IMG/VR virus record: IMGVR_UViG_2675903433_000022
DNA length: 64,000 bases
Reading direction: 5' to 3' (one strand)
Source of the DNA: a virus
Lineage: Duplodnaviria > Heunggongvirae > Uroviricota > Caudoviricetes
Below the pieces are notes generated by a model. It saw only the letters and a list, made by a program, of their open reading frames with translations. It was not told the DNA's origin and made no database searches. A program made the position numbers and the translations under genes. Positions within the stretch are counted from its first letter, which is position 1; the number at the start of each line of letters is the position of its first letter. Positions 1 to 64,000 of this stretch are shown in pieces.

Positions 1-746
1 TATTTTTAGTCATCCTGTTTACCTCTTTCTCAGGGAGTTTAGTCTCCAGGATTTCCGGGGCGGTTCAATACATCCTCAAAATGATGACCGCGCTTGGAGT
101 TACCCAACTCATTGCAAAAGATGCAGAAGCGGATGATCTGGCCGGGCTGCTGGTAGCCAGCATTGCACCGCAGCCAATCGTTGAACACATCTATCTGTTA
201 ACAGGCGATAGCGACTGGCTTCAGTTAGTTCGCGAAAACGTAAGCTGGGTAAGCCTGCGCGAAGACGCCAAAAACAAGCAGGTTAATTTTGAGCAATTTG
301 CGGAGCTGACAGGATTCGCTACTCCTCGCGCATTTTTGGAAGCAAAAGCATTACAAGGCGATAAATCGGACAACATTAGCGGTGTTGGTGGCATTGGTGC
401 TGGCGGTGCGAAAGAGCTGCTGCATGAATGGGGAAGTGTCGCAACGATGGTACGCGGCATCAACGACGGCTCAATCGTGGTTGACAAAGGACGCCATAAG
501 ACCGCCTTCAACAAACTAGCGAAGAATGCCTTCAACGAGAAAACAGGCTGTCGAATGCTCGAAGCGTTCAAGAGAAACATCACGCTAATGAACCTGATTG
601 AGACGAAGTTTCCGCCTACCGAAATCGAAACAATCAAAGGCAATCGTGACGTGAAAGCATTCGAGCAACTGTGCTACGAGCTGAATTTCCGTTCGTTCCT
701 TGAAGACCTTGAAGTGTTTGTTCTTCCATTCGAAAGGTATTGCTAA
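1..746 (+). CDS. 5'-3' exonuclease / flap endonuclease, C-terminal part (N-terminus probably upstream of window)
   Basis: Track ORF 81..746; frame appears open back to window start; acidic motifs EADD and LLTGDSD plus glycine-rich H3TH-like ISGVGGIGAGGAKEL typical of FEN/T5 D15-type nucleases. Confidence 0.7.
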   Translation, partial: FLVILFTSFSGSLVSRISGAVQYILKMMTALGVTQLIAKDAEADDLAGLLVASIAPQPIVEHIYLLTGDSDWLQLVRENVSWVSLREDAKNKQVNFEQFAELTGFATPRAFLEAKALQGDKSDNISGVGGIGAGGAKELLHEWGSVATMVRGINDGSIVVDKGRHKTAFNKLAKNAFNEKTGCRMLEAFKRNITLMNLIETKFPPTEIETIKGNRDVKAFEQLCYELNFRSFLEDLEVFVLPFERYC

Positions 747-1012
747 TGCTTAAATCGATTATTAATGGCGCTACAACCACCCCTACCCAACTGGCAAAAG
801 AGATTGTCTTTTATCACGGTGAGTACGCTGTCATCGCACTGCCGTCAATTCTAGGCGCTGCCGGAATGAAAGCGACAGATCGCGAGTTTGGATTAGTCAG
901 CGAGCAGGTCGTAAAAATCCTCGCTCGTGTATCCAGACTCCTTAACCACGATGCGATTGTATTCGACGAATCCGCCGCTTTAAAACGAATCAACGAAACA
1001 AAAGGAGCCTGA
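746..1012 (+). CDS. hypothetical protein
   Basis: Track ORF 740..1012 with ATG at 746 overlapping the upstream stop (TAATG); no recognizable motif. Confidence 0.45.
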   Translation: MLKSIINGATTTPTQLAKEIVFYHGEYAVIALPSILGAAGMKATDREFGLVSEQVVKILARVSRLLNHDAIVFDESAALKRINETKGA

Positions 1013-1014
1013 TC

Positions 1015-2088
1015 ATGGCAAAAGGAAAATCCGCACTGGCACTTGCTCTGAAAAAGAAAATCGGTAGCAACGACGAAATTCAGAAAGTAACTCATTGGAT
1101 TGACACAGGCTTTCCTCCGTTAAACAAAGCGATTTCCGGTCGTTACGATGGCGGTTTCCCATGTGGTCGTATCGTAGAAGTATTCGGGCCACCAAGCGCG
1201 GGGAAAACCTTTTTGGCAACGGCAGCAATGATCTCCGCACAGAAACAAGATGGTCTGGCGGTATTCCTCGATCATGAGAACAGTTTTGACGTTGGCCTGG
1301 CTGTAGCCAATGGCCTGAACGCAGATGAGGATGACGGTCAGTGGGTATACAAGCAGCCTGACACCTTCGAAGACTCTGTAGAGTTGATCGGCACAATACT
1401 TAAATTGGTACGTGATGAAGAGCTTATCCCTGAATCAGCACCTATCTGTATCGTGGCTGACTCACTTGCGTCTATGGTTCCGAACTCCAAAGCCGAGAAG
1501 TTCGAAAAGATGGCTGAAGGCACTGCCAAAGACAAAGATCAGCTAAACATGAACGACAATACGGCACTGGCTCGTGCGACAAGTGCGAACTTCCCTACTC
1601 TGGCTTTGTGGGCACGCAAATACAACGCCTGCATCATCTTCTTGAATCAGGTTCGCACAAAAATCGGTGTAATGTTTGGCGACCCTACTACGTCGCCAGG
1701 TGGAGATTCACCGAAGTTCTACGCTTCTGTACGTATCCGTCTTGGTGCATCGGTGATGAAGGATGGTAAAGAGAAGATCGGCCAGGACGTAGGCGCAGAA
1801 TGCATCAAAAACAAAGTTGCACCACCGTATGGCAAATGCACCTGGAAATTCTACTTCGATCCTACTCGTGGCCTCGACGTTATCGAATCGCTCGTCGAGT
1901 ACATGCTGGAAGAAGGATACCTGCCAAAGAACGCCAGCGGGCGAGTTGAAATTGGTGACAAGAAATACACCAAATCGCAGATCGTCGAGATGTATCGGGA
2001 GAAGCCACTGGCTGAAATCATTGCGGCTTTGCAGGCAATCGACGACCGAAGAGCAAAAGACAACCCCACCGAGTCAGTAGAAGAGTAA
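1015..2088 (+). CDS. RecA-family recombinase (phage RecA/UvsX-like)
   Basis: Walker A GPPSAGKTF; block IIFLNQVRTKIGVMFGDPTTSPGG..KFYASVRIRL closely parallels RecA [41 protein letters not shown] RBS before the ATG. Confidence 0.85.
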   Translation: MAKGKSALALALKKKIGSNDEIQKVTHWIDTGFPPLNKAISGRYDGGFPCGRIVEVFGPPSAGKTFLATAAMISAQKQDGLAVFLDHENSFDVGLAVANGLNADEDDGQWVYKQPDTFEDSVELIGTILKLVRDEELIPESAPICIVADSLASMVPNSKAEKFEKMAEGTAKDKDQLNMNDNTALARATSANFPTLALWARKYNACIIFLNQVRTKIGVMFGDPTTSPGGDSPKFYASVRIRLGASVMKDGKEKIGQDVGAECIKNKVAPPYGKCTWKFYFDPTRGLDVIESLVEYMLEEGYLPKNASGRVEIGDKKYTKSQIVEMYREKPLAEIIAALQAIDDRRAKDNPTESVEE

Positions 2089-2095
2089 ACACAAG

Positions 2096-2119
2096 GCGTC
2101 CACAGGACGCCTTTTTTAT
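2096..2119 (+). terminator. rho-independent terminator (GGCGTCC-aca-GGACGCC + T run)
   Basis: GC stem-loop immediately after the recombinase stop followed by TTTTTTA. Confidence 0.6.
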
Positions 2120-2180
2120 CTCTTGAAAATATATAAGTACTTACTTATTATTTTCGCATAACAACCACATAGGAAAACAC

Positions 2181-2381
2181 ATGATCAAAATCTATCTATT
2201 GGCAGTAGCCACAGGCGTTTCAGTGGCTCTCATCTACGGTTTACTGGTTCCGTCGCTGATTTCTACCAAGAGTGATTTAGCCGTCATGTTTGGAGTTATC
2301 GTTGGTTTTGGTGCTCCTGTAATCGGTCTTATTGCTGGTCGTAAGTTTATCAACTCATTAATCAAAGCAAAGGGGAAATAA
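2181..2381 (+). CDS. small membrane protein (two predicted TM helices)
   Basis: 66 aa, two hydrophobic stretches; conserved GGAAAACACATG initiation context; 3 bp before the next gene. Confidence 0.55.
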   Translation: MIKIYLLAVATGVSVALIYGLLVPSLISTKSDLAVMFGVIVGFGAPVIGLIAGRKFINSLIKAKGK

Positions 2382-2384
2382 GTA

Positions 2385-3215
2385 ATGAAGAAAGGTTTAC
2401 TTGCAGTTGCTCTGGCGGCTATTTGCACAATGGGTCTTACTGGCTGTGATCGCGTGGAGCCTGGATACGTTGGCATCAAAGTAAACAAATTAGGTGAAGA
2501 CAAAGGGATCGGTGAAGTGGTTGGCGTTGGTCGCCAATGGACAGGTCTTAACACCGAACTTTACGTATTCCCGACCTTCAAACAAATGAAGACCTACGAC
2601 GAGCCGTTCACATTCCAGATGAGTGACGGTACTGCTATTGGTCACAAAATTGGCGTTGCGTATCTGGTTAATCGTGACAAGGTAACGACGGTGTTCCAGA
2701 CCTATCGCAAAGGCGTAGACGATATCACCGAATCAGATCTGCGTCAGAAAATTGCCGACTCTCTAAACCGTTTGGCCAGCCGTATGACCACTGACTCATT
2801 TATCGACGGTGGTAAGGCACAATTGCTGGACAACGCACTGAAAGATATTCAGAAAGAGATGTCTCCGGTTGGTATTGAGGTACTGAGCCTGTCATGGGTT
2901 GGAAAGCCTGATTACCCAAAAACCGTCATTGAATCTATCAACGCCAAAGTAACGGCTAACCAGCGTACTCTGCAACGTCAGCAGGAAGTTGAACAACGTA
3001 AAGCTGAGGCGAATATGCTACGTGAACAGGCTAATGGTGAAGCTGATGCTATCCGTGCTCGTGCGCAAGCAGAAGCAGACGCCATTCGTCTGCGCGGTGA
3101 AGCTCTGCGTCAAAACCCGAACGTTATGGAGCTGGAAGCCATCAATAAATGGAATGGCCAGTTACCGCAGTACATGACTCAAGGGGCTAACACTCCTTTC
3201 ATTACAGTGAAATAA
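2385..3215 (+). CDS. SPFH/band-7 (stomatin/prohibitin-like) domain lipoprotein
   Basis: Signal peptide with lipobox LTGC; central region and Ala/Glu/Arg-rich coiled coil consistent with SPFH domain proteins. Confidence 0.7.
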   Translation: MKKGLLAVALAAICTMGLTGCDRVEPGYVGIKVNKLGEDKGIGEVVGVGRQWTGLNTELYVFPTFKQMKTYDEPFTFQMSDGTAIGHKIGVAYLVNRDKVTTVFQTYRKGVDDITESDLRQKIADSLNRLASRMTTDSFIDGGKAQLLDNALKDIQKEMSPVGIEVLSLSWVGKPDYPKTVIESINAKVTANQRTLQRQQEVEQRKAEANMLREQANGEADAIRARAQAEADAIRLRGEALRQNPNVMELEAINKWNGQLPQYMTQGANTPFITVK

Positions 3216-3233
3216 CTCTCTTTAAGAAGATCA

Positions 3234-3259
3234 GGCGTCCAGTTGGACGCCGTTTTATT
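3234..3259 (+). terminator. rho-independent terminator (GGCGTCC-agtt-GGACGCC + T run)
   Basis: Same stem sequence as the terminator at 2096; follows the SPFH gene stop. Confidence 0.6.
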
Positions 3260-3310
3260 CTCGTTATTAACACATACAAGAAAACAATTTGTTAAAAGGT
3301 AAAGTTAATT

Positions 3311-4135
3311 ATGCCCAACCACATTACAAACGAAATCCGAGTCATAGGTGGTACAAATAAACAACGCTTAGATTTCATACGTGCCATAACTAACAAAAAA
3401 GGTCTAATTGACTTTAATACCATTTGCAGACGTCCGAAAAGTATAGAAATGGAAGAAAACAATCATATCAGGCGCATGGCCTCTGCAATGGCGGGCGAAA
3501 CAGTTTACGACTACATGTTCGGTGAATTAAAGACTCCAGAACAGGTCGAATTAGCTATGCGTGAATCAGGAATGACACGCAAGGAAATTCGCAAAATCAA
3601 AGAGCAGGCTCTTATGCGGCTTGAGAATTATCGTCGCTATGGCTATTACTCATGGTTTGACTGGTCGCGAGCTAATTGGGGAACAAAATGGAATGCCTAC
3701 AACATCGAAATGCCCGTAAAACGTATCCCTACACGTATTAAGTACGGCCATAATTTCCGCCATACACACGTTCGAGCATATGCAAAACGAATCTATAAAA
3801 AACGTCTTGCAAGACATGCCGCAACTGGTGGTGAGTTGGTGATTCGCTTTGAAACAGCCTGGTCTATGCCAAAACCAATTTATCAAGCGATGGCTAGAAA
3901 GTTCCCGCACCTTGAGTTTGTAATACGTTATGCAGACGAAGACTTCGGCAATAACTGCGGACTCGTTTTACTTCGCAACGGCAAATGGGAATATGACTAC
4001 ATTGCACCGGCGAATAACGAACAATCGTCAGAAGAAAAAATCAAATGGCGCAAGTTCGCCTTTGAGTTATGTTGTCCTGGTATCACTCCACAAGAATACG
4101 GTCTAAATGAAGAATACGAATACGCCGGATATTAA
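3311..4135 (+). CDS. hypothetical protein
   Basis: Track ORF 274 aa; preceded by an AAACAAtTTGTT palindrome; Trp-rich segment YSWFDWSRANWGTKW; no assignable function. Confidence 0.6.
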   Translation: MPNHITNEIRVIGGTNKQRLDFIRAITNKKGLIDFNTICRRPKSIEMEENNHIRRMASAMAGETVYDYMFGELKTPEQVELAMRESGMTRKEIRKIKEQALMRLENYRRYGYYSWFDWSRANWGTKWNAYNIEMPVKRIPTRIKYGHNFRHTHVRAYAKRIYKKRLARHAATGGELVIRFETAWSMPKPIYQAMARKFPHLEFVIRYADEDFGNNCGLVLLRNGKWEYDYIAPANNEQSSEEKIKWRKFAFELCCPGITPQEYGLNEEYEYAGY

Positions 4136-4168
4136 AGAATTGTCATTTGGCTTTACGCTCGAAGCATA

Positions 4169-4921
4169 GTGGTTAAGAAGATGAAAAGAAAAATTGAAGA
4201 ACCAAAAACGACACTTAATAAACATGGGGAAAAAATTCAAACACACCCAGCGTTCGGTCTTGTGAAAACAAGCCGTGTTAGCACGACTGGCATTCGTCTA
4301 TTTGATTCAGAACTGGAACATAGAGACTATATTGAAATAGGCGTTTACGAGGCTGAACTATCCTTGGATAATGAACGAACCCGGCCACAAAGGAGTAGCA
4401 ATAGACGGCCTTTAGTTGAAATTAGACTTAGCCAGGCACAATGGGCTGCTATGGTTAGCAGTTTTGGTGTGGGCGAAGGTGTGCCATGCACTATTTCATA
4501 TAAAACCATTGGCGACTCAATTAGAGTTCATGATATTGCCGAGCAAAAAAGTATTCGACAAAAATTCAACGATCAAATAAAGGCAGCTACGAATAGTGAG
4601 ATTGATCGACTTAATCAGCAAGTATCAGAGCTAGGTGAGCTTGTGAAAAAAGGAAGAGCTGGAAAACGTGACCTTGAAGAACTATATAGAAAACTTGCAT
4701 CTGCTGTAGCTAACCTTCCTGAAAATCTGTGCTTTGCTACCGAATTAATGCAGGAGCAAATGGATGAAATTGTCTCATCTGGAAAGGCGGAGATTGAGGC
4801 GTATGTTGCAGGCACTGTTATGCGTAAAGGGTTAGCAGCATTAGGCACAGAATCATGCATTAACGATGCTCCTACTGTCTCTATCACCAAAATGGAAAGC
4901 GGTAAAGAATTACTACCATAA
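4169..4921 (+). CDS. hypothetical protein (alternative ATG start at 4181)
   Basis: Track ORF 250 aa with coiled-coil-like C-terminal half. Confidence 0.55.
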   Translation: MVKKMKRKIEEPKTTLNKHGEKIQTHPAFGLVKTSRVSTTGIRLFDSELEHRDYIEIGVYEAELSLDNERTRPQRSSNRRPLVEIRLSQAQWAAMVSSFGVGEGVPCTISYKTIGDSIRVHDIAEQKSIRQKFNDQIKAATNSEIDRLNQQVSELGELVKKGRAGKRDLEELYRKLASAVANLPENLCFATELMQEQMDEIVSSGKAEIEAYVAGTVMRKGLAALGTESCINDAPTVSITKMESGKELLP

Positions 4922-4941
4922 ATGTATCTGAGGTACTGACA

Positions 4942-5331
4942 ATGCTTTTAATTCAACCTGGGTTCGGTTTAAAGATAAAAAAAGGACATATGTTCGGTTT
5001 CAAAGAATCGAAACGAAAAATTCTGTCCATTAGATTGCCATTTATCACCATTCATTGGTTAAACAGAGAGTCAACCGATTATTGGTATAAATGTGCTCTG
5101 GCCGCATTTAACGACCCTGACTGGTTTATAGAAAACCACCATGCTGTTCGTCAGGCAAAGAGAAAAGCTAATACGACATACATGAAGGCGTATCGGAAGG
5201 CATGGAAAGAACACCGCGATCGATACCAAAAAGACATGGAGAAACTTGAATTGGAAAATATGGATCTAAGAAGGAAGCTCGGTGAAGCACGGCGAGATAT
5301 TGAAGCATATAAACGTCTTGTATCGGAGTGA
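4942..5331 (+). CDS. hypothetical protein
   Basis: Track ORF 129 aa, basic, coiled-coil C-terminus. Confidence 0.5.
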   Translation: MLLIQPGFGLKIKKGHMFGFKESKRKILSIRLPFITIHWLNRESTDYWYKCALAAFNDPDWFIENHHAVRQAKRKANTTYMKAYRKAWKEHRDRYQKDMEKLELENMDLRRKLGEARRDIEAYKRLVSE

Positions 5332-5333
5332 AT

Positions 5334-5468
5334 ATGACTTTACATTGTTTTTTCAAAGGGCATTGCTTTTCACTATACAGAAACAGAAATAATAATGGGG
5401 CATTCTACATATGTAGTAAATGTGGGAGGACAAAATATCTTCCAGATGTCAAATTTGAAGGTCCTTGA
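5334..5468 (+). CDS. possible small Cys-rich (zinc-ribbon-like) peptide, 44 aa
   Basis: ATG 3 bp after the upstream stop; CxxxxxC...CxxC spacing; below the 60-aa track cutoff, read by eye. Confidence 0.3.
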   Translation: MTLHCFFKGHCFSLYRNRNNNGAFYICSKCGRTKYLPDVKFEGP

Positions 5469-5911
5469 ATGTTTGCATTAAATGGGCAATACAGATGATC
5501 ACAACAGACTTTTCTAAATTAAGTGATTTTGAAATTAACAGACGAGTATGTGAGGCTTTAGATATGGAGGAGTATTTCTTCATACCTGATGACGAAGCAG
5601 ATTTCGATTCGGAGATCCCCACTGACGAAAGAGGTCCTGTTTGGCAGACGTCAAAAAGGGATATTAATGGCTTCCGTGCTTCAAACGGAAATTGCTTCAA
5701 TCCTTGCAACAACCCGGCGGACGCAAAGCCCATTATCGTAGAGAACAGAATTGGCATTATTCCTGCGCCAGAAAATGGATTATGGAAGGCAGCGCATAGA
5801 AAGATTGGTAACGATAATACTCCATACCATATGACTCAAAATGTAAATCCACTCCGCGCCGCCATGATTGTCTTTCTGATGATGAAAGAAAGTGAGAGTT
5901 GTACCGATTAA
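5465..5911 (+). CDS. hypothetical protein (start uncertain; alternative ATG at 5495)
   Basis: Track ORF 148 aa, same strand as neighbours. Confidence 0.45.
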   Translation: MNVCIKWAIQMITTDFSKLSDFEINRRVCEALDMEEYFFIPDDEADFDSEIPTDERGPVWQTSKRDINGFRASNGNCFNPCNNPADAKPIIVENRIGIIPAPENGLWKAAHRKIGNDNTPYHMTQNVNPLRAAMIVFLMMKESESCTD

Positions 5912-6210
5912 TGAATATATACGATTTTTTTAAAAAACCTAACACATGTGTCAGAAAAGGGTATAAACCGTCAGTCATCGATTGCTGGTCGCTATCAGCA
6001 AATAATCTCAACAATGTATTCAAAATGCATTGGGAGTTTCTTTGTGAAGCGCGCGGCGTTCTCGACATGACAGTCAGAGAAGCAATTATCTGGATTCTTT
6101 GGTTTCCGGTAAGAACATTTATGACTCTGACGTACCCATTTACCTTCTGGATTTGGGGAACCGTCCTTTATTTCATATTAAAAGGAGAAGTAAAACATGG
6201 CAGCAATTAA
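5899..6210 (+). CDS. hypothetical protein with C-terminal hydrophobic segment
   Basis: Track ORF 103 aa; Trp/Phe-rich hydrophobic stretch IIWILWFPV..FWIWGTVLYFIL. Confidence 0.4.
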   Translation: MYRLMNIYDFFKKPNTCVRKGYKPSVIDCWSLSANNLNNVFKMHWEFLCEARGVLDMTVREAIIWILWFPVRTFMTLTYPFTFWIWGTVLYFILKGEVKHGSN

Positions 6211-6622
6211 GAAACTCTACGATGCCGCAAACGCGGCTCTGGATGTTATTGATGATGAAGTATCAAAAGGCTTTCCTGAACCTGATTGGGCGCATCAGCT
6301 ACGAAACGCTATCGCCGAAATGAATCCACCAGATCCGACCACCGACGAGACAGACTGGCAGCGATTTATCCGTATGTACGCTCAGGAAATAGGTCCAACG
6401 CCAACGGCAGAGCAAGCAATGCTGCTGAAATACTTCAAAGAGGCGGGAGAGGATTTACCAATTGATGACTCAGCATATTGGTTCCACTGCGCATGGCGTA
6501 AGTATGACGTGATATTCACACAAGGCATGGGGAGCAAAGATATGGTTGTGTGGCATCTACTCCATATAGACACAGCCGTTGACAGAGTTATTGAACAGTT
6601 TTTCCCTAACCAAGAAGATTGA
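6197..6622 (+). CDS. hypothetical protein
   Basis: Track ORF 141 aa; AAGGAG RBS upstream. Confidence 0.55.
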   Translation: MAAIKKLYDAANAALDVIDDEVSKGFPEPDWAHQLRNAIAEMNPPDPTTDETDWQRFIRMYAQEIGPTPTAEQAMLLKYFKEAGEDLPIDDSAYWFHCAWRKYDVIFTQGMGSKDMVVWHLLHIDTAVDRVIEQFFPNQED

Positions 6623-6677
6623 TCGCCTATTCATAACTAACAAAATAAGTAAACACTAACCACAAAAGGAAAAACAC

Positions 6678-6953
6678 ATGAGAGTTTTAGTTCGAATCGT
6701 TACCAGCACTGTCTATGACGTGTTTCCGCTTTTTATGGTCAAAGTCGATGGCCTTAACGACGAAGAAACTGACGCGCTGATCCAGCGTACTCTTGTTGAA
6801 TATACAGGTCATGACGCTGATTCAGTGATGGTTGATGATGATGGTGTTTGTTGGCATAACGGCAACTGTTGGTACGTAGAAGAGACTCAACAAATCAGTG
6901 ATGAAGATGCCGCACATCTTGAGCGTATTTTAAGCATTGGCACTTTTGAGTGA
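6678..6953 (+). CDS. hypothetical protein
   Basis: Track ORF 91 aa; conserved AAAAGGAAAAACACATG initiation context. Confidence 0.55.
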   Translation: MRVLVRIVTSTVYDVFPLFMVKVDGLNDEETDALIQRTLVEYTGHDADSVMVDDDGVCWHNGNCWYVEETQQISDEDAAHLERILSIGTFE

Positions 6954-6992
6954 GTTTACAGTAAAATTTATATAAGTTAGTATCTACCTATC

Positions 6993-7172
6993 ATGAAGAT
7001 TTTTATTGAATACTTGTTACTCATCGCTTCAATAGCTTTTGTCATCGACTGCATTTTCACTGGTGTCATTCGTAAAGTCTTTTCCCCGGTGAACGACGTA
7101 GTCATAAACGCTTTGGCTATCGTGCTCGTATTTAATTCAGCATTTGATGTAATCAAAGAGGTGGCAGCATGA
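6993..7172 (+). CDS. possible small hydrophobic membrane peptide, 59 aa
   Basis: Below track cutoff; stop overlaps the next start (ATGA); two hydrophobic segments. Confidence 0.3.
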   Translation: MKIFIEYLLLIASIAFVIDCIFTGVIRKVFSPVNDVVINALAIVLVFNSAFDVIKEVAA

Positions 7173-7504
7173 AGGCCATCCCATTTGCGCTGTTGTTCCT
7201 TTCTTCGATCGTTGTGGCCGACACCACTGTTTATCAGTGTGAAATGTCTGTAGCCGACGTTAAGAATGGCGCTCTTACCGACGTCATAAAAGCACCATAT
7301 GGAGCGATGGTCGTAGACAGCGGCGACCAGTTCTATGTTGTGCGTGACGATCGAGTGTTGTCATCCCCATATCTCACAAACCGTAATGGCAAATTAACCG
7401 GCGTCGGAGAAGACCACTTCGTATACAACAAATACAAGGGCTTCTATGGCGTTCACGCTTCTCAGCAAAGCTACCTTTTCGATGACTGCAAGGAGGTTGG
7501 ATAA
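7169..7504 (+). CDS. hypothetical secreted protein (N-terminal signal peptide)
   Basis: Track ORF 111 aa; hydrophobic N-terminus MKAIPFALLFLSSIVVA. Confidence 0.55.
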   Translation: MKAIPFALLFLSSIVVADTTVYQCEMSVADVKNGALTDVIKAPYGAMVVDSGDQFYVVRDDRVLSSPYLTNRNGKLTGVGEDHFVYNKYKGFYGVHASQQSYLFDDCKEVG

Positions 7505-7716
7505 TGGCATTAACACTGGCAGGTCTGGAAATCGAGAAAACAAGCGGCTACTGGCGTGCTAAGGGTTTCAAGCAGCCTGGCATTCTTGAGCGTCTGGAAC
7601 GTGAAGATGGGTATATCGTCCACCAGCGGCGTGAATGGCGTATGTACGATCCAGAAACAGGAAAACTGACTACAAAAGCCGGAACACTTTGGGGTCTGTT
7701 AAAGAAAATACACTAA
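7504..7716 (+). CDS. hypothetical protein
   Basis: Track ORF 70 aa; start overlaps the upstream stop. Confidence 0.45.
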   Translation: MALTLAGLEIEKTSGYWRAKGFKQPGILERLEREDGYIVHQRREWRMYDPETGKLTTKAGTLWGLLKKIH

Positions 7717-7763
7717 ATGCAAACTGACTGCGGCACGTTCCGCAGTCATATTTCATAGTCGTC

Positions 7764-8296
7764 ACCGCTGACAGCATACACAATCAACTACCGCTGATAG
7801 CATATCGAGAGTCTATCTCACCGCTCACAGCATACTTTACTCGATTTTTTACCGCTGACAGCATACTTAAGACATTGCATGAATAATGTGTACCGGTATG
7901 GGTATAACCAGAACAAAATTACCGCTGGCAGCATACGAATGTCTGACATATGCCATTAATTACCGCTGATAGCATATCCAAACAAAAATTCCTCAATAAC
8001 ACACCGCTGACAGCATACGTTATATCAGGGAACAGCAGGCAATAAATGCCTTTCACTACAAGCAATCAGCGCAATAGCAATAGAATGTTAGTGAGCGCAA
8101 ACCTATATGGAATGCACTCTTCGAGGTTAGTAACCACTGGGGAGGTATGACAGAGCATTGAGTGGTGATAGATGATTTACCGCTCACAGCATACGTTCAT
8201 CTCACTATACCGCTGGTAGCATATCTTTAACCGTTCACAGCATACTTTTCAGAAAAATAGCCGCTGATAGCATACATTTCACCGCTGACAGCATAT
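7764..8296. repeat. iteron array, 12 copies of ~16 bp ACCGCTGACAGCATAC-like repeat (incA-like)
   Basis: Copies near 7764, 7790, 7820, 7851, 7921, 7962, 8003, 8179, 8209, 8230, 8260, 8281 with minor variants; abuts the 3' end of the RepA-like gene. Confidence 0.85.
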
Positions 8297-9390
8297 CAAA
8301 GCAGTTTGAGACTATTGGAAAGGATCTCAATCATCTTGATATTTTCAGGCGTCAAATTCTGCGAAAGTTCGGTTATCTTATTGATAATGTTCTGTTTGGC
8401 ATCAATTTCCCCGGCTTTCTCATCTGGTTTTTTGGGTTCGATGTCTTCAGGTTTTGGCGGTGCGACTTTGAGTTTTGGATTGCGGCTGTGAATCTGGATA
8501 TAGATCGACCGCCCACGCTTAATCTCGCTGTATTCGAGATAGCCCAAATCTTGGAGAGCTTTTAAGCCGTTGCGTATAGTCTGATTCTGCGAGCTGACAT
8601 TCCTGCTACTCAAATTGAGTCGCGCACGCAATCGAGCAAGCGATACCGGCGCAGGCTTGGTTGGAAGACTTTCGATGAAGGTGTACAGAGCCTGTGCTGT
8701 TTCTTTGCGTGGTAGCTTATTGATAACCTTTAACTGCAAAAGAACCTTATGGTCAAAGCGATATAGTTCGGCCAGCTTCGGTTCTGCATAGAACACCACC
8801 GTATCTTTCTGCTCGTTGTAGTCCACGCTATTGATGAGGTGCACCATCAGAAGCGAGATCTTGTTAGAGCCGTCGACGTTCTTTTCTTCATACGTTCTCT
8901 GGAAAGACAGAGTTGTACGCATGATCTTCAAAAGACTGTTTGTAAGCCGGTCGCGGAGTGTTTTGCGGATCTGTGACGATGGATAGCCACAAAACTTCGC
9001 AAATTTCGTGATGCTTAACTCGACACGACCGTTAGGTTCGCCGTATTCTGCCAGCGAACGCACAACGCCCACCCACGTTTTGAAATCATGATCCATGTCG
9101 AGACGAGGACCGGTTATCTTGATATCGGAATAGCCTTCAGAACGGGCTACTTCGAGCTGAACAAGCTCCTTTGAAGCATCGATCTCATTTGGCTTGTTAC
9201 GCTTGCTGTATTTTGTCCCCTTGAGCGTGGGCACGAACAACCCCAGCCGCATCAACGCAATTGGTTGGACTGTATTGTTGCTATTAGGGACAAGTTCCCC
9301 TGTGTACAATTCAAGGGAACCTTCTTCAAAGTTGTCGAGATTATCTTCTACTTCTTTGTTATTTTTACCTTTTTTATTTTTTGTGGACAT
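8296..9390 (-). CDS. iteron-flanked replication initiator (RepA-like)
   Basis: Track ORF 8296..9510; likely true start is the ATG at 9390 (MSTKNKK...) because the longer ORF runs into the upstream iterons; call rests on context, not motifs. Confidence 0.7.
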   Translation of the reverse strand: MSTKNKKGKNNKEVEDNLDNFEEGSLELYTGELVPNSNNTVQPIALMRLGLFVPTLKGTKYSKRNKPNEIDASKELVQLEVARSEGYSDIKITGPRLDMDHDFKTWVGVVRSLAEYGEPNGRVELSITKFAKFCGYPSSQIRKTLRDRLTNSLLKIMRTTLSFQRTYEEKNVDGSNKISLLMVHLINSVDYNEQKDTVVFYAEPKLAELYRFDHKVLLQLKVINKLPRKETAQALYTFIESLPTKPAPVSLARLRARLNLSSRNVSSQNQTIRNGLKALQDLGYLEYSEIKRGRSIYIQIHSRNPKLKVAPPKPEDIEPKKPDEKAGEIDAKQNIINKITELSQNLTPENIKMIEILSNSLKLL

Positions 9391-9410
9391 GTGGACACCT
9401 TTGTCATTCA

Positions 9411-9512
9411 ACCGCTGACAGCATACTTGATTTGCCGCTGGCAGCATACCAAAAACAGTTGGTAGCATACGGCGAACCGTTGACAGACTATCAATTACCG
9501 CTGGCAGCATAC
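9411..9512. repeat. iteron array, 5 copies (incC/origin-proximal set)
   Basis: Same ACCGCTGACAGCATAC family (two degenerate) immediately upstream of the RepA start. Confidence 0.8.
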
Positions 9513-9552
9513 ATGAACATGGCTTCAGGCCAGTCGTGGCGCGGCTTACAGC

Positions 9553-9625
9553 GATCGGGGATCTTATTTGATCTATACAAGGATCTATCTATGGATCTCT
9601 TTATTAGGATCTATCCTGTGGATAT
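9553..9625. other. candidate plasmid replication origin core: six GATC sites in heptamer-like repeats plus DnaA-box-like TGTGGATAT
   Basis: GATC at ~9553, 9560, 9570, 9582, 9594, 9608 followed by TGTGGATAT (8/9 match to TGTGGATAA) at ~9617; adjacent to the upstream iterons as in P1 oriR. Confidence 0.6.
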
Positions 9626-9711
9626 GTGAATAATTAAAACAGGCATTTACTACCTTCGGCGCACCTGGTGGGTTATCGTTGCCTCGGCTAACAATCACAG
9701 AAAAATGACAT

Positions 9712-10356
9712 ATGGATCTAAAACGCACGCGCTGGGTTCGTCGTCTTGAAGACGGCTCCTACACTATCGAATCAAATTCCAACCTGAATAAGCAGAAGTT
9801 GCTTTGTGACATCTGCGGTATAGCGGCGAAGTGCCCGATCTACGAAACCAGAATTAAACTTGATAAGGCTGGTGTGAATTTTCATTTAAACAGTTGCATC
9901 AGGTACGTTCCATTGCTCGCATTTCGTAAACCGATCATCGGATTAGATGCACCCTACTTCAACACACTCCGTTCAGGTGTGACGTGGCGAGATCGTTTAT
10001 CACCAGACAAGCTGATTTGCCTTGTATCCGCAGACACAGGGAAAATCATCCGTTTTGGGAAAGTAGACAAGGTTTACTCAGGTCCAGTAGACGAAATGTT
10101 GCGGAAACACAGCCGGTTTAATCATCTCTGTATGGGTGGTGAGAAAATCGAGAAGGTAGAAGAAGTGATCCGCAAATCCTACGGACACTTCCTGAACAAA
10201 GATAGCCTGCTCACCGCAATCTACATCAGACATGTAAAACGTGAGTTCGACCTCGAATACCACAGTGAAGAAGAACTTAACCTTGTTGACCCACGTCCAA
10301 AAGCTGGCGTCATAAGCATAAACGCAGCGCGTAAAAAGCCCACTGACGCGCTGTAA
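9712..10356 (+). CDS. hypothetical protein
   Basis: Track ORF 214 aa. Confidence 0.55.
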   Translation: MDLKRTRWVRRLEDGSYTIESNSNLNKQKLLCDICGIAAKCPIYETRIKLDKAGVNFHLNSCIRYVPLLAFRKPIIGLDAPYFNTLRSGVTWRDRLSPDKLICLVSADTGKIIRFGKVDKVYSGPVDEMLRKHSRFNHLCMGGEKIEKVEEVIRKSYGHFLNKDSLLTAIYIRHVKREFDLEYHSEEELNLVDPRPKAGVISINAARKKPTDAL

Positions 10357-10611
10357 CCCTCCAGATCGCATATTGGCGTAGATAGAATCTACGCCTCCTC
10401 AAAATAGCTCTCATAGCGTTTTACAGTGATCCTGTCTTATTTTTAGTCATACAGACAAGCAAAGTTGCGCCACAATAAATAGGTATATACTTACTTATAA
10501 ATTTTGTATATTAAGGCGCTCGTTTTCATTCCTAACATACCGTTATGCATAGTTGTTTACCTTCTCATTGCTCTTAGAATTTGTATCAAAATAACCACAA
10601 AGGAAAAACAC

Positions 10612-11697
10612 ATGACTTTGCCTTACGGCGTCATTTCTGACTGCCACTACCACAAATGGGATGCGTTCTCCACGACGAACGCTGAGGGGCTTAACTCCAG
10701 ACTTGAAATACAGTTGGAGGCAACGAAAGAAGCAGCCATCGCCATGAAGAAGGCCGGTTGTAAGTACATGTTGGTTGCCGGTGATACATTTCACGTCCGA
10801 GGAACTGTGTCCCCTTCTGTTTTGCATTACGTAACTGAAACGTACAAGTGGATTATCAACGAGCTTGATCTGACAGTAGTAATGCTGGCCGGTAATCACG
10901 ATCTTGAAACCAACGATTCAGTATATAGCGCCAACGCAGCAGCATCGCTGAGTTCTATCGGCGTGGTAATCGTATGTGGCAAGCGCCCACACTCAATAAA
11001 AATTGGTGATGTGACTGTCCACCTGATTAGCTGGCGTAACAATCATGCGGAGCTTATCAGCGATCTGAAAGCATTACGTAAGAGCGTAGAAGGTGATAAT
11101 CATGACGTTGTTATCCATACATCCATTAACAAAGCCATTCCAACAATGCCTGACGTCGGTATCGATGCGCAGGAGTTAAAGGATATCGGCTTTCGTCTCG
11201 TGCTTAGTGGGCATTACCACAACCACAAAGAGGTCATTCCTGGAGTTATCAGTGTCGGTGCGCTGACCCATCAAAATTGGGGAGATGTTGGATCTCTGGC
11301 TGGTTACATGATCGTAAACCCGGACGGCAGTTTCAGTCACTACGAAACCAGTGCGCCTAAATTCATTAACCTGGAAGATGATGTTGCTGATGACCAAATT
11401 CGCGGCAACTACGTGCGTTTCCGTGCCGTAATTGAGAACGATGAAGAAGGCATTAAGTACCAGAACATCCTCAAAACAATGGGTGCAAAAGGTGTCGTGT
11501 GCAACTTCATCCGTAAGTCATCAATGATGGAAGGGACAGCCAGCACAACTGAAACCAGCAAAATCGATAGCCTGGGAGAGTCGGTATCTGCTTATTGCAA
11601 GATTGTCCACGATACTGACGGCGGATTTGATCTGAGCAAGTTGGATATTTTGTGTCAGGAAATCCTCACCGAAGCGGAGAGTTCGGAGGCTGTGTGA
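10612..11697 (+). CDS. SbcD/Mre11-like metallophosphoesterase nuclease
   Basis: Track ORF 10504..11697, start moved to ATG 10612 after AAAGGAAAAACACATG; calcineurin-like motifs DCHYH, GDTFH, GNHD, GHYHNH. Confidence 0.8.
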   Translation: MTLPYGVISDCHYHKWDAFSTTNAEGLNSRLEIQLEATKEAAIAMKKAGCKYMLVAGDTFHVRGTVSPSVLHYVTETYKWIINELDLTVVMLAGNHDLETNDSVYSANAAASLSSIGVVIVCGKRPHSIKIGDVTVHLISWRNNHAELISDLKALRKSVEGDNHDVVIHTSINKAIPTMPDVGIDAQELKDIGFRLVLSGHYHNHKEVIPGVISVGALTHQNWGDVGSLAGYMIVNPDGSFSHYETSAPKFINLEDDVADDQIRGNYVRFRAVIENDEEGIKYQNILKTMGAKGVVCNFIRKSSMMEGTASTTETSKIDSLGESVSAYCKIVHDTDGGFDLSKLDILCQEILTEAESSEAV

Positions 11698-11926
11698 AGC
11701 AAAGTCGTTATGGGAGCTTTCGAGACTTTGCCATCACGATGAAAAGACTTGAACGAGGCCAGACGGTGATGTTTCACAAGCCCTACCCGCCACAAGGAAA
11801 TCCCGTAGCGTTTTATCTTGGAAGGTTAACCAGAAAAGGCGTATTGAGGCGCAGATCCTTCCCGGCGCATACGGAGTTCAGATTGAAAGAAGGCCAAAAA
11901 CTAACACACGGTATCAGAGGTGTTAT

Positions 11927-13843
11927 ATGAAGTTTTTAAAACTCCAGGTTGAGAATTTTATGGCTATCGCCAGCGCGGAGGTCGAGTTAGATCAGCGTGG
12001 TTTAGTGCTCATTCAGGGTGTTAATAGTGATGATAGTTCCGCATCAAGCAATGGCTCTGGAAAGTCAACGCTAATGAATAGCCTGATGTGGTGTCTTTAT
12101 GGCGAAACAGCTCATGGTGTGAAGGGTGACGATGTGTTGTCTACCGACCATGAAAAGAACTGTCGTGTTGCAGTAACCATCGAGGATGAAGGCAAGAGAT
12201 ACGCAATCATTCGTCACCGTAAACACAAAGAGTTCAAAAATCGTCTTATCGTTCGTGGTGAAGATGGCGATATGACGAAAGGCAAAGATGCGCTGACGCA
12301 GGAGTTCGTTGAGCGTCTGATCGGTGCATCTAAAGAGGTTTTCATGGCTTCCATCTATGCGAGCCAAGAAGCTATGCCAGATTTACCTGGAATGTCCGAC
12401 AAAAACCTCAAAACCATCGTAGAAGAAGCCGCTGGCGTTGACAGACTGACACGCGCCTACGCTATTGCTCGTGAGCGAGCTAATGCAGCTGCCGCACGTA
12501 TGGATGTGGTTAAAACCAAATTGGAGTCGACAATCTCGACCATTGAGGCAACACAGTCAGAAATTGAGTCAGCGAAAGCCTCCTCTGAATCATGGGAACA
12601 AGAGCGTTCTAAACGTTATGACGATGCCCTGGCTGGGCTGGCCAGTGCCGAAGTTGAGTTAACGGAAGTTGAACTTGAGATCCGCACTCTTCCCGAACAG
12701 ATCCGTGATACCGAGAAGGCAATCGAAAGTGAGCGCAAAAAGTTAGCCTCAAAAGAAGAACATGACGCCAAGTTGCTCAAAGTTCGTGGTGCGATAACTG
12801 ATATTCGGGCAAGCATCAAAGCTACAGAAAATAGTCAGGCTGATGCAATGAACCGCGCGCGTAATTTTAAGACCAAAGCAGAAGAGGTTGGTACTAAAGT
12901 GGGATCACCATGCCCTACTTGTGGCAAAGCCTACTGCGAAGAAGATCTATCAACGGTGAAGGAGAATTTCATTGAACAAGCACGTCAGGAAATTGGTCAG
13001 GCGAAGACACTTGCAGAGGCAATGGCTAAACACAAAACGAATCTTGAGAAAGCGTTAAGCATTGAGTCTGCCCTTGTTAAAACGACACCTGATGTAACGG
13101 CTATCATTGCCCGGATTGAAGAGCTTACGAAACAACTCTCATCTTTGCGTCATCGTGAGAAGGAGGTTGTTGCTATTGAGTCTCTTGTGACTCGTGCTCG
13201 TACTGAGGTCGATCGTATATCAAAAGAGATTAATCCGTTTATTGCTCTTATCGCCAGACACGAAGATAACCTGGTATCCAGTAAGTCTACCTTCAAGTCC
13301 TTAAAAGATGAGTTGAAGGCTATTCAGGAACAAACGTTGCTATTGGAAAAAGCTCGTCAGGTCTACTCTCCTGCCGGGGTGCGTTCTCATATTTTGACGT
13401 CTGTTACGCCTTTCCTGAATACACGCACTGCCGAGTATCTCAATACGTTGTCTGACGGGAATATTACTGCTGAGTGGTCGACGATGGATGTCACTAAAAA
13501 AGGTGAGTATCGCGACAAATTCAACATTAGTGTGCAGAAGAAAGGTTCAAGTAAGTCGTTCCAGACCCTCTCTGGTGGTGAGAAGCGGAAGGTTCGCATT
13601 GCGTGTTCTTTGGCATTGCAGGATCTGGTTAGTAACCGGGCGAGTAAAAACATCGATTTGTTTATCGGCGACGAAATTGACGATGCACTCGATACAGCCG
13701 GTCTTGAACGCCTCATGGGTATTCTGGAGTCCAAAGCTCGCGAGCGAGGTACTGTGCTGATTATCTCCCATAAAGAGATGAAGTCATGGTTCCGGGAAAC
13801 TATTACGCTGGAAGTTAAAGAGGGGCGCAGCTATGTCGTTTAA
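11927..13843 (+). CDS. SbcC/Rad50-like ATPase
   Basis: Walker A GSGKST, central coiled coil with zinc hook CPTCGK, signature LSGGEKRK, Walker B DEIDDALD. Confidence 0.85.
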   Translation: MKFLKLQVENFMAIASAEVELDQRGLVLIQGVNSDDSSASSNGSGKSTLMNSLMWCLYGETAHGVKGDDVLSTDHEKNCRVAVTIEDEGKRYAIIRHRKHKEFKNRLIVRGEDGDMTKGKDALTQEFVERLIGASKEVFMASIYASQEAMPDLPGMSDKNLKTIVEEAAGVDRLTRAYAIARERANAAAARMDVVKTKLESTISTIEATQSEIESAKASSESWEQERSKRYDDALAGLASAEVELTEVELEIRTLPEQIRDTEKAIESERKKLASKEEHDAKLLKVRGAITDIRASIKATENSQADAMNRARNFKTKAEEVGTKVGSPCPTCGKAYCEEDLSTVKENFIEQARQEIGQAKTLAEAMAKHKTNLEKALSIESALVKTTPDVTAIIARIEELTKQLSSLRHREKEVVAIESLVTRARTEVDRISKEINPFIALIARHEDNLVSSKSTFKSLKDELKAIQEQTLLLEKARQVYSPAGVRSHILTSVTPFLNTRTAEYLNTLSDGNITAEWSTMDVTKKGEYRDKFNISVQKKGSSKSFQTLSGGEKRKVRIACSLALQDLVSNRASKNIDLFIGDEIDDALDTAGLERLMGILESKARERGTVLIISHKEMKSWFRETITLEVKEGRSYVV

Positions 13844-14576
13844 ATTAAGCCGCTCGCAGTTTTTGCAGGTATTTGCAGTGATGCAGTCGATAAAACTGAT
13901 CAATGGGCATACTTCCAATGGTGCGGCTCCACGTATTCTGTGGGGCAGCAACAATATTGACGGAGTACAATTCGCCGCGTTGCTTGGTCTAATATCCGAG
14001 ACGCCATTGATGCAAAGTTTGAAATCACTACCACCTGGATGTATTGCGCCGATCCTGATTAATCCTTTTGTTGAGGGGGGATATCTTCCCAGCGTCGGGC
14101 CTGGGTTTATTGCATCCCATGAAACTGAAGATCTTAACATTAATAGCGAAGGGTTCTTTGGGGGAATGGGTGCGCATCACTGTATGGCTTTCACGAACCT
14201 TATTCGACTTGCCAATAAGCGGGTGGATAGTTTGGCATCGCCAGGTGATGCTTTTACTGGTTTCCTTATCCAAAGGAGGGATAAAAAGTACAGTGCGGAC
14301 AAACTACAGTTTGTTGGTAAGTATGGAGAAATGGTAGAAATCGAACTTCAGCTCCCTCATGTTTTAGCAAACGATAGTGCAGACAGTCGGAGGCTGTTGG
14401 GCATCATGCGTCATTTCATAGCAAGTGGTGTTAAACATGCCGCAGATAAACGTGTCACGCAGGAAAATGAGTATTCAGACTTTGCAAACTATCCCCAACC
14501 AACGTTGCAAACGGCAATAGTAGCCAATTCGTTGGAGGCGAGATTATTGGAAAACCCTATATGGGGAACATGGTAA
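13833..14576 (+). CDS. hypothetical protein
   Basis: Track ORF 247 aa; start overlaps the SbcC-like stop. Confidence 0.5.
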   Translation: MSFKLSRSQFLQVFAVMQSIKLINGHTSNGAAPRILWGSNNIDGVQFAALLGLISETPLMQSLKSLPPGCIAPILINPFVEGGYLPSVGPGFIASHETEDLNINSEGFFGGMGAHHCMAFTNLIRLANKRVDSLASPGDAFTGFLIQRRDKKYSADKLQFVGKYGEMVEIELQLPHVLANDSADSRRLLGIMRHFIASGVKHAADKRVTQENEYSDFANYPQPTLQTAIVANSLEARLLENPIWGTW

Positions 14577-14585
14577 GGAGACTAT

Positions 14586-15155
14586 ATGAGTAAAAAAATC
14601 AGCGTAGTTGGTGTTGATCCCTCAATGAGCAACTTTGGGCTTGCTGTGGGCACTTTAGACCTTGAGACGGACGAACTTGAGATTCACGGCCTTACTCTTG
14701 TTGAGACTAAAGCGGGGAGTAACAAAAAGACCGTTCGTGTGAACAGTGACGATCTGCGCCGAGCCAGTGAAATATGGCGTGTTGCGAAGCCAATCATTGA
14801 TAAGGCAAATATGGTTTTTTGTGAGCTACCGGTTGGGAGCCAAAACTCTCGTTCGCAGACGTCTTACGGTATTTGTATCGGTGTACTTGCGTGTGTGGAT
14901 AAGCCATTGATCCAGGTTACTCCAAACGAAATCAAGCATTTTGTCGGCAATAAACTTACTACATCGAAAGAAGAGATTATCCAGTGGGCTACGAAAAAAC
15001 ACCCTAAAGCACCGTGGCTGCGTCGTAAGCAATCTGGACAGGATGTTCTCGTGAACAAAAACGAACATTTGGCTGATGCGGTGGCTGCCATCCATACCGG
15101 TATGCAAACAGATCAGTTCCGCCAGGTGCGCGATGTTCTTAAGTCTCTCATTTGA
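14586..15155 (+). CDS. RuvC-like Holliday junction resolvase
   Basis: N-terminal VVGVDPSMSNFGLAV and C-terminal EHLADAVAAIHTG parallel RuvC GIDPGS..GYGV and ADALAIAITH. Confidence 0.65.
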   Translation: MSKKISVVGVDPSMSNFGLAVGTLDLETDELEIHGLTLVETKAGSNKKTVRVNSDDLRRASEIWRVAKPIIDKANMVFCELPVGSQNSRSQTSYGICIGVLACVDKPLIQVTPNEIKHFVGNKLTTSKEEIIQWATKKHPKAPWLRRKQSGQDVLVNKNEHLADAVAAIHTGMQTDQFRQVRDVLKSLI

Positions 15156-15228
15156 TTTCATTGATAGGTAAGTGCTTATCTATTAACATGGGCCACTATA
15201 TTTAGTGGCCCTCTTTATTTGGTGATAC

Positions 15229-17544
15229 ATGATAAGCATCGTAAAACGTAACGGCCAAACAGAGCCGTTATCCGAAGAAAAATACAACCGCGTCGTAATG
15301 TATGGCGTAGAAGGCATTCGTGGTGTAAGCGCATCCGCTGTAGCAATGGGAGCTGCGGCCAGCATTTTTGATGGGATTACCACCAGCCAGTTGCATGAGG
15401 CTTTGGTTAAATCTGCCGCTGATTTGATCTCACCAGAAGCACCAAATTACTCACAGGTGGCTGCCCGCCTGAACATTTTTAAAATCCGCAAAGATGCCTT
15501 CGGTCGTTACGACTATCCGAACTTCTACCAACACATTGTCAAGAACGTTAACAAGGGCGTTTATGACAAGGATTTGCTGACACATTATTCGTTTGAAGAG
15601 ATCGAAGAACTCGGCAATTACATTAAGCCGAAACGTGACGATCTTTTTGGCTATGCAGCTACGGTGCAGTTGCAAAGCAAATACCTCGTTCAAAACCGTG
15701 TTACTGGTGAGATTCATGAGGGGCCGCAACATATCTATATGCTGGTAGGCATGTGTCTGTTCCAGAATTGGGAAGACGACTGCGCTGGCAAAACACGTAT
15801 GGAGATGGTCAAAGGTTTCTATGACGTTACAAGTACGTTCAAACTGTCTCTGCCCACACCAATCATGGCCGGCGTCCGTACTCCAACCCGTCAGTTCTCC
15901 AGTTGTGTGCTGATTGAGTCTGGCGATAGTCTGAAAGGGATTAGTGCAGCTTCAGCCGCAATTATCGACTACGTTTCACGTCGTGCTGGAATTGGTATTG
16001 GTTTTGGCCGTATCCGTGCGCTGGGCAGCGAGATCCGCAATGGTGAAGCCACCCATACCGGAGTTATTCCATTCCTGAAGCATTTCCAGACGGCTGTTAA
16101 ATCTTGTTCGCAAGGTGGTGTTCGTGGTGGCGCAGCAACAGCGTTTTACCCGATCTGGCATCTTGAAGTTGAAAGTCTGCTGGTGGTGAAAAATAACCGT
16201 GGTATTGATGAAAACCGCGTTCGCCATCTTGATTACGGCGTCATGAGTAACCGTCTAATGTACCGTCGACTCGTCAGAAGCGAGAACATCACTCTGTTCA
16301 GCCCGCATGATGTGCCTGATATGTACGAAGCCTTCTTCACAGACCAGGAGCTGTTTGAAAAGCTGTACCATAAATACGAAGCCGATGATTCAATTCGCAA
16401 GAAGTCAGTACCTGCCATTGAGCTGTTCTCATCTCTGATGCAGGAACGAGCGTCCACGGGCCGAATTTATATTGCGAACGTCGATCATATTAATGAGCAT
16501 GGCGCTTTCATTCCTGCTCTTGCACCTGTCCGCCAGTCAAACCTGTGTATGGAGATCACCCTACCCACCCGTCCACTGGCATTTACCGACGACCCGAACG
16601 GTGAGATCGCGCTATGCACTTTATCCGCTTTTAACCTCGGAGCCATCCGTTCACTGGAGTCTCTTAAAGAGGTGGCGTTCTATGCCGTTGCTGCACTGGA
16701 TTCGTTACTGGATTATCAAGACTATCCGATGGAGGCAGCCGAAGTGCCTGCCAAAGCTCGTCGTAGCTTGGGAATTGGTGTAACCAACTTTGCTTATTAC
16801 CTGGCAAAGAATGGCGTTCGTTATTCTGATACCGCTGGCAATAAACTGGTGCATGAAACATTCGAAGCTATCCAGTATTACCTTCTTGATGCCAGCTGCC
16901 GACTTGCTGAAGCAAAAGGTGAGTGTGACTGGTTTGAGCAGACCAAGTACGCAATTGGTCAGTTGCCGATCGACCATTACCGTTCTTCATTAGACGAAAG
17001 TGGCGAAACCAACTTTGAGTTAAAAATGCCGTGGGAAGAACTGCGTGAACGTATTGCAAAATACGGCCTTCGCAACTCCACACTGACGGCACAAATGCCA
17101 TGCGAGACTTCCAGCCAGATCACTAATTCCACCAACGGCATCGAACCGCCTCGTGGCCCGGTGTCGGTGAAATCTTCTAAGGACGGCATCGTTAAGATGG
17201 TCGTGCCTGAGTTTGAAAAACTGAAGGAACAGTATGAATACCTGTGGGACATGCCGGACAACCGCGGCTATCTGACAAAGGTGGCGATCATCCAGAAGTT
17301 CTTTGACCAGGCTATTTCAGCTAATACCAACTATGACCCTTCTCGCTTTGAAGGCGATAAAGTCCCAATGATGACGCTACTGTCAGATTTGCTTCTTGCC
17401 TACAAGATGGGAGTTAAAACGCTTTACTACCACAACACCAGAGATGGTGCAGGAAAGCGTGATGACGACGAACCGCAGAATCCGCTTACGCAAGCTGTTG
17501 CCGTCGAGCCAGAAGATGAGTGCGACGGAGCCTGCAAAATCTGA
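15229..17544 (+). CDS. nrdA: ribonucleotide reductase class Ia large subunit
   Basis: 771 aa; ATP-cone-like N-terminus, NLCMEITLPT active-site region, C-terminal CDGACKI tail as in NrdA. Confidence 0.9.
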   Translation: MISIVKRNGQTEPLSEEKYNRVVMYGVEGIRGVSASAVAMGAAASIFDGITTSQLHEALVKSAADLISPEAPNYSQVAARLNIFKIRKDAFGRYDYPNFYQHIVKNVNKGVYDKDLLTHYSFEEIEELGNYIKPKRDDLFGYAATVQLQSKYLVQNRVTGEIHEGPQHIYMLVGMCLFQNWEDDCAGKTRMEMVKGFYDVTSTFKLSLPTPIMAGVRTPTRQFSSCVLIESGDSLKGISAASAAIIDYVSRRAGIGIGFGRIRALGSEIRNGEATHTGVIPFLKHFQTAVKSCSQGGVRGGAATAFYPIWHLEVESLLVVKNNRGIDENRVRHLDYGVMSNRLMYRRLVRSENITLFSPHDVPDMYEAFFTDQELFEKLYHKYEADDSIRKKSVPAIELFSSLMQERASTGRIYIANVDHINEHGAFIPALAPVRQSNLCMEITLPTRPLAFTDDPNGEIALCTLSAFNLGAIRSLESLKEVAFYAVAALDSLLDYQDYPMEAAEVPAKARRSLGIGVTNFAYYLAKNGVRYSDTAGNKLVHETFEAIQYYLLDASCRLAEAKGECDWFEQTKYAIGQLPIDHYRSSLDESGETNFELKMPWEELRERIAKYGLRNSTLTAQMPCETSSQITNSTNGIEPPRGPVSVKSSKDGIVKMVVPEFEKLKEQYEYLWDMPDNRGYLTKVAIIQKFFDQAISANTNYDPSRFEGDKVPMMTLLSDLLLAYKMGVKTLYYHNTRDGAGKRDDDEPQNPLTQAVAVEPEDECDGACKI

Positions 17545-17650
17545 CATATGGTGGGGGATATCCCCACCTTCTCTTTGATTTGTAAGCCTTGTTTAAACAC
17601 ATAAGATAACAACTTGTTTAAACGCACCAAAAAAGAAAAAGGAAAAACAC

Positions 17651-18793
17651 ATGTCATATTCAACGTTCCGTTTGGGTGCTAATGATGCAACCAAAGAGCC
17701 TATGTTCCTCGGACAATCTGTCAACGTGGCACGTTACGATCAGCAAAAATACCGTGATTTTGAAAAGTTGATTGAACGTCAATTGTCTTTCTTCTGGCGG
17801 CCGGAAGAAGTTGATATTTCGAGCGATCGTATCGACTTCAACACGAAGCTGCGGGACCACGAACGTCACATTTTTCTGAGCAATCTCCGTTATCAAACGT
17901 TACTCGATTCAGTTCAGGGACGTAGCCCAAATGCAACGCTGCTGCCGCTTATCTCTATTCCTGAACTGGAAACGTGGGTTGAAACATGGTCTTTCTCTGA
18001 GACTATCCATAGCCGCAGCTACACCCACATTATTCGTGGCATGGTGGACGATCCGAGCATTGTTTTTGACGGTATTGTTACGGATGAAGAAATCATCAAC
18101 CGAGCGATCAGTATCTCTGCTGAATATGACAGGCTTTATGGGATGACCTGCGAGCGCCAGTCGTTAGGTGAGAAGGAGTTTGAACGTCTGTACGTAAATG
18201 AATATGGCTGGGAGCCATACCCTTTGCACCGTCAGCTTTTCCGCACGTTGGTGTCCATTAATGCGCTTGAGGCGATCCGTTTCTATGTAAGTTTTGCATG
18301 TACGTTTGCCTTTGGCGAACGGAAGTTGCTTGAGGGTAACACCAAAATTATGCGCTTTATTGCCCGTGATGAAGCTCTGCATTGCGAAGGAACTGAACGC
18401 ATGATCCGCTTCATGCGTACCGGTCGCGAAGGTTTATTGTGGAAAGAGATTGCTGCTGATGAAGAAAACGTCATTTACGACACCATGAAATCAGTCGCCG
18501 AACAAGAAATGAACTGGGCAGACTATCTCTTCAAAGACGGTTCGATGATTGGTTTAAACGCGGATATTCTGAAGACCTATGTAAAATACCGAACCAATCT
18601 GGCTATGAATCGTCTTGGCCTGAAGGCTTTATTTCCAGAGGTTACCACCGATCCGCTGGTCTGGATGAACAAGTGGTTGTTAACCGACACACTGCAAATT
18701 GCACCACAAGAGGCAGAGCAAAGCACATATCTGGTAGGTCAGATCGATTCTACCGTGGATAAGGCTTCTCTAAGCCAGTTTGCTGACCTGTAA
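17651..18793 (+). CDS. nrdB: ribonucleotide reductase class Ia small subunit
   Basis: 380 aa; length and iron-ligand region [11 protein letters not shown] consistent with NrdB; directly after nrdA. Confidence 0.9.
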
Positions 18794-18870
18794 ACCGATA
18801 CAAAGCATTATGTGGCCTGGCAACGCTGGGCCACAATGGATCACAAGAATTAAGAAGGAACAAAACTAGC

Positions 18871-19740
18871 ATGAACTTTACCAAACTGACTGACCACCTG
18901 AAACTTGCCACCGATCGACTCATTGGATTTAAGCCAGAACCATATGAGTTGCATGAAGGTCATGGTGTAGCTACTGAAAGTATTTACAAGATGGTCGATC
19001 AGTTTCATGAACTCTTCCAGCATCCGAGACGCGTTATGCCGACACCAGAGCTGCTTCGTCTCCGTGCAAGCCTGATTCATGAAGAAGCTGTAGTGGAAGG
19101 TATTCCAGCTGCAATGAATGGGGATATTGAGCAACTGCTGGATGCAATGGCCGACTTTTTATACGTTGGTGTTGGTACGATGGTCGCCATCAAAGGTGGT
19201 ATATCTACCGGCATGACCTATTACACGCAGGAACAGAGCATTGATCGCTTTATGCAGACAATTTTTGTGCCCGGTAACACTGTTTTCGATGATATGGCAA
19301 TGCCATTTCAGGAAGCTCGTGAGGCGTCATGTATGCTCGAAGAGCTGGCAGATAAACTTGAGAACAAGACTGTTAAGGATTCTGAGCTGATTCAGGAACT
19401 GCGCCGTGTCATGAACAAAATCTATGTGGCGTGCATGATGACCTATCGACTGGCTGATTTCCTCGGTATCAATGTAGTCGAGCTGGTTGGCGAAATTCAT
19501 CGGTCTAACATGACAAAATTATGGCCTGCTGATGTAGAGGAACGTCGCCAGGCTGTGGCCAACTGCAAATACGACTCTTCAGACCTGGGATTTCGCCATG
19601 CTGATGGTACCGATAAGATGATCGGTTTTCGAATTTCCGATGGAAAGATTCTGAAGTCTCCAACCTATAGTGATGTCGATTTATCCTCCTTTGTTGAGCA
19701 AGCTAAAGCCTCAGCAATGTACGGAATGATCAAAAAATAA
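18871..19740 (+). CDS. putative all-alpha NTP pyrophosphohydrolase (MazG/dimeric dUTPase-like); tentative
   Basis: Acidic motif pattern IHEEAVVEG...DIEQLLDAMADFLYV resembles the EExxE...ExxD metal-binding motifs; sits between nrdB and the thymidylate synthase. Confidence 0.4.
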   Translation: MNFTKLTDHLKLATDRLIGFKPEPYELHEGHGVATESIYKMVDQFHELFQHPRRVMPTPELLRLRASLIHEEAVVEGIPAAMNGDIEQLLDAMADFLYVGVGTMVAIKGGISTGMTYYTQEQSIDRFMQTIFVPGNTVFDDMAMPFQEAREASCMLEELADKLENKTVKDSELIQELRRVMNKIYVACMMTYRLADFLGINVVELVGEIHRSNMTKLWPADVEERRQAVANCKYDSSDLGFRHADGTDKMIGFRISDGKILKSPTYSDVDLSSFVEQAKASAMYGMIKK

Positions 19741-19884
19741 TTGTAGGTAGTTATCTATCTATGTATATTGTGTTGGCGCGTTAAATTCCTGAAACAACTA
19801 TTCGTTTTTGGTGGCCTATGGCCACCATTTTTTTATCTATCTGGCCTTGTTCCCTCAATAAATGTAAACTCACTTAATGAATAA

Positions 19885-21015
19885 GTGGTTACTTATCTTT
19901 GTGAGGTTTTTGTGTCACTCCTTTTGAATCGTGAGCATACGAACGGTCAGGTAACAAACGCATCGTATGCAAAAGTTATTGAGACGGTGCTTAAAAGCGG
20001 CGTGCAGGCTGATGATCGCACAGGCACTGGTACTTTAAGCACCTGCTACGTTCCCTCTTACTACATGCTTACTGGTGGGACTGTGCCGCTTATTTCTGGA
20101 AAGGCGGTAAATCTTAAGCCACTGCTTGTCGAACTTGAGTGGTATCTGAAAGGCACGGGCAACATCCAATTTCTCAAGGATAACGGCGTTAAGATTTGGG
20201 ATGCATGGGCCGATGAGAATGGCGATTTGGGGCCGGTTTACGGTAAGCAGTGGCGTCGATGGGAAGATACCCGCATCGTGAGCCATAGTGAATATCTGAG
20301 CAAGATCGATACTTTCCGTGAACGCGGGTACAAAGTCGAAGGATACCTGGGTATCAGTGAAGATCGCGTAGTGCTGTCCCGTGAAATCGATCAGCTACAG
20401 CGTATTGTCGATACACTGCGCACGAACCCTACCGATCGTCGCATCATGCTTAACGCATGGAACGTAGGCGATCTTGAGGATATGAAATTGGCACCTTGCC
20501 ACTTTGCCTTCTCTTTGTGGAGTCGTGAGCTTGATTTTGAAACTCGTTTAACGATGGCAACTGACATTGGTCTTCAACACAGTCGCCTCGGTTACGAGTC
20601 TATCTACACCAAGATGCTATACGATCTGGAGATGGACGGCAGTGTTACTGAAACTGAACTGGATGAACTTGGAATCCCCAAACGCATCCTCAACTCCTGC
20701 CTCGTACAGCGTAGCGTAGACACTTTTGTTGGTATGCCATTCAATATTGCTGGCTATGGCATTCTCACTCATTTTCTCGCGAAGATTACGGGTCACATGG
20801 CCGGTGCATTTGTGCATTTTGGCTTTGATGTGCATTTGTACAATAACCACATGGAAAGTGTGTGTGAGCTAATGAAACGACAGGCTCCAGAGCATTCAGA
20901 TCCGGTCGTTATTTTCCCTCATGAATGGTCTGAGCTGGATGATTTCAAATGGGACGATATTCTGATTCTTGGCTATGACCCTCTACCGTGGATCAAGGTT
21001 CCAGTGGCGGTGTGA
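19885..21015 (+). CDS. thyA: thymidylate synthase (start codon uncertain)
   Basis: DRTGTGTLS N-terminal motif, active-site LAPCHFAF (PCH), PFNIAGYGILTH; track start is a GTG. Confidence 0.85.
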   Translation: MVTYLCEVFVSLLLNREHTNGQVTNASYAKVIETVLKSGVQADDRTGTGTLSTCYVPSYYMLTGGTVPLISGKAVNLKPLLVELEWYLKGTGNIQFLKDNGVKIWDAWADENGDLGPVYGKQWRRWEDTRIVSHSEYLSKIDTFRERGYKVEGYLGISEDRVVLSREIDQLQRIVDTLRTNPTDRRIMLNAWNVGDLEDMKLAPCHFAFSLWSRELDFETRLTMATDIGLQHSRLGYESIYTKMLYDLEMDGSVTETELDELGIPKRILNSCLVQRSVDTFVGMPFNIAGYGILTHFLAKITGHMAGAFVHFGFDVHLYNNHMESVCELMKRQAPEHSDPVVIFPHEWSELDDFKWDDILILGYDPLPWIKVPVAV

Positions 21016-21016
21016 T

Positions 21017-21430
21017 ATGGCAAGAGGAATGTATGTCTTATGCGAAATTGAAGGTGTGCTGGCAAATACCAGCCATCGTAAATCTGTATCTGACGCGGAT
21101 GCAGGCCAGCTCATTGCCGGTGATGAACTCATTTTCCCCACCAGCCGTATGTTGCGTGGTTTTGCTCGCTCAGGGGCTGAAGTGGTGCTTATCAGTAGCC
21201 GCTCTGAAACTCTTGAAGCGCCCACTAAACGATGGCTGAAAGATTTTGGCGTTGATTACGACTGGCTTCATCTTGTACCGAATGGCACCAGTTATGAGAA
21301 GCATATTAAGCGCACATTAGCGGAGCATAAAGGCGATCTGCTTATCGCTGCGCTGGTGCACGATCCTCGACTCCGTGCCGCTTTAGCTGACTCTCATCAT
21401 AGACCGGTTATCTATGAGGTGAGCAAATGA
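21017..21430 (+). CDS. hypothetical protein
   Basis: Track ORF 20969..21430; likely start ATG 21017 just after the thyA stop. Confidence 0.5.
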   Translation: MARGMYVLCEIEGVLANTSHRKSVSDADAGQLIAGDELIFPTSRMLRGFARSGAEVVLISSRSETLEAPTKRWLKDFGVDYDWLHLVPNGTSYEKHIKRTLAEHKGDLLIAALVHDPRLRAALADSHHRPVIYEVSK

Positions 21431-21903
21431 AGATGATAGCTGCTGTTGGCCGTAGCTATGAGATCGGCATAGCGAACGAACTGCCCTGGCGTTGTTCTAC
21501 CGATCTGAAGCTATTTAAGAGACTCACCAAAAACGCCACTGTCGTTATGGGGCGTAAAACGATGGAAAGTCTCAAACGCCCTCTTCCAGAGCGTCATAAC
21601 CTCGTTTTGACGCGCTCTCATGGCTTTGTACCAAATGGATTCTACCCTGCTGGTGTGGATGATGTGTTGCGATTACCAGAGCCTGTGTGGGTGATTGGCG
21701 GGGAACAAATTTACTCGCTATTCATGCCGCATGTTGAAGAGATTTGGCTCTCCCACATCGGCGTTGATGTACCAAACGCCGATGCATTCTTCCCGGCAAG
21801 CATGATGCGTAACTTAGGCTTTGTGCCTGTTGAAACAGCTTATACCCAACGAGCCAGCGAGGAAGAGCCTGGCTTTTCGCAGATCGTATACAGAAGGTCG
21901 TAA
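21427..21903 (+). CDS. folA: dihydrofolate reductase
   Basis: 158 aa; MIAAVG..LPW..DL..FK..T....VVMGRKT.ES..RPLP.R.N.VL.R and VIGG..IY pattern of DHFR. Confidence 0.85.
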   Translation: MKMIAAVGRSYEIGIANELPWRCSTDLKLFKRLTKNATVVMGRKTMESLKRPLPERHNLVLTRSHGFVPNGFYPAGVDDVLRLPEPVWVIGGEQIYSLFMPHVEEIWLSHIGVDVPNADAFFPASMMRNLGFVPVETAYTQRASEEEPGFSQIVYRRS

Positions 21904-22547
21904 TGGATTACCGGATTGGGATCACTGGTGCTCAGGGCAGTGGGAAAACAACCCTGGCTAAATATATCGACAAACATTACGGAATCCCTTACGTGGATGC
22001 TGGTGTCGGAAGTTTGATGAGCCGCCTCGGTGTTCGAGTAGGTGAGTCTATGCCTCTATATGAGCGGCTTCAGATTCAAATGGAAATAGCAAAGCATATA
22101 GAGCTACTTACGCGTGGTGTTGAAGGCTTTGTTATCGATCGCACACCTGCTGATGTTATGGCCTACACGTTGGATTTGGTCGGCCATACCAATGAAGATC
22201 GGTGTATTGAGTTAGCCCTCGATATCGAAAAGTTTTGCCACAAAACTGCTATTTCAAACTTTAACGCCATTGCTGGCTTACGCCCGGGAGTCGCTCTCTC
22301 CGAGCGAGATTACTTGCGTTCACAACGAGCATCATTAGACCGTCTGTATGTCGCTCGTATTGATGCGTTGATGTGCGGGGAACTGACAAAAATTCACCTA
22401 CATCCGCAAAGGGGAGATCTGCAAACCTTCGTCGTTTCCAACCGATATCGCACAGTTGAAGCAAGAGCCAGATCAGTAATGAGAATGCTAGATAACGCAG
22501 TAGAAAAGATAGAAAACCGCTTCTGTGGCCGAGTGACCGTTCATTAG
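21903..22547 (+). CDS. P-loop nucleotide kinase-like protein
   Basis: Walker A GITGAQGSGKTT at the N-terminus; size and position next to DHFR suggest an (d)NMP kinase-like enzyme. Confidence 0.5.
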   Translation: MDYRIGITGAQGSGKTTLAKYIDKHYGIPYVDAGVGSLMSRLGVRVGESMPLYERLQIQMEIAKHIELLTRGVEGFVIDRTPADVMAYTLDLVGHTNEDRCIELALDIEKFCHKTAISNFNAIAGLRPGVALSERDYLRSQRASLDRLYVARIDALMCGELTKIHLHPQRGDLQTFVVSNRYRTVEARARSVMRMLDNAVEKIENRFCGRVTVH

Positions 22548-22608
22548 AAATTGTTCGCCTCTTCGACATTGCGACAATAAAACTCTCAAAATGGGTTAAG
22601 GATAAAAA

Positions 22609-23028
22609 ATGTTTAGTGAAATGTTGCTTGAAGATGAACTGGATCGGAAAACAACAGAGGCTTTGATTCGTGTAGCGGACGAACATTCCCGGTCGCTTAT
22701 GAGCGATCGAGAGGCTCGTCTGGCTATTCGTGCCATATTCGAAACTGCGCAGGGGCTTGTTGGCGCACAAGTAGGTGAAGCCATTAGCATCGCCATGTCT
22801 CAGTTCGGTGAAGGCAGTAAAAAGCCTCTGTTTCCTATGCATTTGATGCTGGCTGGTGGCACGGTGCTTTATATCTCTGTTTGTCTGGATAGCAACCAAA
22901 TCAATATTCTCAACACTGCGTCAGGTAAGTGGAAAGATCCGATTTTCTGTGAAACCAGTGAAGAAACTTTGAAAAAAGCGGCTCAATTTGTACGTAGCGC
23001 ACTACTTAAGGGCGCTAAGAAGTTGTAA
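22609..23028 (+). CDS. hypothetical protein
   Basis: Track ORF 139 aa. Confidence 0.5.
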   Translation: MFSEMLLEDELDRKTTEALIRVADEHSRSLMSDREARLAIRAIFETAQGLVGAQVGEAISIAMSQFGEGSKKPLFPMHLMLAGGTVLYISVCLDSNQINILNTASGKWKDPIFCETSEETLKKAAQFVRSALLKGAKKL

Positions 23029-23037
23029 GGAGTTCTG

Positions 23038-23595
23038 ATGACAACGATTGTTGCAGGCATCGATATCGAGTCTACGGGACTGGATTTTCTTGCTGGTCAT
23101 AAAATTATTGAAATCGCAATTACCCGCTATGAACTGGAGACACAGAGACATATTGATAGTCTGGAGATGCGTTTTAACCCTCGCAGAAACATAGATCCGA
23201 AAGCTCAAGCCGTTCATGGCATTTCATTGGAACAGCTCGCAGCTGAACCTTTGTTGTCAAATCATGCCAGCGAAATTGGCGCTTATATGGGGGCATGTAG
23301 TGCGTGGATTGCTCATAACGGCGAAGCGTTTGATATACCATTTATTCGACACGAGTTTTCAGGGTATGGAGTAAGACTGCCAGAAGTTCCTGTTATAGAT
23401 ACTATGTTATCGGGATTGTGGGCCACAGAAGACGGTAAACGTCCCCGCCTTGAAGAGTTGGCCTTCTCTCTTGGCTTTATATACGATCATGCCAAAGCAC
23501 ATAGTGCCTTATATGACACAAACTTAATGATGCAATGCTTCTTTAAGGCACGTAATAAGTACGGATTTTTTAAATTACCCTCTGAAATTGTGTAA
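23038..23595 (+). CDS. DnaQ-like 3'-5' exonuclease (DEDDh family)
   Basis: Exo motifs GIDIESTGL, HNGEAFDIPF, HSALYDT. Confidence 0.8.
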   Translation: MTTIVAGIDIESTGLDFLAGHKIIEIAITRYELETQRHIDSLEMRFNPRRNIDPKAQAVHGISLEQLAAEPLLSNHASEIGAYMGACSAWIAHNGEAFDIPFIRHEFSGYGVRLPEVPVIDTMLSGLWATEDGKRPRLEELAFSLGFIYDHAKAHSALYDTNLMMQCFFKARNKYGFFKLPSEIV

Positions 23596-23601
23596 AACAA
23601 A

Positions 23602-23636
23602 AGCCTACTTTAAAAAGTTTAAAGTAGGCTTTCTTT
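23602..23636 (+). terminator. AT-rich stem-loop terminator
   Basis: AGCCTACTTTAAA-aag-TTTAAAGTAGGCT then T-rich tract after the exonuclease stop. Confidence 0.45.
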
Positions 23637-23753
23637 TAAACAACAGTCGCCTTTCAATCATTTCCTGCCTGTATTTAATACTTTTCCGCCTGATAGGTTT
23701 AGTCAAAATGTAGCCATCGAAACGCAAATGTAACCAAACAGAAGGAGACTTAC

Positions 23754-24563
23754 ATGAGTTCGGTTGAAAATGTAATGACAAATGATGATCTGGACGAGCT
23801 GACAGCCATGTTGCAATCACTTGATGAACCAGTAAAAAAAGCTGCACAGGTTGAAAATACTGATGATATTGACGATCTGCTGCTCGGCCTCGATGCTGGC
23901 GTAGCCATGAGTTCTGATGATGTTGCCGAAGAACTGTTCAATGAAGAAAAAGCAGGTGATTTCAGCTCTGCTTTAAATGAGTTGGAGTTAGCGCATGAGC
24001 CTATAAACGTAATTAACGCTGAAAGTGTTGAAGCTGCCGAAAACGAGCCAGAACAATTGGGATTTATTGAGGTTGAAGAGTGTGTTGAGATTAATGATGA
24101 ATTAAAAGTTCAACAGTCAAATGATAGCAATACAAATAAAAAAGCTCGTGCTGCAAGAGGTCCTCGTTTTACTTTAAGTGATAAAGATAATTCGTTTTTC
24201 AATAAAGCAGGCTTAGAAAAAGATATTTTCTTAGACGCTTACGAAAACGCGCCTGTCAAAGCGAAGGATAAGATATTAAACCTTCTTAATTGGTTTAGCG
24301 GAGGTCCAGATATTAGTGTTTACACGGTAATTTCCATGAGACACCTTCTCACAGAAAAGAAGGCTACAAGTAATAGTATTAAGATTGCTTTAATGAGCAA
24401 TCCAGAAAAACCGTATCCGCTTAACACTGCGTCAACTCAGGCTGGGCAAATGATGGCTGTATTTCCAGCTACAGGAATTGCCGTTAGAGACGGTGGAAAT
24501 CTAACATTGAACGAAGAATCACCGATCGTTAAGAAGTTTGTCGCGGAGTACACTATTGGATGA
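23754..24563 (+). CDS. hypothetical acidic protein
   Basis: Track ORF 269 aa, Asp/Glu-rich N-terminal half. Confidence 0.5.
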   Translation: MSSVENVMTNDDLDELTAMLQSLDEPVKKAAQVENTDDIDDLLLGLDAGVAMSSDDVAEELFNEEKAGDFSSALNELELAHEPINVINAESVEAAENEPEQLGFIEVEECVEINDELKVQQSNDSNTNKKARAARGPRFTLSDKDNSFFNKAGLEKDIFLDAYENAPVKAKDKILNLLNWFSGGPDISVYTVISMRHLLTEKKATSNSIKIALMSNPEKPYPLNTASTQAGQMMAVFPATGIAVRDGGNLTLNEESPIVKKFVAEYTIG

Positions 24564-24640
24564 CGTTCCCCTACTGAAAATAAAGCCCATAGAGAGCTTT
24601 ATAGTGCTGGGTAAGCTAACCCATACCCAGCACCACAAAA

Positions 24641-24686
24641 ACGCGCCAGAGAGCTTCTTGTTCGCATTTCTGGCGCGTTTTATTTG
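24641..24686 (+). terminator. stem-loop terminator (ACGCGCCAGA...TCTGGCGCGT + TTTTATTT)
   Basis: One of several hairpins in the 24564-24745 intergenic region. Confidence 0.5.
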
Positions 24687-24745
24687 ATTGCCATACATGA
24701 AATCAAATGCAAAAATAGGTAATCACTTACCTATCGAGAAAGAAG

Positions 24746-25339
24746 ATGATTGCAGCCGAAAAAATCAAACAGCGAAAGCGCGACAACTCTCTTCGTGACC
24801 TCTGGAGAACACCTGATTGGCTGTTTTCTGCCATTCAACGTTATCTTGGAGTGACATTTGATGTTGACGTTGCCTGCAACAAGGACAATGCAAAGCTGCC
24901 TAATTTCATAGGCGTTGAGCGCGATGCTTTGAAATCTGAATGGGGGCAGCCAGGTACAATTGCCTTCCTCAATCCACCCTACTCCAAAATCTCCCCCTGG
25001 ATTGATGCTGCTATACGTGAGCAGGCTCGCGGAGTTACAACAGTGATGCTAATTCCTCAATCCCTCGATACAAAGTGGTATGAGCGTGCAACAGAGTATG
25101 CGAATGAGACGATTATTCTGTCTGGTGGCCGCGTAGCGTTTGTCGAGCCTGACGTCAATTTGGGTCAGGTAGAAGTAAACATCAACCCCGGTGGCAGTAT
25201 GCTCGTTGTTTTTCGAGGATTCTGTCAGGACGCCGGGCACTCTATAAGCAAGATCCCTTTGGACGTCATGAAAAGTCTGGGAGGGTATGATCCTGCGAAT
25301 GTGATCAGGAAAAAAAGACCATCAAAGAAGGCTGCTTAG
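24746..25339 (+). CDS. DNA N6-adenine methyltransferase (phage Dam-like)
   Basis: FLNPPYS catalytic motif and DLWRTPDW region typical of the small phage Dam-type methyltransferases. Confidence 0.75.
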   Translation: MIAAEKIKQRKRDNSLRDLWRTPDWLFSAIQRYLGVTFDVDVACNKDNAKLPNFIGVERDALKSEWGQPGTIAFLNPPYSKISPWIDAAIREQARGVTTVMLIPQSLDTKWYERATEYANETIILSGGRVAFVEPDVNLGQVEVNINPGGSMLVVFRGFCQDAGHSISKIPLDVMKSLGGYDPANVIRKKRPSKKAA

Positions 25340-25360
25340 TTTGTTCTGGCGTCTGTAATT

Positions 25361-25419
25361 AGCCTGCTTCTGTATATATAAATAACTACATATTAATTAT
25401 TAATATACGGAAGCAGGCT
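25361..25419. repeat. long inverted repeat (17-bp arms around an AT-rich loop), copy 1 of 2
   Basis: AGCCTGCTTCTGTATAT ... ATATACGGAAGCAGGCT with a T/G wobble position; near-identical element at ~55760-55816. Confidence 0.6.
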
Positions 25420-25524
25420 GTTTTGTATCAGAGACTCCAGACCTGAACATCACTACAGAATCCACTAGAACCCCTTCCCAGACGCTTTAAAATCGATTTT
25501 ATGAACCACTTTAAGGAAACTAAC

Positions 25525-25755
25525 ATGTCATACCCGACTAATGTCGTTGCGCTCGTAGAGAGCGATTTTCTGGCCCAGGCTCGTGAAATGATGAAAGATC
25601 GCGAGCAGGCTTTCAACTTGTACGAATGGGCAATTAAGTGCTTGCATCTTGGGGAGCATCGCGAACTTGTTGAACAGCTTTTAGGTGAGTTGATCAACGA
25701 GGTGTTTGCCTTGAATGTTCAACTACATGGTCGAGAAAATAATCAATCGAAATGA
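25525..25755 (+). CDS. hypothetical protein
   Basis: Track ORF 25501..25755; ATG 25525 preceded by AAGGAAA. Confidence 0.4.
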   Translation: MSYPTNVVALVESDFLAQAREMMKDREQAFNLYEWAIKCLHLGEHRELVEQLLGELINEVFALNVQLHGRENNQSK

Positions 25756-26339
25756 TAGATAAGTACAAACTATTCATAAGGTGAATTGTAAGTGCTAAGA
25801 TCTGATAGTTTCCAGTCGTAGACTGGAGACTCGACCTGATGGGTGGGGGTAAGCGTCACTGGCGTCAGGTTTAAAAAAGCTCACTACCAGCGTAGAACCG
25901 GTGCCGTTTAGGTGTCGGGGAAGGGGGAACCAAAGTGAGCGGAGACAAGGGTCACTTTATGATTGTCGAGTCTGGGGTGTTTCGAGAGGTTGAATCCAGT
26001 ACTCCCCTTCATAAAGTGTGGGAAGATCTCGGTTCTGGGGTGCTGTCATCCATAACTTCCCAAGTCTAAGCTGGCAGTAGACTTAGACCATAACTTTTCA
26101 GGTTATGAAACGACCAGGTTGGTGAGGGATTTTTATACTCACCTCCCTGGGAGAGTATTACCTGAAAAGACAACCTCTCACTTCGTTCGAGGTGAACTTC
26201 ACTCACTTCGTTCGTTCAGTTCAGGTTTATAAAAACCTGTTCTGGGAAGTAATTTGTTTATTTTAATAATTATTAACACGCACGCGTGTGCGCACGCGCG
26301 AGGAAAAAAATCGGCGCGGCGCTTGATTCAGGAGTTTAT

Positions 26340-26930
26340 ATGACGACGAAGACACCAGCCCGATCGCAAGCAAAAACTCGCAAAAAAGCCAAAAACAAAA
26401 ATTCTCCCCGCACCAATCCTACAACGCCTGTCGTAGAGTTCAATCCCCAGCTTAAAACCGTGAAAATCTTCAGTGATGGCTCTTGCCTTAAAAATCCGGG
26501 TGGCCCGGGCGGTTACGGTATCGTTCTTCAGTATCGTGGAGAGGAACGCGAGTTCTCAGATGGTTTTCATAGCACCACCAATAACCGCATGGAGATGATG
26601 GGGGCACTTATCGGGCTGGAGCGTTTGAAATATCCATGCAACGTTATTTTGCACTCTGATAGTCAGTATCTGAAAAACGGCATGACACAGTGGATGAAAT
26701 GGTGGAAACGCAATGGATGGATGACTTCTGACAAAAAACCGGTAAAGAATGTTGATCTGTGGAAGCGTCTGGATGAGGCCGCAAGTCGACATAATGTTCG
26801 CTGGAAGTGGGTTAAAGGTCACGCCGGGCATCGTGAAAATGAAATATGTGATCGACTCGCGAAGATCGCAGCTTTTTCAGCAGCAGATATGCCTCACAAG
26901 AAAGATATTGGTTTTGTTTATAATAAGTAG
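26340..26930 (+). CDS. rnhA: ribonuclease HI with basic N-terminal extension
   Basis: Track ORF 26286..26930, start moved to ATG 26340 after CAGGAG; [47 protein letters not shown] match the RNase HI core. Confidence 0.85.
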
Positions 26931-27031
26931 TAAGTAAGTGTTTACCTATCATTTTAAATCATGTATCTTATCGGCGTCAGGATGACAATGTGTCGGTGAG
27001 ACACAGTTCCAGGATGGAACGAGAAAGGCGG

Positions 27032-27077
27032 NNNNNNNNNNNNNNNNNNNNNNNNNNNNNNNNNNNNNNNNNNNNNN
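27032..27077. other. assembly gap (run of 46 N)
   Basis: Literal N run in the sequence. Confidence 0.99.
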
Positions 27078-27110
27078 CCGCAACTCTTTCTGACACTGGA
27101 TGGGGTCCAC

Positions 27111-27605
27111 ATGGCACGTCAAACCTATTTCACTTCTGCAACTAAACGTCCTCGTTCTTTACGTCAAATTTTGGCCGAATTATTTAGCGGTCGTGTTATG
27201 TCACGTCTTGATGAACTAGAGACTACCGTTCGGTTGCTGAATGAACGTTTAGATAATCAAGCGTCAGTTGTTGCGAACGTGGGGGCGATTGTTGCCTCTG
27301 GTTCTTCACGCGAAGCGAAAAGTACACGGCCTTTAGTGAAGGAGAAAAACAACAAGGACAGTTCGAATGGAAAATTTTCAAAGAAAGAGGCTGAAACCAA
27401 TGGCCTACGTTCTCATTATAGTTTCACTGGCGACGGTAGCCGTTCCAGCCGGCCAGAGCCTTTTGATGCCGGATTCATCCATCACCACACCTTCGTCGAC
27501 GACAATTACCACCACTCCAGTGGAGCGTCCTGTCACTCTGGATGGGATGGCGGTGGATGCGATACCTCAAGTTCATCCAGTTACTCAGGATCATGCTGTG
27601 ACTAA
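27111..27605 (+). CDS. hypothetical protein (low-complexity C-terminus; frame ambiguous with 27367..27618)
   Basis: Track ORF starting just after the gap. Confidence 0.3.
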   Translation: MARQTYFTSATKRPRSLRQILAELFSGRVMSRLDELETTVRLLNERLDNQASVVANVGAIVASGSSREAKSTRPLVKEKNNKDSSNGKFSKKEAETNGLRSHYSFTGDGSRSSRPEPFDAGFIHHHTFVDDNYHHSSGASCHSGWDGGGCDTSSSSSYSGSCCD

Positions 27606-27618
27606 GGCGGTTGTATGA
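27367..27618 (+). CDS. hypothetical membrane-anchored or secreted protein, Thr/Ser-rich
   Basis: Hydrophobic segment MAYVLIIVSLATVAVPA; stop overlaps the next start (ATGA). Confidence 0.35.
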   Translation: MENFQRKRLKPMAYVLIIVSLATVAVPAGQSLLMPDSSITTPSSTTITTTPVERPVTLDGMAVDAIPQVHPVTQDHAVTKAVV

Positions 27619-27803
27619 ACTGGTTTTCAAATCACTTTGGAAAAATTTGGCTGGCAATTCTTGCCCTCATGGCCGCCGGTTGGGTATCGAACATTATAAA
27701 ACTTGTTTGCTCTGGCGATCTCCAGTTTCAGGCTGGCATGACCTTGGCTCGTGTAGTTGGGATTTTTGTTTTTCCAGTCGGTTCGGTACTTGGTTATTTC
27801 TGA
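27615..27803 (+). CDS. small membrane protein
   Basis: 62 aa with two hydrophobic segments. Confidence 0.4.
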   Translation: MNWFSNHFGKIWLAILALMAAGWVSNIIKLVCSGDLQFQAGMTLARVVGIFVFPVGSVLGYF

Positions 27804-27896
27804 CGGCTGTTAGTGCATATGCATTGACCATCTTTGCGTAAGCAATTTATGTAATTAGAAAACAACTTGTTTTGACAAATAATAAAAGGAAAACAC

Positions 27897-28322
27897 ATGT
27901 TAGGTTTCTTCAAAAAGAAAACTCGTAAAGCTGTTATCGAAGTCAAAAAAATGGAGAACCGTGATGCGGTTGAGGCCACCGTGTGTGGCGCGTACATGAT
28001 CTCCTATGCCGACGGCACATGTGACGCAAAAGAAATTGCCATTCTTGAGAAGACAATTGCAGCTCTGCCTGCGTTTTCTCCGTTTGCTGGTGAAATTGCC
28101 CAAATGAGCGCCAATATCCGTGCTCGTTACGAAGCGTCCCCTCGTTCTGCTAATGCACAGGCTATTCGTGAGCTGTCTGATATTGCGGGTACTCCAGAGG
28201 CGGTCGATGTTCTGTGTCTGTGCCTTGATATTGCCGATCAGGACGGCATTGGTGAACAAGAAGAGCAGGCACTGAAAAAGATCGCCCAGGCGCTTCAGTT
28301 GTCACTGGATGCTTATCTCTAA
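27897..28322 (+). CDS. TerB-like domain protein (tentative)
   Basis: 141 aa; Asp/Glu pattern YADGTCDAKEIAILEK ... DIADQDGIGEQEEQALKKIA resembles TerB-family modules; palindrome and conserved RBS upstream. Confidence 0.45.
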   Translation: MLGFFKKKTRKAVIEVKKMENRDAVEATVCGAYMISYADGTCDAKEIAILEKTIAALPAFSPFAGEIAQMSANIRARYEASPRSANAQAIRELSDIAGTPEAVDVLCLCLDIADQDGIGEQEEQALKKIAQALQLSLDAYL

Positions 28323-28480
28323 TGCTTGAGAGATTCCGGCTTGTGATCGTCATTGCTCTTCTGGTGATGGCGGTGTTGGTGGATTTTACGGGAAAGATGA
28401 TGTCTGTCATTTCTGATGGCGTTCTCATTGGTTTGGCGATCTACTTCGCTTATCCGTTAGTTCGTAAAGCAAAGTGTTAA
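28322..28480 (+). CDS. possible small membrane protein, 52 aa
   Basis: Below track cutoff; ATG overlaps the TerB-like stop (TAATG); two hydrophobic segments; hairpin terminator follows. Confidence 0.35.
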   Translation: MLERFRLVIVIALLVMAVLVDFTGKMMSVISDGVLIGLAIYFAYPLVRKAKC

Positions 28481-28482
28481 TG

Positions 28483-28508
28483 ACAAGGGCCAAATGGCCC
28501 TTGTGTTT
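28483..28508 (+). terminator. rho-independent terminator (ACAAGGGCC-aaat-GGCCCTTGT)
   Basis: GC stem-loop followed by a T-rich tract. Confidence 0.5.
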
Positions 28509-28619
28509 CGTTGACCGAAATAGAGAGTTTGCACCTTTACGTTTAGCTTGCTCCCCTTTTATGCCACATCACAATAAAGCCAATAAGAAAACAACTTGTT
28601 TAAGCATTAGGAAAAACAC

Positions 28620-29186
28620 ATGTGCAAGAAATGCAAAGCGATAGCTGATGAACAAAACGCCTTATTCGAAGAAATGGATGCTAATGAACTGGTCAAAATG
28701 TTAGCCATTCTTCGAGGAATAGAAGACGTTTCCATATTTGAGAGAGTGGTTACAGCACTTAATTTTGAGTCCACCTTTGAAGAGCCTACTCAGGTTGTAG
28801 CTTTAGCACATCATTTCGGTGTTCATTATCTTGCTGAAAAAGAGAGAGCTGATAAGTTGCAAGCGACTTTGGATATGGTGAGCGAGACTCAAGGATCTCA
28901 TGACGGTAACAAAAGTGAGACGATTATTGCCAGCAAAGATCGTGAAATTGCCGGGCTTAAATCCTCTCTAACGATGTTGATGTCTGCAATTAACCTTATG
29001 TCTTCTAAAGCAGGTTATAAAATGCCATCACTAAACAGCGACGATCCGATGGCCGTTCGCCAGCTTTTAGGTGCAATGGCCGACCAGCTCGACGACACAA
29101 AGAGTCGCCTTGAAGACATGATGCGGGAGCTCACGCATCGCCATGACTTGAATAAGCAGCCGCACAAAACGCAATACGCACTCTAA
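28620..29186 (+). CDS. hypothetical protein
   Basis: Track ORF 188 aa; conserved GGAAAAACACATG context. Confidence 0.5.
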   Translation: MCKKCKAIADEQNALFEEMDANELVKMLAILRGIEDVSIFERVVTALNFESTFEEPTQVVALAHHFGVHYLAEKERADKLQATLDMVSETQGSHDGNKSETIIASKDREIAGLKSSLTMLMSAINLMSSKAGYKMPSLNSDDPMAVRQLLGAMADQLDDTKSRLEDMMRELTHRHDLNKQPHKTQYAL

Positions 29187-29203
29187 TACTGCACCAGTCG
29201 ACA

Positions 29204-29226
29204 GGGGGCGAAAGCCCCCATTTTTA
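29204..29226 (+). terminator. rho-independent terminator (GGGGGC-gaaa-GCCCCC + T run)
   Basis: Stem with GNRA-like loop then ATTTTTA. Confidence 0.6.
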
Positions 29227-29327
29227 CGCCTTAAATCTGCTGTAACGCCTATGAATGCAGCTTTTATGCCTTTTCAATTTTGTAATAATTACACCAATAA
29301 GAAAACAATTTGTTTAATGGTGTAATT

Positions 29328-31013
29328 ATGAATACAGCCCTTTCCATCATCGACGATGCCAGCTCAAACACGGCTATCGACTATCGTCAGGAAATGAATG
29401 TCATCCACGAAATCGTGGCCGAGTGCGAGAAAGAGATCGCCTTCATGTATCAGGTACACGACTTCGTTTATGGCGACGAACGCCACAACATGATTAATCG
29501 CCTGCTGAGACTAAACCATCGACCAGATGAAGATCGCTCGCGTTTAAATCGAGGTTGGTTGGATAAAGTCGATCTGGAATGGGTGAAACAGAATATTTGG
29601 GCCGAGTACTGGAGGAAGGTCACGGACATGACTAACGTTTTGCTGATCATGCCAGCTTCCCGTCGAGATGAGTGGCGCGAGCAGTTTATAGAGGGCAAAC
29701 AGGAAGTCATCAAAACTGACAGAACCGGCTACCAGATGAAGGTTAAAGAGTTCGTTGGTGTACCGGAGTTCAAAGCAGAAACGGTCATACCCACGATGCT
29801 TAATTTGCTGAATGACAGGCACAAATATCTCTCTGAGCGCGTGTATGGCTTGTTTAAGGCGCTGAGTCCTGCGCACAAGACAAATAAGACAAACGGTTTC
29901 AGCGAGCGGCTGATAATCGCTGACTGCATTTCTGATTTCTGGCGGGACAGCGTTAGCGTGAACTATCGCAAAGAGGACTACATCGACGATCTGCGTGTCT
30001 TGCTTCATTTCTTCGCGCACAAAGAATTTATTACCATCAACCGTACTGCTGAGGTGCTATCAGCTGCGTATCGGGCAAACGACTGCCAGACCGGTGACTG
30101 GATGAACGTCGATGGAAATCTGATGCGCGTGAAGATGTTCAAGAACGGCAACGTTCACTTTGAAATACATCCTGACGTGGCCTGGAAGTTGAATGAGGTG
30201 CTGGCTTACAGTATGCCTGCTGCAATTCCCGCGCCATGCCGAACTGCGCCAAAAACACGGGCACCAAAGCAGTTCGGGTTAATCCAGAAGACGATCTCCG
30301 TGCCGGTTCGCACTGCGCTTCGTGACGGGCGATTGAGCAAAGACAAAGGCGTATGGTACTTCTCTGATTCAGCTCTCCAGAAGTCGCAGGTGGAAGAGCT
30401 TGAGCGCACACTGAGCTTCATTGGCGGCGTGCAGGAGAAAAAGCACTGGCAGTTCCCGTATGAGATCGGCCATACGCTAAATACGATTGTGGCTACCGGT
30501 TTAATACCGGATACAAAATCACACCAGTTCTACCCTACCCCACGCTTGATTGCTGAGTACGTTGCCAGAGCCACTGAATTGAAGCCTGGTGAGAAGCTGC
30601 TGGAGCCTCAAGCCGGACGTGGGGATCTTCTGGCCTATATTAACGCCGATCTGGAAGATGTTACCTGCATAGAAATCGCACCTCTCTTCGCTGATATCCT
30701 GCGTGGAAAAGGGTATACGAACACGATTTGCTGCGACTTCATAAAGTGGTCTGAGGACAACGCAGGTTATCAGTTCGACAAAATCGTTATGAACCCGCCG
30801 TACTCGCTTGGTCGTCATAGAGAGCACACGCTGGCTGCGCTGGGGCATCTGAAAGTCGGCGGGCGTCTTGTAGCAGTATTGCCGGGCACTGCGCCAATAC
30901 TGGACTGGATGACGATGGATAATTACGTTTATGCCAGAGGGAAGTCGTTTACCAACGAGTTTGAAGATACCGGGATCACAGTCAGCGTATACGTTTTCAA
31001 ACGCGTTAAATGA
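29328..31013 (+). CDS. two-domain DNA methyltransferase (amino-methyltransferase, NPPY type) with N-terminal domain of unknown function
   Basis: Track ORF 29310..31013, ATG 29328; C-terminal SAM-binding LEPQAGRGDL and catalytic VMNPPYS. Confidence 0.7.
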   Translation: MNTALSIIDDASSNTAIDYRQEMNVIHEIVAECEKEIAFMYQVHDFVYGDERHNMINRLLRLNHRPDEDRSRLNRGWLDKVDLEWVKQNIWAEYWRKVTDMTNVLLIMPASRRDEWREQFIEGKQEVIKTDRTGYQMKVKEFVGVPEFKAETVIPTMLNLLNDRHKYLSERVYGLFKALSPAHKTNKTNGFSERLIIADCISDFWRDSVSVNYRKEDYIDDLRVLLHFFAHKEFITINRTAEVLSAAYRANDCQTGDWMNVDGNLMRVKMFKNGNVHFEIHPDVAWKLNEVLAYSMPAAIPAPCRTAPKTRAPKQFGLIQKTISVPVRTALRDGRLSKDKGVWYFSDSALQKSQVEELERTLSFIGGVQEKKHWQFPYEIGHTLNTIVATGLIPDTKSHQFYPTPRLIAEYVARATELKPGEKLLEPQAGRGDLLAYINADLEDVTCIEIAPLFADILRGKGYTNTICCDFIKWSEDNAGYQFDKIVMNPPYSLGRHREHTLAALGHLKVGGRLVAVLPGTAPILDWMTMDNYVYARGKSFTNEFEDTGITVSVYVFKRVK

Positions 31014-31074
31014 TAGGTAAATACTTACTTAATTTGTGTAAGAATGTAGTAACTAAACGATAAGAGAAAAACAC

Positions 31075-31779
31075 ATGAACAACCTCCAGTTAGAGCATTT
31101 TAACGTCACAGGCCATTCTGATTTTCCTTTCAAGTTTACATTGAAAGGTTATGCAGAGGATGCGGTAGGCCAGATCATTATTGATAAAGGCATCGTTAAG
31201 TTTGAGGGGAATTTTGATGAATCCGCGAAAACATTCATAGACTTCGTTGCCAAACGTTGGAGCGAGCAATGGAAAGACCTGGAAAAGCGCGCTAGTGAGT
31301 TTGATCGGTTCATGGATGCAATGGATACAGCAAAAGAGGCTCTTGCTGCCGGGACTCCGTTAGATCTGGAGTCACTTTTCAACGGCGAAGTGGCCTCTGC
31401 GATGTTCGCCACCATGTTCGCGGGTGAGTTCGCCCGCAGCGGTGCCAAAAACTACCTTGAGCTGGATTACAACGTCCCGGAAATTGGCGATTTCGTCGTT
31501 ACCATCCAACGCAAAGAAGGTAAGACGCCAGGTGAACGCGTCGCAGAACTTGAGGCCGTTGTGGATCAGCGTAACGGAGAGTGTGACCGTTTGGTCAACG
31601 AGCTTCATGCACTTCGGGAAGAAAGAATATGCGCGGGTAGCAATACACGTAATGCAGCGGATATCTACTTCCAGTTAGTCGAGGAATGCCAAATTCCACC
31701 AGGTGGCTCTCTTGTCGATTACGTCAGACATTTAATGGCGGAAGTTAACTCCAGCCATAAAGATGGTGAGGTGCGCTGA
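31075..31779 (+). CDS. hypothetical protein
   Basis: Track ORF 234 aa; conserved initiation context. Confidence 0.55.
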   Translation: MNNLQLEHFNVTGHSDFPFKFTLKGYAEDAVGQIIIDKGIVKFEGNFDESAKTFIDFVAKRWSEQWKDLEKRASEFDRFMDAMDTAKEALAAGTPLDLESLFNGEVASAMFATMFAGEFARSGAKNYLELDYNVPEIGDFVVTIQRKEGKTPGERVAELEAVVDQRNGECDRLVNELHALREERICAGSNTRNAADIYFQLVEECQIPPGGSLVDYVRHLMAEVNSSHKDGEVR

Positions 31780-32159
31780 TGTTTGGCATTGATACACAGC
31801 GTATAGCAGCTTTTGCAAAAAGCCCTCTTGATAATCCCTTGTCTCGTAGTGAGCAAATGGAGCTGGCAAGGCTTTTTCTTCATATTCAAAAACAGGCAGA
31901 CATTTTCAATAACATGCCTAATCAACCTATTCTGGATGGTCACATCCAGATGGTCATTAACAGTCATGAGAAAGGCTGGGCTGCAATCGTCCCCTGCACA
32001 ATTACATACAAGTTGGCGAAAGAGGTTCAAGAGTTTCGAAAAGTCAGTGTCGAATCAGAGTCTACCAAAGCCGCAATAAACACTCTTATTCGCATGGGGT
32101 TCACATGGGACGGTGGAGCTTACTGGCAAGCACCTCAACCCATTTTATCCGGCAATTAG
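31779..32159 (+). CDS. hypothetical protein
   Basis: Track ORF 126 aa; start overlaps the upstream stop. Confidence 0.5.
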   Translation: MFGIDTQRIAAFAKSPLDNPLSRSEQMELARLFLHIQKQADIFNNMPNQPILDGHIQMVINSHEKGWAAIVPCTITYKLAKEVQEFRKVSVESESTKAAINTLIRMGFTWDGGAYWQAPQPILSGN

Positions 32160-32189
32160 GCGCTACAAATCCTTCTGCATGAATAAATA

Positions 32190-32210
32190 AAGGCCATAAC
32201 TTATGGCCTT
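32190..32210 (+). terminator. stem-loop terminator (AAGGCC..GGCCTT family)
   Basis: AAGGCCATAACTTATGGCCTT; same stem family at ~37432 and ~46573. Confidence 0.5.
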
Positions 32211-32297
32211 AAATAAATTGTTTTCTACCTTTTCTTATTTGTGAAAATAAACCAGCACTTGGTAGTGCTTATGTAACAGCAAAGAAGAGAAAAACAC

Positions 32298-32747
32298 ATG
32301 AGTAACAAAATCGAAAACCCCGTAGTTCTCATTCACAAGCGTGAGAACCACGACTCCTATGCCGTGACGATCACCAATGGGAGTCACGATTTTTACGATG
32401 GTCTGCTAATGGCCTCAGTGTCGCCTGATGAGGCAGACAACTCTTTTGCCGTCTTCGCTATGGTTGGTTACTACATGGCTGCCGAAATTGAGAAGTTGCG
32501 GGCGCAGAGAGAAGCATTAGCGGCGGAGAATGCAGCCCTGAAAGAATCTGAGCGAGCATTCGATGCGATGTGTGCCGAGGAACACGGAGATAATTGGGTT
32601 AGCGAATTAACGGAAGCCCCTGCTACCGACGCTTTTCTGGCTGAGATACGAGCGCAGGGCGTGGAGATGTTTGCTGAGTGCGCATACACACTTGAACATC
32701 ATGATCACGCAGTAGCCTTCGCCGCTGAGCTTCGCAAAGGAGCATGA
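32298..32747 (+). CDS. hypothetical protein
   Basis: Track ORF 149 aa. Confidence 0.55.
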   Translation: MSNKIENPVVLIHKRENHDSYAVTITNGSHDFYDGLLMASVSPDEADNSFAVFAMVGYYMAAEIEKLRAQREALAAENAALKESERAFDAMCAEEHGDNWVSELTEAPATDAFLAEIRAQGVEMFAECAYTLEHHDHAVAFAAELRKGA

Positions 32748-32748
32748 T

Positions 32749-32994
32749 ATGGCAACCAATAAAACGTTAGAAGCCGCCAACTTATGGCAGATTGAGCGTG
32801 CAAGGTTTGAAGCGGAACACCCGGATTTGCGAATAATGCTTAACCGTGTCGAAGAGCAACTGCATTGCAATATTATGGCGTCGGTCATCATGCTTAATGA
32901 CCTTTCTTATACCGTTCGAGAAGTTAAGCGCAAAGCTAACGCGAAAGAAGTAAATAGCTCACCGAATACAAATGGTGATGTGAAATGCAGATAG
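32749..32994 (+). CDS. hypothetical protein
   Basis: Track ORF 81 aa, 1 bp after the upstream stop. Confidence 0.5.
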   Translation: MATNKTLEAANLWQIERARFEAEHPDLRIMLNRVEEQLHCNIMASVIMLNDLSYTVREVKRKANAKEVNSSPNTNGDVKCR

Positions 32995-33336
32995 TGTTCT
33001 TCGGCTTGCTTCCACACCCAATTCGCCTTTGGGCGTCAACATCACTCATAAAGCCGCATGTCTTTTCTGATGGAACCGGTATTCCTGCATCAAAGCGTCG
33101 TACCGGTATCGCGGCGGCACGGCGTGCAGCAAGGAAACGCAGGAGAGCAAAACGATGAAAAACCGTAAAGCAAAGATTCTATTAGTTCGTAGAAACGACC
33201 CTCGAGTCTTGCAATGGACAAGAATCAGCAACAGGAGAACGGGATTGTTCACTCATGTTGGTCAGATTATGCACTCATTTCGGGATGGTGGATTTTGGTT
33301 AAATCATGATCGTGTCGAAAATTAAGGTGAAAGAAG

Positions 33337-33660
33337 ATGACCACATCGCATTCTGCTATTACCCAGGAAAAAGCCTTCCACATACTCGAACGATTAGAGG
33401 CGCTTGCTACGGAGGAAGATATATCACTGGAGAAACTGGTTGAGTTCAGCCGTGTGATATTGCGTCGCAAGAACGATATGGAGCGACTGACATCTGGCGC
33501 TCAATCCTTATCAGTCAGGCGAACACTTTGTTGCAGCTTCTGCAACAAATCCCAGTACGCCGTCAAAAAGTTAATTGCTGGGGACGCCGTTTTCATCTGC
33601 GACGAGTGTGTGGATGTGTGCAACAGAATTATCCGGGGAGAGAAAGAGGGATCAGCATGA
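33337..33660 (+). CDS. protein with C-terminal ClpX-type C4 zinc-binding domain (ZBD) look-alike
   Basis: [34 protein letters not shown] closely parallels the ClpX N-terminal ZBD [34 protein letters not shown]; no AAA+ domain follows. Confidence 0.6.
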
Positions 33661-34178
33661 AATTTTCCAAATTTTCTGAGTTGGTGAATCGTATTTTGTC
33701 CAACAACCACAGCCATCGTCGCGATATGGATGTAACGATCGTTGTTCATTCGCCTGGTCGCATCGGTTCAACACCATCAGTTGAGGTTCAGTCAATTCAG
33801 GCGGGTTTTGATTGGGATGCCGGGAAAGTGATGATTTTTCCAGCACAGCCACTGACCACGCTAACACCGGAGCAGGTTGCTGATATTACTGAAAGTGTGC
33901 ACAAAGGCCAGTCATGGCACGCGTATCAGGAATACAAGAAGCATAAAGAGCAGTTGGAAAAATTGTCGATGGAGTTGGAAGCCGCTAAACAGAGGGAAAA
34001 AGATCTGTTTATGGAAAATGTTCGACTTAAGTCAGGTATAGCCGGTCTGATACACCTCGGTATTCGATATGCGGATGTTGAGGTCATGAAAATTGCTGGA
34101 GATGCCCAGCTTTCTACTCCATGCACTGACAGCATCATAAACAGCATTGCAACAGGCATTCGCATTACAGCAGAGTGA
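33657..34178 (+). CDS. hypothetical protein
   Basis: Track ORF 33528..34178, ATG 33657 overlapping the upstream stop. Confidence 0.5.
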
Positions 34179-34381
34179 GTGATATGGATAAAAATACCCC
34201 TGCTTACTGGAGTTTATCACTTGATACCGAATGCCCAAAATGCGGTCACAATTTCGATCTGCTTTGTGATGCTGATTTTTGGGAGTTTTCTGGAGCGAAA
34301 CAGGCGTGTGAAGAAATAGAAGGTTACGAAACATGCTGTCCAGAATGCAACCATGAATTTAAAACAGATTTTGTGTATTGA
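34175..34381 (+). CDS. small zinc-ribbon protein (CxxC...CxxC)
   Basis: 68 aa with CPKCGH and CCPECNH pairs. Confidence 0.5.
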   Translation: MSDMDKNTPAYWSLSLDTECPKCGHNFDLLCDADFWEFSGAKQACEEIEGYETCCPECNHEFKTDFVY

Positions 34382-34391
34382 AGCATAGCAA

Positions 34392-34913
34392 ATGACCACC
34401 TTTACCAAAGAACAACTAATTGATCATATTAATGATCGCAAAGATGTCCGTCAGAGAATGTTGGATACCGCAACGATTTCTTCTGGATTCCGAGAATATC
34501 TTGAAAGAGAGCTTGCCACCGATCAGATTGCCCTAGCGTCGCTGGAAGCTGAACCTGTTCTGTATCAGTCCTGCACTCGCCCCACTTGGAATAGCGGTGT
34601 TCCGTGGACGGAATGGAAAGAACGTAGTCGTGAGGGCTACGAAAACGATTTGCGCTTTACAGACACGCCTGACCATGCCGGTTGGATAAACAAATGTCGA
34701 AAACTATATACCACTCCGCCAGCGTCACTGCTACCTGACGGACTGGTTAAAGCCGTGCGCTTCTATGAACAGGTTAAGCGTGAAAATCCGCCAGTCGAAA
34801 CCGGAGCATGGAAAGACGCGGTTGACTGGGTGCTTAAAGAGGCTTTCCAGGCTGTATCAGTGTTGGAAAGCAGTAGAGAACACGAAGTTATTAGCCAGCA
34901 GGAGAAGGCATGA
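34392..34913 (+). CDS. hypothetical protein (N-terminus paralogous to 35108 gene)
   Basis: Shares N-terminal MTTFTKEQLI with the gene at 35108. Confidence 0.5.
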   Translation: MTTFTKEQLIDHINDRKDVRQRMLDTATISSGFREYLERELATDQIALASLEAEPVLYQSCTRPTWNSGVPWTEWKERSREGYENDLRFTDTPDHAGWINKCRKLYTTPPASLLPDGLVKAVRFYEQVKRENPPVETGAWKDAVDWVLKEAFQAVSVLESSREHEVISQQEKA

Positions 34914-35098
34914 GACAACTTTACACCATTGTTATCGCATTTGTTTTTGGTTTTGGCGGCATTTGCGTCGGTGAGAGTGCTGGCTATAACCGTGGATTAA
35001 GTGAAGGAGTTGCTATCAGCAAGGGGGATAAGTGGGATTGTGCTTACTCATACGTGACTGGATTCCTTATGTGTGATCGAACCCCAAAATATAAGTAG
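34910..35098 (+). CDS. small membrane protein
   Basis: 62 aa, hydrophobic N-terminal segment. Confidence 0.4.
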   Translation: MRQLYTIVIAFVFGFGGICVGESAGYNRGLSEGVAISKGDKWDCAYSYVTGFLMCDRTPKYK

Positions 35099-35107
35099 AG
35101 GCTATCA

Positions 35108-35812
35108 ATGACCACCTTTACCAAAGAACAGTTAATCTCCCATGCACGCGAAAGCGTTAGTTATCTGGAAAACTTGAAAGGACGTGTTAGCAAAGAAGGT
35201 GCGGACTGCAAAGTTGTTATTGAGATGGTTGCACGAGATCTAAAACTGGCTCGAATTGCACTGACCTCACTTGAGACAAAACCAATAGGTGCATTCCACA
35301 TTGCAGAACAGCAAGTTGACGGTACAAGTGACTACATCAAGGATGGAGAGTGGCCTATTGATAATGGGACAATTGAAGTATACGCCGCCCCTCCAGTGCC
35401 AGTAGTACCGGAAGAAAAACCAATGCCTAATCCTCTTAGCATGTACGCGGTTGATGCTGTTGCCGCTATTGCAGAGGTGAGAGGCTGGAACGCCTGTCGT
35501 GCCGCTATGCTTCAGAGTCAAGATAATTGCATTAAGGATGGTTGGATAAGCTGTAGTGAGCGAATGCCTGTAATCGGCGAGCTAAATTGGAGAACTGGTT
35601 TTCCTTTGCTGATTACGTGTGAGATCGGCGTTATACCAGCTTATTACGGCTTTGTGAGCGTTAATGGGGATAAGCATTATGGTTTTATGGAAAGTTTTAA
35701 ATACGGAGACGATCGCGGCGGCCATCCTAAAACTAATGAATATGGTCTGATTAGCAATGTCACACACTGGATGCCGCTACCAGAACCTCCGCAGGAGTCG
35801 AAGAGTGAATAA
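35108..35812 (+). CDS. hypothetical protein (paralog of 34392 gene at N-terminus)
   Basis: N-terminal MTTFTKEQLI; C-terminal Trp/Pro-rich tail THWMPLPEPP. Confidence 0.5.
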   Translation: MTTFTKEQLISHARESVSYLENLKGRVSKEGADCKVVIEMVARDLKLARIALTSLETKPIGAFHIAEQQVDGTSDYIKDGEWPIDNGTIEVYAAPPVPVVPEEKPMPNPLSMYAVDAVAAIAEVRGWNACRAAMLQSQDNCIKDGWISCSERMPVIGELNWRTGFPLLITCEIGVIPAYYGFVSVNGDKHYGFMESFKYGDDRGGHPKTNEYGLISNVTHWMPLPEPPQESKSE

Positions 35813-36026
35813 AGCAGAGTTATTTCAGAAAATATCGGCTCTCGCGACTGAATGCCACGCTATAGCATCTGAGCTTGATGTTGGCGATGAACGAACCGAG
35901 ATGTTCGAAATATACAGTGTGCTGCGCAATCTCTGTCGGCGTGGCTACGCCACTCAAGTAGGGCGAATGACTAACCCACTACTCTCATCCTGTGATGAGG
36001 ATGACTCGGATGAGGATGACGAATGA
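35757..36026 (+). CDS. hypothetical protein with acidic tail (start uncertain)
   Basis: Track ORF 89 aa overlapping the upstream gene; possible internal GTG start near 35803. Confidence 0.4.
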   Translation: MSHTGCRYQNLRRSRRVNKAELFQKISALATECHAIASELDVGDERTEMFEIYSVLRNLCRRGYATQVGRMTNPLLSSCDEDDSDEDDE

Positions 36027-36877
36027 TGCATAAATCAGTAGCCGGTGAGTTTCAGAAGGAAGTCGATAATACTACCGTTCTATTGGACGATATTTTAAGC
36101 ATTCTCGCGCTGCTTGAGGCTGGCGATTGGTCAGAACATTGCACTAAAACAGAGCTAGGCGGTCGGCTTGAAAGAGAGATTACACGACTTATTGGTGATG
36201 CGCAGGAAGCTACAGTCACTAGTTATGAGTTAATCGCTGAAGCCTGGCGTTTGATGGATGGACAAGATCCTAAAACCAGCGATTGGCATAGCAAGGCTTC
36301 GAAGTATTTAAATTCCAATAGGGTAGAAAAAGTTGATGATGTGAAACCGAAGCCAGTAGATCACGGTTTCCGCGATAACTGCGAATGCTCTAGTTGCCAG
36401 ACCACGGCCCGTATTTGTTCCGAATTGACAGATAAGTCCAGCCTAATCTACGAAGTTAATGTAGGCGGTAATACATGGGTCGAATGCACAAGAGCTGCAT
36501 ACGTAAGAGCAAAAGACAAGGGTGAATTAACCAGAGTTGTTACCCATCACCCAAATAATGAGCTTAAAGATCACCAGATTCGAGAACTAGTGAACGAGTT
36601 GCGGGATATTGCGGTTACGTATCACGGAACGCAGCAATTGCGGGAGAAAATTGCCAGAGCAGTGAACAACTCGCTCAAAGGTGGACAATCCCAACCGAAA
36701 CGTATACGAATTACACATATAGGTGAAAACGGAACAGAAATCCCCCAATTTTCTGTTGGGGACATCTTTGATGTACATGGAGAAGAGTTTGGTGAGCCTC
36801 ACATCACTATGCCTAGTGGCCATGTTTACTGGCTAAGAGCTATGGAGAAATATGGTGATAAATGGGAAGTGTTATGA
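36023..36877 (+). CDS. hypothetical protein
   Basis: Track ORF 284 aa. Confidence 0.55.
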   Translation: MMHKSVAGEFQKEVDNTTVLLDDILSILALLEAGDWSEHCTKTELGGRLEREITRLIGDAQEATVTSYELIAEAWRLMDGQDPKTSDWHSKASKYLNSNRVEKVDDVKPKPVDHGFRDNCECSSCQTTARICSELTDKSSLIYEVNVGGNTWVECTRAAYVRAKDKGELTRVVTHHPNNELKDHQIRELVNELRDIAVTYHGTQQLREKIARAVNNSLKGGQSQPKRIRITHIGENGTEIPQFSVGDIFDVHGEEFGEPHITMPSGHVYWLRAMEKYGDKWEVL

Positions 36878-36890
36878 GGGATGCGAAGTT

Positions 36891-37415
36891 ATGACCAAAT
36901 TTGGAAAGCTGGAAGCTCATTTGCTGACTCGTAACTACCGCCATGATATACACCCATATAGACAGTGGATTGATGAAAGCGAAGGAGTTGTTACATTCCC
37001 TCTATACAGGTTTGATGGGATGTTGGCCGGGTATCAGACATACAGACCAGGCGCTCCTAAGCAGCATAGCAATCCGAAGATGGCCCGGTATTTCACACGA
37101 GCGCACGGCAGACAGCTACTATGGGGTACCTATCTTCCTTTAAAAGATGGACCGATATGGATAACTGAGTCGATTTTTAAAAGTGCAGCAGTGCACAACG
37201 CGGGCGGAAATTCGTGGGCGCTGTTAGGCTCGACTTTCTCAGCAGGATTACGTCGTCAACTGGCAATGCTGCCGTATGACTTTCGTGTAATAGGTGACAA
37301 TGATGCGGCTGGCGAATCACTTGTGAAGTCTTTCGGAAAAGGTTTTGTGGCACCGGATCTTGACGAGCTACAACCACATGAAGTGTCTAATTTGATTTTT
37401 AGCCATAGCCAATAA
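36891..37415 (+). CDS. hypothetical protein
   Basis: Track ORF 36852..37415, ATG 36891 after the upstream stop. Confidence 0.5.
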   Translation: MTKFGKLEAHLLTRNYRHDIHPYRQWIDESEGVVTFPLYRFDGMLAGYQTYRPGAPKQHSNPKMARYFTRAHGRQLLWGTYLPLKDGPIWITESIFKSAAVHNAGGNSWALLGSTFSAGLRRQLAMLPYDFRVIGDNDAAGESLVKSFGKGFVAPDLDELQPHEVSNLIFSHSQ

Positions 37416-37431
37416 GTATCACTTCTCCATT

Positions 37432-37452
37432 AAGGCCACAACTAGTGGCCTT
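37432..37452 (+). terminator. stem-loop terminator (AAGGCC..GGCCTT family)
   Basis: AAGGCCACAACTAGTGGCCTT followed by the TTGTTTTCTAC..GAGAAAAT cassette. Confidence 0.5.
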
Positions 37453-37538
37453 AAACAATTTGTTTTCTACGTTTTCTTATTTGAGAAAATCACGTTGTTG
37501 GCAGCTCATAGGCTTGTTGTTATACATAGCTGTATAGA

Positions 37539-37895
37539 TTATGAGCGTAAATTATTAGCGGATTTTAAGCCATATTCACCGTTATAGTAATTACTCGCGT
37601 TCCATTCATTGGGAAGCTCTTGTCTGTCCAATGTATAGTGGCGCACGATGTAACGACCTGCATCTTCTTCGAGGTACAGGCGGACATAGCCAATGTGAAT
37701 TACCGGTATGGGCGGCGTTCGTATTGCATAGATGTCGCGGAGATATACCGGTAGCTCGACAAATGCATCAGGTGCATCTGTGATGCTCGTTTTTTCACAG
37801 TATTCATATAACGCATCGTTGATATCGTTAAGGGATTCATGATCGTATATTTCCAGGTAATTACCCCGATCGCGATGGTACTCGATTTTAGCCAT
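37539..37895 (-). CDS. hypothetical protein
   Basis: Track ORF 118 aa, minus strand, directly downstream of 37896..38480. Confidence 0.5.
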   Translation of the reverse strand: MAKIEYHRDRGNYLEIYDHESLNDINDALYEYCEKTSITDAPDAFVELPVYLRDIYAIRTPPIPVIHIGYVRLYLEEDAGRYIVRHYTLDRQELPNEWNASNYYNGEYGLKSANNLRS

Positions 37896-38480
37896 TCAAA
37901 ATCCCCTATTATCGTTTTGCATTTCTCTAATCCGGTCCAGAACAACTTCATGTTGGGCTTGGATAGCGGCTTTTTCGTTTTCAAGCCGGGCAATAGACTT
38001 CTCTAATTCTTTGCTGTACCAGGCAAGTTGGGTAAGGTTCATCCGGTTGTGATCGAGAGTTGGCGACACCTCGACGTGATCCCCTTCTTCCTGCCTTAAT
38101 GAGAAGAGATTCATCTCATCCCTTGAGGAAAATTCAGCAACAATTTCTTGTTGATGATCCGGTCGCTGCGGCATCCTTGCCAGTATAAATGGCGGTTCTA
38201 TTGAAAACATGAATGACGGTTTAGACCGTGTTTTGACCCATCTAGCTTGCTGTCTTTCGGCAAGTTCACAGGCTTCATCATAGTTATCTACAAAACCAAG
38301 CACGGATGGACGGTCCCACGCGCCACCATTCAGACAATAAACAACAATTTTCCCGTCAGGTTCTGTAACTCCATAGGGATGGTCCCACCAGGCGTCCAGC
38401 TGGGCTTTGGAGCGTTTCTCGTTAGGAGTGCAGTCAAAATTTTTGGGCAATGCAGGATCGAGAGGAATGCGGGCAGGCAT
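37896..38480 (-). CDS. hypothetical protein
   Basis: Track ORF 194 aa; divergent from the UmuD-like gene across the LexA-box region. Confidence 0.5.
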   Translation of the reverse strand: MPARIPLDPALPKNFDCTPNEKRSKAQLDAWWDHPYGVTEPDGKIVVYCLNGGAWDRPSVLGFVDNYDEACELAERQQARWVKTRSKPSFMFSIEPPFILARMPQRPDHQQEIVAEFSSRDEMNLFSLRQEEGDHVEVSPTLDHNRMNLTQLAWYSKELEKSIARLENEKAAIQAQHEVVLDRIREMQNDNRGF

Positions 38481-38614
38481 GGCTAATTCCTTATTAATTG
38501 ATTAGTAACGAGGTTACGCTGATCCAGCGGTGATGAATAGTAGCAAAGCGCACAAAGTCATCAGAGGGGTTAAGACCCATAACGCGTTTGCACCAAAGGT
38601 GCATCTTTAATGTA

Positions 38615-38634
38615 TACTGTATGGATAAACAGTA
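38615..38634. promoter_or_regulatory. LexA (SOS) box
   Basis: TACTGTATGGATAAACAGTA fits CTGT-N8-ACAG; about 20 bp upstream of the UmuD-like start in a divergent promoter region. Confidence 0.7.
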
Positions 38635-38652
38635 TTTTGAGGTGAAAACGCT

Positions 38653-39042
38653 ATGGGCTTCCCTTCTCCTGCGGCGGATTATGCTGAGAGCCGTATTTCT
38701 CTTGATCAGCAGATAATTAGACATCCTTCAGCGACCTACTTCATGAGGGCAGCTGATAGCCATCATCGTGAGGGAATATTACAGGGTGCATTGCTGGTGG
38801 TCGATTCCTCACTTACCCCGGTTGATGGTTCTCTGCTTGTATGCGCTCTGGATGGGGAATATCGCGTAAAAAGATACCGGAAGTATCCACGTCAGCATCT
38901 GGAGGATTTAAGAACCGGTAAGAAGGAAGCATTGCCAAAGGATGACGATGGATGCACGGGCAGCAATGCCGTGTTTGGTGTGATCACTCACATTATCAAC
39001 GACGCAAGAAGTGGCGAGTTTGATGATTGTCCCGTGATGTAG
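38653..39042 (+). CDS. UmuD'-like (HumD-like) S24 peptidase-family protein
   Basis: Starts MGFPSPAADY, i.e. at the position equivalent to the post-cleavage N-terminus of UmuD (C|GFPSPAADY); HPSATYF and Ser/Lys dyad region conserved. Confidence 0.8.
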   Translation: MGFPSPAADYAESRISLDQQIIRHPSATYFMRAADSHHREGILQGALLVVDSSLTPVDGSLLVCALDGEYRVKRYRKYPRQHLEDLRTGKKEALPKDDDGCTGSNAVFGVITHIINDARSGEFDDCPVM

Positions 39043-39053
39043 GAGAACTGATT

Positions 39054-39078
39054 AGGCGGTGCAATGCACCGCCTTTTT
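39054..39078. terminator. bidirectional terminator hairpin between convergent genes
   Basis: Palindrome AGGCGGTGCAATGCACCGCCT followed by a T run. Confidence 0.55.
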
Positions 39079-39079
39079 A

Positions 39080-40180
39080 TCACACTGCGCGGAATGCGAT
39101 TTCGCCAGGTATTACTTCACCTTGCCAATACATTTGGGCAGCAACGCGATCTGCGAGGTCACGATAAATAGCCGTAAATTCGCTATCTGGACGACTAATA
39201 ACGGTTGGTGTTCCGTTATCCAGATCTTCACGAAGAGAGATATGAAGTGGCATTTGGCCTAACAACTGCGTGTTGTATTTCTCGGCCAGTTTCTGTGCGC
39301 CACCGGTGCCAAAAATTGGCTCGTGATGACCGCAGTTACTGCAAATATGCATACTCATGTTCTCGACAATACCGAGCACCGGAACCTCGACTTTCTCGAA
39401 CATCACAATGCCTTTTTTCGCATCGATCAACGCGATGTCCTGCGGCGTAGTTACCACAACCGCACCAGTTACAGGAATGTTCTGCGCCAGCGTCAATTGA
39501 ATATCACCAGTGCCCGGCGGCATATCGAGAACGAGATAGTCCAGATCAGGCCATAGAGTTTCCTGCAACATCTGCATTAACGCCTTGCTCGCCATCGGAC
39601 CACGCCACACCATCGCATTGTCGTCAGTTACCAGATAACCAATTGAATTGGTTGCCAGTCCATGAGACATAATCGGTGCCATGTGAGTACCGTCCGGTGA
39701 GGTTGGACGTTGGTTTTCCGCGCCAAGCATGGTTGGAATTGATGGCCCGTAGATATCGGCATCCAAAATACCAACTTTCGCACCTTCAGCAGCCAACGCC
39801 AGTGCCAGGTTTACCGCCGTGGAGGATTTACCAACGCCGCCCTTGCCTGAGCTGACGGCGATAATGTTCTTAACGCCATTAATGCCTGGTTGGTTTTTGA
39901 CGCGCTTAAGCGTGGCAATGTTGTACGACAGCTTCCAGTCGATAGCCTTTGCGCCAGTGATACGGAGCAGATCACCACTACATTGCTCTTTCAGGTCTTC
40001 AAAAGGCTTATTCCACACGAAAGGCATGATTAGTTCGACATGCAGTGTGTCATCCATCAACGCAACATGGTGTAACGCTTTAAGCGTAGTCAGGTTGTGT
40101 TTCAGGGTTGGGTGCTGAAAATTAGCCAGCGTACCGGCTACCATTGCTCTCAGGGCATCCGGCGATTTGGACTCGCTCAT
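39080..40180 (-). CDS. apbC: Fe-S cluster carrier ATPase Mrp/ApbC
   Basis: 366 aa; deviant Walker A SGKGGVGKS; reads as near full-length enterobacterial Mrp by recall. Confidence 0.9.
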   Translation of the reverse strand: MSESKSPDALRAMVAGTLANFQHPTLKHNLTTLKALHHVALMDDTLHVELIMPFVWNKPFEDLKEQCSGDLLRITGAKAIDWKLSYNIATLKRVKNQPGINGVKNIIAVSSGKGGVGKSSTAVNLALALAAEGAKVGILDADIYGPSIPTMLGAENQRPTSPDGTHMAPIMSHGLATNSIGYLVTDDNAMVWRGPMASKALMQMLQETLWPDLDYLVLDMPPGTGDIQLTLAQNIPVTGAVVVTTPQDIALIDAKKGIVMFEKVEVPVLGIVENMSMHICSNCGHHEPIFGTGGAQKLAEKYNTQLLGQMPLHISLREDLDNGTPTVISRPDSEFTAIYRDLADRVAAQMYWQGEVIPGEIAFRAV

Positions 40181-40337
40181 CCCGTCTCCTTTATTTTAAT
40201 TTGCGCAATTGTCGCCTTGTAGTGTACTCCAGCTACGGCATTTAATCATTTATGAGAAATGCTGTTATCACATGGCAGACATAAGGCCATTTTGTTACTA
40301 TCAAGCCCCTTTTCACTACAAAGAAGTAATGCCTACT

Positions 40338-42371
40338 ATGACCCAAGTCGCGAAGAAAATTCTGGTGACGTGCGCGCTGCCGTACGCTAACGGCTCAATC
40401 CACCTCGGCCATATGCTGGAGCACATCCAGGCTGATGTCTGGGTTCGTTACCAGCGAATGCGCGGCCACGAGGTTAATTTCATCTGTGCCGACGATGCCC
40501 ACGGTACGCCGATCATGCTGAAAGCACAGCAGCTTGGTATCACACCGGAGCAGATGATTGGCGAAATGAGTCAGGAACACCAGACTGATTTCGCAGGCTT
40601 TAACATCAGCTATGACAACTATCACTCGACGCACAGCGAAGAGAACCGTCAGTTGTCTGAGCTTATCTATACTCGCCTGAAAGAGAACGGTTTTATTAAA
40701 AATCGTACCATCTCTCAGCTGTACGACCCGGAAAAAGGCATGTTCCTGCCGGACCGTTTTGTAAAAGGCACCTGCCCTAAATGTAAAGCGCCAGATCAAT
40801 ACGGCGATAACTGTGAAGTCTGCGGCGCGACTTACAGCCCGACTGAACTGATCGAGCCGAAATCGGTAGTTTCTGGTGCTACGCCGGTAATGCGTGATTC
40901 CGAACACTTCTTCTTTGATCTGCCTTCTTTCAGCGAAATGTTGCAGGCATGGACCCGCAGCGGTGCGTTGCAGGAGCAGGTGGCAAACAAAATGCAGGAG
41001 TGGTTTGAATCTGGCCTGCAACAGTGGGATATCTCCCGTGACGCACCTTACTTCGGTTTTGAAATTCCGAACGCGCCGGGCAAATATTTCTACGTCTGGC
41101 TGGACGCGCCGATTGGCTACATGGGTTCCTTCAAGAATCTGTGCGACAAGCGCGGTGATACCACCAGCTTCGATGAATACTGGAAGAAAGACTCCACCGC
41201 CGAGCTGTACCACTTCATCGGTAAAGATATTGTTTACTTCCACAGCCTGTTCTGGCCTGCCATGCTGGAAGGCAGCAACTTCCGCAAGCCGACCAACCTG
41301 TTTGTTCATGGCTATGTGACGGTGAACGGCGCAAAGATGTCCAAGTCTCGCGGCACCTTTATTAAAGCCAGCACCTGGCTGAATCATTTTGACGCTGACA
41401 GCCTGCGTTACTACTACACTGCGAAACTCTCTTCGCGCATTGATGATATCGATCTCAACCTGGAGGATTTCGTTCAGCGCGTGAATGCCGATATCGTGAA
41501 CAAAGTGGTTAACCTGGCCTCCCGTAATGCAGGCTTTATCAACAAGCGTTTTGACGGCGTGCTGGCAAGCGAACTGGCTGACCCGCAACTGTACAAAACC
41601 TTTACTGATGCCGCTGAAGTGATTGGTGAAGCATGGGAAAGCCGCGAATTTGGTAAAGCGATTCGTGAAATCATGGCGCTGGCTGATCTGGCTAACCGCT
41701 ATGTCGATGAACAGGCTCCGTGGGTGGTGGCGAAGCAGGAAGGACGCGATGCCGATCTGCAGGCGATTTGCTCTATGGGCATTAACCTGTTCCGCGTGCT
41801 GATGACGTACCTGAAACCGGTACTGCCGAAACTGACTGAACGTGCAGAAGCATTCCTGAATACAGAACTGACCTGGGATGGTATCCAGCAACCGCTGCTG
41901 GGCCATAAAGTGAATCCGTTCAAGGCACTGTATAACCGTATCGATATGAAACAGGTGGAAGCACTGGTGGAAGCATCCAAAGAAGAAGTGAAAGCCACAG
42001 CTGCACCGGTAACTGGCCCACTGGCTGACGACCCGATTCAGGAAACCATCACCTTTGACGACTTCGCCAAAGTTGACCTGCGTGTGGCGCTGATTGAAAA
42101 CGCGGAGTTTGTCGAAGGTTCTGACAAACTGCTTCGCCTGACGCTGGATCTCGGTGGTGAAAAGCGTAATGTCTTCTCAGGCATCCGTTCCGCTTATCCA
42201 GATCCACAGGCACTGATTGGTCGTCACACCATTATGGTGGCTAACCTGGCTCCGCGTAAAATGCGCTTCGGTATCTCTGAAGGCATGGTGATGGCTGCTG
42301 GCCCCGGCGGGAAAGATATCTTCCTGTTAAGCCCGGATGCTGGTGCTAAACCTGGCCACCAGGTTAAGTAA
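40338..42371 (+). CDS. metG: methionyl-tRNA synthetase
   Basis: Track ORF 40209..42371, true start ATG 40338 (MTQVAKKIL); HIGH-type motif [14 protein letters not shown], zinc knuckles CPKC/CEVC and C-terminal tRNA-binding domain. Confidence 0.95.
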
Positions 42372-42393
42372 TTAAACAACCTCTCTTCGCAAT

Positions 42394-42418
42394 GCCCGGC
42401 AACACGCCGGGCATTTTT
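42394..42418 (+). terminator. rho-independent terminator after metG
   Basis: GCCCGGC-aacac-GCCGGGC then ATTTTT. Confidence 0.6.
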
Positions 42419-42533
42419 CATATAGACACAATCCCTTCTGATTTACACAGTACCTAAAACAATTTGTTTTCTGCCTTTTGTTGATGGAGATAATAAACCA
42501 CATAAGAAAACAACTTGTTTTGGAGTGGTTGAA

Positions 42534-42833
42534 ATGTTGAACATTACCCAAGCCTACCAGGTGGCATTGATCAGCTCATCTCATACATCAGAGGAAGATG
42601 CTCGCCGATTCATGATCGCAAGCAATGAGCTGGATTGGGTTTCACAAATTGAGTACGGTTGCATTGTCCACGCCGGGTTACAGGACGATGACTGGAAAGA
42701 TGAGTTGCGTCGATATGGTATATCCGAGGGCGCGATTGCGAACATTCAGAAAGTACTTGATGTAGGCTTTGACTCTGTACATTTTGATTGTGGCGCACCG
42801 GTCGTTGAAGGGCTTGAGTGCTGGCAATGGTAA
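42534..42833 (+). CDS. hypothetical protein
   Basis: Track ORF 42525..42833, ATG 42534 after an AAACAAcTTGTTT palindrome. Confidence 0.45.
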   Translation: MLNITQAYQVALISSSHTSEEDARRFMIASNELDWVSQIEYGCIVHAGLQDDDWKDELRRYGISEGAIANIQKVLDVGFDSVHFDCGAPVVEGLECWQW

Positions 42834-42869
42834 TCCGGCAATCGCTTCATACTAGATAACGGAGAATTT

Positions 42870-43055
42870 ATGCTTAAAGAAGACTCATATCTACTAAAGG
42901 CGCTTGAAATGCGTGGCGTTGAACCTACAGTGAAAAACGCTCACGATATCTACCTTCAGTTTTCGCCAGAGCTGAAACAGCTCATAAATAAATATGGAGT
43001 GAATGACTCCAGCGTCAAAGCCATGATAGATGATGAATTAGACCATCTCATCTAA
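42870..43055 (+). CDS. hypothetical protein
   Basis: Track ORF 61 aa. Confidence 0.35.
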   Translation: MLKEDSYLLKALEMRGVEPTVKNAHDIYLQFSPELKQLINKYGVNDSSVKAMIDDELDHLI

Positions 43056-43189
43056 CCAAACCGTTGATAATGGCGGTCACAATTTGATTCTTTTCTATAA
43101 GAATCCGTTGATCGCCACTACTCCCCTTCCATACCTGCAATCATATCCTTAAATATCAATAGGTTATAGTTGTTTGCACAAACAAGAAA

Positions 43190-43930
43190 ACAACTGAATA
43201 ACAGATCAACGAAACGTCAACGCTTTCTCCCGATTTGGTCTAAAAAATTGACGTTTTCACACATCACTTCTTATACCCGTAATTCTACGCAGCAGATAGC
43301 GCCACAGCGTTCAATTTTCACCACAGACGACTCAACACACTACCAACAAAAACACACGCTCAAAATCGCTCCCGTTGCGTTACACAACCATATAAACAAC
43401 TTATTTTCAGGTATAACAAAACAACTAAATAACACATACGCCATTACCAAAAACAACCAACCTCTTTATGGCAGGCTACCGAAAAGACCCACCTCTTCTT
43501 CCCAGGCTACCGGACAGCCAACCTAACTTTCACAGGCAATCCGAAAACATTCATACGCGCGATACCCACGACACGCCATTACCCAAACATCGAAGAAACA
43601 CCAGAATCACTGAAACCCCAACGAAGTCTGTAACCGCAAGGCTTCTCTCAATCCCAAAAGACACGAAACATAACAATCACGGGAAACGCCATTACCCAAT
43701 ACACGAATAACTACAAAAGCCCTTCACACACTCCAGACAAACAACTCAAACACAATAACGAAAGGAATAGCCCACCTGCCATTACTCCATATACGGAGAA
43801 GAACAATAACCATAACGACGAGAACACCCCATAGAAGAACCACCGCAAAACGAACGAAACCACATACACCGACAGAGAAAACAACACACCCAATCCACCA
43901 ACAGAAATAGTCGCCCTATAGAACGTTCTG
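43190..43930. repeat. strand-asymmetric A/C-rich, G-poor noncoding tract with internal repeated modules
   Basis: About 740 bp with almost no G runs on the plus strand; recurring ACGCCATTACC(C)AA and CAGGCTACCG..CCACCT units; track ORFs here are low-complexity artefacts. Confidence 0.5.
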
Positions 43931-44119
43931 GTAGGAGTGAGCATTAACGCCTATAGAGAGGTTGAGACAGATAAAACACGAAGAAAACACAACATGTATA
44001 GCGAAGAAGCCAGGTATGTATAAGTGGGGAGGGAAGGAGGGGTGTCGCCTCCTTTTTCGTATTTATTCAACTCCTGATTTTATCCCCCGTAACACCCCTA
44101 CGGTCAGCCTTCGGTCCAT

Positions 44120-44265
44120 ACAGGGAAAAGGTTGCATCCCGCTACAGAAACGGCTGGATTGCCTTCGGGGAACGGCTGGAGGTTTTCAGGGAAACGGTCG
44201 AGCTGCCTTTGTGGATTTCGGGAAAAGGCTCGATGCCGGTTCAGGAACGGTGGCGTACCGGTATA
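44120..44265. repeat. tandem ~22-bp repeats with GGGAAACGGC core (about 6 units)
   Basis: Units CAGGGAAAAGG.., CAGAAACGGCTGG.., GGGGAACGGCTGG.., GGGAAACGGTCG.., GGGAAAAGGCTCG.., GGAACGGTGG.. Confidence 0.6.
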
Positions 44266-44612
44266 GCGAGAGAGAGTTGCGGCTACCCACCTGTAATGTG
44301 CGGTAAGAAGAGAGGCGCTCACGTGCAGGCGAACTTACTTACCGCTGGATTCCCTCTGAATGCCCAGCTACAGCGTAATTGTGCCAGACAGTCAGCGGGT
44401 CACAATCGATTTCAGTAGGTTTTCGGGGAGGGGATTATTCTGCCCACCAGCCATCTTCGGCCATTAAATCAGAATAATGTAAAAAGTGTACTCGGTACTG
44501 AACCTGAAAACTCACTGCCAAAACCACATTCACCGGAATAAAATCCTTTTTAGCCTTTGCGTTATTGCGATAATAACACCATCAAGAAAACATGTTGTTT
44601 AAGGATTGCTTT

Positions 44613-44942
44613 ATGTTTGCAAATATCGACATCAACCAAATCAAGAAAATGACTCAAAAAGAGTTTGACCAGTTTTATGAGCTGGAAGGTTGGTCTTCCA
44701 CTCTGATTAATTCAAGATGGGTGCTGGAACTGATGACTCGTGATGACGCACCTGCTTTGATGATCAGCGACCTGGGTGAAGATGCTGACTTTATGGATAT
44801 GAGCGAATTTTGTGTGGACACATACAACCGCAGCCAGAAGTACTACTTCACATGCGATAGCGAAAATGACGTGATTTCTAAGGTCTATCTTCACCTCGTC
44901 CAGCATTGGGACGTTCAGGAGTTTCTTGAAGTATTCGAGTAA
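44613..44942 (+). CDS. hypothetical protein
   Basis: Track ORF 44592..44942; the first ATG lies inside the palindrome, so ATG 44613 is preferred. Confidence 0.5.
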   Translation: MFANIDINQIKKMTQKEFDQFYELEGWSSTLINSRWVLELMTRDDAPALMISDLGEDADFMDMSEFCVDTYNRSQKYYFTCDSENDVISKVYLHLVQHWDVQEFLEVFE

Positions 44943-45096
44943 ACCCAACCAAAGCCAGCAATGCTGGCTTAACTTCATCTGTAGCCGCAGGGAAGAACCT
45001 GCATATCGCTCATGCGCCTGATCAATATGCTTTGTAGCCGTTTTCTTACTGGTATTATTTACGCCATTGAGAAAACAAGTTGTTTACGGAGTTGTG

Positions 45097-45408
45097 ATGA
45101 AAAAATCATTGGTTCTTGGTCTGGACAAAGACCAGAAGAGAAAAGAGAAGCCTGCACTGGTTGCTCAATTAACTTTGCTGGACATCGTTGCCAATGGGAC
45201 CTCTATTCGTCTGTTCCGTGAAACAGCGGTGTCTTTCGATAAAAACACCTTTACTCGTTATGTAATGAATGTTCGTCGCCAGCGTGGAAAAGGCTGGGTG
45301 GCATTTCAAAGAATGTGGCCGGAACATCAGCTCGAACTGGCTTTGATGGAAGTAAACCGCGTGGCCCAGCAAGAGATTCAGAGAGCATCAGTGATGGCAA
45401 TAGCCTGA
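45097..45408 (+). CDS. hypothetical protein
   Basis: Track ORF 45067..45408, ATG 45097 after the palindrome. Confidence 0.5.
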   Translation: MKKSLVLGLDKDQKRKEKPALVAQLTLLDIVANGTSIRLFRETAVSFDKNTFTRYVMNVRRQRGKGWVAFQRMWPEHQLELALMEVNRVAQQEIQRASVMAIA

Positions 45409-45534
45409 TAATGTGCAAGTGGTAATTAGTCGACCGTACGACAGCCCCGCCATCCTTACGGGGCTTTTTTGTATTGTAAGTACATACTTACGATCATAGA
45501 ATATAAAAATAACCAAGACACTACGGAGAGTGAA

Positions 45535-45930
45535 ATGACCGTTAAACGCGAAAAACTGACAGTTGATGTTTACTATGCCTCTGAAACCGCCGAAGGTAAG
45601 AATGTGGCAAAAATCACCGTTGTTACGTACAACACCGAAACTGGTGCCGAAGTACAGGCCAGTACGATCGTGCGTAAAGGTGATGCCTCCGGCGGCGAGT
45701 ACGCGACTCAATACCAGTCCATTCTCGATGCAACTGACCCGCTGCTGCTGAAAATCGAGAACTACTTCCGCCAGGTTGATGAAGAGGTGTTTGAAACCAT
45801 GATGAATATGGTTAACACAGTATTCGCCTCCAGCCTGAATACCAACACTACCTGGATTGGTCAGTACGGCCTGCGCATTACCTCCGGCATTCCTGCTGAC
45901 ACCTTAATCCCTGAAAGCGTATTCGCTTAA
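45535..45930 (+). CDS. hypothetical protein
   Basis: Track ORF 45469..45930, ATG 45535 after GGAGAG. Confidence 0.5.
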   Translation: MTVKREKLTVDVYYASETAEGKNVAKITVVTYNTETGAEVQASTIVRKGDASGGEYATQYQSILDATDPLLLKIENYFRQVDEEVFETMMNMVNTVFASSLNTNTTWIGQYGLRITSGIPADTLIPESVFA

Positions 45931-45942
45931 TCTTCTTTGAAT

Positions 45943-45968
45943 GGCGCGTAAACCGCGCCATTTTTTAT
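45943..45968 (+). terminator. rho-independent terminator (GGCGCG-taaac-CGCGCC + T run)
   Basis: GC stem followed by ATTTTTTAT, then the TTGTTTTCTACC..GTGAAAAT cassette. Confidence 0.6.
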
Positions 45969-46046
45969 GCCCGATAACAATTTGTTTTCTACCTTATCTG
46001 ATTTGTGAAAATGATTTCACTGAAGCAACTTAATAAGGAAACCATC

Positions 46047-46421
46047 ATGGGACTTGATATCTATATCGAGACACAGCCTAAAAACGATCTGAATAACGAG
46101 GCATCCAGAAAGCAGGTTGCTTACTTCCGTAAGTTCAATGCGCTCGTTGGGTGGATGGAGCGCAACGTAGGTGAAGTCGAAAATTGTGAGCTTTTAGAAT
46201 TAACGATGAATGACATTTGTTTTCTGAAGGCTCATTTGATGCACATAAACGAAAGTAATTGCGAAGAGTACTTGCCTACCCGGGAAGGCTTTTTCTTCGG
46301 CAGTCAGGAGTACGATGAAGGTTACTGGCATGACGTGGACAAGCTGAAAAAACTTGTGGAAGACCTGATCAGGAACCACGACTTTCACAATAACAGACTG
46401 ACGTTCTGCGCCTGGTGGTAA
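46047..46421 (+). CDS. hypothetical protein
   Basis: Track ORF 46005..46421, ATG 46047 after AAGGAAA. Confidence 0.5.
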   Translation: MGLDIYIETQPKNDLNNEASRKQVAYFRKFNALVGWMERNVGEVENCELLELTMNDICFLKAHLMHINESNCEEYLPTREGFFFGSQEYDEGYWHDVDKLKKLVEDLIRNHDFHNNRLTFCAWW

Positions 46422-46771
46422 ATATGGGCGATTTCAAGAAACGCCTGAAGGAAAGAGCCGAGATGGTCAGAAAGCAAAACGCCTCTTCTGTCATCAGATA
46501 TGCAAGGCAGTTTAGTCGCAACAACAAATCAGTTGAGGAAAAGATCCTTAGCGTAATCGGGCGATAATTATTAAGGCCATCAGCATTGGTGGCCTTAAAT
46601 GACCATCCTGTTTCCCGCAGGCTAAAAACACCAACCTCTTACCTCCAGGCAACCGACAAACCCACCTGTTCCCGTCCGGCTACCGCAACTTTCCACTTTG
46701 ACGCCTTATTCGTACAACGATAATTAACACCAACAAGAAAACAATTTGTTATTTACGATAAGGAATTAATC

Positions 46772-47254
46772 ATGAATTTTATCGCTACTGTAAACGCACC
46801 CGCACATGGCAATATCGTTGTAACGTTCTCTGACATTGAAAAACGAGTACTTGGTGCCTGGCGTCACAATGAGACGGTAGAACTGTCAGAACAAGAAAAA
46901 TGCATTATTTCACGCGACATCATTGGCAATCGTCGTTACTCGCGGGTATTTGAGAAAGCGTATGTGGTAAATTCTGGATTCGGAACGTTCGTCTTTCCGG
47001 TGCGCTCCGGGCGATTCTGCCAGTCCAAGCTGATTGAGTTCGCTACGCAGATTTCTGTCTGGATTAAAACTCAATCGTCGTTCAAATTTTCCGACGATGA
47101 AGCAGTATCGCAGGGGATGCGGATCGCCAACAATGCGATTAAATGCAAAAACATTACGTATACCGCTGGCGTTGATACATGGAAACTGTTTTGCGCTAAC
47201 TTTATGCTGAATGTATACGCAAGCAACCGCATCCACATCCTTGATGGCGTGTAA
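46772..47254 (+). CDS. hypothetical protein
   Basis: Track ORF 160 aa after an AAACAAtTTGTT palindrome. Confidence 0.5.
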   Translation: MNFIATVNAPAHGNIVVTFSDIEKRVLGAWRHNETVELSEQEKCIISRDIIGNRRYSRVFEKAYVVNSGFGTFVFPVRSGRFCQSKLIEFATQISVWIKTQSSFKFSDDEAVSQGMRIANNAIKCKNITYTAGVDTWKLFCANFMLNVYASNRIHILDGV

Positions 47255-47289
47255 CTGAGAAGAGGGCCAGAAACGGCCCTTTCTCTATA

Positions 47290-47395
47290 GCCACCAGCTG
47301 CCGCAGGGAAATTTTCAGAAACGGCGAGGAACGCATTCATGAGCCGACGGGAAACGGCCAGGATTTTTTCGGGAAACGGCTGCATTCGCCTTTGT
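47290..47395. repeat. second tandem GGGAAACGGC-core repeat cluster (3-4 units)
   Basis: CAGAAACGGCGAGG.., GGGAAACGGCCAGG.., GGGAAACGGCTGCATTCGCCTTTGTG; same family as 44120-44265. Confidence 0.5.
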
Positions 47396-47870
47396 GTAGA
47401 AAAAAACATCGGGAAGCTGGTGGAATCCAACCAGCGGTTGTCGGACAGGTGAGCGGGGAAAATTATGATGACTTTCGTCGCCTGAGACATCCAGATTTCT
47501 TTCGTAGCGTAATCACATACGTGATTAAGTGGTGTGATTATGTGAAAAATCACGCGCACATAATACGCGAGCGGATACGGAACAAAACAAAATGCCGATC
47601 CGCGCCGACAATTAAACGCGGACACATAGCAAGAATAAAAGCCAATGATTAACCATACACCATAACGCAATATAACGCGATTTAAGCGCGTTAATGCGCT
47701 AAGTAATGGGTATGTACTGGTAAGGATATAAAAGCGCGTCTATGGCGTTATTTTGGCGCTTATTTTTATGTTGTTGGCTTGAGTCAAAGACAATAAAAAA
47801 AGCGCCATCATTGGCGCGTTATGGTGGAAGTATTGGAAACGAAAAAAGCGCCCATAGTGGGCGCTCGATT

Positions 47871-48101
47871 TTATTTGTGTAAACTGATTTTAAATCCCAT
47901 TTCTACAAACGCTTTTAACATTAAAAATATATCAGCGTCGTTCACGTCTGCTTTTTTTCGCTCCTGGTCGCTCAATAAGTCAATTTTGCGCGTCGTTTCA
48001 TCTATAAGCTCGACTGCGCGCCCAGCGTAACCAGCGATCCCAGCGATGCGATTAACATAATATTCATTATGGACGTTAACGCCAGCGATAAGAACAAACA
48101 T
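47871..48101 (-). CDS. hypothetical protein
   Basis: Track ORF 76 aa in an AT-rich minus-strand block; flanked by inverted copies of an AGCGCCCATAGTGGGCGCT hairpin. Confidence 0.4.
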   Translation of the reverse strand: MFVLIAGVNVHNEYYVNRIAGIAGYAGRAVELIDETTRKIDLLSDQERKKADVNDADIFLMLKAFVEMGFKISLHK

Positions 48102-48120
48102 GATTAAGCTCCTTAAAAAA

Positions 48121-48324
48121 TTAAATAGAATTTTGAAGTTTTCCGATTAATGCGCTTAAACGTAAGTATTCACGTTTACGCTTGCAATCTCGCTTGTTGT
48201 TAAGCAAATCAGAAAACGTAAAATTTAATTGGTCGCGTTGCGCGATCAAATCATCGATTAATTCCAGTTTATAAGCGCGATACTTTGCGCGATATTCCGC
48301 GCGGATCTTGTCATAGCTGACCAT
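48121..48324 (-). CDS. hypothetical basic protein
   Basis: Track ORF 48121..48369; probable start at the internal ATG (48324) because the longer ORF overlaps a hairpin. Confidence 0.4.
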   Translation of the reverse strand: MVSYDKIRAEYRAKYRAYKLELIDDLIAQRDQLNFTFSDLLNNKRDCKRKREYLRLSALIGKLQNSI

Positions 48325-48372
48325 CTTTAAAGCTCCTTTAAAGCGCCCACTATGGGCGCTTGATTCCATTAA

Positions 48373-49023
48373 TTACGCTTTGAAAGCATCAGCTAAATAA
48401 TTGTAGAAATCATTTTTAATGAAGCGATATTGCTGAGTACCAGCTTTCGCACTCCCAGCTCCTTTGACTTTTTCAACAAGTCCAAGACGTTCGCAAAGAT
48501 TGATCAACTGGTTGGCTTGAGTATAGCCAGCGTCCAATTTAATTTCACACGCTTTTTTAGCTTCATTCATTAAATCGAAAACAGCGCCATTGGTGAACGT
48601 GTCGATCTCGTCGTTAATCATATCGATTAAAGCGAATACACGAGATCCAGACATATCAGCGATGGAATAAACGCATTTACCAGATTTAATTGATTTAACC
48701 AGATAAACCAGTTTTTCCAGAGAATAACTATTAGTCATTGCATCACGGAAAAATACTTCTGGCGCTTGTTTGCTTGCTTTAATCGCATAGTAGAAAACAG
48801 AGCATAATTTTTCGTCTTCAACAGCGTTTACAACGTTGTTGATGAAGTAAGCAAGTTTAGTGGTCGCAGCTTGCATATTTGCTTTGTCTGCTTTAGTGTG
48901 CGTACCATTTTTATAATGTTCGTTATATGTTTGAGTTGCCAGATCTGCTTTTTCGCGCAGTTCATCGGATACAATGGAAGCAGCTTCAATGATGGATTTT
49001 TTAGAAATGATAATGTTAGCCAT
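48373..49023 (-). CDS. hypothetical protein
   Basis: Track ORF 216 aa; AT-rich codon usage distinct from neighbours. Confidence 0.55.
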   Translation of the reverse strand: MANIIISKKSIIEAASIVSDELREKADLATQTYNEHYKNGTHTKADKANMQAATTKLAYFINNVVNAVEDEKLCSVFYYAIKASKQAPEVFFRDAMTNSYSLEKLVYLVKSIKSGKCVYSIADMSGSRVFALIDMINDEIDTFTNGAVFDLMNEAKKACEIKLDAGYTQANQLINLCERLGLVEKVKGAGSAKAGTQQYRFIKNDFYNYLADAFKA

Positions 49024-49306
49024 GATAATTTTTCCTTATGTAAATTTAAAATTTATTGTCGTTAGCGTCTTCGCTTTCGACGAGTTCAATTATCGATACA
49101 CGAAAAAAGATTGCAAGTGTTTTTTTAAAATTTTTTGCAGGGATGAAAGTCCTAGAAATAAAAGCGAGATCGTCGAAGGTGTTCCCTAAATAAATAATCG
49201 ATTCCGACTTTCGACCTTATATATATTTAGATTATTTGATTTATAGATATAAAGAAGTGATGTGAAAAATAATAACCGGACTTAGCCGGTTATTAACCTT
49301 ATAGAT

Positions 49307-49615
49307 TTATTGAACAGACTCTACAGCCTTACGATTGGTGTCAAATAGCGCATCAACGAACTGTGCCGATGACTCGCTAGATTCGCAATCCAACATTGCC
49401 CGTTCTTCATTTGCCACTTTCTTACACAGTTCCACATTCTCACCTATCGCTTTTCCTGCTTTTACGGCTGCCGAAAATTGATACATGCAAACTGATACAT
49501 TCTGAGACGTTGAGCACACGTCATTCATCAGCGACTGAATGACAGGCTTATAGTCCATTGCATTTGCCGCAACTGAGCAAAGTAAAAATAATGGTGGTAA
49601 CAATATCGATTTCAT
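49307..49615 (-). CDS. hypothetical secreted protein, Cys-containing
   Basis: Signal peptide MKSILLPPLFLLCSVAANA. Confidence 0.5.
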   Translation of the reverse strand: MKSILLPPLFLLCSVAANAMDYKPVIQSLMNDVCSTSQNVSVCMYQFSAAVKAGKAIGENVELCKKVANEERAMLDCESSESSAQFVDALFDTNRKAVESVQ

Positions 49616-49618
49616 AAC

Positions 49619-50143
49619 TCAAAAAGGCAAAATTCGCTCAACCCAATCGAACAAAACAACTATTTTTCTACCGTTCTCGACACGTAGTGTAACCTGACAA
49701 GCATCTGCGCCTGCTGACACTCCCTCAATTTCACGGCCATCCGCCATGTACACCCTTATAGATTTGTTTGCTTTGTAGGCTTGGTTGCAAATTGCAAAAA
49801 AATCGCGGCGTGATGGCCGATTATCGACATAATCAGGGTGAACTGTTAGTCGACCTTTGAAATCGTGAGCGATACTGTCAACCACACCTGATTCAATTGT
49901 ACTAATGCGTTCAAGTGGGAGCCTTATACGATTTTCTTTATCAAAAGGGGCTGGGCAAAGGTCAACTTTGTTACGAGATGGCATGAGGCCATAAACGTAC
50001 ATGCAAAACGCCTGGCCATCTTCGAGAGTGACCCTTACAGGAATTTGTTCTCTGCGCCAGAACATCAGTAGTTTTTCAACGTTAGTGTAATCTCGCGGCC
50101 AGAGTTCAGCTTGGATACCGTAGGTAATATCTTTGGTTGTCAT
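49619..50143 (-). CDS. hypothetical protein
   Basis: Track ORF 49619..50221; start moved to the ATG at 50143 (MTTKDITYG), 4 bp after the upstream stop. Confidence 0.45.
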   Translation of the reverse strand: MTTKDITYGIQAELWPRDYTNVEKLLMFWRREQIPVRVTLEDGQAFCMYVYGLMPSRNKVDLCPAPFDKENRIRLPLERISTIESGVVDSIAHDFKGRLTVHPDYVDNRPSRRDFFAICNQAYKANKSIRVYMADGREIEGVSAGADACQVTLRVENGRKIVVLFDWVERILPF

Positions 50144-50147
50144 GTCA

Positions 50148-50612
50148 TCACAGAGTTGTTGGCAGAATGTCGATGTCACCAGAATTGCTGGTGAACACCC
50201 TGAACGCTTTTGTGTCTCCATTCTTCAGAGTCGTTTCTCGCTCTTGACGAGCGGGGTTTAGAGCACATAAACCTGCACCTTCAAGAGATGCACCCACAAT
50301 TAATTCTCCGGCATTTAAATGGAAAGTCGCTTTTTCGCCTGTAGCCAGTTTTGCGACAGTTTCGCCGTTGATGAAAATGGAAGCATCACATCCAGCTCCT
50401 ACAAAACCTGTGTCTCTCATTACCACCAACGTAGCTGGCGCTGCGCTTTGATACTTGAACACTTTGGCCTGCGGTGCTGGTTTGGCGTCATGGATTGATA
50501 TTGGGCGTGATTGGCACGCGGTAAGCATCAACACTGGTAACGTTAGTAGAGGGAGAAGCGAGTATTTCATGATAGTTTTAGAACAGAAAGTGAACAGTAT
50601 GGGAGACTTCAT
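50148..50612 (-). CDS. putative lipoprotein
   Basis: Lipobox LTAC after a hydrophobic segment; AGGGAG RBS before the ATG at 50612 (alternative start at 50570). Confidence 0.55.
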   Translation of the reverse strand: MKSPILFTFCSKTIMKYSLLPLLTLPVLMLTACQSRPISIHDAKPAPQAKVFKYQSAAPATLVVMRDTGFVGAGCDASIFINGETVAKLATGEKATFHLNAGELIVGASLEGAGLCALNPARQERETTLKNGDTKAFRVFTSNSGDIDILPTTL

Positions 50613-50638
50613 CTTTGTCTCCCTAATTGATAGCGTGA

Positions 50639-50917
50639 TTATTTTAATCTGCTTAATAGCGTTTCGAGATCTTCCTTTGTCATATTAGAGTTCTCATAGA
50701 TACGCATGATTTTCTCACGAGTCTTAGCGGAAGCCCCGACAGAAGATATAACCTTGTCAAAGTCGGCCATTGTCAATTGTTCCAGAATGGTATTTATGAC
50801 TTCAGCCTTAGACATTTTGATATTTTTTTCTTTTAGTTTCACTTGAAACTTTCCAAGTTTGTCATTGGCCTTATCAGACAATGCTACCTGACAATAAGTT
50901 GTTTTCTTTTCACTCAT
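50639..50917 (-). CDS. hypothetical protein
   Basis: Track ORF 92 aa immediately downstream of the helicase gene. Confidence 0.5.
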   Translation of the reverse strand: MSEKKTTYCQVALSDKANDKLGKFQVKLKEKNIKMSKAEVINTILEQLTMADFDKVISSVGASAKTREKIMRIYENSNMTKEDLETLLSRLK

Positions 50918-50919
50918 AA

Positions 50920-52479
50920 CTAATCTCGTTTCAGAACTCCAAAATCGAATGCTCCATCAATAGGCAATACACCTTCTGCAAAGCCAGGTGTGGTGTCGAT
51001 GATGTGTTTTCGCTCATAAGAGTGAGACAACAGGTATTTGTTGCTAATGTCAATGAAATCAGTGATAAAACACACGTTTGCCTGATTTTTTTTGGCTCGT
51101 AAGCCACGACCGACACGCTGCCTCATTTCAACTTCTGCTTTCCCACCACCAGCAAGAATGACCGCACCAACGCTTGGCACATCAACACCGACATCCAGAA
51201 TAGTCGAGCCTATTAAAACATCTATTTCTCCAGACGCTAAACTGTTCAGCTTTGCTTGCCTTGTCGCCTGGTTAGATTCCCCATAGATGAAGTCAACTCT
51301 AAGGCCGGACTCTTTCATCATTTCCATCAGGATTTGCCCGTGGCGTTTAAGACGAACCAGAGTCATACAATTGAGAGAATGTTGCTTATAGAGCAATGCT
51401 TCGCGAACAATGGCCTCGTTACGTCCCAAATTATACACGATCCCCAACTGATAAGCCTTTTGGTAGGCGGTGCTCATACCAACTCTAAAATTGAGGTGTT
51501 TGTTGGCAAGTTCGGCCTTGATTCTGGCCTCGTCTGGCTTGTAGGCAACTTTATGATAAAGGAAGTACGGCTTTGCCAGAATGCCTCGATCAATCAGGTA
51601 CTTTTCTGTGACTTTAATTTCAATTCGCCCGGCCACCGCCATCAGGCGCATGTTGGCTTCCGTCGAATCCTTCATGAACGGCGTGGCTGTAAGCGCCAGA
51701 CGATAGTCTGCGTTCACACATAATCTGGCGATGTCATAGAAATTTGAGCCTGAAGACTCATGCGCCTCTTCCAGAATAAGAAGAGAGACACTTGAAAGGA
51801 AGCGTTTCACCAACTCCCGACGTTTGAGGTGGTAGCTTTTCTTATCTGGTGTTGCATCGCGTGGTGGTTCTTCGAGGAAACTTGCAAGAGTTTGAACTGT
51901 AGCGACGTTGATATGTCGTGATACCTGGAACTCACCCGAGCCAATGACTCCAACCTTTTGGTCTTTTAACCACGGTTCGCCATTTTCGGCGCGGTAGTCG
52001 ATGGATCTCTGGAAGTTTTCGGCCATTTGAAACATCAGAACAGAGCGGGTTGTTAAAAATAATGTCATTCGACCGATACGTGCAGCTGCTTTGCAGGCAA
52101 CGTTAGATTTCCCGCCACCAGTAGCGATCTGCGCAATCATCATTCCCTCTCGAACCAGTGTTTCCACAGTCTGATCCTGATACGCATAATCAGGATTGTA
52201 TGGGAATGGGTTAACCGCCGGATTTGGTTTACCAAGCGCCGGGGCTTTGTCTTTGCGGATATGAACACATTTGATGCCCGCCTTGTTCAAGTTCGCCGCT
52301 ACAGGCTTGGCAAAGCCAGCAGGGAACGAGTTTTTACTCCAGTTGAACATCGTGCTTGTGCCCTTCCAGTCGCCAGTCTCGACTTCGTAGCTCAACATTT
52401 GCTGCACCAGTTGCTTTACCTTGTCATCTGCGCCAGAAATAAGCGCATTTACTGCGTTAGATACAATCCGAACAGTCAT
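50920..52479 (-). CDS. superfamily 2 helicase (DExH-like)
   Basis: Motif I ATGGGKS, motif II LILEEAH, motif III TATP, motif VI QRVGRGLR. Confidence 0.8.
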   Translation of the reverse strand: MTVRIVSNAVNALISGADDKVKQLVQQMLSYEVETGDWKGTSTMFNWSKNSFPAGFAKPVAANLNKAGIKCVHIRKDKAPALGKPNPAVNPFPYNPDYAYQDQTVETLVREGMMIAQIATGGGKSNVACKAAARIGRMTLFLTTRSVLMFQMAENFQRSIDYRAENGEPWLKDQKVGVIGSGEFQVSRHINVATVQTLASFLEEPPRDATPDKKSYHLKRRELVKRFLSSVSLLILEEAHESSGSNFYDIARLCVNADYRLALTATPFMKDSTEANMRLMAVAGRIEIKVTEKYLIDRGILAKPYFLYHKVAYKPDEARIKAELANKHLNFRVGMSTAYQKAYQLGIVYNLGRNEAIVREALLYKQHSLNCMTLVRLKRHGQILMEMMKESGLRVDFIYGESNQATRQAKLNSLASGEIDVLIGSTILDVGVDVPSVGAVILAGGGKAEVEMRQRVGRGLRAKKNQANVCFITDFIDISNKYLLSHSYERKHIIDTTPGFAEGVLPIDGAFDFGVLKRD

Positions 52480-52543
52480 AAACCTCTTTCCTTAGTGCCT
52501 TTTGTATGTTATTTGGCTATTATAATAAGTAAGTGATTACTTA

Positions 52544-53242
52544 GTGGATTGTAGCAATAAAATGGATGTAAAAATCACGATTTTGCAGGTTGATGTTGCC
52601 AACCTTCGCCCGAATACCTGGAACACCAATTCGGTTGGTGCGCAGAATTTTGAAAAACTGAAAGGTTCTATCGAAAAATTGGGCTTTTTTAAGCCAATTT
52701 TGGCTCGTGAACTTGAAGATGGATTTTTTGAAATCCTCGGCGGCGAACATCGCTGGCGTGCTGCTATTGAGCAAGGAATTTCAACGGTTCCGGTGCTTTC
52801 TGTGGGCAAAATTAGCGATGTCGTAGCTAAACAGATGTCACTGGTGGACAACGAGCGATACGGTGAAGACGACCAAATCGCATTGCAACGCTTCATTGAA
52901 GAAATTCAGTCAGAACTTGACTATCAACTGTCTGAAATCGCCCCGTATGACGACGAAATCTCGATGGTTTTAGCAAAAGAGGCGGCAATCGACCTTGAAG
53001 CACTGGAGGCGTTGTCTCGTGGTAGTGATGAGCCTGTCGATACCGACAAACGAGAGAAAACCGAACGTGTGGGGGCGGAACATCAGACCATGCGCTTCAA
53101 AGTAACTTTCGATGCGTCAGATCGTGTTGCAGAAACCATAAAAAACATCATCAAAGAGCAGGCTATTAACACCGGTAATGAAATGGAGAACGCTGGTGAG
53201 GCTCTGGTGTGGCTGGTCGACTACTACAAGGAGCGTATGTAA
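52544..53242 (+). CDS. ParB-like nuclease domain protein 1 (start may be ATG 52562)
   Basis: ParB N-terminal domain signature ILGGEHRWRAA. Confidence 0.7.
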   Translation: MDCSNKMDVKITILQVDVANLRPNTWNTNSVGAQNFEKLKGSIEKLGFFKPILARELEDGFFEILGGEHRWRAAIEQGISTVPVLSVGKISDVVAKQMSLVDNERYGEDDQIALQRFIEEIQSELDYQLSEIAPYDDEISMVLAKEAAIDLEALEALSRGSDEPVDTDKREKTERVGAEHQTMRFKVTFDASDRVAETIKNIIKEQAINTGNEMENAGEALVWLVDYYKERM

Positions 53243-53910
53243 TGACCAAAAAGTTTGAAATCGTATATCGCGACCCGGCAGATCTTATTCCCTATGAGAT
53301 GAATGCCAAAAAGCATGATGAACAGCAGATCCGAGATCTGGCCGCAGCCATTAAAAAGCGCGGATTTGACCAGCCAATTACGGTCGATAAGAACGACGTA
53401 ATTATTACTGGCCACGGCCGCCGTGAGGCTGCAATTTTTGCTGGACTTGAGCGCGTGCCGGTTATTGTTCGCGATGATCTCAGTGATGACGAGGTTCGTG
53501 CGAAGCGCCTTGAAGATAACCGACTTGCCAGCATTGATTACGATGCAATTAAGCTACAGAAAGAGCTTGAGTCGCTTGTTCTGGACGATATCGAGGTTTT
53601 CGGCTTTGAAGAGCGTGAGTTGAATGTTCTCGTTGGCAGTATGACAGAAGAAATGGACACCGACTCGCTAGTTATCGATCTTGGCGAAGAAACTAAACGA
53701 CAGAAGGATGAACACACCGAGATCAGTCGCGAAGTTGCAGCGGAAGAAGTACGTGTTGTCGACGTATTGGGCTTTAAAACGCTTCCTGCTGGCTCTGCCA
53801 TTGTTGTTGGTGATTTGCTTGCCCACATGGAAGAAATGACGGGAGAGAGCGGGGTAGACGCATTTGTGGCATATGCGGAGAAGATCTCTTCCGGGGAGAT
53901 GGCTGCATGA
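53242..53910 (+). CDS. ParB-like nuclease domain protein 2
   Basis: Track ORF 53209..53910, ATG 53242; signature ITGHGRREAA. Confidence 0.7.
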   Translation: MTKKFEIVYRDPADLIPYEMNAKKHDEQQIRDLAAAIKKRGFDQPITVDKNDVIITGHGRREAAIFAGLERVPVIVRDDLSDDEVRAKRLEDNRLASIDYDAIKLQKELESLVLDDIEVFGFEERELNVLVGSMTEEMDTDSLVIDLGEETKRQKDEHTEISREVAAEEVRVVDVLGFKTLPAGSAIVVGDLLAHMEEMTGESGVDAFVAYAEKISSGEMAA

Positions 53911-54572
53911 GCAAATACATCATCAACGTATCGTTTCAGACTCGCGTAAATAAAACCACGCGCACATTGGAAATCGCTGAGTCGTTCGGGCTTGGCCTGG
54001 ACGAAAAAGAGTGGACGCTTTACGACAATCTGGAGCTGGAAGTGAAGCAGGGCGATGTGGTGTACATCACCGGCCAATCCGGTTCCGGCAAATCCGTTGT
54101 GCTGCGCGAGTTGCAACGACAGATGAAGGATGAAGGGCTGTCTGTAGCCTCCATCGATGATTTTACCTTCGATAATGAGGTTAACGTCATCGATCAGTTG
54201 GGCAAAACGACCAGTGATGCGCTTGGGTTGTTATCTATGGCTGGTCTGAACGATGCATATCTGTTTGTTCGCAAGCCTTCTGAAATGTCAGACGGCCAGA
54301 AATATCGTCTCAAGATTGCCAAACTGATTGAGTCAGGCGCTAAAGTGTGGGCTGCTGACGAGTTCGGCGCTGTTCTCGACCGTGTAACCGCTCAGGTTGT
54401 GGCGTCTAACCTCCAGCGTGCCGCTCGAAAGGTTGGTGCGACGGTAATGGTGGCGACGACTCACGAAGACCTGAAGAACGCGCTGCGCCCGGATATGCAG
54501 ATCACCAAGCACTACAAAGAACGCGTGAAGGTGGAATATCACAATGGTAGTCATGATGAGGTCCATTCATGA
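53907..54572 (+). CDS. ABC-type ATPase domain protein (no transmembrane domain)
   Basis: Walker A GQSGSGKS, signature-like SDGQKYR, Walker B VWAADEFG, H-loop TTHE. Confidence 0.65.
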   Translation: MSKYIINVSFQTRVNKTTRTLEIAESFGLGLDEKEWTLYDNLELEVKQGDVVYITGQSGSGKSVVLRELQRQMKDEGLSVASIDDFTFDNEVNVIDQLGKTTSDALGLLSMAGLNDAYLFVRKPSEMSDGQKYRLKIAKLIESGAKVWAADEFGAVLDRVTAQVVASNLQRAARKVGATVMVATTHEDLKNALRPDMQITKHYKERVKVEYHNGSHDEVHS

Positions 54573-55459
54573 CGGACATCATCATTAAACGCTACCGCCC
54601 TGAAGAGTTTCCGCGTCATCTGGACTTTCTGGAGCGAATGACTGTTACAAAGGGAACTGTAGAGGACTGGCACGCTCTTAAGTCGCTTCACTACAAAACA
54701 GACGGCAAACCTTTCGCGCCAACTTACTATCGCTGCGAACTTGATGACCGTCTGGTGGGCGTCGTGGTTATGGCTTACCCGAAACTACTGTTGGCACCTC
54801 GCCACCGCATGTTTCCTAAGTTGAAACCAACCACTAATACCACCGTGGCTAACCAGTACTGGGGTCGGTACGTGAATAACAACTTTGCGGTGATCAGTCG
54901 CTCAGTTGTGGATACTCAGTATCGTGGCGTAGGCGTCTCTTATCGAATGATTAACCTGGTTAGCAGGATGCATGACCGGCCAATCATTGAGATCCAGTCC
55001 TCGATGAGCAAATACAATCCCTTCGCCATGAAAGCAGGGTTTAAGTTCATCCGCCCTGAGCGACCGAAGAGCTATGAAAGTGCACTGCGTGTATTCCAGC
55101 GCCATTTCCGTTCCGACCCGGGTGATAACGAGGCGATCGTCAAAGAGTTGTTCGCAATGAGCGAGTCTCGTCGTCGCCGTGCACTGCGTGATCTGGTGGC
55201 GGACTACCACAAGAACAGTTCCCTGGCAAAAGCTGGGCGGAATCGTGGCACTACGATTCAGGACATTGCCGACAGTCTGGTGGACGAGGCCAGCATTGTG
55301 AAGCTGCTCAAGGACATTCACAACCTGAGCTTTACGTCTCCGTTGTATGGTGTGTACCGAAACCCTGACTTTGGCCGTCGACTGCCTGACACGCTGCCAC
55401 TGCTGGCATTCGACAAACAACCTTTGGATAAACCGTTAGAAATTGCTTTACCGGCATAA
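54569..55459 (+). CDS. GNAT-like acyltransferase domain protein with C-terminal extension (tentative)
   Basis: Motif A-like VVDTQYRGVGVSYRMINLV and motif B-like NPFAMKAGFKFI. Confidence 0.45.
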   Translation: MTDIIIKRYRPEEFPRHLDFLERMTVTKGTVEDWHALKSLHYKTDGKPFAPTYYRCELDDRLVGVVVMAYPKLLLAPRHRMFPKLKPTTNTTVANQYWGRYVNNNFAVISRSVVDTQYRGVGVSYRMINLVSRMHDRPIIEIQSSMSKYNPFAMKAGFKFIRPERPKSYESALRVFQRHFRSDPGDNEAIVKELFAMSESRRRRALRDLVADYHKNSSLAKAGRNRGTTIQDIADSLVDEASIVKLLKDIHNLSFTSPLYGVYRNPDFGRRLPDTLPLLAFDKQPLDKPLEIALPA

Positions 55460-55468
55460 GGATTTGCC

Positions 55469-55735
55469 ATGACGTTAACCGACAAACAAAAGGACATCAT
55501 CAAAACGCTCAATCTCGGTTATGAGCGAGGTCATCTACTTGATCTGGACGAATTGCTTGAAGTTTTGCCGTACAAGACAACCAAGCAAAGTATCCAGTTC
55601 TCAATTCGCGCTCTGATAAAAAAGGGGCTGGTGGAGAAAGGGCATACGCGCCAACGCAGTGACAATCGCTATCACCGCCGGACTCTTGGGTTAACCACTT
55701 TAGGTCGAGCCAAAGCGAAGTTACTGGTGATGTAA
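55469..55735 (+). CDS. small winged-helix DNA-binding protein (tentative)
   Basis: 88 aa; helix-turn-helix-like segment and basic C-terminus. Confidence 0.4.
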   Translation: MTLTDKQKDIIKTLNLGYERGHLLDLDELLEVLPYKTTKQSIQFSIRALIKKGLVEKGHTRQRSDNRYHRRTLGLTTLGRAKAKLLVM

Positions 55736-55759
55736 TCGGTCTGGGAGCTTATTTAAAGA

Positions 55760-55816
55760 CCTGCTTCTGTATATATAAATAATAAGTAACTTATTAAATA
55801 TATACGGAAGCAGGCT
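55760..55816. repeat. long inverted repeat, copy 2 of 2
   Basis: CCTGCTTCTGTATATAT ... ATATATACGGAAGCAGG, near-identical arms to the element at 25361-25419. Confidence 0.6.
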
Positions 55817-55930
55817 TCGTAAGACATGCCAGACCTAATTAAACACCCCAGAAAACAAGTTGGTTAGCAGATGCAGTAAACAAGTTGTTTTAGAGCGCAT
55901 GGACGCGCTCTGTGTGTTTTAGAGGGATCT

Positions 55931-56563
55931 ATGACGGTCGAAAAAGACGAGGTAAAAACTCGCCTGACACCAGCGGAGTGGGCCGAAGCTGAAGCCAAAT
56001 GGACGTCAGGCGAATATACACTCTCAAAGCTGGAGGAAGAGTACGGCATTCGTCGTGAAACACTCTCCAGACATTTCAAAAAGCGAGGATTAGAGAAAGG
56101 CGCGGACTCTGTTGGGAAGATGGTTCGTGAGTCTCTTAAATCTGACGCAGAGCTTCGCGCTAAAGCCCGTGCGGAAAAGATAGAAGAACGTCGTACACGT
56201 TATGACGGCTGGGCGTATGCGTTGGGGCAGATGGTGATGGTCGAAGTCACTACGGCCAAACGTGAGGGTAAGCCTTTAGGGGCGATTGAGGATTCTCTCA
56301 AGAGCTTACAGAGAGCCAGTAATACCCTTGCAAAATGCTTTGAAGTTTCGTCCAAAGCATTGGGCATGGATCATGCGGAAAATGACGAGGAAGAAATTCC
56401 GAACCTGGTATTTGGTGAGCTTACGCCTTCCCAGGTGGCGAAATTACGTCAGGAAGACGACGAGCCTGAAATCATCGATGACGAATTGCTTGAGACGTTG
56501 GAAGAAGAAGCTCTAAGCGAATTTGATGCGACAGATGATGGAATTGAAGGGGAGGACGAATAA
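55931..56563 (+). CDS. terminase small subunit (putative)
   Basis: 210 aa immediately upstream of and overlapping the large terminase start; acidic C-terminus; call by position. Confidence 0.5.
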   Translation: MTVEKDEVKTRLTPAEWAEAEAKWTSGEYTLSKLEEEYGIRRETLSRHFKKRGLEKGADSVGKMVRESLKSDAELRAKARAEKIEERRTRYDGWAYALGQMVMVEVTTAKREGKPLGAIEDSLKSLQRASNTLAKCFEVSSKALGMDHAENDEEEIPNLVFGELTPSQVAKLRQEDDEPEIIDDELLETLEEEALSEFDATDDGIEGEDE

Positions 56564-57819
56564 TGGCAATCCCGTCCTCGCTCAGTCTTGTGCAACTGCA
56601 TTCTGGACAGATGAAAGTCTTCCAGTCTCCGCATCGATTTAAAGTTGTTTGTGCTGGTCGACGCTGGGGAAAATCCCGGTTGTCGATCTCCACTATTATT
56701 CGTGCGGCGGCAAAGGAAAAAAAGCAAAGAGTCTGGTATGTCGCTCCTACTTACCAGATGGCTCGCCAGATTTTGTGGGACGATCTACAGGAAGTTCTGC
56801 CTCGTAAGTGGGTTAGGAAAAAGAACGACACCACGATGACAATCGTGTTGAAGAACGGTTCGGAGATCGCCCTCAAAGGTGCTGATAAGCCTGACACTCT
56901 GCGCGGCGTAGCGTTGCATTTTGTAGTGCTTGATGAATTTCAGGATATGAAGGCTGACACCTGGTACAAGGTGTTACGACCTACTCTTTCATCGACACGC
57001 GGCGGTGCACTGATCATTGGTACGCCAAAAGGCTTCTCGGAATTTCACAAACTGTGGACTATAGGCCAGAACGTAGAGCTGCAAAGAAAGGGACAGTGGA
57101 AGAGCTGGCAGTTTGTAACTGCCGATTCTCCGTTTGTACCTACGGCGGAAATTGAAGCTGCTAAGAATGATATGGACCCGAAATCGTTCGCTCAGGAGTA
57201 CCTGGCGAGCTTTGAGAACATGTCCGGGCGCGTTTACTACCCGTTCGATCGTAACGTGCATGTAAAACCGCTTCAGTTCAACCCTCGGTTGCCTATATGG
57301 GTAGGGCAGGACTTCAACATTGACCCGATGTCTTCAGTAATTTTGCAACCTCAGCCAAATGGTGAGCTATGGGCAATTGATGAATTGGTGCTCTTTTCCT
57401 CTAACACGGCAGAGGTTTGTGATGAGCTTGAGAGACGCTTCTGGCGCTGGAAATCACAGATAACGGTATTTCCAGATCCGGCAGGTGCTTATCGCCAACA
57501 TGCTCGCGGGGAGTCTGACGTCGACATATTCAAAGAGAAGGGATTCTTACGTGTCGATTATTCGAAAAAGCACCCGCCAATTGCGGATCGTGTTAATGCT
57601 GTTAACCGAATGCTGATGACCGCATCTGGAGATATCCGGTTGTATATCGATCCGAAGTGCAAGCATTTGATTGATTCACTGGAAAAAGTCATCTACAAGC
57701 CTGGAACACGAGATATGGATAAGACAGGTGGCATTGAGCATAGTGCAGACGCATTGGGCTATCCAGTACATCGTAGGTATCCAGTCAAAAACCGTGTTAT
57801 TCTTGGTGGTTCTCGATAG
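56563..57819 (+). CDS. terminase large subunit
   Basis: Terminase-type Walker A VCAGRRWGKS and Walker B VVLDEFQD; C-terminal nuclease-sized domain. Confidence 0.85.
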   Translation: MAIPSSLSLVQLHSGQMKVFQSPHRFKVVCAGRRWGKSRLSISTIIRAAAKEKKQRVWYVAPTYQMARQILWDDLQEVLPRKWVRKKNDTTMTIVLKNGSEIALKGADKPDTLRGVALHFVVLDEFQDMKADTWYKVLRPTLSSTRGGALIIGTPKGFSEFHKLWTIGQNVELQRKGQWKSWQFVTADSPFVPTAEIEAAKNDMDPKSFAQEYLASFENMSGRVYYPFDRNVHVKPLQFNPRLPIWVGQDFNIDPMSSVILQPQPNGELWAIDELVLFSSNTAEVCDELERRFWRWKSQITVFPDPAGAYRQHARGESDVDIFKEKGFLRVDYSKKHPPIADRVNAVNRMLMTASGDIRLYIDPKCKHLIDSLEKVIYKPGTRDMDKTGGIEHSADALGYPVHRRYPVKNRVILGGSR

Positions 57820-57845
57820 GTAAGTAATTATCTAAGGTTATTCAA

Positions 57846-59420
57846 ATGGAATTGAACGACAAACAAATTAAGGATCTGGTGGCGCGACGCCACCCGGAAT
57901 ACGAAAAGAAAAAAGAACATTGGGACTTCCTCGCCAGCACTTACGCTGGCGGGCGTGGTTGGTTTACAGACAATATCTTTCGTTACTTTAAAGAGGGAGA
58001 TCAGGAGTTTAAGGAGCGAGTTGAGCGTGCTTATCGCTTCAACCACACTCGTGAGGTGGTAAACCTCATCAACAAATATCTCTTTAAAGAAGACATTCAT
58101 AGAAATATCGAAGAGGCACCAGAGCAGATCCGCAATTTCTGGAAACGTGCGACTCGCCAGAATGCCTCTATTGACTCATTTATGGCCGCTATTGATTTGC
58201 AGTCGTCTATTTACGGTCGCATATGGGTTGTTGTCGATAGCACGATGAGTGGTGATGTTGAGTCAGTAGCTGACGAGAAAAAGAAAGATGCTCGCGCCTA
58301 CGCCTACTGGATTTCACCTCAGCAAATGCTGGATGTGGCATGGGACGACGACGGGAATATGTTGTGGGCGTTAATTGTGGAAGTCGCTCGTGATGACGCA
58401 GATCCTTTTACTTCTACAGGTCAGGAATACCAACGTTATCGTCTGTGGACACAAAACGAGTGGTATCTGTTCCGTGAGGAAGTGAAGAAGGGCGCTGGTG
58501 GAGCAGGTCGCCGTCAGGCAAAAGTTATTTTAGAGGATAGCGGTGAGCATAATCTCGGCGTAGTTCCTGTGTTTCCTGTTGATTGTATTGGAGAAAGTGA
58601 ATCACCGTATTTCAGCCCATCGTTGATCGATGATATCGCTTATCTTGATCGTGCGGTTGCAAACTATCTGTCAAACCTTGATGCCATTATTCAGGATCAG
58701 ACATTTAGCCAGTTGGCTATACCGGTACAGTCGCTTTTACCTGGTGATGAAAACCACACTAAAGTGCTTGAAATGGGCACAAAGCGAGTCTTCACCTACG
58801 ATTCTGAAGGTGGAAACCAGCCGTTTTATCTGTCACCAGACCCGAAACAAGCTCAGATGATCATCACTACGATTAAGACGGTGATTAACGAAATCTACCA
58901 TTCAGTTGGTGTAGCTGGTGAGCGAACGAAGCAGGACAACGCACAGGGAATCGATAACTCATCTGGTGCCGCAAAAATGTATGACTTCCAGCGTGTAAAT
59001 AGCTTGCTTGTCACAAAAGCAGAGCGTCTGGAAAGGGCTGAACGCCAAATCATGCTACTGGTTGCGAAATGGATGGGGGTAGATCTGGACGAAGACCACT
59101 CTTTAATTGCGTATCCAGAAAGTTTCGATATTCGTGGCCTTACAGATGAATTTTCTGTTGCCGAGAAACTGTCATTACTTCAGGCACCGGACTCTGTACG
59201 TCGTCACCAGATGGAAATGCTTATTGAGAAGATTTTCCCGAACATTACTGAGGCGATGAAAAAGGAATTTGATAAAGATCTCTTGAATTTTCCGCCAAAA
59301 AATGATCTAAATACCCTTGAAAATAAGTCAGTACTTACTTATGATCGTGGTACAGCCCAAGAAAGCGGGCAAGATCAACCCCGAGGGAATGGGGACTCAT
59401 CTACTCAAGAGAACGAGTGA
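57846..59420 (+). CDS. portal protein (putative)
   Basis: 524 aa directly after the large terminase; call by size and synteny. Confidence 0.55.
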   Translation: MELNDKQIKDLVARRHPEYEKKKEHWDFLASTYAGGRGWFTDNIFRYFKEGDQEFKERVERAYRFNHTREVVNLINKYLFKEDIHRNIEEAPEQIRNFWKRATRQNASIDSFMAAIDLQSSIYGRIWVVVDSTMSGDVESVADEKKKDARAYAYWISPQQMLDVAWDDDGNMLWALIVEVARDDADPFTSTGQEYQRYRLWTQNEWYLFREEVKKGAGGAGRRQAKVILEDSGEHNLGVVPVFPVDCIGESESPYFSPSLIDDIAYLDRAVANYLSNLDAIIQDQTFSQLAIPVQSLLPGDENHTKVLEMGTKRVFTYDSEGGNQPFYLSPDPKQAQMIITTIKTVINEIYHSVGVAGERTKQDNAQGIDNSSGAAKMYDFQRVNSLLVTKAERLERAERQIMLLVAKWMGVDLDEDHSLIAYPESFDIRGLTDEFSVAEKLSLLQAPDSVRRHQMEMLIEKIFPNITEAMKKEFDKDLLNFPPKNDLNTLENKSVLTYDRGTAQESGQDQPRGNGDSSTQENE

Positions 59421-59441
59421 TAAGTAACAAAGGGAATTTTT

Positions 59442-60329
59442 ATGAAACTGTGGCAAATGCTTTTGGCCCGTCGTGGTCTGATGGATGTTGCTGAAGCGCA
59501 TGAGCGTGGGGGCGCTGGCGGTGTAGCTGCTGATAATGAGCAGAGTACACAAGATCCTGACAAGCAGGGTGAACAAAAAGAGCAGCCGAAGGGTGATGAC
59601 GAATACGCTGGCATGACTCATGAAGAGTTACTGGTCGAACTTCGCAAAACCAAGAAAGCTGGTGCTGAACTGCTGAAAGAGAACATGAAGCGCAAAGAGA
59701 AAGAGCGCACATTGGCCGATCAGCTTGCTCAGTACGGTGATATCGACCCGGCGCGTGCTCGCCAGCTTTTAGAAGCTGAACAGGCCGCAGAAAACGCACG
59801 TCGTGAGGCGGAGCAAGCTGAACTGGAGCGTCGTGGTGAGTTCGATGCTGTTAAAAAACAGATGATCGAAGCACACCAGGCAGAGCTGGCACAGCGTGAC
59901 GAACGTTATGCAGCACTGGAAAGTGAAAACGCATCACTGAAATCTCAATTAGTCGAGATGACCGTGGGCGCTTCCTTCAGTAACTCTCTCTTCCTACGTG
60001 ACAAAGTTCTGATGACTCCGGCAAAAGCCCGCGTGATCTACGGTTCTCATTTTGAAGTGGGTGAAGACGGTAGCGTAGTGGGTTATGACAAACCGGCAGG
60101 TCATAAAGAACGAGCTGTTCTGGTTGACGGTGAAGGTAAGCCGTTGCCGTTTGAATCCGCGATTGAACGCATTGTGCGGGCAGATCCGGAAGCTGACGCA
60201 TTGATGCGTAGCGAAGCCAAGCAGGGTGTAGGCTCACATTCCAAATCGACCTACACAATATCCCAACCGAAGAACAAGTCGACTATGGATAAGTTGGCCT
60301 CCGGTCTGGGGAAAATTGGACTTAAGTAA
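59442..60329 (+). CDS. scaffolding-like coiled-coil protein (putative)
   Basis: Ala/Glu/Arg-rich predicted coiled coil between the portal and capsid genes. Confidence 0.45.
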   Translation: MKLWQMLLARRGLMDVAEAHERGGAGGVAADNEQSTQDPDKQGEQKEQPKGDDEYAGMTHEELLVELRKTKKAGAELLKENMKRKEKERTLADQLAQYGDIDPARARQLLEAEQAAENARREAEQAELERRGEFDAVKKQMIEAHQAELAQRDERYAALESENASLKSQLVEMTVGASFSNSLFLRDKVLMTPAKARVIYGSHFEVGEDGSVVGYDKPAGHKERAVLVDGEGKPLPFESAIERIVRADPEADALMRSEAKQGVGSHSKSTYTISQPKNKSTMDKLASGLGKIGLK

Positions 60330-60354
60330 CATCTAAATCAAAGGGAATTGATAG

Positions 60355-61230
60355 ATGCCATTACTGCGTGAAGAAGCTGAAAAGCTGTCTAACAACGAAC
60401 TTGAACAGGGTGTGATCGAAACTATCATCGATCGCGATGACCTGTTTGCCATCCTGCCTTTTATGAAAATTAATTCAAAGGCATATCTGTACAACCGTGA
60501 AAAAACGCTGAGTGAAGCTACCTTCATCGACGTTAACGACACCATCCCGGAAGGTGCAGCAACCTTCGAAGAATGCGTTGCGAAACTGCGTATTCTGGCT
60601 GGTGACGTAGACGTTGATAAATTCCTGGCAACCACTATGGCCGACACCAATAACCAGTTGGCTATTCAGGTTCGTCAGAAAGTTAAAGGTCTGGCTCGTG
60701 CGTTCCGTCGCAATCTGATTTTGGGTGACTCCAGCACCAACAACAAAGCGTTTGACGGCATTCCACGCCTGATGCACGCAGATCAGAAGATCGATATCGC
60801 CGGTGCATCTATGACTTTCTCTATGTTCGACGAACTGGTCGATGCGGTGAAAGATCTTGGTGCTGACTGCATCATGATGCGTTCAGAGCACCTTCGTGCT
60901 TACCGTGCGCTGCTGCGTACAGTAAACGTAGGTCCGTCTGAAATCATGATGGAGAACTTCGGTCGTCCGATGCTGTGTCATAACGGCGTTCCGTTCATCA
61001 TCAACGACTTCATCCCGACCGATGCTGGCAAAGCAAGCATCTACTGCCTGCATCTGTCAGAAGAGAACGGCGTTACTGGTCTGTATGGCGGCGACAACGC
61101 AGGTATCGTTGTTGAAAACATTGGTACTGTACAGAACAAAGACGCAGTACGTACCCGTGTGAAGTGGTACTGCTCTCTGGCGAATAAGCACGATAAGGCT
61201 ATCGCTGCACTGACCAATGTAAAAATTTAA
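60355..61230 (+). CDS. major capsid protein (putative)
   Basis: 291 aa after the scaffold-like gene, strong terminator downstream; call by synteny. Confidence 0.5.
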   Translation: MPLLREEAEKLSNNELEQGVIETIIDRDDLFAILPFMKINSKAYLYNREKTLSEATFIDVNDTIPEGAATFEECVAKLRILAGDVDVDKFLATTMADTNNQLAIQVRQKVKGLARAFRRNLILGDSSTNNKAFDGIPRLMHADQKIDIAGASMTFSMFDELVDAVKDLGADCIMMRSEHLRAYRALLRTVNVGPSEIMMENFGRPMLCHNGVPFIINDFIPTDAGKASIYCLHLSEENGVTGLYGGDNAGIVVENIGTVQNKDAVRTRVKWYCSLANKHDKAIAALTNVKI

Positions 61231-61264
61231 TCAGTGTAGTAGATAGGTAGTTATCTATGTTAAA

Positions 61265-61291
61265 GGGTGGGCTATACGCCCACCCTTTTTG
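61265..61291 (+). terminator. rho-independent terminator (GGGTGGGC-tatac-GCCCACCC + T run)
   Basis: Strong GC stem and TTTTT after the capsid gene. Confidence 0.65.
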
Positions 61292-61303
61292 TAGGAGCGA
61301 GAA

Positions 61304-62224
61304 ATGCCAGAACAAAAGATGAAGATTACGGAAGAGGCATTTTCGGATTTTACGGGGCATATGTGCCGTGCCGGATTTACCAATTCTATCTCCGATGAAC
61401 CTTTAACCGAGCGGCAACAAAGTCAGCTATCTGCTTGTTTGCAGGCGGTTCCCCTCTCCCAATCCGTAAACATAACCCCGGCTTCACCGTCAGTTTTGGT
61501 TGGGAAAACTGTTCAACTTAGTGCAGGTATTAGTATGGGTAAGAGTGCCAGTTCATTCACCTGGAAGTCAGCCAATGACCAAATTGCAACCGTTAACGGC
61601 ACTGGATTAGTAACTGGCGTAGCACCAGGCAAAGTAAAAATTACTGCAACTGATCAGGAAACCCAGCTTTCCGCTTCAGTGGAAGTCACCGTAAATCCGG
61701 TAGCCGTTCAATCCGTAACGGTAACGCCAGAATCAACGTCTGTTGAGAAAGGGAAATCAGTCAGTCTGAAAGCGAATGTTCAGCCGTCAAATGCGACGAA
61801 TAAGGCTGTTACCTGGTCTTCCAAAAATGAAGATAAGGCAACGGTAGACCAGAGCGGGAACGTAACTGGTGTAGAAGTTGGCACTGCGACGATTGAGATC
61901 GTTTCCCAAGATGGTAGCAAAAAGGCAACTGCAACGGTGGAAGTAACTGCGCCTGTTGTGGCTGTTACCGGCGTCGAAATCGACCCAAATAGCACAACCG
62001 TTGAGGCAAACAAAACTGTTCAGCTGACCGCAAATGTCGAGCCGGCAGGAGCCACAAATAAAACCGTTACTTGGGAATCCAAAAATACCGAGTTTGCAAC
62101 GGTTGACAGCGAAACCGGTGTTGTAACTGGTGTTGCGGCTGGTACTGCCACAATCGAGGTTACTACCCAAGATGGTAGCCACAAAGCGACAGCAACTGTA
62201 GAAGTTACTGCCGCACAGGAATAA
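61304..62224 (+). CDS. Ig-like (Big_2-type) repeat protein, probable capsid decoration protein
   Basis: Three tandem ~85-aa repeats with the pattern VTVTP.ST.V..GK.V.L.A.V.P..ATNK.VTW.S.....ATVD..G.VTGV..GTATI. Confidence 0.7.
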   Translation: MPEQKMKITEEAFSDFTGHMCRAGFTNSISDEPLTERQQSQLSACLQAVPLSQSVNITPASPSVLVGKTVQLSAGISMGKSASSFTWKSANDQIATVNGTGLVTGVAPGKVKITATDQETQLSASVEVTVNPVAVQSVTVTPESTSVEKGKSVSLKANVQPSNATNKAVTWSSKNEDKATVDQSGNVTGVEVGTATIEIVSQDGSKKATATVEVTAPVVAVTGVEIDPNSTTVEANKTVQLTANVEPAGATNKTVTWESKNTEFATVDSETGVVTGVAAGTATIEVTTQDGSHKATATVEVTAAQE

Positions 62225-62268
62225 CCGATATTGGGCGGCGAAAGCCGCCCAAGTGGAGAGAAAGCGTT

Positions 62269-62703
62269 ATGAAACCAGCAAAAATTGTTTTATTAGAACC
62301 GCAATTTTCCGGTTATTCGGGAATGCTGTGTGGCGTTCAGTTCGAGAACGGGGTATCCGTAGCAGAGTTGCCTTTTATCGACCAGCAGAGGATTTGTGCT
62401 TCAATGCGAGCGTCAACAGTAGAGGGCAAAAATGTTTCTCCGTCTGCCGCATACAGTGATCGTGGTGAATTGACAGCAGACCTGATTACCGAGCCAGCAG
62501 CGCCTGACATTGTGCCAATGAAACGTGGGACACCAGATGAACCGGCCAAACAGATCCAGACTTTCACACGAGAAGAGCTGGAGTCAATTGCAGACAACGA
62601 AGGTATTGCCGGTCTACGAGTTATTGGTAATCAGGTTGGTGTCAAAGCGAAAGGAATTGTCGAAATGATTGAAGGCATCCTGAAAGCACAAGGCGGTGAG
62701 TAA
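62269..62703 (+). CDS. hypothetical structural-region protein
   Basis: Track ORF 144 aa after a hairpin terminator. Confidence 0.45.
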   Translation: MKPAKIVLLEPQFSGYSGMLCGVQFENGVSVAELPFIDQQRICASMRASTVEGKNVSPSAAYSDRGELTADLITEPAAPDIVPMKRGTPDEPAKQIQTFTREELESIADNEGIAGLRVIGNQVGVKAKGIVEMIEGILKAQGGE

Positions 62704-63536
62704 TGGCGCAGATCGACTCGTATCGTAGCGGTGAAGCTGTTTCTCTTTCATTTGCCTTCAACGTGCTGGATATCGAATCTGCCACCTACACAGTAAAGGA
62801 CAGCACCGGGGCTATTCTCGTTGATGGCGAGCCGCTAGAAATTACCAGCGGTCAAATGTCGATTCCGGTTGTCGTGTCGGCTGAATATAACCAGCTCTCT
62901 GAGAAAGAGCGAGATCTGCGGTACGTCATTGTGAAGGCTGTTGCATCGGGCCTGACGCATGAAGAGCGTCAAATGTATGTTCTGCTGAATAGTTTTGAAC
63001 TGTCGATACCAGAACAGTCGTTTGCAACTGTCGCTGATGCTCAAATGCAGGCGATCGATATGCTGAATGGGGACACTTTGCTGTCGGATGGTGAAGGCTT
63101 AATGCGCAAGCGTCTCATTGAGGCTACCAGACGAATTAAAACTTTACCGTTCTCAATCCGCAAAATTCTACGTATCGACTTTGACCGATACGATCGCCCT
63201 CAAAATATGCTGAATGTGTATGACATTCCGTGGGGAGCAGATGGAGCGTACCGGCATGATTTAGTCGATTGGGAAAAGATGACGCAGGAGAAGTTTGAAG
63301 AGTTCCCTGACTACTTCAAAGAAGCGTTGATGCTTGCCGTTGTCAACGAAGCGTGTGAGATCGCAAATGGCAATGATGTTGCCGCAGCACGAGAAGATGG
63401 CATTTTGTCAGAGTCCATCGGTGAAACAACCAACATGTACCGTACCGGCAAAGCTGCAAACGTGCATGTGGCTCGCAGTACCTGGCGCTTGCTGGTCAGT
63501 TACATCAACAACCGTATGATTGTTCGCCGTGCGTAA
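62703..63536 (+). CDS. hypothetical structural-region protein
   Basis: Track ORF 277 aa; start overlaps the upstream stop. Confidence 0.45.
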   Translation: MAQIDSYRSGEAVSLSFAFNVLDIESATYTVKDSTGAILVDGEPLEITSGQMSIPVVVSAEYNQLSEKERDLRYVIVKAVASGLTHEERQMYVLLNSFELSIPEQSFATVADAQMQAIDMLNGDTLLSDGEGLMRKRLIEATRRIKTLPFSIRKILRIDFDRYDRPQNMLNVYDIPWGADGAYRHDLVDWEKMTQEKFEEFPDYFKEALMLAVVNEACEIANGNDVAAAREDGILSESIGETTNMYRTGKAANVHVARSTWRLLVSYINNRMIVRRA

Positions 63537-63615
63537 CGCCAGTCGCATTATTTACTTTTGGTCGAAAGGTTTTTTGGCCAGTAATGAGAGCGACCGACAA
63601 CAACAGGGAGAGAGC

Positions 63616-63960
63616 ATGAATATTTCATGGCAAACAGAAATTGCGATCTACCGCTTTGGCGCAAAGAACGTTTACGGTGAGGCGCAATTACAATTCGTCA
63701 GGAAGACGAATGTCGGCGTGGTTAAGTTCGAACAGAGTAATGAGAAATCGTCAGTTCGTGCTGATAGCTCTGGTAGTCGTGGTAAGGCGAGTCTGGAGCT
63801 GTTTGATGCTGTGTTAGTTGTCCCTTTAGAAGCGGCTGTACAACTTGATGATGTGCTGATCCTTGAAGGTCAAAAATTAAAGGTGTCCAGTGTTCATCGT
63901 CGCTGGGGGCTACGAGGAAGACCAGGGCATCTTGAAGTGGGGGCGAATATATGGGTCTGA
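63616..63960 (+). CDS. hypothetical structural-region protein
   Basis: Track ORF 63520..63960, ATG 63616 after GGGAGAGAG. Confidence 0.4.
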   Translation: MNISWQTEIAIYRFGAKNVYGEAQLQFVRKTNVGVVKFEQSNEKSSVRADSSGSRGKASLELFDAVLVVPLEAAVQLDDVLILEGQKLKVSSVHRRWGLRGRPGHLEVGANIWV

Positions 63961-64000
63961 AATACGATGCGCATCAGTTCAAACGTGCGGGGAATAGACT

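Follow-up and report, generated by a model that had tools for sequence, protein, structure and literature searches.

An imperfect palindrome of 18 bp recurs at gene boundaries of SSU5/pHCM2-type phage-plasmids, where it most likely represents the binding site of a family-specific regulator of lytic genes. It was analysed in a 64,000-nucleotide stretch of DNA (the window) from an E. coli phage-plasmid of this type with ~98.5% identity to phage Cyrano, and no account of the motif was found in the literature searched. We consider there to be about an even chance that the phage-plasmids themselves encode a dimeric, sequence-specific regulator whose operator is the palindrome, in the simplest case a repressor, with an 88-aa protein (p88) as the best candidate.

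A repeated palindrome at gene boundaries

The motif reads TA[G/A]GTAAGTACTTA[C/T][C/T]TA, within a degenerate family described by TARGTA-N6-TAYYTA. An initial annotation had placed a gap of 2 nucleotides between the halves, whereas the 9-mers TAGGTAAGT and ACTTACCTA in fact abut, and a flanking A/T extends the palindrome to 20 bp (A-TAGGTAAGT·ACTTACCTA-T; 20-mer form ATAGGTAAGTACTTACCTAT). Information content is distributed as a symmetric block of ~20-24 bp, and alignment of the sites revealed no common oriented −35 or −10 in the flanks. Searching both strands for TARGTANNNNNNTAYYTA with at most one mismatch gave 31 matches versus 1.21 expected, the maximum among 100 shuffles being 5, and a PWM scan of the window returned 15 sites of at least 14 bits versus 0.04 expected.

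About 13 copies are present in the window (strong sites, n = 13), nearly all of them at gene boundaries (Table 1). Twelve of the 13 strong sites are intergenic although non-coding DNA makes up 12% of the window (binomial P = 1.1e-10), and the median gap from the upstream stop codon to the motif is ~9 nucleotides, in agreement with the positional bias proposed initially. Motif neighbours comprise sbcD, nrdA, thyX, dam, the ParB-like operon/uvsW region, TerL/portal, the portal 3' end and the major capsid gene; early (sbcD, nrdA, thyX) and structural (TerL/portal, capsid) regions are thus served alike, as had been noted. All 11 copies listed in the initial annotation were recovered within a few bases, but two strong ones (19878-19895 and 59324-59341) had been missed. 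The copy near 24722 had been singled out as the clearest and is indeed the only exact TAGGTA-N0-12-TACCTA match in the window (24716-24733). As for the two additional copies suggested, the one near 59417 is a lone half-site, and the one in the loop of an inverted repeat exists but is weak.

Table 1. Motif copies, associated sequences and candidate binders in the window
Feature	Position	Strand	Sequence	Context
Motif copy	2130-2147		TATATAAGTACTTACTTA	Fills spacer of TTGAAA (2123-2128)-17-TATTAT (2146-2151), promoter score 11.7; downstream of terminator 2093-2113
Motif copy	6973-6990		TAAGTTAGTATCTACCTA	Stop codon 19 nt before, ATG of 59-aa ORF 2 nt after; identical in Cyrano and SSU5
Motif copy	10480-10497			Upstream of sbcD; conserved −10-like element 9-12 nt downstream
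Motif copy	15165-15182			Fills spacer of nrdA promoter TTGATA (15161-15166)-17-TAACAT (15184-15189)
Palindrome	15190-15211		GGGCCACTATATTTAGTGGCCC	Directly downstream of nrdA promoter; associated feature, NrdR-box-like in consensus
Motif copy	19744-19761			3 nt after mazG-like stop codon; upstream of terminator 19809-19827
Motif copy, 17 bits	19878-19895			16 nt upstream of thyX start; orthologue in SSU5
Motif copy, most perfect in window	24716-24733		TAGGTAATCACTTACCTA	12 nt upstream of adenine methyltransferase start
Weak copy, 14-17 bits	25375-25392
Motif copy	26931-26948			Begins directly after stop codon
Motif copy	31014-31031			Begins directly after stop codon; conserved tgTAAGAAT block 8 nt downstream
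p92, weak third candidate binder	50639-50917	−		Homologue of CYRAN_117
Motif copy	52526-52543			Divergent region between uvsW (−) and ParB1...p88 operon (+); abuts leftward −10 TATAAT (52524-52519, − strand)
ParB1, alternative candidate binder	52562-53242	+		ParB N-terminal domain, GGEHRWRAA box
p88, candidate trans-acting factor, 88 aa	55469-55735	+		Winged-helix model; restricted to SSU5/pHCM2-type phage-plasmid family
Weak copy, 14-17 bits	55776-55793			In inverted-repeat loop
Motif copy	57817-57834			TerL/portal junction; its first TAG is the TerL (terminase) stop; 3' end overlaps portal Shine-Dalgarno
Motif copy	59324-59341			Within portal gene 3' end; fills spacer of TTGAAA (59317-59322)-17-TATGAT (59340-59345)
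Lone half-site	near 59417		GATAAGTAAC
Motif copy	61240-61257			9 nt after major capsid stop codon; followed by intrinsic terminator 61265-61285

Both half-sites change together between clades

Cyrano carries 23 copies and Salmonella phage SSU5 carries 21, at orthologous positions despite ~76% nucleotide identity. The motif stands as a conserved island within diverged intergenic DNA. Family-wide conservation holds for the copy where TerL meets portal and for the one that separates the capsid stop codon from its terminator. In more distant relatives both half-sites change together genome-wide, the changes falling symmetrically at positions 3/16 and 7/12 and producing the variants TAGGTAAG..CTTACCTA, TAGGTAG..CTACCTA, TAGGTAT..ATACCTA and TATGTA..TACATA. 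The in-portal copy of one such relative (L081) matches the consensus of that genome, altering the encoded amino acids. By contrast, the motif was absent on scanning 50 kb of phage nickie and 61 kb of P1, and exact-palindrome discovery found no equivalent palindrome family in nickie. A scan of 185,579 species genomes with TARGTAAGTACTTAYYTA yielded scattered single matches in unrelated bacteria at about the chance rate by our own estimate, along with matches in SSU5-like contigs of Kluyvera, Buttiauxella and Klebsiella, and judged from these matches it gives no hint of a host regulon.

These patterns bear on whether the motif could be a passive boundary acting with no trans-acting factor, either as a stop-rich linker (TAG-G-TAA-G-TAA, on both strands) or as microhomology for module exchange. 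The 20-mers do hold stop codons in 1-3 frames of each strand, and the copies lie at module and gene junctions, as do the linkers proposed for mosaic phages. However, stop codons alone would not keep an 18-bp palindrome, and sequence-specific selection is required both by the genome-wide symmetric change of consensus between clades and by the retention of the in-portal copy together with its −35 and −10 flanks. We therefore regard a passive boundary as very unlikely.

The copies have the properties of a DNA site

The location of copies directly after stop codons, inside polycistronic units, would also suit an RNA-level intercistronic hairpin acting in mRNA processing, stability, translational control or termination. 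Eight of 12 copies folded better than shuffled sequence, but the remaining four did not, and the predicted folds, with A+U-rich stems, reached only 0 to −7.4 kcal/mol. No U-tract followed the stems, and the genuine terminators are separate hairpins (2093-2113, 19809-19827 and 61265-61285), which bears out the early judgement that the palindromes would make poor RNA terminators. Pairing within a clade amounted to 88.7% of cells versus 88.0% after shuffling (as high in 151 of 500) and the covariation score was 0.166 versus 0.151 (106 of 500 as high); column composition fully accounts for the pairing, with no covariation beyond it. On the transcribed strand mismatches are balanced, A·C pairs (27) being as common as G·U pairs (31). 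One sequence is moreover common to all copies of a genome and shifts by clade, which argues against an RNA hairpin, and no Rfam match to the motif was obtained. Weak folds, the missing U-tract, balanced mismatches, the lack of covariation and the lack of an Rfam match thus rule out a terminator or a known RNA family, and leave a functional RNA hairpin of any kind with a very small share of the probability. Halves that vary independently, a balance of G·U and A·C, and weak folds without a U-tract point instead to a DNA site recognised by a protein.

Overlap with sigma70 promoter elements in differing registers

At five or more conserved sites the motif overlaps core elements of sigma70 promoters (−35, spacer or −10), in registers that differ from site to site. 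These are 2123-2151, 15161-15189 (nrdA), 59317-59345, sbcD and the tail tube gene, to which the leftward uvsW −10 can be added. The geometry of promoter and motif at 2123-2151 is kept in SSU5 and in the related genomes L144, L160 and L162, while −35, motif and −10 at nrdA are kept in 7 genomes, down to ~62% SbcC identity. The −10-like element of sbcD is TATATT in the window and TGnCATAAT or GATAAT in relatives. The first base of the −10 hexamer falls at motif position 11, 17, 20 or ~28-29, depending on the conserved site. When two 20-kb segments were scanned, the best promoter-like match in each overlapped a motif copy. Sigma70-like promoters were not enriched in the window (19 found versus 32 expected; 24 versus 27). 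A forward sigma70 score of at least 9 was reached at 7 of 41 sites, against 1.5 expected and 0 of 41 in antisense, and this antisense control indicates that genuine forward promoters make up only a subset of the sites. A sigma70 promoter could not be recognised at ~70% of copies, and most copies do not outscore shuffled sequence. The Shine-Dalgarno of the next gene begins 2-8 nucleotides after the motif at the portal, dam, thyX and CYRAN_31 sites, indicating that these genes are translated from transcripts starting upstream of it. The initial annotation had offered a distinct promoter or operator class. The operator half of that proposal agrees with the symmetry, the clade-concerted change and the promoter overlap at five or more sites, whereas the distinct promoter class was not borne out, the flanks sharing no oriented −35 or −10 and promoter scores lying mostly at shuffle level.

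We reasoned that promoter overlap in differing registers is the behaviour of an operator, and most simply of a repressor site. According to this operator model, the ~21-23 copies per genome would mark gene boundaries in the replication/nucleotide-metabolism and morphogenesis modules, and a regulator dimer would bind the palindrome and, at sigma70 promoters, occlude host RNA polymerase from the spacer, −35 or −10. Such a repressor would silence lytic operons in the plasmid-prophage state, and promoter-less copies may play an auxiliary, cooperative or roadblock role. The genes that follow two near-consensus promoters (scores 11.7 and 11.9) are missing from the set for which above-background expression was reported in the Cyrano lysogen (PMC9928086). 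The plain form of the model is weakened by the promoter-less copies, including the family-wide ones at TerL/portal and between the capsid stop codon and terminator, and also by the fact that a single regulator acting on early and late genes provides no temporal order.

A plain repressor is not the only way in which a protein could use these sites. The motif might be an activator-dependent or phage-specific promoter element at which a phage factor, possibly p88, recruits host RNA polymerase to promoters lacking a −35, in the manner of Lpa at the late promoters of P1; we hold this to be possible, though on balance improbable. In its favour, most copies have no −35, the final TA of the motif together with the next 4 bases often forms TAT.AT or TAT.TT (sixth-position T at 23 of 39 sites), and 6 or 7 copies lie 42-51 nucleotides upstream of the next start codon in window and Cyrano coordinates; the absence of sigma70-like enrichment in the window also fits. 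Late activators of many siphophages are encoded just upstream of terS, which is where the p88 gene lies, and p88 has not been reported as expressed in the lysogen. The core AAGT(N0-2)ACTT furthermore resembles the Lpa box AAGTnACTT, and in both systems a short palindrome with an AAGT..ACTT core occupies the spacer immediately before the −10 of promoters without a −35, dispersed over a phage-plasmid of the same hosts. However, the Lpa box is 9 bp long and lies at ~−22, a fixed 4 nucleotides before the −10, whereas the present motif spans 18-20 bp at variable distance from the −10. It also occurs without any promoter and precedes nrdA, sbcD, thyX, dam and uvsW in addition to structural genes, unlike Lpa promoters, which are late only. 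The −10-like flank is mirrored across the palindrome (A at position −3, 22 of 39 sites) and hence belongs to the symmetric site rather than to an oriented element. Further points against an activator are the variable register to conserved −10 hexamers, the three copies that fill spacers of promoters already having a good −35 and −10, and the Shine-Dalgarno sequences noted above, which are too near the motif for a downstream start site. A terminator comes immediately after the post-capsid copy, whose −10-like flank also lacks conservation. Lastly, a homologue of Lpa (gp10) was not found, tblastn against the window, Cyrano and SSU5 giving only spurious matches (E of at least 0.85).

Candidate regulators

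The small gene for p88 lies just upstream of the small terminase gene (terS). Its predicted structure (pLDDT 81) is a winged helix of topology H-(E)-H-H-wing-H, for which Foldseek returned MarR, MepR, ZitR and AdcR as top matches (TM 0.72-0.76), while neither a Pfam match nor a significant hit in a PDB sequence search was obtained. MarR dimers bind 16-20 bp palindromes overlapping −35 and −10. The p88 model superposes on the winged-helix domains of MarR, MepR and ZitR (TM ~0.75), so a likeness to MarR repressors is predicted, but at 88 aa p88 is shorter than MarR (~140 aa) and has neither dimerisation helices nor a sequence match in Pfam or PDB. It was found only in this phage-plasmid family (12 phage records; 165 homologues, of which the 120 listed are all at least 75% identical), and tblastn gave no match in the initial 50 kb of nickie, a segment that includes the syntenic region and is free of the motif. 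The predicted recognition helix of p88 does not vary between clades, in keeping with the constant TA.GTA core of the motif, and we infer that p88 is the best candidate for binding the palindrome. The list of genes expressed in the Cyrano lysogen (PMC9928086) does not include p88, which accordingly fits poorly as a maintenance repressor.

The copies could instead be loading or binding sites of ParB1, used for KorB/Noc-like silencing or genome organisation, or dispersed centromere sites as in phage N15, a reading that we find quite doubtful. ParB1 has a ParB N-terminal domain (Pfam PF02195, E = 3e-13; 1.5e-8 for ParB2) with the GGEHRWRAA box and aligns with Spo0J and Noc, and its operon begins 18 nucleotides after the copy at 52526. 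Plasmid RK2 has 12 OB sites. Like the OB sites of KorB, the ParB-family global repressor of RK2, the present motif consists of at least 12 dispersed palindromes at varied promoter distances, some without a promoter, with a gene for a ParB N-domain beside one copy. Unlike the KorB system, ParB1 is only a candidate binder, and a homologue with 31% identity and the same gene order is present in nickie, where the motif is absent. Homologues of ParB1 are present in Rhizobium, Stenotrophomonas and Pseudomonas phages. Its AF2 model, based on homologues of at least 85% identity only, was too poor (pLDDT 37) to confirm a DNA-binding domain. So strict a placement at gene boundaries would be atypical of parS or Noc sites, and as centromere a separate partition operon of ParA type or a distinct long inverted repeat would be the stronger candidate.

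A homologue of p92, CYRAN_117, has been reported as expressed in the Cyrano lysogen (PMC9928086), but assignment of p92 as a ribbon-helix-helix protein was unsupported by profile searches of PDB and Pfam, and its PDB sequence search returned nothing significant. The annotated repressor of Cyrano, CYRAN_45, was rejected: SSU5 lacks both this gene and Cyrano's integrase yet keeps every site, indicating that the binder is not CYRAN_45.

Two further systems offer parallels to the operator model. As with the C1 operators of P1, many sites of one regulator (here a putative one) would be spread across a ~100-kb phage-plasmid and overlap the promoters of separate lytic operons, but C1 operators are asymmetric 17-mers (ATTGCTCTAATAAATTT type) controlling early functions only, whereas the present motif is symmetric and is found in the late region as well. 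The PeSL cassettes and MotA boxes of T4-type phages are likewise regulatory sequences repeated at gene boundaries, and genes for T4-like DNA metabolism (UvsW, UvsY, gp32-like) are present. A loose likeness to the MotA box is seen in the right half of the motif (TGCTTAT or ACTTAC); unlike MotA promoters, however, the motif is palindromic and keeps no fixed ~12-nucleotide gap to the −10. In an extended and rather unlikely version of the model, one small family-specific protein (p88, perhaps with the adjacent ParB-like and ATPase proteins) would control the whole ~100-kb co-directional lytic genome through ~22 gene-boundary sites. These would be operators at promoters, and elsewhere roadblocks or insulators at promoter-less junctions and just upstream of terminators, in a KorB-like combination of silencing and partitioning whose specificity co-evolved clade by clade with all the sites.

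Implications for SSU5/pHCM2-type phage-plasmids

SSU5/pHCM2-type phage-plasmids occur widely in Escherichia, Klebsiella, Salmonella, Enterobacter and Yersinia, and a 12-kb piece of the window matched 705 plasmid records. In the literature searched nothing was described on the regulation of their lytic genes. Antibiotic-resistance genes have been reported on such elements (PMC9600943, PMC12217456). With a genome-wide motif, a handful of candidate regulators and three well-defined pairs of promoter and putative operator, the lysis–lysogeny circuit becomes directly testable, which would provide a first handle on the switching of resistance-carrying elements. The clade-specific variants of the motif, in turn, represent a natural experiment in which a regulator may have co-evolved with all of its sites.

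The palindrome is a conserved, family-specific element

A 12-kb stretch of the window is 98.4–98.6% identical to the Escherichia phages Cyrano, CMS-2020a and PhiR41_1 and ~76% identical to Salmonella phage SSU5 and Klebsiella phage-plasmids, and matched 705 plasmid records. Given these identities, the window represents an E. coli SSU5/pHCM2-type phage-plasmid, and gene roles were taken over from the Cyrano annotation.

The motif is an imperfect 18-bp palindrome, TA[G/A]GTAAGTACTTA[C/T][C/T]TA, usually extended to 20 bp by A and T flanks. Every copy listed in the initial annotation was recovered, but that list had missed strong copies at 19878 and 59324, and the gap it drew between the half-sites is absent because the two 9-mers abut. 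A degenerate pattern devised without training on the sites, TARGTA-N6-TAYYTA with at most one mismatch, gave 31 matches in the window versus 1.21 expected (shuffle maximum 5). A symmetric position weight matrix (PWM) found 15 window sites of at least 14 bits versus 0.04 expected, 13 being strong and two weak, the latter in the loops of another element, a long inverted repeat. The suspected positional bias was borne out, with 12 of the 13 strong copies falling within non-coding DNA, which makes up 12% of the window (P=1.1e-10), typically beginning 0–19 nt past a stop codon as had been described; at 57817 the motif itself provides the TerL stop codon.

PWM sites number 23 in the complete Cyrano genome and 21 in SSU5, with none in 50 kb of the distantly related Pseudomonas phage nickie and none in 61 kb of the phage-plasmid P1. 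Orthologous sites follow TerL, the capsid gene and genes M and J, lie in the portal 3′ end, and are found upstream of the tail-tube gene, the holin operon, the helicase operon, sbcD, nrdA, thyX and dam. At the portal and SbcC loci of 160 viral contigs, sites were retained down to ~60–70% protein identity, and MAFFT alignments placed the motif as a conserved island amid diverged intergenic DNA. The palindrome is a real, conserved, family-specific cis-element, and no description of it was found in the literature searched.

Positions of features (window coordinates unless another genome is named)
Feature	Position	Context
Recombination, replication and nucleotide-metabolism genes, accessory region	1–52,500	Cyrano annotation
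Operon: two ParB-N proteins, two ATPases, 88-aa protein	52,562–55,735	Cyrano annotation
TerS (small terminase)	start 55,931	then TerL, portal, major capsid genes; Cyrano annotation
ParB1	52562–53242	candidate binder
p88 (88 aa)	55469–55735	candidate binder
p92	50639–50917 (− strand)	candidate binder
Promoter TTGAAA-17-TATTAT	2123–2151	conserved
Promoter TTGATA-17-TAACAT	15161–15189	upstream of nrdA, then NrdR-box-like palindrome; arrangement kept in seven genomes
Promoter TTGAAA-17-TATGAT	59317–59345	inside portal gene, upstream of scaffold and capsid genes; conserved
Palindrome GGGCCACTATATTTAGTGGCCC	15190–15211	just downstream of nrdA promoter; conserved in all clades
14-bp variant palindrome TAAGTACATACTTA	45474–45502	same half-sites, shorter spacing; within spacer of promoter-like TTGTAA-17-TAGAAT
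Oriented motif	3283, 17608, 27861, 28590, 29304, 37454, 42458, 42509, 45074, 45976, 46740, 55879	
Long inverted repeat	25364–25416	after dam
Long inverted repeat	55761–55813	between p88 and TerS
Long inverted repeat, third copy	Cyrano ~31180	after parA operon
-10-like hexamers with inverted repeats	nickie 41939–42005, 43738–43816, 47547–47617	examples
46-N run (masked or unresolved bases)	27032–27077	intergenic, downstream of motif copy 26931
FljA-like protein gene	49619–50221 (− strand)	Pfam Flag1_repress, E=2.5e-84; related to phase-1 flagellin repressor

Four lines of evidence favour a protein-bound DNA site

Clade-to-clade change affects both half-sites alike, at every site in a genome (TAGGTAAG…CTTACCTA; TAGGTAG…CTACCTA; TAGGTAT…ATACCTA; TATGTA…TACATA), and the copy in the portal gene matches its own genome's consensus despite a protein change from NKSVLTY to NRYVNTY. 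In any one clade the two halves vary independently of each other, neither pairing (88.7% versus 88.0% in shuffles) nor the covariation score (0.166 versus 0.151) being significant. On the transcribed strand A·C and G·U mismatches are equally common (27 and 31). Predicted RNA folds of the copies are weak, 4 of 12 being no better than shuffles. These four results together argue for a DNA site, and an RNA-level reading of the palindrome is unlikely, as is a passive one. The earlier judgement that the copies are too AT-rich for good RNA terminators agrees with the weak folds, the absence of a U-tract from the copies examined for folding and an Rfam search of the window without a match. Information content forms a symmetric block of ~20–24 bp with A/T-rich mirror-image flanks, and the palindrome is most likely the operator of a dimeric regulator.

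Promoters at and around the copies

The initial annotation had suggested a distinct promoter or operator class. The promoter part was not borne out for the copies as a whole, as no oriented −35 or −10 is shared by all copies and ~70% of them are without a detectable promoter; the operator part was supported, the register over promoters being variable. A subset of copies are clearly promoters. At a σ70 PWM score of at least 9, 7 of 41 sites scored gene-ward and 0 antisense, with 1.5 expected. Besides the conserved promoters in the table, the tail-tube site, which lies outside the window, has TTGAAT-18-TATACT with its −10 within the palindrome, a conserved (TG)nCATAAT element follows 9–12 nt after the palindrome at sbcD, and the TATAAT of the leftward uvsW promoter adjoins copy 52526. 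These cases indicate that the palindrome overlaps a different promoter part from site to site: −10, spacer or −35. Variable register is typical of repressor operators, and activators require fixed geometry. The variable register therefore argues for the operator of a repressor rather than an activator site; we favour a repressor, at about even odds, and hold an Lpa-like activator site, after the late-promoter activator of P1, to be a live but less likely alternative. Two of the conserved promoters are near consensus, and the genes downstream of them lie outside the expressed set reported for the Cyrano lysogen (PMC9928086).

A simple operator model leaves unexplained the copies without a promoter, those with a Shine-Dalgarno sequence 2–8 nt past the motif (portal, dam, thyX and CYRAN_31 sites) and the post-capsid copy, which is directly followed by a conserved terminator. 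Such copies may serve as auxiliary sites, bind cooperatively or act as roadblocks.

Promoter-like sites of σ70 consensus numbered 19 in window 1–20000 (32±6.6 expected) and 24 in 44001–64000 (27 expected), showing no enrichment in either 20-kb segment and perhaps depletion; in both, the best match (10/12 positions) overlaps a palindrome copy. The separate palindrome GGGCCACTATATTTAGTGGCCC resembles an NrdR box, and this likeness and its conservation suggest that phage nrdAB is under host NrdR control.

Candidate binders and neighbouring elements

We infer that p88, whose operon starts at copy 52526, is the best candidate binder. Its model is a winged helix (pLDDT 81) with MarR-family repressors as nearest solved folds, a family placement by fold only; the predicted recognition helix does not change between clades, and the wing varies. 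The protein is restricted to the SSU5/pHCM2-type phage-plasmid family, and tblastn found no match in the syntenic region of nickie, which is also without the motif. ParB1 is another candidate, with a ParB N-terminal domain and a GGEHRWRAA box, but its homologue is present in nickie, in a genome region without the motif, and its structure model was unusable. A ParB/KorB-type system is weakly supported, a live but improbable alternative. The third candidate, p92, has a homologue expressed in the Cyrano lysogen (PMC9928086); its reading from sequence as a ribbon-helix-helix protein was unconfirmed on checking. No homologue of P1 Lpa was found, and CYRAN_45, the annotated repressor of Cyrano, is missing from SSU5, where all sites are kept.

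The nearest functional parallels are the dispersed C1 operators and Lpa boxes of P1, MarR-type operators and the RK2 KorB–OB network. The palindrome falls outside the P1 late-promoter class in geometry, gene class and the missing Lpa.

A second dispersed family is oriented (..TAAt.AaCAC.AaTAAGAA-AACAAnTTGTT-T), with 12 exact cores versus 0.17 expected. A start codon lies 23–43 nt downstream at eight copies, one copy precedes TerS, and none of 49 intergenic gaps held it together with the TAGGTAAGT palindrome; it appears to be a distinct class of promoters or leaders. The palindrome at 31014 and at two Cyrano sites is followed, 8–11 nt on, by a TAAGAAT/TAAGAT box. The long inverted repeat, CTGCTTCYGTATATA...TATATACGGAAGCAG with arms of ~15 bp, could be a dispersed centromere or bidirectional terminator. 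Upstream of p88 and TerS, the gene order of 52562–55459 (two ParB N-domain proteins, two ATPases) is kept in ~96–120 kb siphophages of Rhizobium, Stenotrophomonas, Xanthomonas and Pseudomonas. Nickie (L171, NC_042091) shares the order uvsW, ParB-like ... TerS, TerL, portal; its intergenic regions carry -10-like hexamers (TATACT, CATAAT, TACAAT) between inverted repeats that differ in sequence from site to site, GCGC being frequent, a solution unlike the palindrome at equivalent gene boundaries. The FljA-like protein may serve lysogenic conversion by acting on host flagellin.

The palindrome gives entry into the regulatory circuit of a clinically relevant phage-plasmid group.

Follow-up and report, generated by a model that had tools for sequence, protein, structure and literature searches.

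A membrane-hairpin protein and a prohibitin/HflK-C-like SPFH lipoprotein, encoded side by side in a phage-plasmid, as candidate parts of one inner-membrane assembly

Within the window, by which we mean the whole 64,000-nucleotide stretch analyzed (Caudoviricetes; IMG/VR record IMGVR_UViG_2675903433_000022), the replication/recombination gene block of a phage-plasmid carries a two-gene unit with its own promoter and an intrinsic terminator on either side. The features of this locus are as follows.

2093..2119, + strand: upstream intrinsic terminator (hairpin 2093-2113; stem AAGGCGTCC/GGACGCCTT, loop ACA, T-run)
2123..2151, + strand: sigma-70-type promoter, TTGAAA-17 nt-TATTAT (10/12 match, top score in positions 1-9000)
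2181..2381, + strand: gene of a 66-aa hairpin protein with two transmembrane (TM) helices (PHROG 1130, E=9e-26; homologues adjoin SPFH genes)
2371-2376, + strand: Shine-Dalgarno sequence AGGGGA, read directly, within the 3' end of the small ORF and 8 nt ahead of the SPFH ATG
2385..3215, + strand: gene of a 276-aa SPFH (prohibitin/HflK-C-like) lipoprotein (Band_7, PHROG 200, AlphaFold2, Foldseek)
3234..3258, + strand: downstream intrinsic terminator (hairpin 3234-3251; 7-bp stem GGCGTCC/GGACGCC, loop AGTT, then GTTTTATT)

Both ORFs start with ATG and are spaced by 3 nt, the small ORF ending in a TAA stop at 2379-2381 and the SPFH gene beginning at 2385. These coordinates confirm the first-pass annotation, which had described a 66-aa protein with two TM helices encoded 3 bp ahead of an SPFH gene. 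The position of the Shine-Dalgarno sequence predicts that the SPFH gene is translationally coupled to the small ORF. In other phages, the paired reading frames share 1-4 nt.

The upstream terminator, with nine base pairs (six of them GC) followed by TTTTTTAT, ends a RecA-like gene (1015-2088), and the downstream terminator is the partner of positions 2105-2122 in direct repeat D2. The arrangement GGCGTCC-N(2-8)-GGACGCC occurs exactly twice in the 64 kb, at these two terminators, and not once in 100 shuffles, in agreement with the earlier description of two bracketing terminators that share a stem. Both stems are kept in phages SSU5 and Cyrano, with different loops. The promoter is likewise conserved in SSU5 and Cyrano, and its spacer and -10 element bear a recurrent phage motif, TAAGTACTTACTTATTAT (2134-2151), of which the window holds 14 copies compared to 0.14 expected. 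Nearly all copies are intergenic, and the motif is common to nuclease, helicase and head-scaffold genes. The promoter had gone unmentioned in the first-pass annotation; a candidate protein-bound sequence tied to it is TAAGTACTTACTTAT.

An own promoter, a terminator on each side and a place between backbone genes make the cassette similar to the morons of HK97 and lambda. It differs from them in using the phage's own recurrent promoter motif, in its flank-like G+C content (0.46-0.49, compared to 0.49 for the recA-like neighbor) and in occupying the identical site in all SSU5-like relatives examined (CMS-2020a, PhiR41_1, Cyrano and SSU5). A moron of foreign composition was rejected, since the G+C content resembles that of the flanks and the cassette is not variably present. 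Because the promoter motif, the G+C content and the SSU5-like relatives all agree, the cassette seems to be native to this genome and not newly acquired.

The 276-aa protein matches Pfam Band_7 (PF01145) with 106.2 bits against a cut-off of 23.6 (E=2.6e-30), over residues 23-209 (nt 2451-3011) and profile positions 2-176 of 176, and matches PHROG 200 with an E-value of 3e-108. Its AlphaFold2 model (pLDDT 91.7) consists of an SPFH domain, a 65-residue helix and a short helix, with strands at residues 21-95 and 164-176, helices at 97-162 and the long helix at 179-243. The predicted structure combines the SPFH fold and the long helix with a C-terminal segment bearing a conserved W-x-G-x-x-P motif, with W256 and G258 invariant and P261 conserved to at least 90%. 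Structural similarity search using Foldseek gave the prohibitin complex (8rrh), HflK/C (7vhq) and erlin (9vvj) as best matches, with a probability of 1.0; the same probability was obtained for stomatin and flotillin, and the stomatin-NfeD complex QmcA-YbbJ ranked only 38th. The profile match, the model and these matches to cage-forming proteins together bear out the SPFH/band-7 assignment made at first reading. A sequence search of the PDB returned a single, marginal match, to HflK (E=0.007). By analogy with the structural relatives, we infer that the SPFH protein forms a cage or ring oligomer. The older labels “putative serine protease” and “transposase” for this family are wrong.

The N-terminus, MKKGLLAVALAAICTMGLTGC, comprises a signal peptide (residues 1-20) and the lipobox LTGC with Cys21 (codon 2445-2447). 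It shows the basic n-region, hydrophobic core and lipobox ([LVI][ASTVI][GAS]C) of a lipoprotein signal, in the form MKK-GLLAVALAAICTMG-LTGC21. Since most of 150 representative relatives also have a lipobox cysteine, at residue 16-26, the prediction of a lipoprotein stands as first made. The residue at +2 is Asp22 in all enterobacterial alleles seen (CDRVEPG), and the residue at +3 is an arginine. Asp at +2 is the Lol-avoidance rule and opposes sorting to the outer membrane. Cys21 is probably lipid-modified and the protein probably retained at the inner membrane, although Arg at +3 may bear on this retention signal. The Sec signal peptide and lipobox predict, therefore, that the SPFH domain faces the periplasm. 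The SPFH domains of the prohibitin, HflK/C and erlin complexes also lie on the non-cytoplasmic side.

The 66-aa protein has hydrophobic stretches at about residues 4-27 and 34-52, joined by a short polar loop, STKSDL, and ends in a 14-residue tail with five K/R and zero acidic residues. By the positive-inside rule applied to this basic tail, both termini are predicted to be cytoplasmic (N-in/C-in) and the loop periplasmic. The loop region carries P-S-L-I-S-T-K-S-D, corresponding to a family motif P-x-L-I-S. No Pfam family matches at E<=0.1, and the protein belongs to a distinct family, marked by the P-x-L-I-S loop motif. Its dN/dS is 0.11-0.24 in comparisons of well-diverged alleles, compared to 0.03 for the SPFH gene; the former range marks the small ORF as a genuine gene, and the two values point to purifying selection on both genes. 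The small partner evolves at 4-5 times the rate of the SPFH protein and is swapped by recombination. In some genomes identity falls abruptly at the gene boundary, which is a recombination break; for Cyrano, dS is 0.63 as against 0.03. Positive selection on the fast-evolving small protein was ruled out by its dN/dS in the well-diverged comparisons.

The pairing recurs across unrelated phages. Of 80 IMG/VR loci, nearly all have the hairpin ORF as the direct 5' neighbor of the SPFH gene, across a 3-nt gap or with an overlap of 1-4 nt, and so do P88 and phiP27 (where the copy is unannotated). It is likewise the next gene upstream in the N4-like phage Moo19 (gp30/gp31), Vibrio phage CKB-S1 and the T7-like phage ProddE. 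The hairpin ORF is one gene further upstream in PVP-SE1 and Pseudomonas phage TL, and the SPFH gene of Erwinia phage phiEa104 has no recognizable partner. The gp19-gp20 pair of coliphage N4 represents the same two families, by way of Moo19 gp30/gp31, which are annotated as similar to gp19/gp20. PHROG 1130 and PHROG 200 are the same families as the window proteins, in database groupings that are not linked to each other there. Altogether, the SPFH lipoprotein family was found in 413 of 50,697 phage records and 373 of 5,426 complete E. coli genomes, and the module occurs in SSU5-like, lambdoid, P2-like, N4-like, T7-like, rV5-like, LUZ24-like and phiCbK phages.

Bacterial loci were gathered with a narrow alignment and one peptide pattern, giving a set of 80 that is biased toward Dyella. 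Among the 77 with sufficient upstream sequence, a partner is present at 57, being separate by HMM at 52, fused at two and recognized by motif only at three. The other 20 loci, from Bacteroidota, Ignavibacteria and Kapaibacterium, have no recognizable partner; therefore, as in phiEa104, the SPFH protein can work alone or with an unrecognized partner. In Leptospira, where it lies beside sdhCAB, and in Dyella the pair is chromosomal and non-prophage, which points to a general membrane function borrowed by phages.

Moreover, about 18 of 150 representative clusters are single-chain fusions of the hairpin, a third TM helix and the SPFH domain. One such fusion, P0125, was confirmed on contigs of three samples; its model places three TM helices, at pLDDT 80-90, before the SPFH domain, in a topology that agrees with the predicted N-in/C-in hairpin. 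The lipobox cysteine is retained in the fusions, which suggests that signal peptidase II may cut the precursor within the polytopic protein, so that the hairpin and the mature lipoprotein end up next to each other. Conserved adjacency and fusion argue for functional linkage of the two proteins, and probably for physical contact between them. The pairing across unrelated phages and bacteria, together with the natural fusions, upholds the earlier view of the two genes as a coupled, insulated pair.

Among characterized systems, the cages of prohibitin (PHB1/2) and erlin1/2 come closest in structure (8rrh, 9o9z and 9vvj) and share the non-cytoplasmic SPFH domain, but these eukaryotic complexes are TM-anchored hetero-oligomers that lack a small hairpin partner. 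The HflK/HflC-FtsH complex of E. coli (7vhq, 7wi3 and 9cz2) is similar in its periplasmic SPFH domain, long helix and C-terminal segment. It differs in having two paralogous SPFH genes with N-terminal TM anchors, whereas the present module has one SPFH gene, a predicted lipid anchor and a two-TM partner. Orthology to HflK/HflC was rejected, the scores being 30.2 bits against a cut-off of 134.4 for HflC (TIGR01932) and 18.7 against 159.4 for HflK (TIGR01933). Because these scores are far below the cut-offs, a link of the pair to FtsH would be only an analogy. Bacterial relatives carry the NCBI name “prohibitin family protein” (CDD SPFH_prohibitin), a group that is probably the SPFH4 or a minor subfamily of Hinderhofer et al. 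2009, and the ProddE homologue is annotated as cd03401.

We propose that the two genes encode two parts of one prohibitin/HflK-C-type inner-membrane assembly, a reading to which we give slightly better than even odds (about 0.55). The SPFH protein would be exported and lipid-modified at Cys21, placing its domain at the inner membrane on the periplasmic side, where the 65-residue helix and the conserved C-terminal segment would drive ring or cage formation as in the nearest structural relatives. The hairpin, its termini cytoplasmic and its conserved loop periplasmic, would be produced together with the lipoprotein by translational coupling and would serve as the membrane-embedded base of the cage, a part that elsewhere is simply the N-terminal portion of the SPFH polypeptide. 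This proposed role as a base goes beyond the functional linkage drawn from adjacency and fusion. The assembly may fence off a patch of inner membrane. Because the cassette is transcribed, with insulation, from a phage-type promoter within the replication/recombination block, it would act mainly during phage development, and not in lysis.

The client of such a cage is the least certain step of the model. One candidate is a factor of inner-membrane quality control, such as FtsH; another, more general one is a fragile envelope part that the phage needs to have stabilized. To our knowledge, every near relative with a solved structure encloses a membrane protease or ligase, as in HflK/C-FtsH, prohibitin-m-AAA and erlin-RNF170; by that analogy, a quality-control factor such as FtsH is the most likely client. 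Only tentatively do we extend the proposed assembly to a distinct, previously undescribed cage system of prohibitin type, with two components or sometimes a single chain, which unrelated phages would have captured repeatedly in order to take over or protect a function of the host inner membrane, for instance through sequestration of FtsH or neutralization of membrane-targeting abortive-infection effectors.

Superinfection exclusion, in which the periplasmic SPFH assembly and the hairpin would block DNA entry or membrane penetration by later phages, is an unlikely reading, though one with several points in its favor. T4 Imm and Sp, P22 SieA and HK97 gp15 all act in exclusion at the inner membrane, and exclusion genes are classically early in lytic phages and also present in prophages. 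The module fits this profile, being located in early regions of the virulent N4-like phages, PVP-SE1 (among small membrane proteins behind annotated promoters) and Pseudomonas phage TL, and in early-left or accessory regions of the temperate phages phiP27 and P88; in one N4-like phage it adjoins a gene annotated as P22 gp17-like. The insulated cassette with its own strong promoter would also suit exclusion, as would the rapid change and recombinational swapping of the partner. Against this, the partner's dN/dS, well below 1, carries no sign of an arms race, and the chromosomal pairs of Leptospira and Dyella lie beside housekeeping genes. The module is also found in phages with very different hosts and entry mechanisms, a pattern more in keeping with a general role at the membrane than with a barrier particular to phages. 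In addition, neither protein has a match in PADLOC-DB v2 at E<=1, so that a known defense system was rejected, and literature searches found no experimental report of exclusion.

Lysis timing, raised in the first-pass annotation, would make the small protein a holin or antiholin and the lipoprotein a tuner of membrane permeabilization. The size of the partner, its two TM helices and its basic C-terminus do superficially recall class II holins. However, in the close relative Cyrano the complete holin-endolysin-Rz/Rz1 cassette (26.7-28.2 kb) is about 30 kb away from the module (57.5-58.5 kb), a distance that led us to reject membership of the lysis cassette. None of the eight other phages examined has lysis genes as neighbors of the module, which lies among early or replication genes in every phage examined, and, unlike a holin, the hairpin also adjoins or is fused to SPFH genes in bacterial chromosomes. 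Genomic context thus disfavors the suggestion, and a lysis role is very improbable.

A likeness to NfeD-stomatin operons had also been pointed out, and as far as operon layout goes it persists. Stomatin-NfeD systems face the cytoplasm. QmcA-YbbJ (8z5g), YqiK-YqiJ and FloA/FloT-NfeD2 share with the present locus a small membrane-protein gene coupled to, and upstream of, an SPFH gene, and in both cases the partner probably supports scaffold assembly; QmcA-YbbJ is moreover among the fold matches. The identity of the components does not carry over. The 66-aa partner was ruled out as an NfeD protein, for it lacks a Pfam match to NfeD (PF01957) and any OB-fold or protease domain, and consists almost wholly of two TM helices. 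The SPFH protein, predicted to be periplasmic and of prohibitin/HflK-C type, is not the cytoplasmic stomatin type, to which its fold match is weaker (rank 38). A survey of 2009 reported no NfeD partner for the prohibitin-like or minor SPFH subfamilies (PMC2636767). It is thus highly improbable that the small protein binds or processes the C-terminus of a stomatin-like scaffold as NfeD does. The hairpin-SPFH pairing adds a variant to the known SPFH-partner operons.

Equally doubtful is lysogenic conversion, in which the lipoprotein would be a TLR2-stimulating host-interaction or virulence factor and the small protein incidental. Its precedent, likened by description only, is an “HflK/C-like” SPFH protein of a Pasteurella multocida prophage island (PM0222, OAZ06802.1), which was reported to occur in outer-membrane vesicles and to act via TLR1/2, and whose deletion attenuated virulence (PMC9872710). 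If homologous, it would count against the inner-membrane location proposed here. The plasmid-borne cassette is present in 195 of 5,426 complete E. coli genomes, clinical strains among them, which would agree with such a role, but the module is frequent among strictly virulent phages and environmental bacteria, the conserved partner and fusions argue for an inner-membrane machine, and Asp at +2 opposes outer-membrane sorting. Least probable of all is a toxin-restraint or abortive-infection pair, with the hydrophobic peptide as a membrane-damaging effector curbed by the SPFH scaffold: small two-TM peptides are commonly membrane toxins and the genes are tightly coupled, but stable single-polypeptide fusions, housekeeping chromosomal contexts and the lack of any PADLOC match speak against it.

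SPFH scaffolds such as prohibitin, HflK/C, stomatin and flotillin now receive much attention in membrane biology, and the role of most bacterial members is obscure. For phages, a 2026 paper states that the reason why an SPFH lipoprotein occurs in a phage genome remains unclear (PMC13239085), and our searches of the literature on the function of phage SPFH proteins, N4 gp19/gp20 and the phage “prohibitin family protein” returned annotation-level mentions only. The present analysis gives the phage SPFH lipoprotein family an obligate-looking, non-NfeD partner with natural fusions, and shows that the module goes with replication genes and not with lysis genes. It also corrects existing annotation, namely the “putative serine protease” and “transposase” labels and the unannotated partner ORF of phiP27. 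The proposed inner-membrane assembly is concrete and testable in tractable systems, including coliphage N4 gp19/gp20, SSU5-like phage-plasmids and the P2-like phage P88. If its client is FtsH or a defense effector, the module would represent a general means for phages to condition the envelope of their host.

The window is an SSU5-like phage-plasmid; its region 1900-3500 shares 99.6% identity with Escherichia phage CMS-2020a and 79% with Salmonella phage SSU5. The two-gene cassette within this region is laid out as follows:

1015-2088: upstream RecA-like gene (Pfam RecA, E=2e-42)
2093-2113: hairpin terminator 1, closing the RecA-like gene
2123-2151: sigma-70-like promoter TTGAAA-17-TATTAT, between terminator 1 and the small ORF
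2134-2151: site of motif TAAGTACTTACTTATNAT at the cassette promoter
2181-2381: small ORF, 66 aa
2385-3215: SPFH ORF, 276 aa, 3 nt after the small ORF, with its Shine-Dalgarno AGGGGA within the 3' end of the small ORF
3234-3251: terminator 2, after the SPFH gene

The first-pass annotation described two genes 3 bp apart, bracketed by two terminators of the same stem, which is confirmed by the ORF spacing and by the GGCGTCC/GGACGCC stem common to both terminators. This inverted repeat has two sites only in the 64 kb, both at the cassette terminators, and appeared in 0 of 100 shuffles. The stems are retained in SSU5 and the SSU5-like phage Cyrano, with varied loops, and the G+C content of the cassette is like that of its flanks. 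To this description we add the dedicated promoter, the best match in the first 9 kb.

Just 3' of the cassette, 3311-4135 encodes a 274-residue protein with a DUF1281_C / Api92-like ferredoxin-like domain (Pfam E=2.4e-16; PHROG 12644), in place of which Cyrano and SSU5 have other small genes. The RecA-like protein has 357 residues in the window, compared to 779 in Cyrano (L001, 1850-4189). Within the long PHROG 9666 profile, the window protein covers positions 487-779 only, so the Cyrano/PHROG version has a large additional segment, either inserted or at the N-terminus, which could be an intein or a fused domain.

A partly palindromic motif, TAAGTACTTACTTATNAT, composed of GTAAGTACTTAC and a -10-like TATnAT, overlaps the cassette promoter. 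With up to 3 mismatches, the motif has 14 matches in the window, compared to 0.14 expected; besides the cassette promoter, its sites include:

10484-10501, 19882-19899 and 26935-26952: motif sites
15161-15178, 52522-52539 and 55779-55796, (-) strand: motif sites
31010-31035, 45473-45494 and 59320-59345, both strands: motif sites

Ten of the 11 distinct sites are intergenic, and the genes downstream encode the SPFH cassette, an SbcD-like nuclease, a helicase, the head scaffold and others. The motif probably serves as the operator for the plasmid-prophage repressor or as a binding site for a phage transcription factor. Because it is common to other phage genes, the cassette is wired into the phage's own transcription programme.

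Profile search bore out the SPFH assignment proposed at first pass, as the 276-residue protein scores 106 bits against Pfam Band_7 (cut-off 23.6) and matches PHROG 200 'lipoprotein' (E=3e-108). Its AlphaFold2 model, computed from a 60-sequence alignment (pLDDT 91.7), consists of an alpha/beta SPFH domain, a 65-residue helix (residues 179-243), a short helix and an extended C-terminus. Foldseek search against the PDB revealed the human prohibitin complex, E. coli HflK/C and erlin1/2 as the best matches, all with a probability of 1.0, whereas stomatin and flotillin rank lower and the stomatin-NfeD complex QmcA-YbbJ comes only at rank 38. The protein is not HflK/C itself, as the HflK and HflC sequence models scored far below their cut-offs. 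At its N-terminus, MKKGLLAVALAAICTMGLTGC, the protein has a lipoprotein signal peptide whose Cys21 precedes an Asp. In E. coli, Asp in this +2 position signals retention in the inner membrane; the +3 residue here is Arg. The protein belongs to a known superfamily, is already so labelled in RefSeq and PHROGs, and has been noted in phages before; our literature search found no published function for it in phages. Hundreds of close relatives in Enterobacterales are named 'SPFH domain-containing protein', or 'putative serine protease' in older records. In phiP27 and several other records, the gene is misleadingly named 'putative serine protease' or 'transposase'.

The 66-residue partner (hereafter the hairpin) contains two hydrophobic helices and a short polar loop, and its tail bears five basic residues; from this, both termini are predicted to be cytoplasmic. 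Its PHROG match is PHROG 1130 'membrane protein' (E=9e-26), and no model of Pfam, NCBIfam or PADLOC matches it. The likeness to NfeD-stomatin operons drawn at first pass is thus not borne out, NfeD being among the Pfam/NCBIfam models without a match, and an NfeD-like role of the hairpin is unlikely. When SPFH operons of prokaryotes were surveyed in 2009, NfeD partners were confined to the stomatin-like, flotillin-like and SPFH5 subfamilies, the prohibitin-like and minor subfamilies having none (PMC2636767). Compared to known SPFH operons, an SPFH lipoprotein is here combined with a non-NfeD two-TM hairpin, either split or fused; we found neither this partner nor the fusions described in the literature. 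An HMM built from 26 hairpin sequences, with the loop motif P-x-[LM]-[ILV]-S-[AST]-x-[SD] as its core, matched one ORF in the window and no more.

The pairing is conserved well beyond the window. IMG/VR holds 411 loci of the SPFH protein, and in the 80 retrieved a hairpin ORF lies directly 5' of the SPFH gene almost without exception, with a gap of 3 nt or an overlap of 1-4 nt; one group of chromosomal-prophage alleles has a small ORF that extends over the SPFH start. In this group (78% identical SPFH), L051, L055, L065, L076 and about 30 other IMG/VR loci have a run of six or seven A ~20 nt 5' of the SPFH start, close to where the small ORF ends; its varying length, which could reflect a slippage-prone tract or an assembly error, alters the small-protein C-terminus and the extent of overlap. 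The P2-like phage P88 also has the pair, and so does the lambdoid Stx phage phiP27, in which the 62-aa hairpin ORF (AJ298298, 3756-3944) is unannotated. By tblastn, the SPFH protein is present in 413 of 50,697 phage records, among them the strictly virulent N4-like, PVP-SE1/rV5-like, LUZ24-like and FelixO1-like Erwinia phages, phiCbK, Lak megaphages, a crAss-like phage and a T7-like phage of Desulfovibrio. In Moo19 (gp30/gp31, which the annotation likens to N4 gp19/gp20), Vibrio CKB-S1 and ProddE, a hairpin homologue lies directly 5' of the SPFH gene; in PVP-SE1 and Pseudomonas TL it lies one gene further 5', and Erwinia phage phiEa104 has no obvious hairpin partner. Among 77 bacterial loci with sufficient upstream sequence, a set skewed toward Dyella because it was drawn with one search pattern, the HMM found a separate partner directly 5' in 52 and a fused one in two; three more were recognised from the motif alone, and neither HMM nor motif found a partner in 20, mostly from Bacteroidota and Ignavibacteria. 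The complete cassette also occurs on ~100-112 kb plasmids in 195 of 5,426 complete E. coli genomes, one O104:H4 strain included, whereas the matches in ~180 more genomes are no better than partial or are more divergent (about 75% identical), and almost all of them are chromosomal.

Exhaustive profile search over 1.84 billion representatives yielded 195 clusters at E<1e-30. Among the best 150 of these, the majority are lipoproteins and about 18 are fusions of 320-390 aa, which carry the hairpin and its motif as an N-terminal extension in the order hairpin, third hydrophobic segment and SPFH domain; Pfam recognises Band_7 alone in them. One fusion in a phage-like context, P0125, is identical on contigs from three sequencing runs, and AlphaFold models it with three TM helices (2-27, 32-53 and 59-73; pLDDT 80-90) before the SPFH domain. 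The modelled topology agrees with that predicted for the split proteins, in which the cytoplasmic C-terminus of the hairpin would join the cytoplasmic n-region of the signal peptide. A lipobox-like Cys sits directly N-terminal of the SPFH domain (residues 75-99) in 18 of 18 fusions (P0125, P0135, P0136 and 15 others), suggesting that they may still be processed as lipoproteins, possibly by a signal peptidase II cut within the three-TM precursor. Altogether, gene fusion and conserved, translationally coupled adjacency are strong evidence that the hairpin and SPFH protein act as one unit.

Against other SSU5-like alleles, dN/dS is about 0.03 for the SPFH gene and 0.11-0.24 for the small gene in well-diverged comparisons, rising to 0.34-0.52 in three near-identical pairs with very few changes each. 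These values point to constraint on both genes, weaker on the small one, with no sign of diversifying selection in either. In Cyrano, L027 and a few IMG/VR loci, the SPFH gene is near-identical to that of the window (dS 0.03-0.11) whereas the small gene has diverged (dS about 0.63), which indicates a recombination break at their boundary.

In the SSU5-like family the cassette lies within a replication/recombination block, with SSB, exonuclease and RecA upstream and RepA downstream; the genes beside it in other phages encode DNA polymerase, exonuclease, ligase, RNA polymerase II or small early proteins. In phiCbK (L087, 2495-4887) the SPFH lipoprotein gene is two genes from an RtcB-like gene. 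According to a 2026 paper (PMC13086221), the Pseudomonas aeruginosa SPFH gene PaFlo8 sits inside the rtc RNA-repair locus; the likeness may be coincidence. Reading of N-terminal sequences, rather than profile matches, places the pair next to sdhCAB in Leptospira and between BlaR1-like and ribonucleotide reductase genes in Dyella. There the pair are ordinary chromosomal genes, so the membrane module was apparently taken over by phages from bacteria.

In the model that the evidence supports best, the two proteins form a two-part assembly of the prohibitin/HflK-C type at the periplasmic side of the inner membrane, where a lipid-anchored SPFH ring or cage would directly contact a hairpin subunit in the bilayer and act on a client. 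It would be produced during phage development alongside replication functions. Of this model, the analysis shows the SPFH fold, the lipobox, the partnership, the fusions and the genomic context, and from these lipidation, location, oligomerisation, direct contact and the client are inferred. The solved near relatives each surround a membrane protease or ligase; by this analogy, the single most likely function is to control or sequester a quality-control factor of the inner membrane, for example FtsH, at a probability of only about 0.25. Superinfection exclusion, raised at first pass, comes close behind in plausibility. The lysis timing proposed with it is unlikely, as the holin-endolysin-spanin genes of Cyrano are ~30 kb from the cassette and none of the phage contexts examined has lysis genes beside it. 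Roles as a virulence lipoprotein or in toxin restraint are likewise unlikely. Although it would hardly startle a specialist, the model gives a widespread phage module so far labelled 'hypothetical' a proposed role that can be tested in tractable phages.

What the first reader, a model, noticed from the sequence alone, without database searches (positions are those of the whole stretch)
3281..55891. Element-wide palindromic motif AAACAAnTTGTTT in intergenic regions
At least 14 copies of (A)AGAAAACAA-n-TTGTTT(T) lie 20-60 bp upstream of start codons, near 3283, 17608, 27860, 28587, 29301, 32216, 37455, 42458, 42506, 44586, 45071, 45976, 46736 and 55878, with half-sites near 43185 and 55850. A perfect 6+1+6 inverted repeat at this frequency implies a dimeric DNA-binding regulator or a dedicated promoter element. 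Some copies are too close to the ATG to be a conventional -35 element.
Basis: seen in the sequence. Interest (0 to 1): 0.6.

Follow-up and report, generated by a model that had tools for sequence, protein, structure and literature searches.

The report
Shared operator palindrome of phage-plasmid promoters
A 13-base palindrome (AAACAA-n-TTGTTT) sits at one of two fixed positions on about 16 promoters in this SSU5/pHCM2-type phage-plasmid; it is most likely the common binding site of one still-unidentified repressor that keeps most of the phage genes switched off.

Summary
AAACAAnTTGTTT occurs 8 times exactly (0.02 expected) and 16 times with at most 1 mismatch (0.49 expected). 15 of 16 sites are intergenic in a window that is 86% coding.

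The window is 64 kb of an SSU5/pHCM2-type phage-plasmid, about 97% identical to Escherichia phage Cyrano.

The palindrome is attached to a family of similar promoter cassettes with extended -10 elements. It takes two discrete positions: +8..+20, just after a conserved leader "AATAAGA", or -44..-32. At one promoter it takes both.

The same 13-mer, with a free central base, marks about 20 promoters in Cyrano, SSU5 and two Klebsiella lineages that are only about 59% identical in protein. Sites have been gained, lost and moved between the two positions at orthologous promoters. Two relatives, from Pectobacterium and Moellerella, keep the cassette but lack the palindrome.

An RNA hairpin is not credible (about -0.6 kcal/mol, no compensatory changes, no Rfam hit). 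Genes behind the sites are silent in a published lysogen transcriptome.

Best reading: the dispersed operator of a dimeric repressor, comparable to P1 C1 or RK2 KorA/KorB. The binder was not identified. Several candidates were excluded or weakened. Those still open are the Cra-like, 160-aa, FljA-like and ParG-like proteins, or a host factor. No paper searched mentions the motif.

The parts
3282..3294 (.). Site, class A (behind the promoter); AAACAATTTGTTA; 16 nt before the ATG at 3311. Heads the operon that ends with the Cra-like gene.
   Evidence: The -10-like hexamer is weak here (CGTTAT, 3/6).
17607..17619 (.). Site, class A geometry; TAACAACTTGTTT; 31 nt before the nrdB ATG at 17651.
   Evidence: Conserved in SSU5, absent in Klebsiella-1. 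No convincing -10 (2/6).
27860..27872 (.). Site, class A; AAACAACTTGTTT; 24 nt before the tciA-like ATG at 27897.
28589..28601 (.). Site, class A; AAACAACTTGTTT; 18 nt before the ATG at 28620. -10-like CACAAT at 28570-28575.
29303..29315 (.). Site, class A; AAACAATTTGTTT; 12 nt before the DUF4942 gene ATG at 29328. Extended -10 TGT-AATAAT at 29284-29289.
32211..32223 (.). Site, class B (in front of the promoter, -44..-32); AAATAAATTGTTT. Follows a hairpin at 32190-32210. Extended -10 TGT-GAAAAT at 32243-32248.
37453..37465 (.). Site, class B; AAACAATTTGTTT. Follows a hairpin at 37430-37454. TGA-GAAAAT at 37485-37490. No + strand gene downstream in this window. This module is shared with a P1 variant.
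42457..42469 (.). Site, class B, on the same promoter as 42508 (centres 51 bp apart); AAACAATTTGTTT.
   Evidence: The same double arrangement occurs at SSU5 88319/88370 and Klebsiella-1 1712/1763.
42489..42494 (+). -10 hexamer GATAAT of the promoter flanked by sites 42457 and 42508.
42508..42520 (.). Site, class A; AAACAACTTGTTT; 13 nt before the ATG at 42534 (DUF5983 protein).
43170..43195 (.). Cluster of half-sites, TTGTTTgcacAAACAAgAAAACAA, in a non-coding A/C-rich stretch.
43394..43406 (.). Site with one mismatch, AAACAACTTATTT, in the same non-coding stretch. Orthologous sites at SSU5 90740 and Cyrano 94605.
44588..44600 (.). Site, class A; AAACATGTTGTTT; 12 nt before the ATG at 44613. 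TGC-GATAAT at 44569-44574.
45073..45085 (.). Site, class A; AAACAAGTTGTTT; 11 nt before the ATG at 45097. TGG-TATTAT at 45053-45058.
45975..45987 (.). Site, class B; TAACAATTTGTTT. Follows a terminator (GGCGCG..CGCGCC + T-run). TGT-GAAAAT at 46007-46012.
46739..46751 (.). Site, class A; AAACAATTTGTTA; 20 nt before the ATG at 46772. GATAAT at 46719-46724 with TTGACG upstream.
   Evidence: The orthologous gene in Klebsiella-1 has the site in class B position instead.
55853..55865 (.). First of two tandem sites (centres 25 bp apart) in the leader of the late (terS) operon; AAACAAGTTGGTT. CCTAAT at 55834-55839.
55878..55890 (.). Second late-leader site; AAACAAGTTGTTT; 40 nt before the terS ATG at 55931.
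7504..7716 (+). Cra-like 70-aa gene. CANDIDATE binder only: its distribution matches that of the motif. Not established.
   Evidence: The fold model was too poor to judge.
46772..47254 (+). 160-aa gene of unknown function. CANDIDATE binder only: its distribution matches that of the motif and its own promoter carries a site.
49619..50221 (-). FljA-like gene (PF03614). CANDIDATE only: its distribution matches and it is expressed in the lysogen, but the family is known as an mRNA-binding repressor of flagellin.
55469..55735 (+). 88-aa winged-helix-like gene next to the late promoter. Weakened candidate.
   Evidence: The recognition helix is unchanged in the motif-less Pectobacterium plasmid.

Best explanation
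The palindrome is the common operator of one sequence-specific DNA-binding protein that binds as a dimer or a pair of dimers and represses a family of about 16-20 similar promoters scattered over the phage-plasmid.

Each promoter is a sigma-70-type cassette: a weak -35, 'GCC-TTTT', often a TGn extended -10 (GATAAT-like), then a conserved start region TAACACC-AATAAGA.

The operator lies at +8..+20, where a bound protein would block promoter escape or early elongation. Alternatively it lies at -44..-32, where it would block RNA polymerase binding. On one promoter (42457/42508) both positions are used, and the late terS leader carries two tandem copies.

Because the replication, nucleotide-metabolism, partition, accessory and late (terS) operons all carry the site, one protein would hold most of the phage programme down in the plasmid-prophage state.

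Shown: the motif, its enrichment, its two fixed geometries, its conservation and turnover, and the silence of the downstream genes in a lysogen.

Inferred: that the cassettes are promoters, that a protein binds the palindrome, that the effect is repression, and when in the life cycle it acts.

The binder is unknown.
For: Enrichment: 8 exact against 0.02 expected and 16 against 0.49 at <=1 mismatch. 15 of 16 sites are intergenic. The motif is also the top intergenic k-mer family found de novo in Cyrano and SSU5.

Geometry: -10-like hexamers pile up at exactly two offsets among 83 non-identical site contexts from 5 elements. 21 start 19 nt before the palindrome and 17 start 32 nt after its first base, against a background of 1.6 per offset. 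32 of these 44 carry TGn.

Symmetry: the central base is unconstrained (C25, T20, A19, G19). Mismatches are one-sided and spread over both arms.

Conservation: 18 sites in Cyrano, 20 in SSU5, 20 in Klebsiella plasmid NZ_CP055187 and 14 in NZ_CP054987. The first Klebsiella plasmid shares only about 59% median protein identity with Cyrano, and the intergenic flanks have diverged.

Turnover and position switching: nrdB and cobT have the site in some lineages only. Three orthologous genes carry it at +14 here but at -38 in Klebsiella-1, where the leader keeps only the half AAGAAAACAA. Interchangeable positions fit repression and not activation.

Separability: the Pectobacterium and Moellerella relatives keep the cassette and its AATAAGAAAA start but have no palindrome.

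Expression: in the LF82 lysogen (Cyrano), the first genes behind the sites are near the detection floor, with mean log2(FPKM+5) of 3.14 against a floor of 2.32 (data from PMC9928086).
Against: No binding protein was identified.

The simple sigma-70 scanner did not call these promoters, because their -35 elements are poor. Three class A sites (3282, 17607, 27860) have only weak -10-like hexamers.

The lysogen RNA-seq shows no step-up of expression across motif-bearing gene junctions (p = 0.70). It therefore neither confirms the promoters nor separates 'repressed' from 'not activated'.

The parA operon has a site at +14 and is nevertheless expressed in the lysogen at 50-90 FPKM.

The fixed spacings could partly reflect copy-and-paste of whole cassettes rather than functional constraint.
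Confidence: 0.6

Rival explanations
1. Same operator idea, but the protein is a host transcription factor of Enterobacteriaceae/Yersinia rather than a product of the element. The phage-plasmid plugs its promoters into a host regulon.
For: The 13-mer is identical in lineages whose own proteins are only about 59% identical. The motif is present in elements from Escherichia, Salmonella, Klebsiella, Kluyvera and Yersinia, and absent in those from Pectobacterium and Moellerella. Every small DNA-binding candidate of the element has some mark against it.
Against: I could recall no known E. coli regulator with this consensus. KdgR (AAACAnTGTTT) differs in half-site spacing. This rests on memory and was not tested. 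Three element proteins do match the motif's distribution.
Confidence: 0.15
2. The palindrome is the site of an activator that switches on early or middle promoters (class II-type activation from about -38). The genes are silent in the lysogen simply because the activator is absent.
For: Class B sites are centred near -38 on promoters with a poor -35 and an extended -10. All linked genes are off in the lysogen. The winged-helix genes of the element are themselves silent there.
Against: Most sites in this window lie at +8..+20, where activation is very unusual. Those sites are too close to the start codon (11-31 nt) for any promoter to fit downstream of them. Orthologous promoters swap between -38 and +14, which would not preserve activation. 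Several cassettes have good -10/TGn elements and should fire without help.
Confidence: 0.1
3. The element works as RNA. The leader AAUAAGAAAACAAnUUGUUU would be bound by an RNA-binding repressor, for example the FljA-like/Sm-like protein encoded at 49619-50221, or would form a hairpin that controls translation or stability.
For: Class A sites are in the predicted 5' leader, 11-31 nt from the start codon. The FljA-like protein (PF03614, with a weak Hfq-like match) has exactly the motif's distribution and is expressed in the lysogen. FljA proteins repress fliC through its mRNA leader (PMC2652032).
Against: The hairpin is worth about -0.6 kcal/mol or nothing, and the leaders are no more structured than shuffles. 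There are no compensatory changes. There is no Rfam match. Class B sites lie upstream of the predicted start and dominate in Klebsiella-1, where the leaders keep only one arm. The mirrored C4/G10 points to dyad recognition of duplex DNA.
Confidence: 0.08
4. There is no dedicated binder. The palindrome is just part of a mobile promoter cassette that has been copied around the genome and marks module boundaries, like the PeSL cassettes of T4-type phages.
For: The whole cassette is conserved, not only the palindrome. Some indel breakpoints fall on sites: 3299 is 11 bp from site 3282, and 29269 is 40 bp from site 29303. 23% of breakpoints against Klebsiella-2 lie within 120 bp of a site, against 8% expected.
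Against: Breakpoint enrichment is absent against Cyrano and SSU5 (11-13% against 8%). The palindrome is the best-conserved part and occurs at two different places in the cassette. It is present or absent independently of the cassette. The free central base with fixed arms is a binding-site signature.
Confidence: 0.07

Closest known systems
Phage P1 C1 repressor and its dispersed operators
   Same: It is a phage-plasmid in which one repressor controls many operons through operators scattered over about 100 kb. The operators overlap or follow promoters.
   Different: The C1 operator is an asymmetric 17-mer (ATTGCTCTAATAAATTT, from memory), not a 6+1+6 palindrome. No C1 homologue is annotated in Cyrano or SSU5. 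The binder here is unknown.
RK2/IncP KorB (OB sites) and KorA (OA sites)
   Same: They are 12-13-bp palindromes (OB is also 6+1+6) spread over a plasmid as a global repression network. Class I OB sites lie just upstream of the -35, like class B here. The repressor doubles as a partition protein.
   Different: The sequence is different (TTTAGCSGCTAAA, from memory). The two ParB-like genes of this element (52544-53910) are silent in the lysogen and are conserved in the motif-less relatives.
pSM19035 omega / TP228 ParG (RHH partition proteins that also repress)
   Same: The element has a short ParA plus a ParG-like RHH protein. That protein's own promoter carries the palindrome, and it is expressed in the lysogen. 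Two abutting inverted 6-7-bp subsites would suit two RHH dimers, as for omega heptads (from memory).
   Different: There is only one site at the par promoter, not an array. The protein is missing from Yersinia pMT1-type plasmids that keep the motif. Its beta-strand is almost unchanged in the motif-less Pectobacterium plasmid.
PeSL mobile promoter cassettes of T4-type phages
   Same: They are repeated early-promoter-plus-inverted-repeat cassettes in front of small accessory genes in a plastic genome region.
   Different: Here the inverted repeat is a short AT-rich 13-mer with no hairpin stability. It sits at two alternative positions. Its link with recombination breakpoints is weak.

Membership tests
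Dispersed operator set of a phage/plasmid global repressor (P1 C1, RK2 KorA/KorB type) | Many copies of one short motif, far above chance, confined to intergenic regions. | tested here: met
Dispersed operator set of a phage/plasmid global repressor (P1 C1, RK2 KorA/KorB type) | Copies overlap or directly follow promoters at defined positions. | tested here: met
   -10-like hexamers peak at two fixed offsets. The promoters themselves are predicted, not mapped.
Dispersed operator set of a phage/plasmid global repressor (P1 C1, RK2 KorA/KorB type) | A cognate DNA-binding protein encoded by the element (or host) binds the motif. | tested here: inconclusive
   Distribution and conservation screens excluded or weakened RHH-92, wHTH-88, wHTH-71, CYRAN_43 and CYRAN_45. 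They left the Cra-like, 160-aa, FljA-like and ParG-like proteins or a host factor.
Dispersed operator set of a phage/plasmid global repressor (P1 C1, RK2 KorA/KorB type) | Target genes are repressed when the protein is present. | tested here: inconclusive
   Target genes are at floor level in the LF82 lysogen. No derepressed comparison is available.
P1 C1 operators specifically | Asymmetric 17-bp consensus ATTGCTCTAATAAATTT. | tested here: not met
   The sequence is a symmetric 6+1+6 palindrome. The C1 consensus is recalled from memory.
RK2 KorB OB sites specifically | TTTAGCSGCTAAA bound by a ParB-family protein. | tested here: not met
   The sequence is different. The ParB-like genes do not track the motif.
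Sigma-70 promoter core element (-35 or -10) | Located at -35 or -10 relative to the transcription start. | tested here: not met
   The palindrome is at +8..+20 or -44..-32 relative to the -10-like hexamer.
Structured RNA leader / known RNA family | Stable conserved hairpin with compensatory changes, or an Rfam match. | tested here: not met
   About -0.6 kcal/mol, z close to 0. One-sided variants only. No Rfam hit.
PeSL-like mobile promoter cassette | Cassettes coincide with boundaries of exchanged gene modules. | tested here: inconclusive
   Enriched against Klebsiella-2 (23% against 8%). Not enriched against Cyrano or SSU5.
LexA (SOS) box | CTGT-N8-ACAG. | tested here: not met
   The sequence as read.

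The most novel reading that the evidence does not exclude
The palindrome is bound by the element's own ParG/omega-like RHH partition protein. That protein would then be both the centromere-binding partner of the short ParA and the global silencer of about 20 phage promoters, coupling plasmid segregation and copy number to prophage silencing. Rising copy number on induction would titrate it and release the lytic programme.
Probability: 0.15. Interest if true: 0.7.

Novelty: new member of a known kind. Interest (0 to 1): 0.45.

Why it matters
SSU5/pHCM2-type phage-plasmids are common. About 800 records in PLSDB carry the family's marker genes. They include pHCM2 of S. Typhi, pMT1-related plasmids of Y. 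pestis, and many Klebsiella and E. coli plasmids, some carrying CTX-M-15.

How they stay quiescent as plasmids and switch to phage production is not known. No paper in the searched library mentions this motif.

A single operator shared by the replication, partition, nucleotide-metabolism, accessory and late operons gives a concrete handle on that switch. It defines the regulon and predicts about 20 promoters. It also makes the repressor directly fishable by DNA pull-down.

The contrast with motif-less relatives that have the same backbone is a natural experiment in rewiring a regulon.

Tried and rejected
**Candidate binders**
- RHH-92 (50639-50917, - strand) was rejected. Its predicted DNA-facing beta-strand residues differ among lineages that share the identical motif. 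The motif-like stretch at its start codon is not conserved in SSU5.
- wHTH-88 (55469-55735) was weakened. Its recognition helix is unchanged in the motif-less Pectobacterium plasmid.
- wHTH-71 (CYRAN_37, outside the window) first looked best. It is absent from Pectobacterium, and its model resembles a MarR-type winged helix (pLDDT 78, TMq 0.6-0.7). However, it is missing from Klebsiella plasmid NZ_CP054987, which keeps 13-14 good sites. It is found in only 637 of about 800 family plasmids and is silent in the lysogen.
- CYRAN_43 and CYRAN_45 (the annotated 'repressor' module) were rejected. Both are absent from SSU5, CYRAN_43 occurs in only 56 records, and there is no palindrome in the intergenic region of CYRAN_45.
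- Cra-like protein: the fold model was too poor (pLDDT 57) to use. P1 Cra has no such site nearby.
- Homologue searches for wHTH-71, ParG-like and Cra-like found only this plasmid family, so there is no independent context to test.

**Tests and searches that gave no signal**
- The sigma-70 consensus scanner did not detect the cassettes.
- The RNA-seq step-up test at motif-bearing junctions was negative.
- The viral-contig scan for the extended motif returned mostly chance singletons.
- T4-type late promoter (TATAAATA): there was no enrichment beyond a repeated hairpin element.
- No replacement operator was found in Pectobacterium.
- A 2026 bioRxiv paper on phage-plasmid heteroresistance was listed but could not be read.

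Full report
**What the window is.** A 21-kb core of the window matches Escherichia phage Cyrano (pLF82), phage PhiR41_1 and many 105-112-kb non-mobilizable plasmids of E. coli, E. albertii and Shigella at 96-98% identity. It matches Salmonella phage SSU5 more distantly. Against the Cyrano annotation the window runs from the recombination genes through repA, sbcCD, nrdAB, thyX and dam. It continues through a long block of small accessory genes, metG and a minus-strand cluster (FljA-like, RHH, UvsW), then two ParB-like genes, and into the terminase and head genes. It is therefore about 60% of an SSU5/pHCM2-type phage-plasmid.

- AAACAAnTTGTTT occurs 8 times exactly against 0.02 expected. It occurs 16 times with at most one mismatch against 0.49, and 21 times with at most two mismatches against 6.25. 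No shuffle out of 100 reached the observed count.
The 'half-site' at 55850 is a full one-mismatch site (55853), and there is an additional site at 43394.
- 15 of 16 sites are intergenic in a window that is about 86% coding.
- An unbiased k-mer count on the intergenic regions of Cyrano and SSU5 returns this motif as the top family.

**Anatomy.** Aligning the sites shows two context classes.
- Class A (3282, 17607, 27860, 28589, 29303, 42508, 44588, 45073, 46739, 55853): the palindrome follows a conserved block, ...TTKnnn-GCC-TTTT...(TGn)GATAAT-TAACACC-AATAAGA-[AAACAAnTTGTTT]-A. It ends 11-31 nt before a ribosome-binding site and start codon.
- Class B (32211, 37453, 42457, 45975): the palindrome comes first, often right after a terminator-like hairpin. 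It is followed by TCTACC-TTTT...TGT-GAAAAT, which is the same cassette.
- Over 83 non-identical site contexts from five elements, -10-like hexamers peak at exactly two offsets. 21 start 19 nt before the palindrome and 17 start 32 nt after its first base, against a background of 1.6 per offset. 32 of these 44 have a TGn extension.
- Taking the hexamer as -12..-7, the palindrome lies at +8..+20 (class A) or -44..-32 (class B).
- At 42457/42508 both positions flank one GATAAT, with centres 51 bp apart. The same double arrangement recurs in SSU5 and in a Klebsiella plasmid.
- The late (terS) leader carries two tandem sites 25 bp apart.
- In this window, seven of ten class A sites and all four class B sites have a hexamer scoring at least 4/6. 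Three class A sites (3282, 17607, 27860) do not. The generic sigma-70 scanner misses the cassettes because their -35 is poor. That these are promoters is therefore my inference.

**Comparative evidence.**
- The motif marks 18 sites in the whole Cyrano genome, including the parA, dnaB and cobT operons outside the window. Within the 28-kb structural cluster there are none apart from the two in front of terS.
- SSU5 has 20 sites. Klebsiella plasmid NZ_CP054987 has 14.
- Klebsiella plasmid NZ_CP055187 also has 20 sites, although its proteins are only about 59% identical to Cyrano's (median).
- The 13-mer is the same in all of them and the central base is free (C25, T20, A19, G19). Variants are single and one-sided. 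Alignments of orthologous upstream regions show the palindrome standing out from diverged flanks.
- Sites turn over. nrdB and cobT have one in some lineages only, and terS has two or one.
- Most tellingly, in NZ_CP055187 most sites are in the class B position, and the leaders keep only the half AAGAAAACAA. Three genes that carry a class A site in this window (42534, 45097, 46772) carry a class B site there.
- Two further relatives with the same backbone lack the palindrome altogether: Pectobacterium plasmid Drgb1 and Moellerella pW18-2-b. Both retain the cassette and its AATAAGAAAA start.
- So AATAAGAAAA(CAA) belongs to the promoter cassette, probably as the initial transcribed sequence. The full palindrome is a separable, movable module.

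**What it most likely does.** The signature is that of a duplex-DNA site for a dimeric protein: a symmetric 6+1+6 site with a free centre, fixed arms, one-sided degeneracy, strict intergenic location, conservation with turnover, and two alternative promoter-overlapping positions.
- Both positions (over the -35 region and just downstream of the start) are classic for repression.
- A site at +14 is not a plausible activator site. The 11-31 nt left before the start codon cannot hold another promoter.
- The swap between -38 and +14 at orthologous promoters would preserve repression but not activation.
- Published RNA-seq of the Cyrano lysogen LF82 (PMC9928086, supplementary table) shows the genes directly behind the sites at floor level. 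The exception is the parA operon, at 50-90 FPKM.
- The same data show no step-up across motif-bearing junctions (p = 0.70). They agree with silent promoters but do not prove them.

**RNA alternative.** The hairpin would be worth about -0.6 kcal/mol at best. The leaders are no more structured than shuffles. There are no compensatory changes, and Rfam finds nothing in the window. Class B sites lie upstream of the predicted start.

**Who binds?** This remains open. I screened by distribution across four motif-bearing elements and two motif-less ones. I also used conservation of the predicted DNA-contacting parts, expression in the lysogen, and prevalence among the roughly 800 family plasmids in PLSDB.

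| Candidate | Finding |
|---|---|
| RHH-92 (50639-50917, - strand) | Excluded: DNA-facing residues vary among lineages sharing the motif |
| CYRAN_43 / CYRAN_45 module | Excluded: patchy distribution, absent from SSU5 |
| wHTH-88 (55469-55735) | Weakened: recognition helix unchanged in Pectobacterium |
| wHTH-71 (outside the window) | Weakened: winged-helix-like model, but absent from a Klebsiella clade that keeps the sites; silent in the lysogen |
| ParG-like RHH partition protein | Still possible: expressed in the lysogen, has a site on its own promoter, and two abutting inverted subsites would suit RHH dimers; but it is missing from Yersinia plasmids, and a Yersinia family member keeps the motif |
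| Cra-like (7504-7716) | Still possible: distribution matches the motif exactly; fold model unusable |
| 160-aa protein (46772-47254) | Still possible: distribution matches the motif exactly |
| FljA-like (49619-50221, - strand) | Still possible on distribution, but its family represses flagellin through mRNA |
| Host factor | Cannot be excluded |

**Comparison with known systems.** In function this resembles the dispersed C1 operators of phage-plasmid P1 and the KorA/KorB operator network of RK2. If the ParG-like protein is the binder, it resembles omega of pSM19035. It is a member of none of them by sequence. The cassette arrangement recalls the PeSL elements of T4-type phages, but the association with recombination breakpoints is weak. 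No paper in the searched library contains any of the motif strings. The papers on SSU5-type phage-plasmids that I could read do not describe an operator.

**Verdict.** This is a genuine, strongly non-random, family-wide regulatory motif. It is best explained as the operator of an unidentified repressor acting on a promoter-cassette family. It is a new example of a known kind of system. It is of moderate interest because it defines the regulon of a widespread and clinically relevant group of phage-plasmids and makes the missing repressor directly testable.

Noticed in passing
window 2133, 15168, 24719, 26934, 31017, 45476, 52529, 59327 (12-mers): A second, unrelated dispersed palindrome, (a)TAG-GTAAGTnCTTAC-CTA(t). 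There are 8 sites at <=1 mismatch against 1.3 expected, 12 in Cyrano, 17 in SSU5, and none meaningful in Pectobacterium. It lies in the 17-bp spacer of sigma-70-like promoters (for example TTGAAA-ataagtcagtacttact-TATGAT at 59327), centred near -19.5. It sits in front of nrdA, dam, ead and the ParB-like operon, and inside the structural cluster. One copy lies next to the CYRAN_45 HTH gene in Cyrano. This could be a second regulon, recalling P1 late promoters.
   Followed up: partly
window 25363-25417 and 55760-55814: Two copies of a long inverted repeat, CCTGCTTCTGTATA..(loop containing TATAAATA)..TATACGGAAGCAGG. That makes 4 arm matches against 0.02 expected, and a third copy lies in Cyrano at about 31195. 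One copy sits just upstream of the late promoter. Its function is unknown; it could be a bidirectional terminator or another protein site.
   Followed up: partly
window 55892-55919: A terminator-like hairpin, AGAGCGC-atgga-GCGCTCT followed by GTGTGTTTT, lies between the second late-leader site and the terS start codon. It is conserved in SSU5, Yersinia and Kluyvera but not in Klebsiella plasmid NZ_CP055187. It hints at attenuation or antitermination control of the late operon.
   Followed up: partly
cassette leaders, e.g. window 29295-29308; Pectobacterium L131 757, 4671: The start region AATAAGAAAA, right after the -10, is conserved in promoter cassettes of all lineages, including those without the palindrome. 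Why an A-rich initial transcribed sequence is kept is unexplained.
   Followed up: partly
window 49619-50221 (- strand): A full-length FljA homologue (PF03614, E = 2.5e-84), the 'repressor of phase-1 flagellin', is near-universal in this plasmid family (835 PLSDB records). It suggests that these phage-plasmids shut down host flagellin.
   Followed up: partly
window 43056-43960: About 900 bp without a convincing gene. It is strongly A/C-rich on the + strand (GC skew -0.15, AT skew +0.17 for 42-44 kb) and holds motif half-sites and one full site. The equivalent region is conserved in SSU5 and Klebsiella. It may be an origin-like or non-coding RNA region.
   Followed up: no
window about 25935-26260: A tiny ORF (CYRAN_81 equivalent) is 95-98% conserved with SSU5 while its neighbours are about 80% conserved. 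It is expressed 12-fold above background in the LF82 lysogen and lies next to a G+C-rich palindrome, GCACGCGTGTGCGCACGCGCG. It may be a small RNA rather than a protein.
   Followed up: no
window 8296-9510 (- strand): The RepA of this element is only about 50% identical to Cyrano's, although the flanks are 97-100% identical. This looks like a replicon swap within an otherwise near-identical backbone.
   Followed up: no
window 3300-6180: A block of about 2.9 kb (4-5 genes) is absent from Cyrano and SSU5. It begins 11 bp after site 3282, so the insertion or exchange point coincides with the cassette.
   Followed up: partly
window 37380-37560; L137 6780-6935: A P1 variant (MH422554) shares the module that carries class B site 37453, including the hairpin and the cassette. 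It lies next to the lxr/humD genes.
   Followed up: partly
window 39080-42371: Host-like genes metG (methionyl-tRNA synthetase) and an apbC/MinD-like ATPase are carried by the element. This stretch has a higher G+C content (about 0.50).
   Followed up: no
Pectobacterium L131 18188 and 47414 (+), 47322 (-); L132 about 15283 (-): The motif-less Pectobacterium plasmid has its own repeated element, TCTATAAATAyTATGGGAGCRCGG, in four copies. One copy lies just upstream of terS.
   Followed up: no
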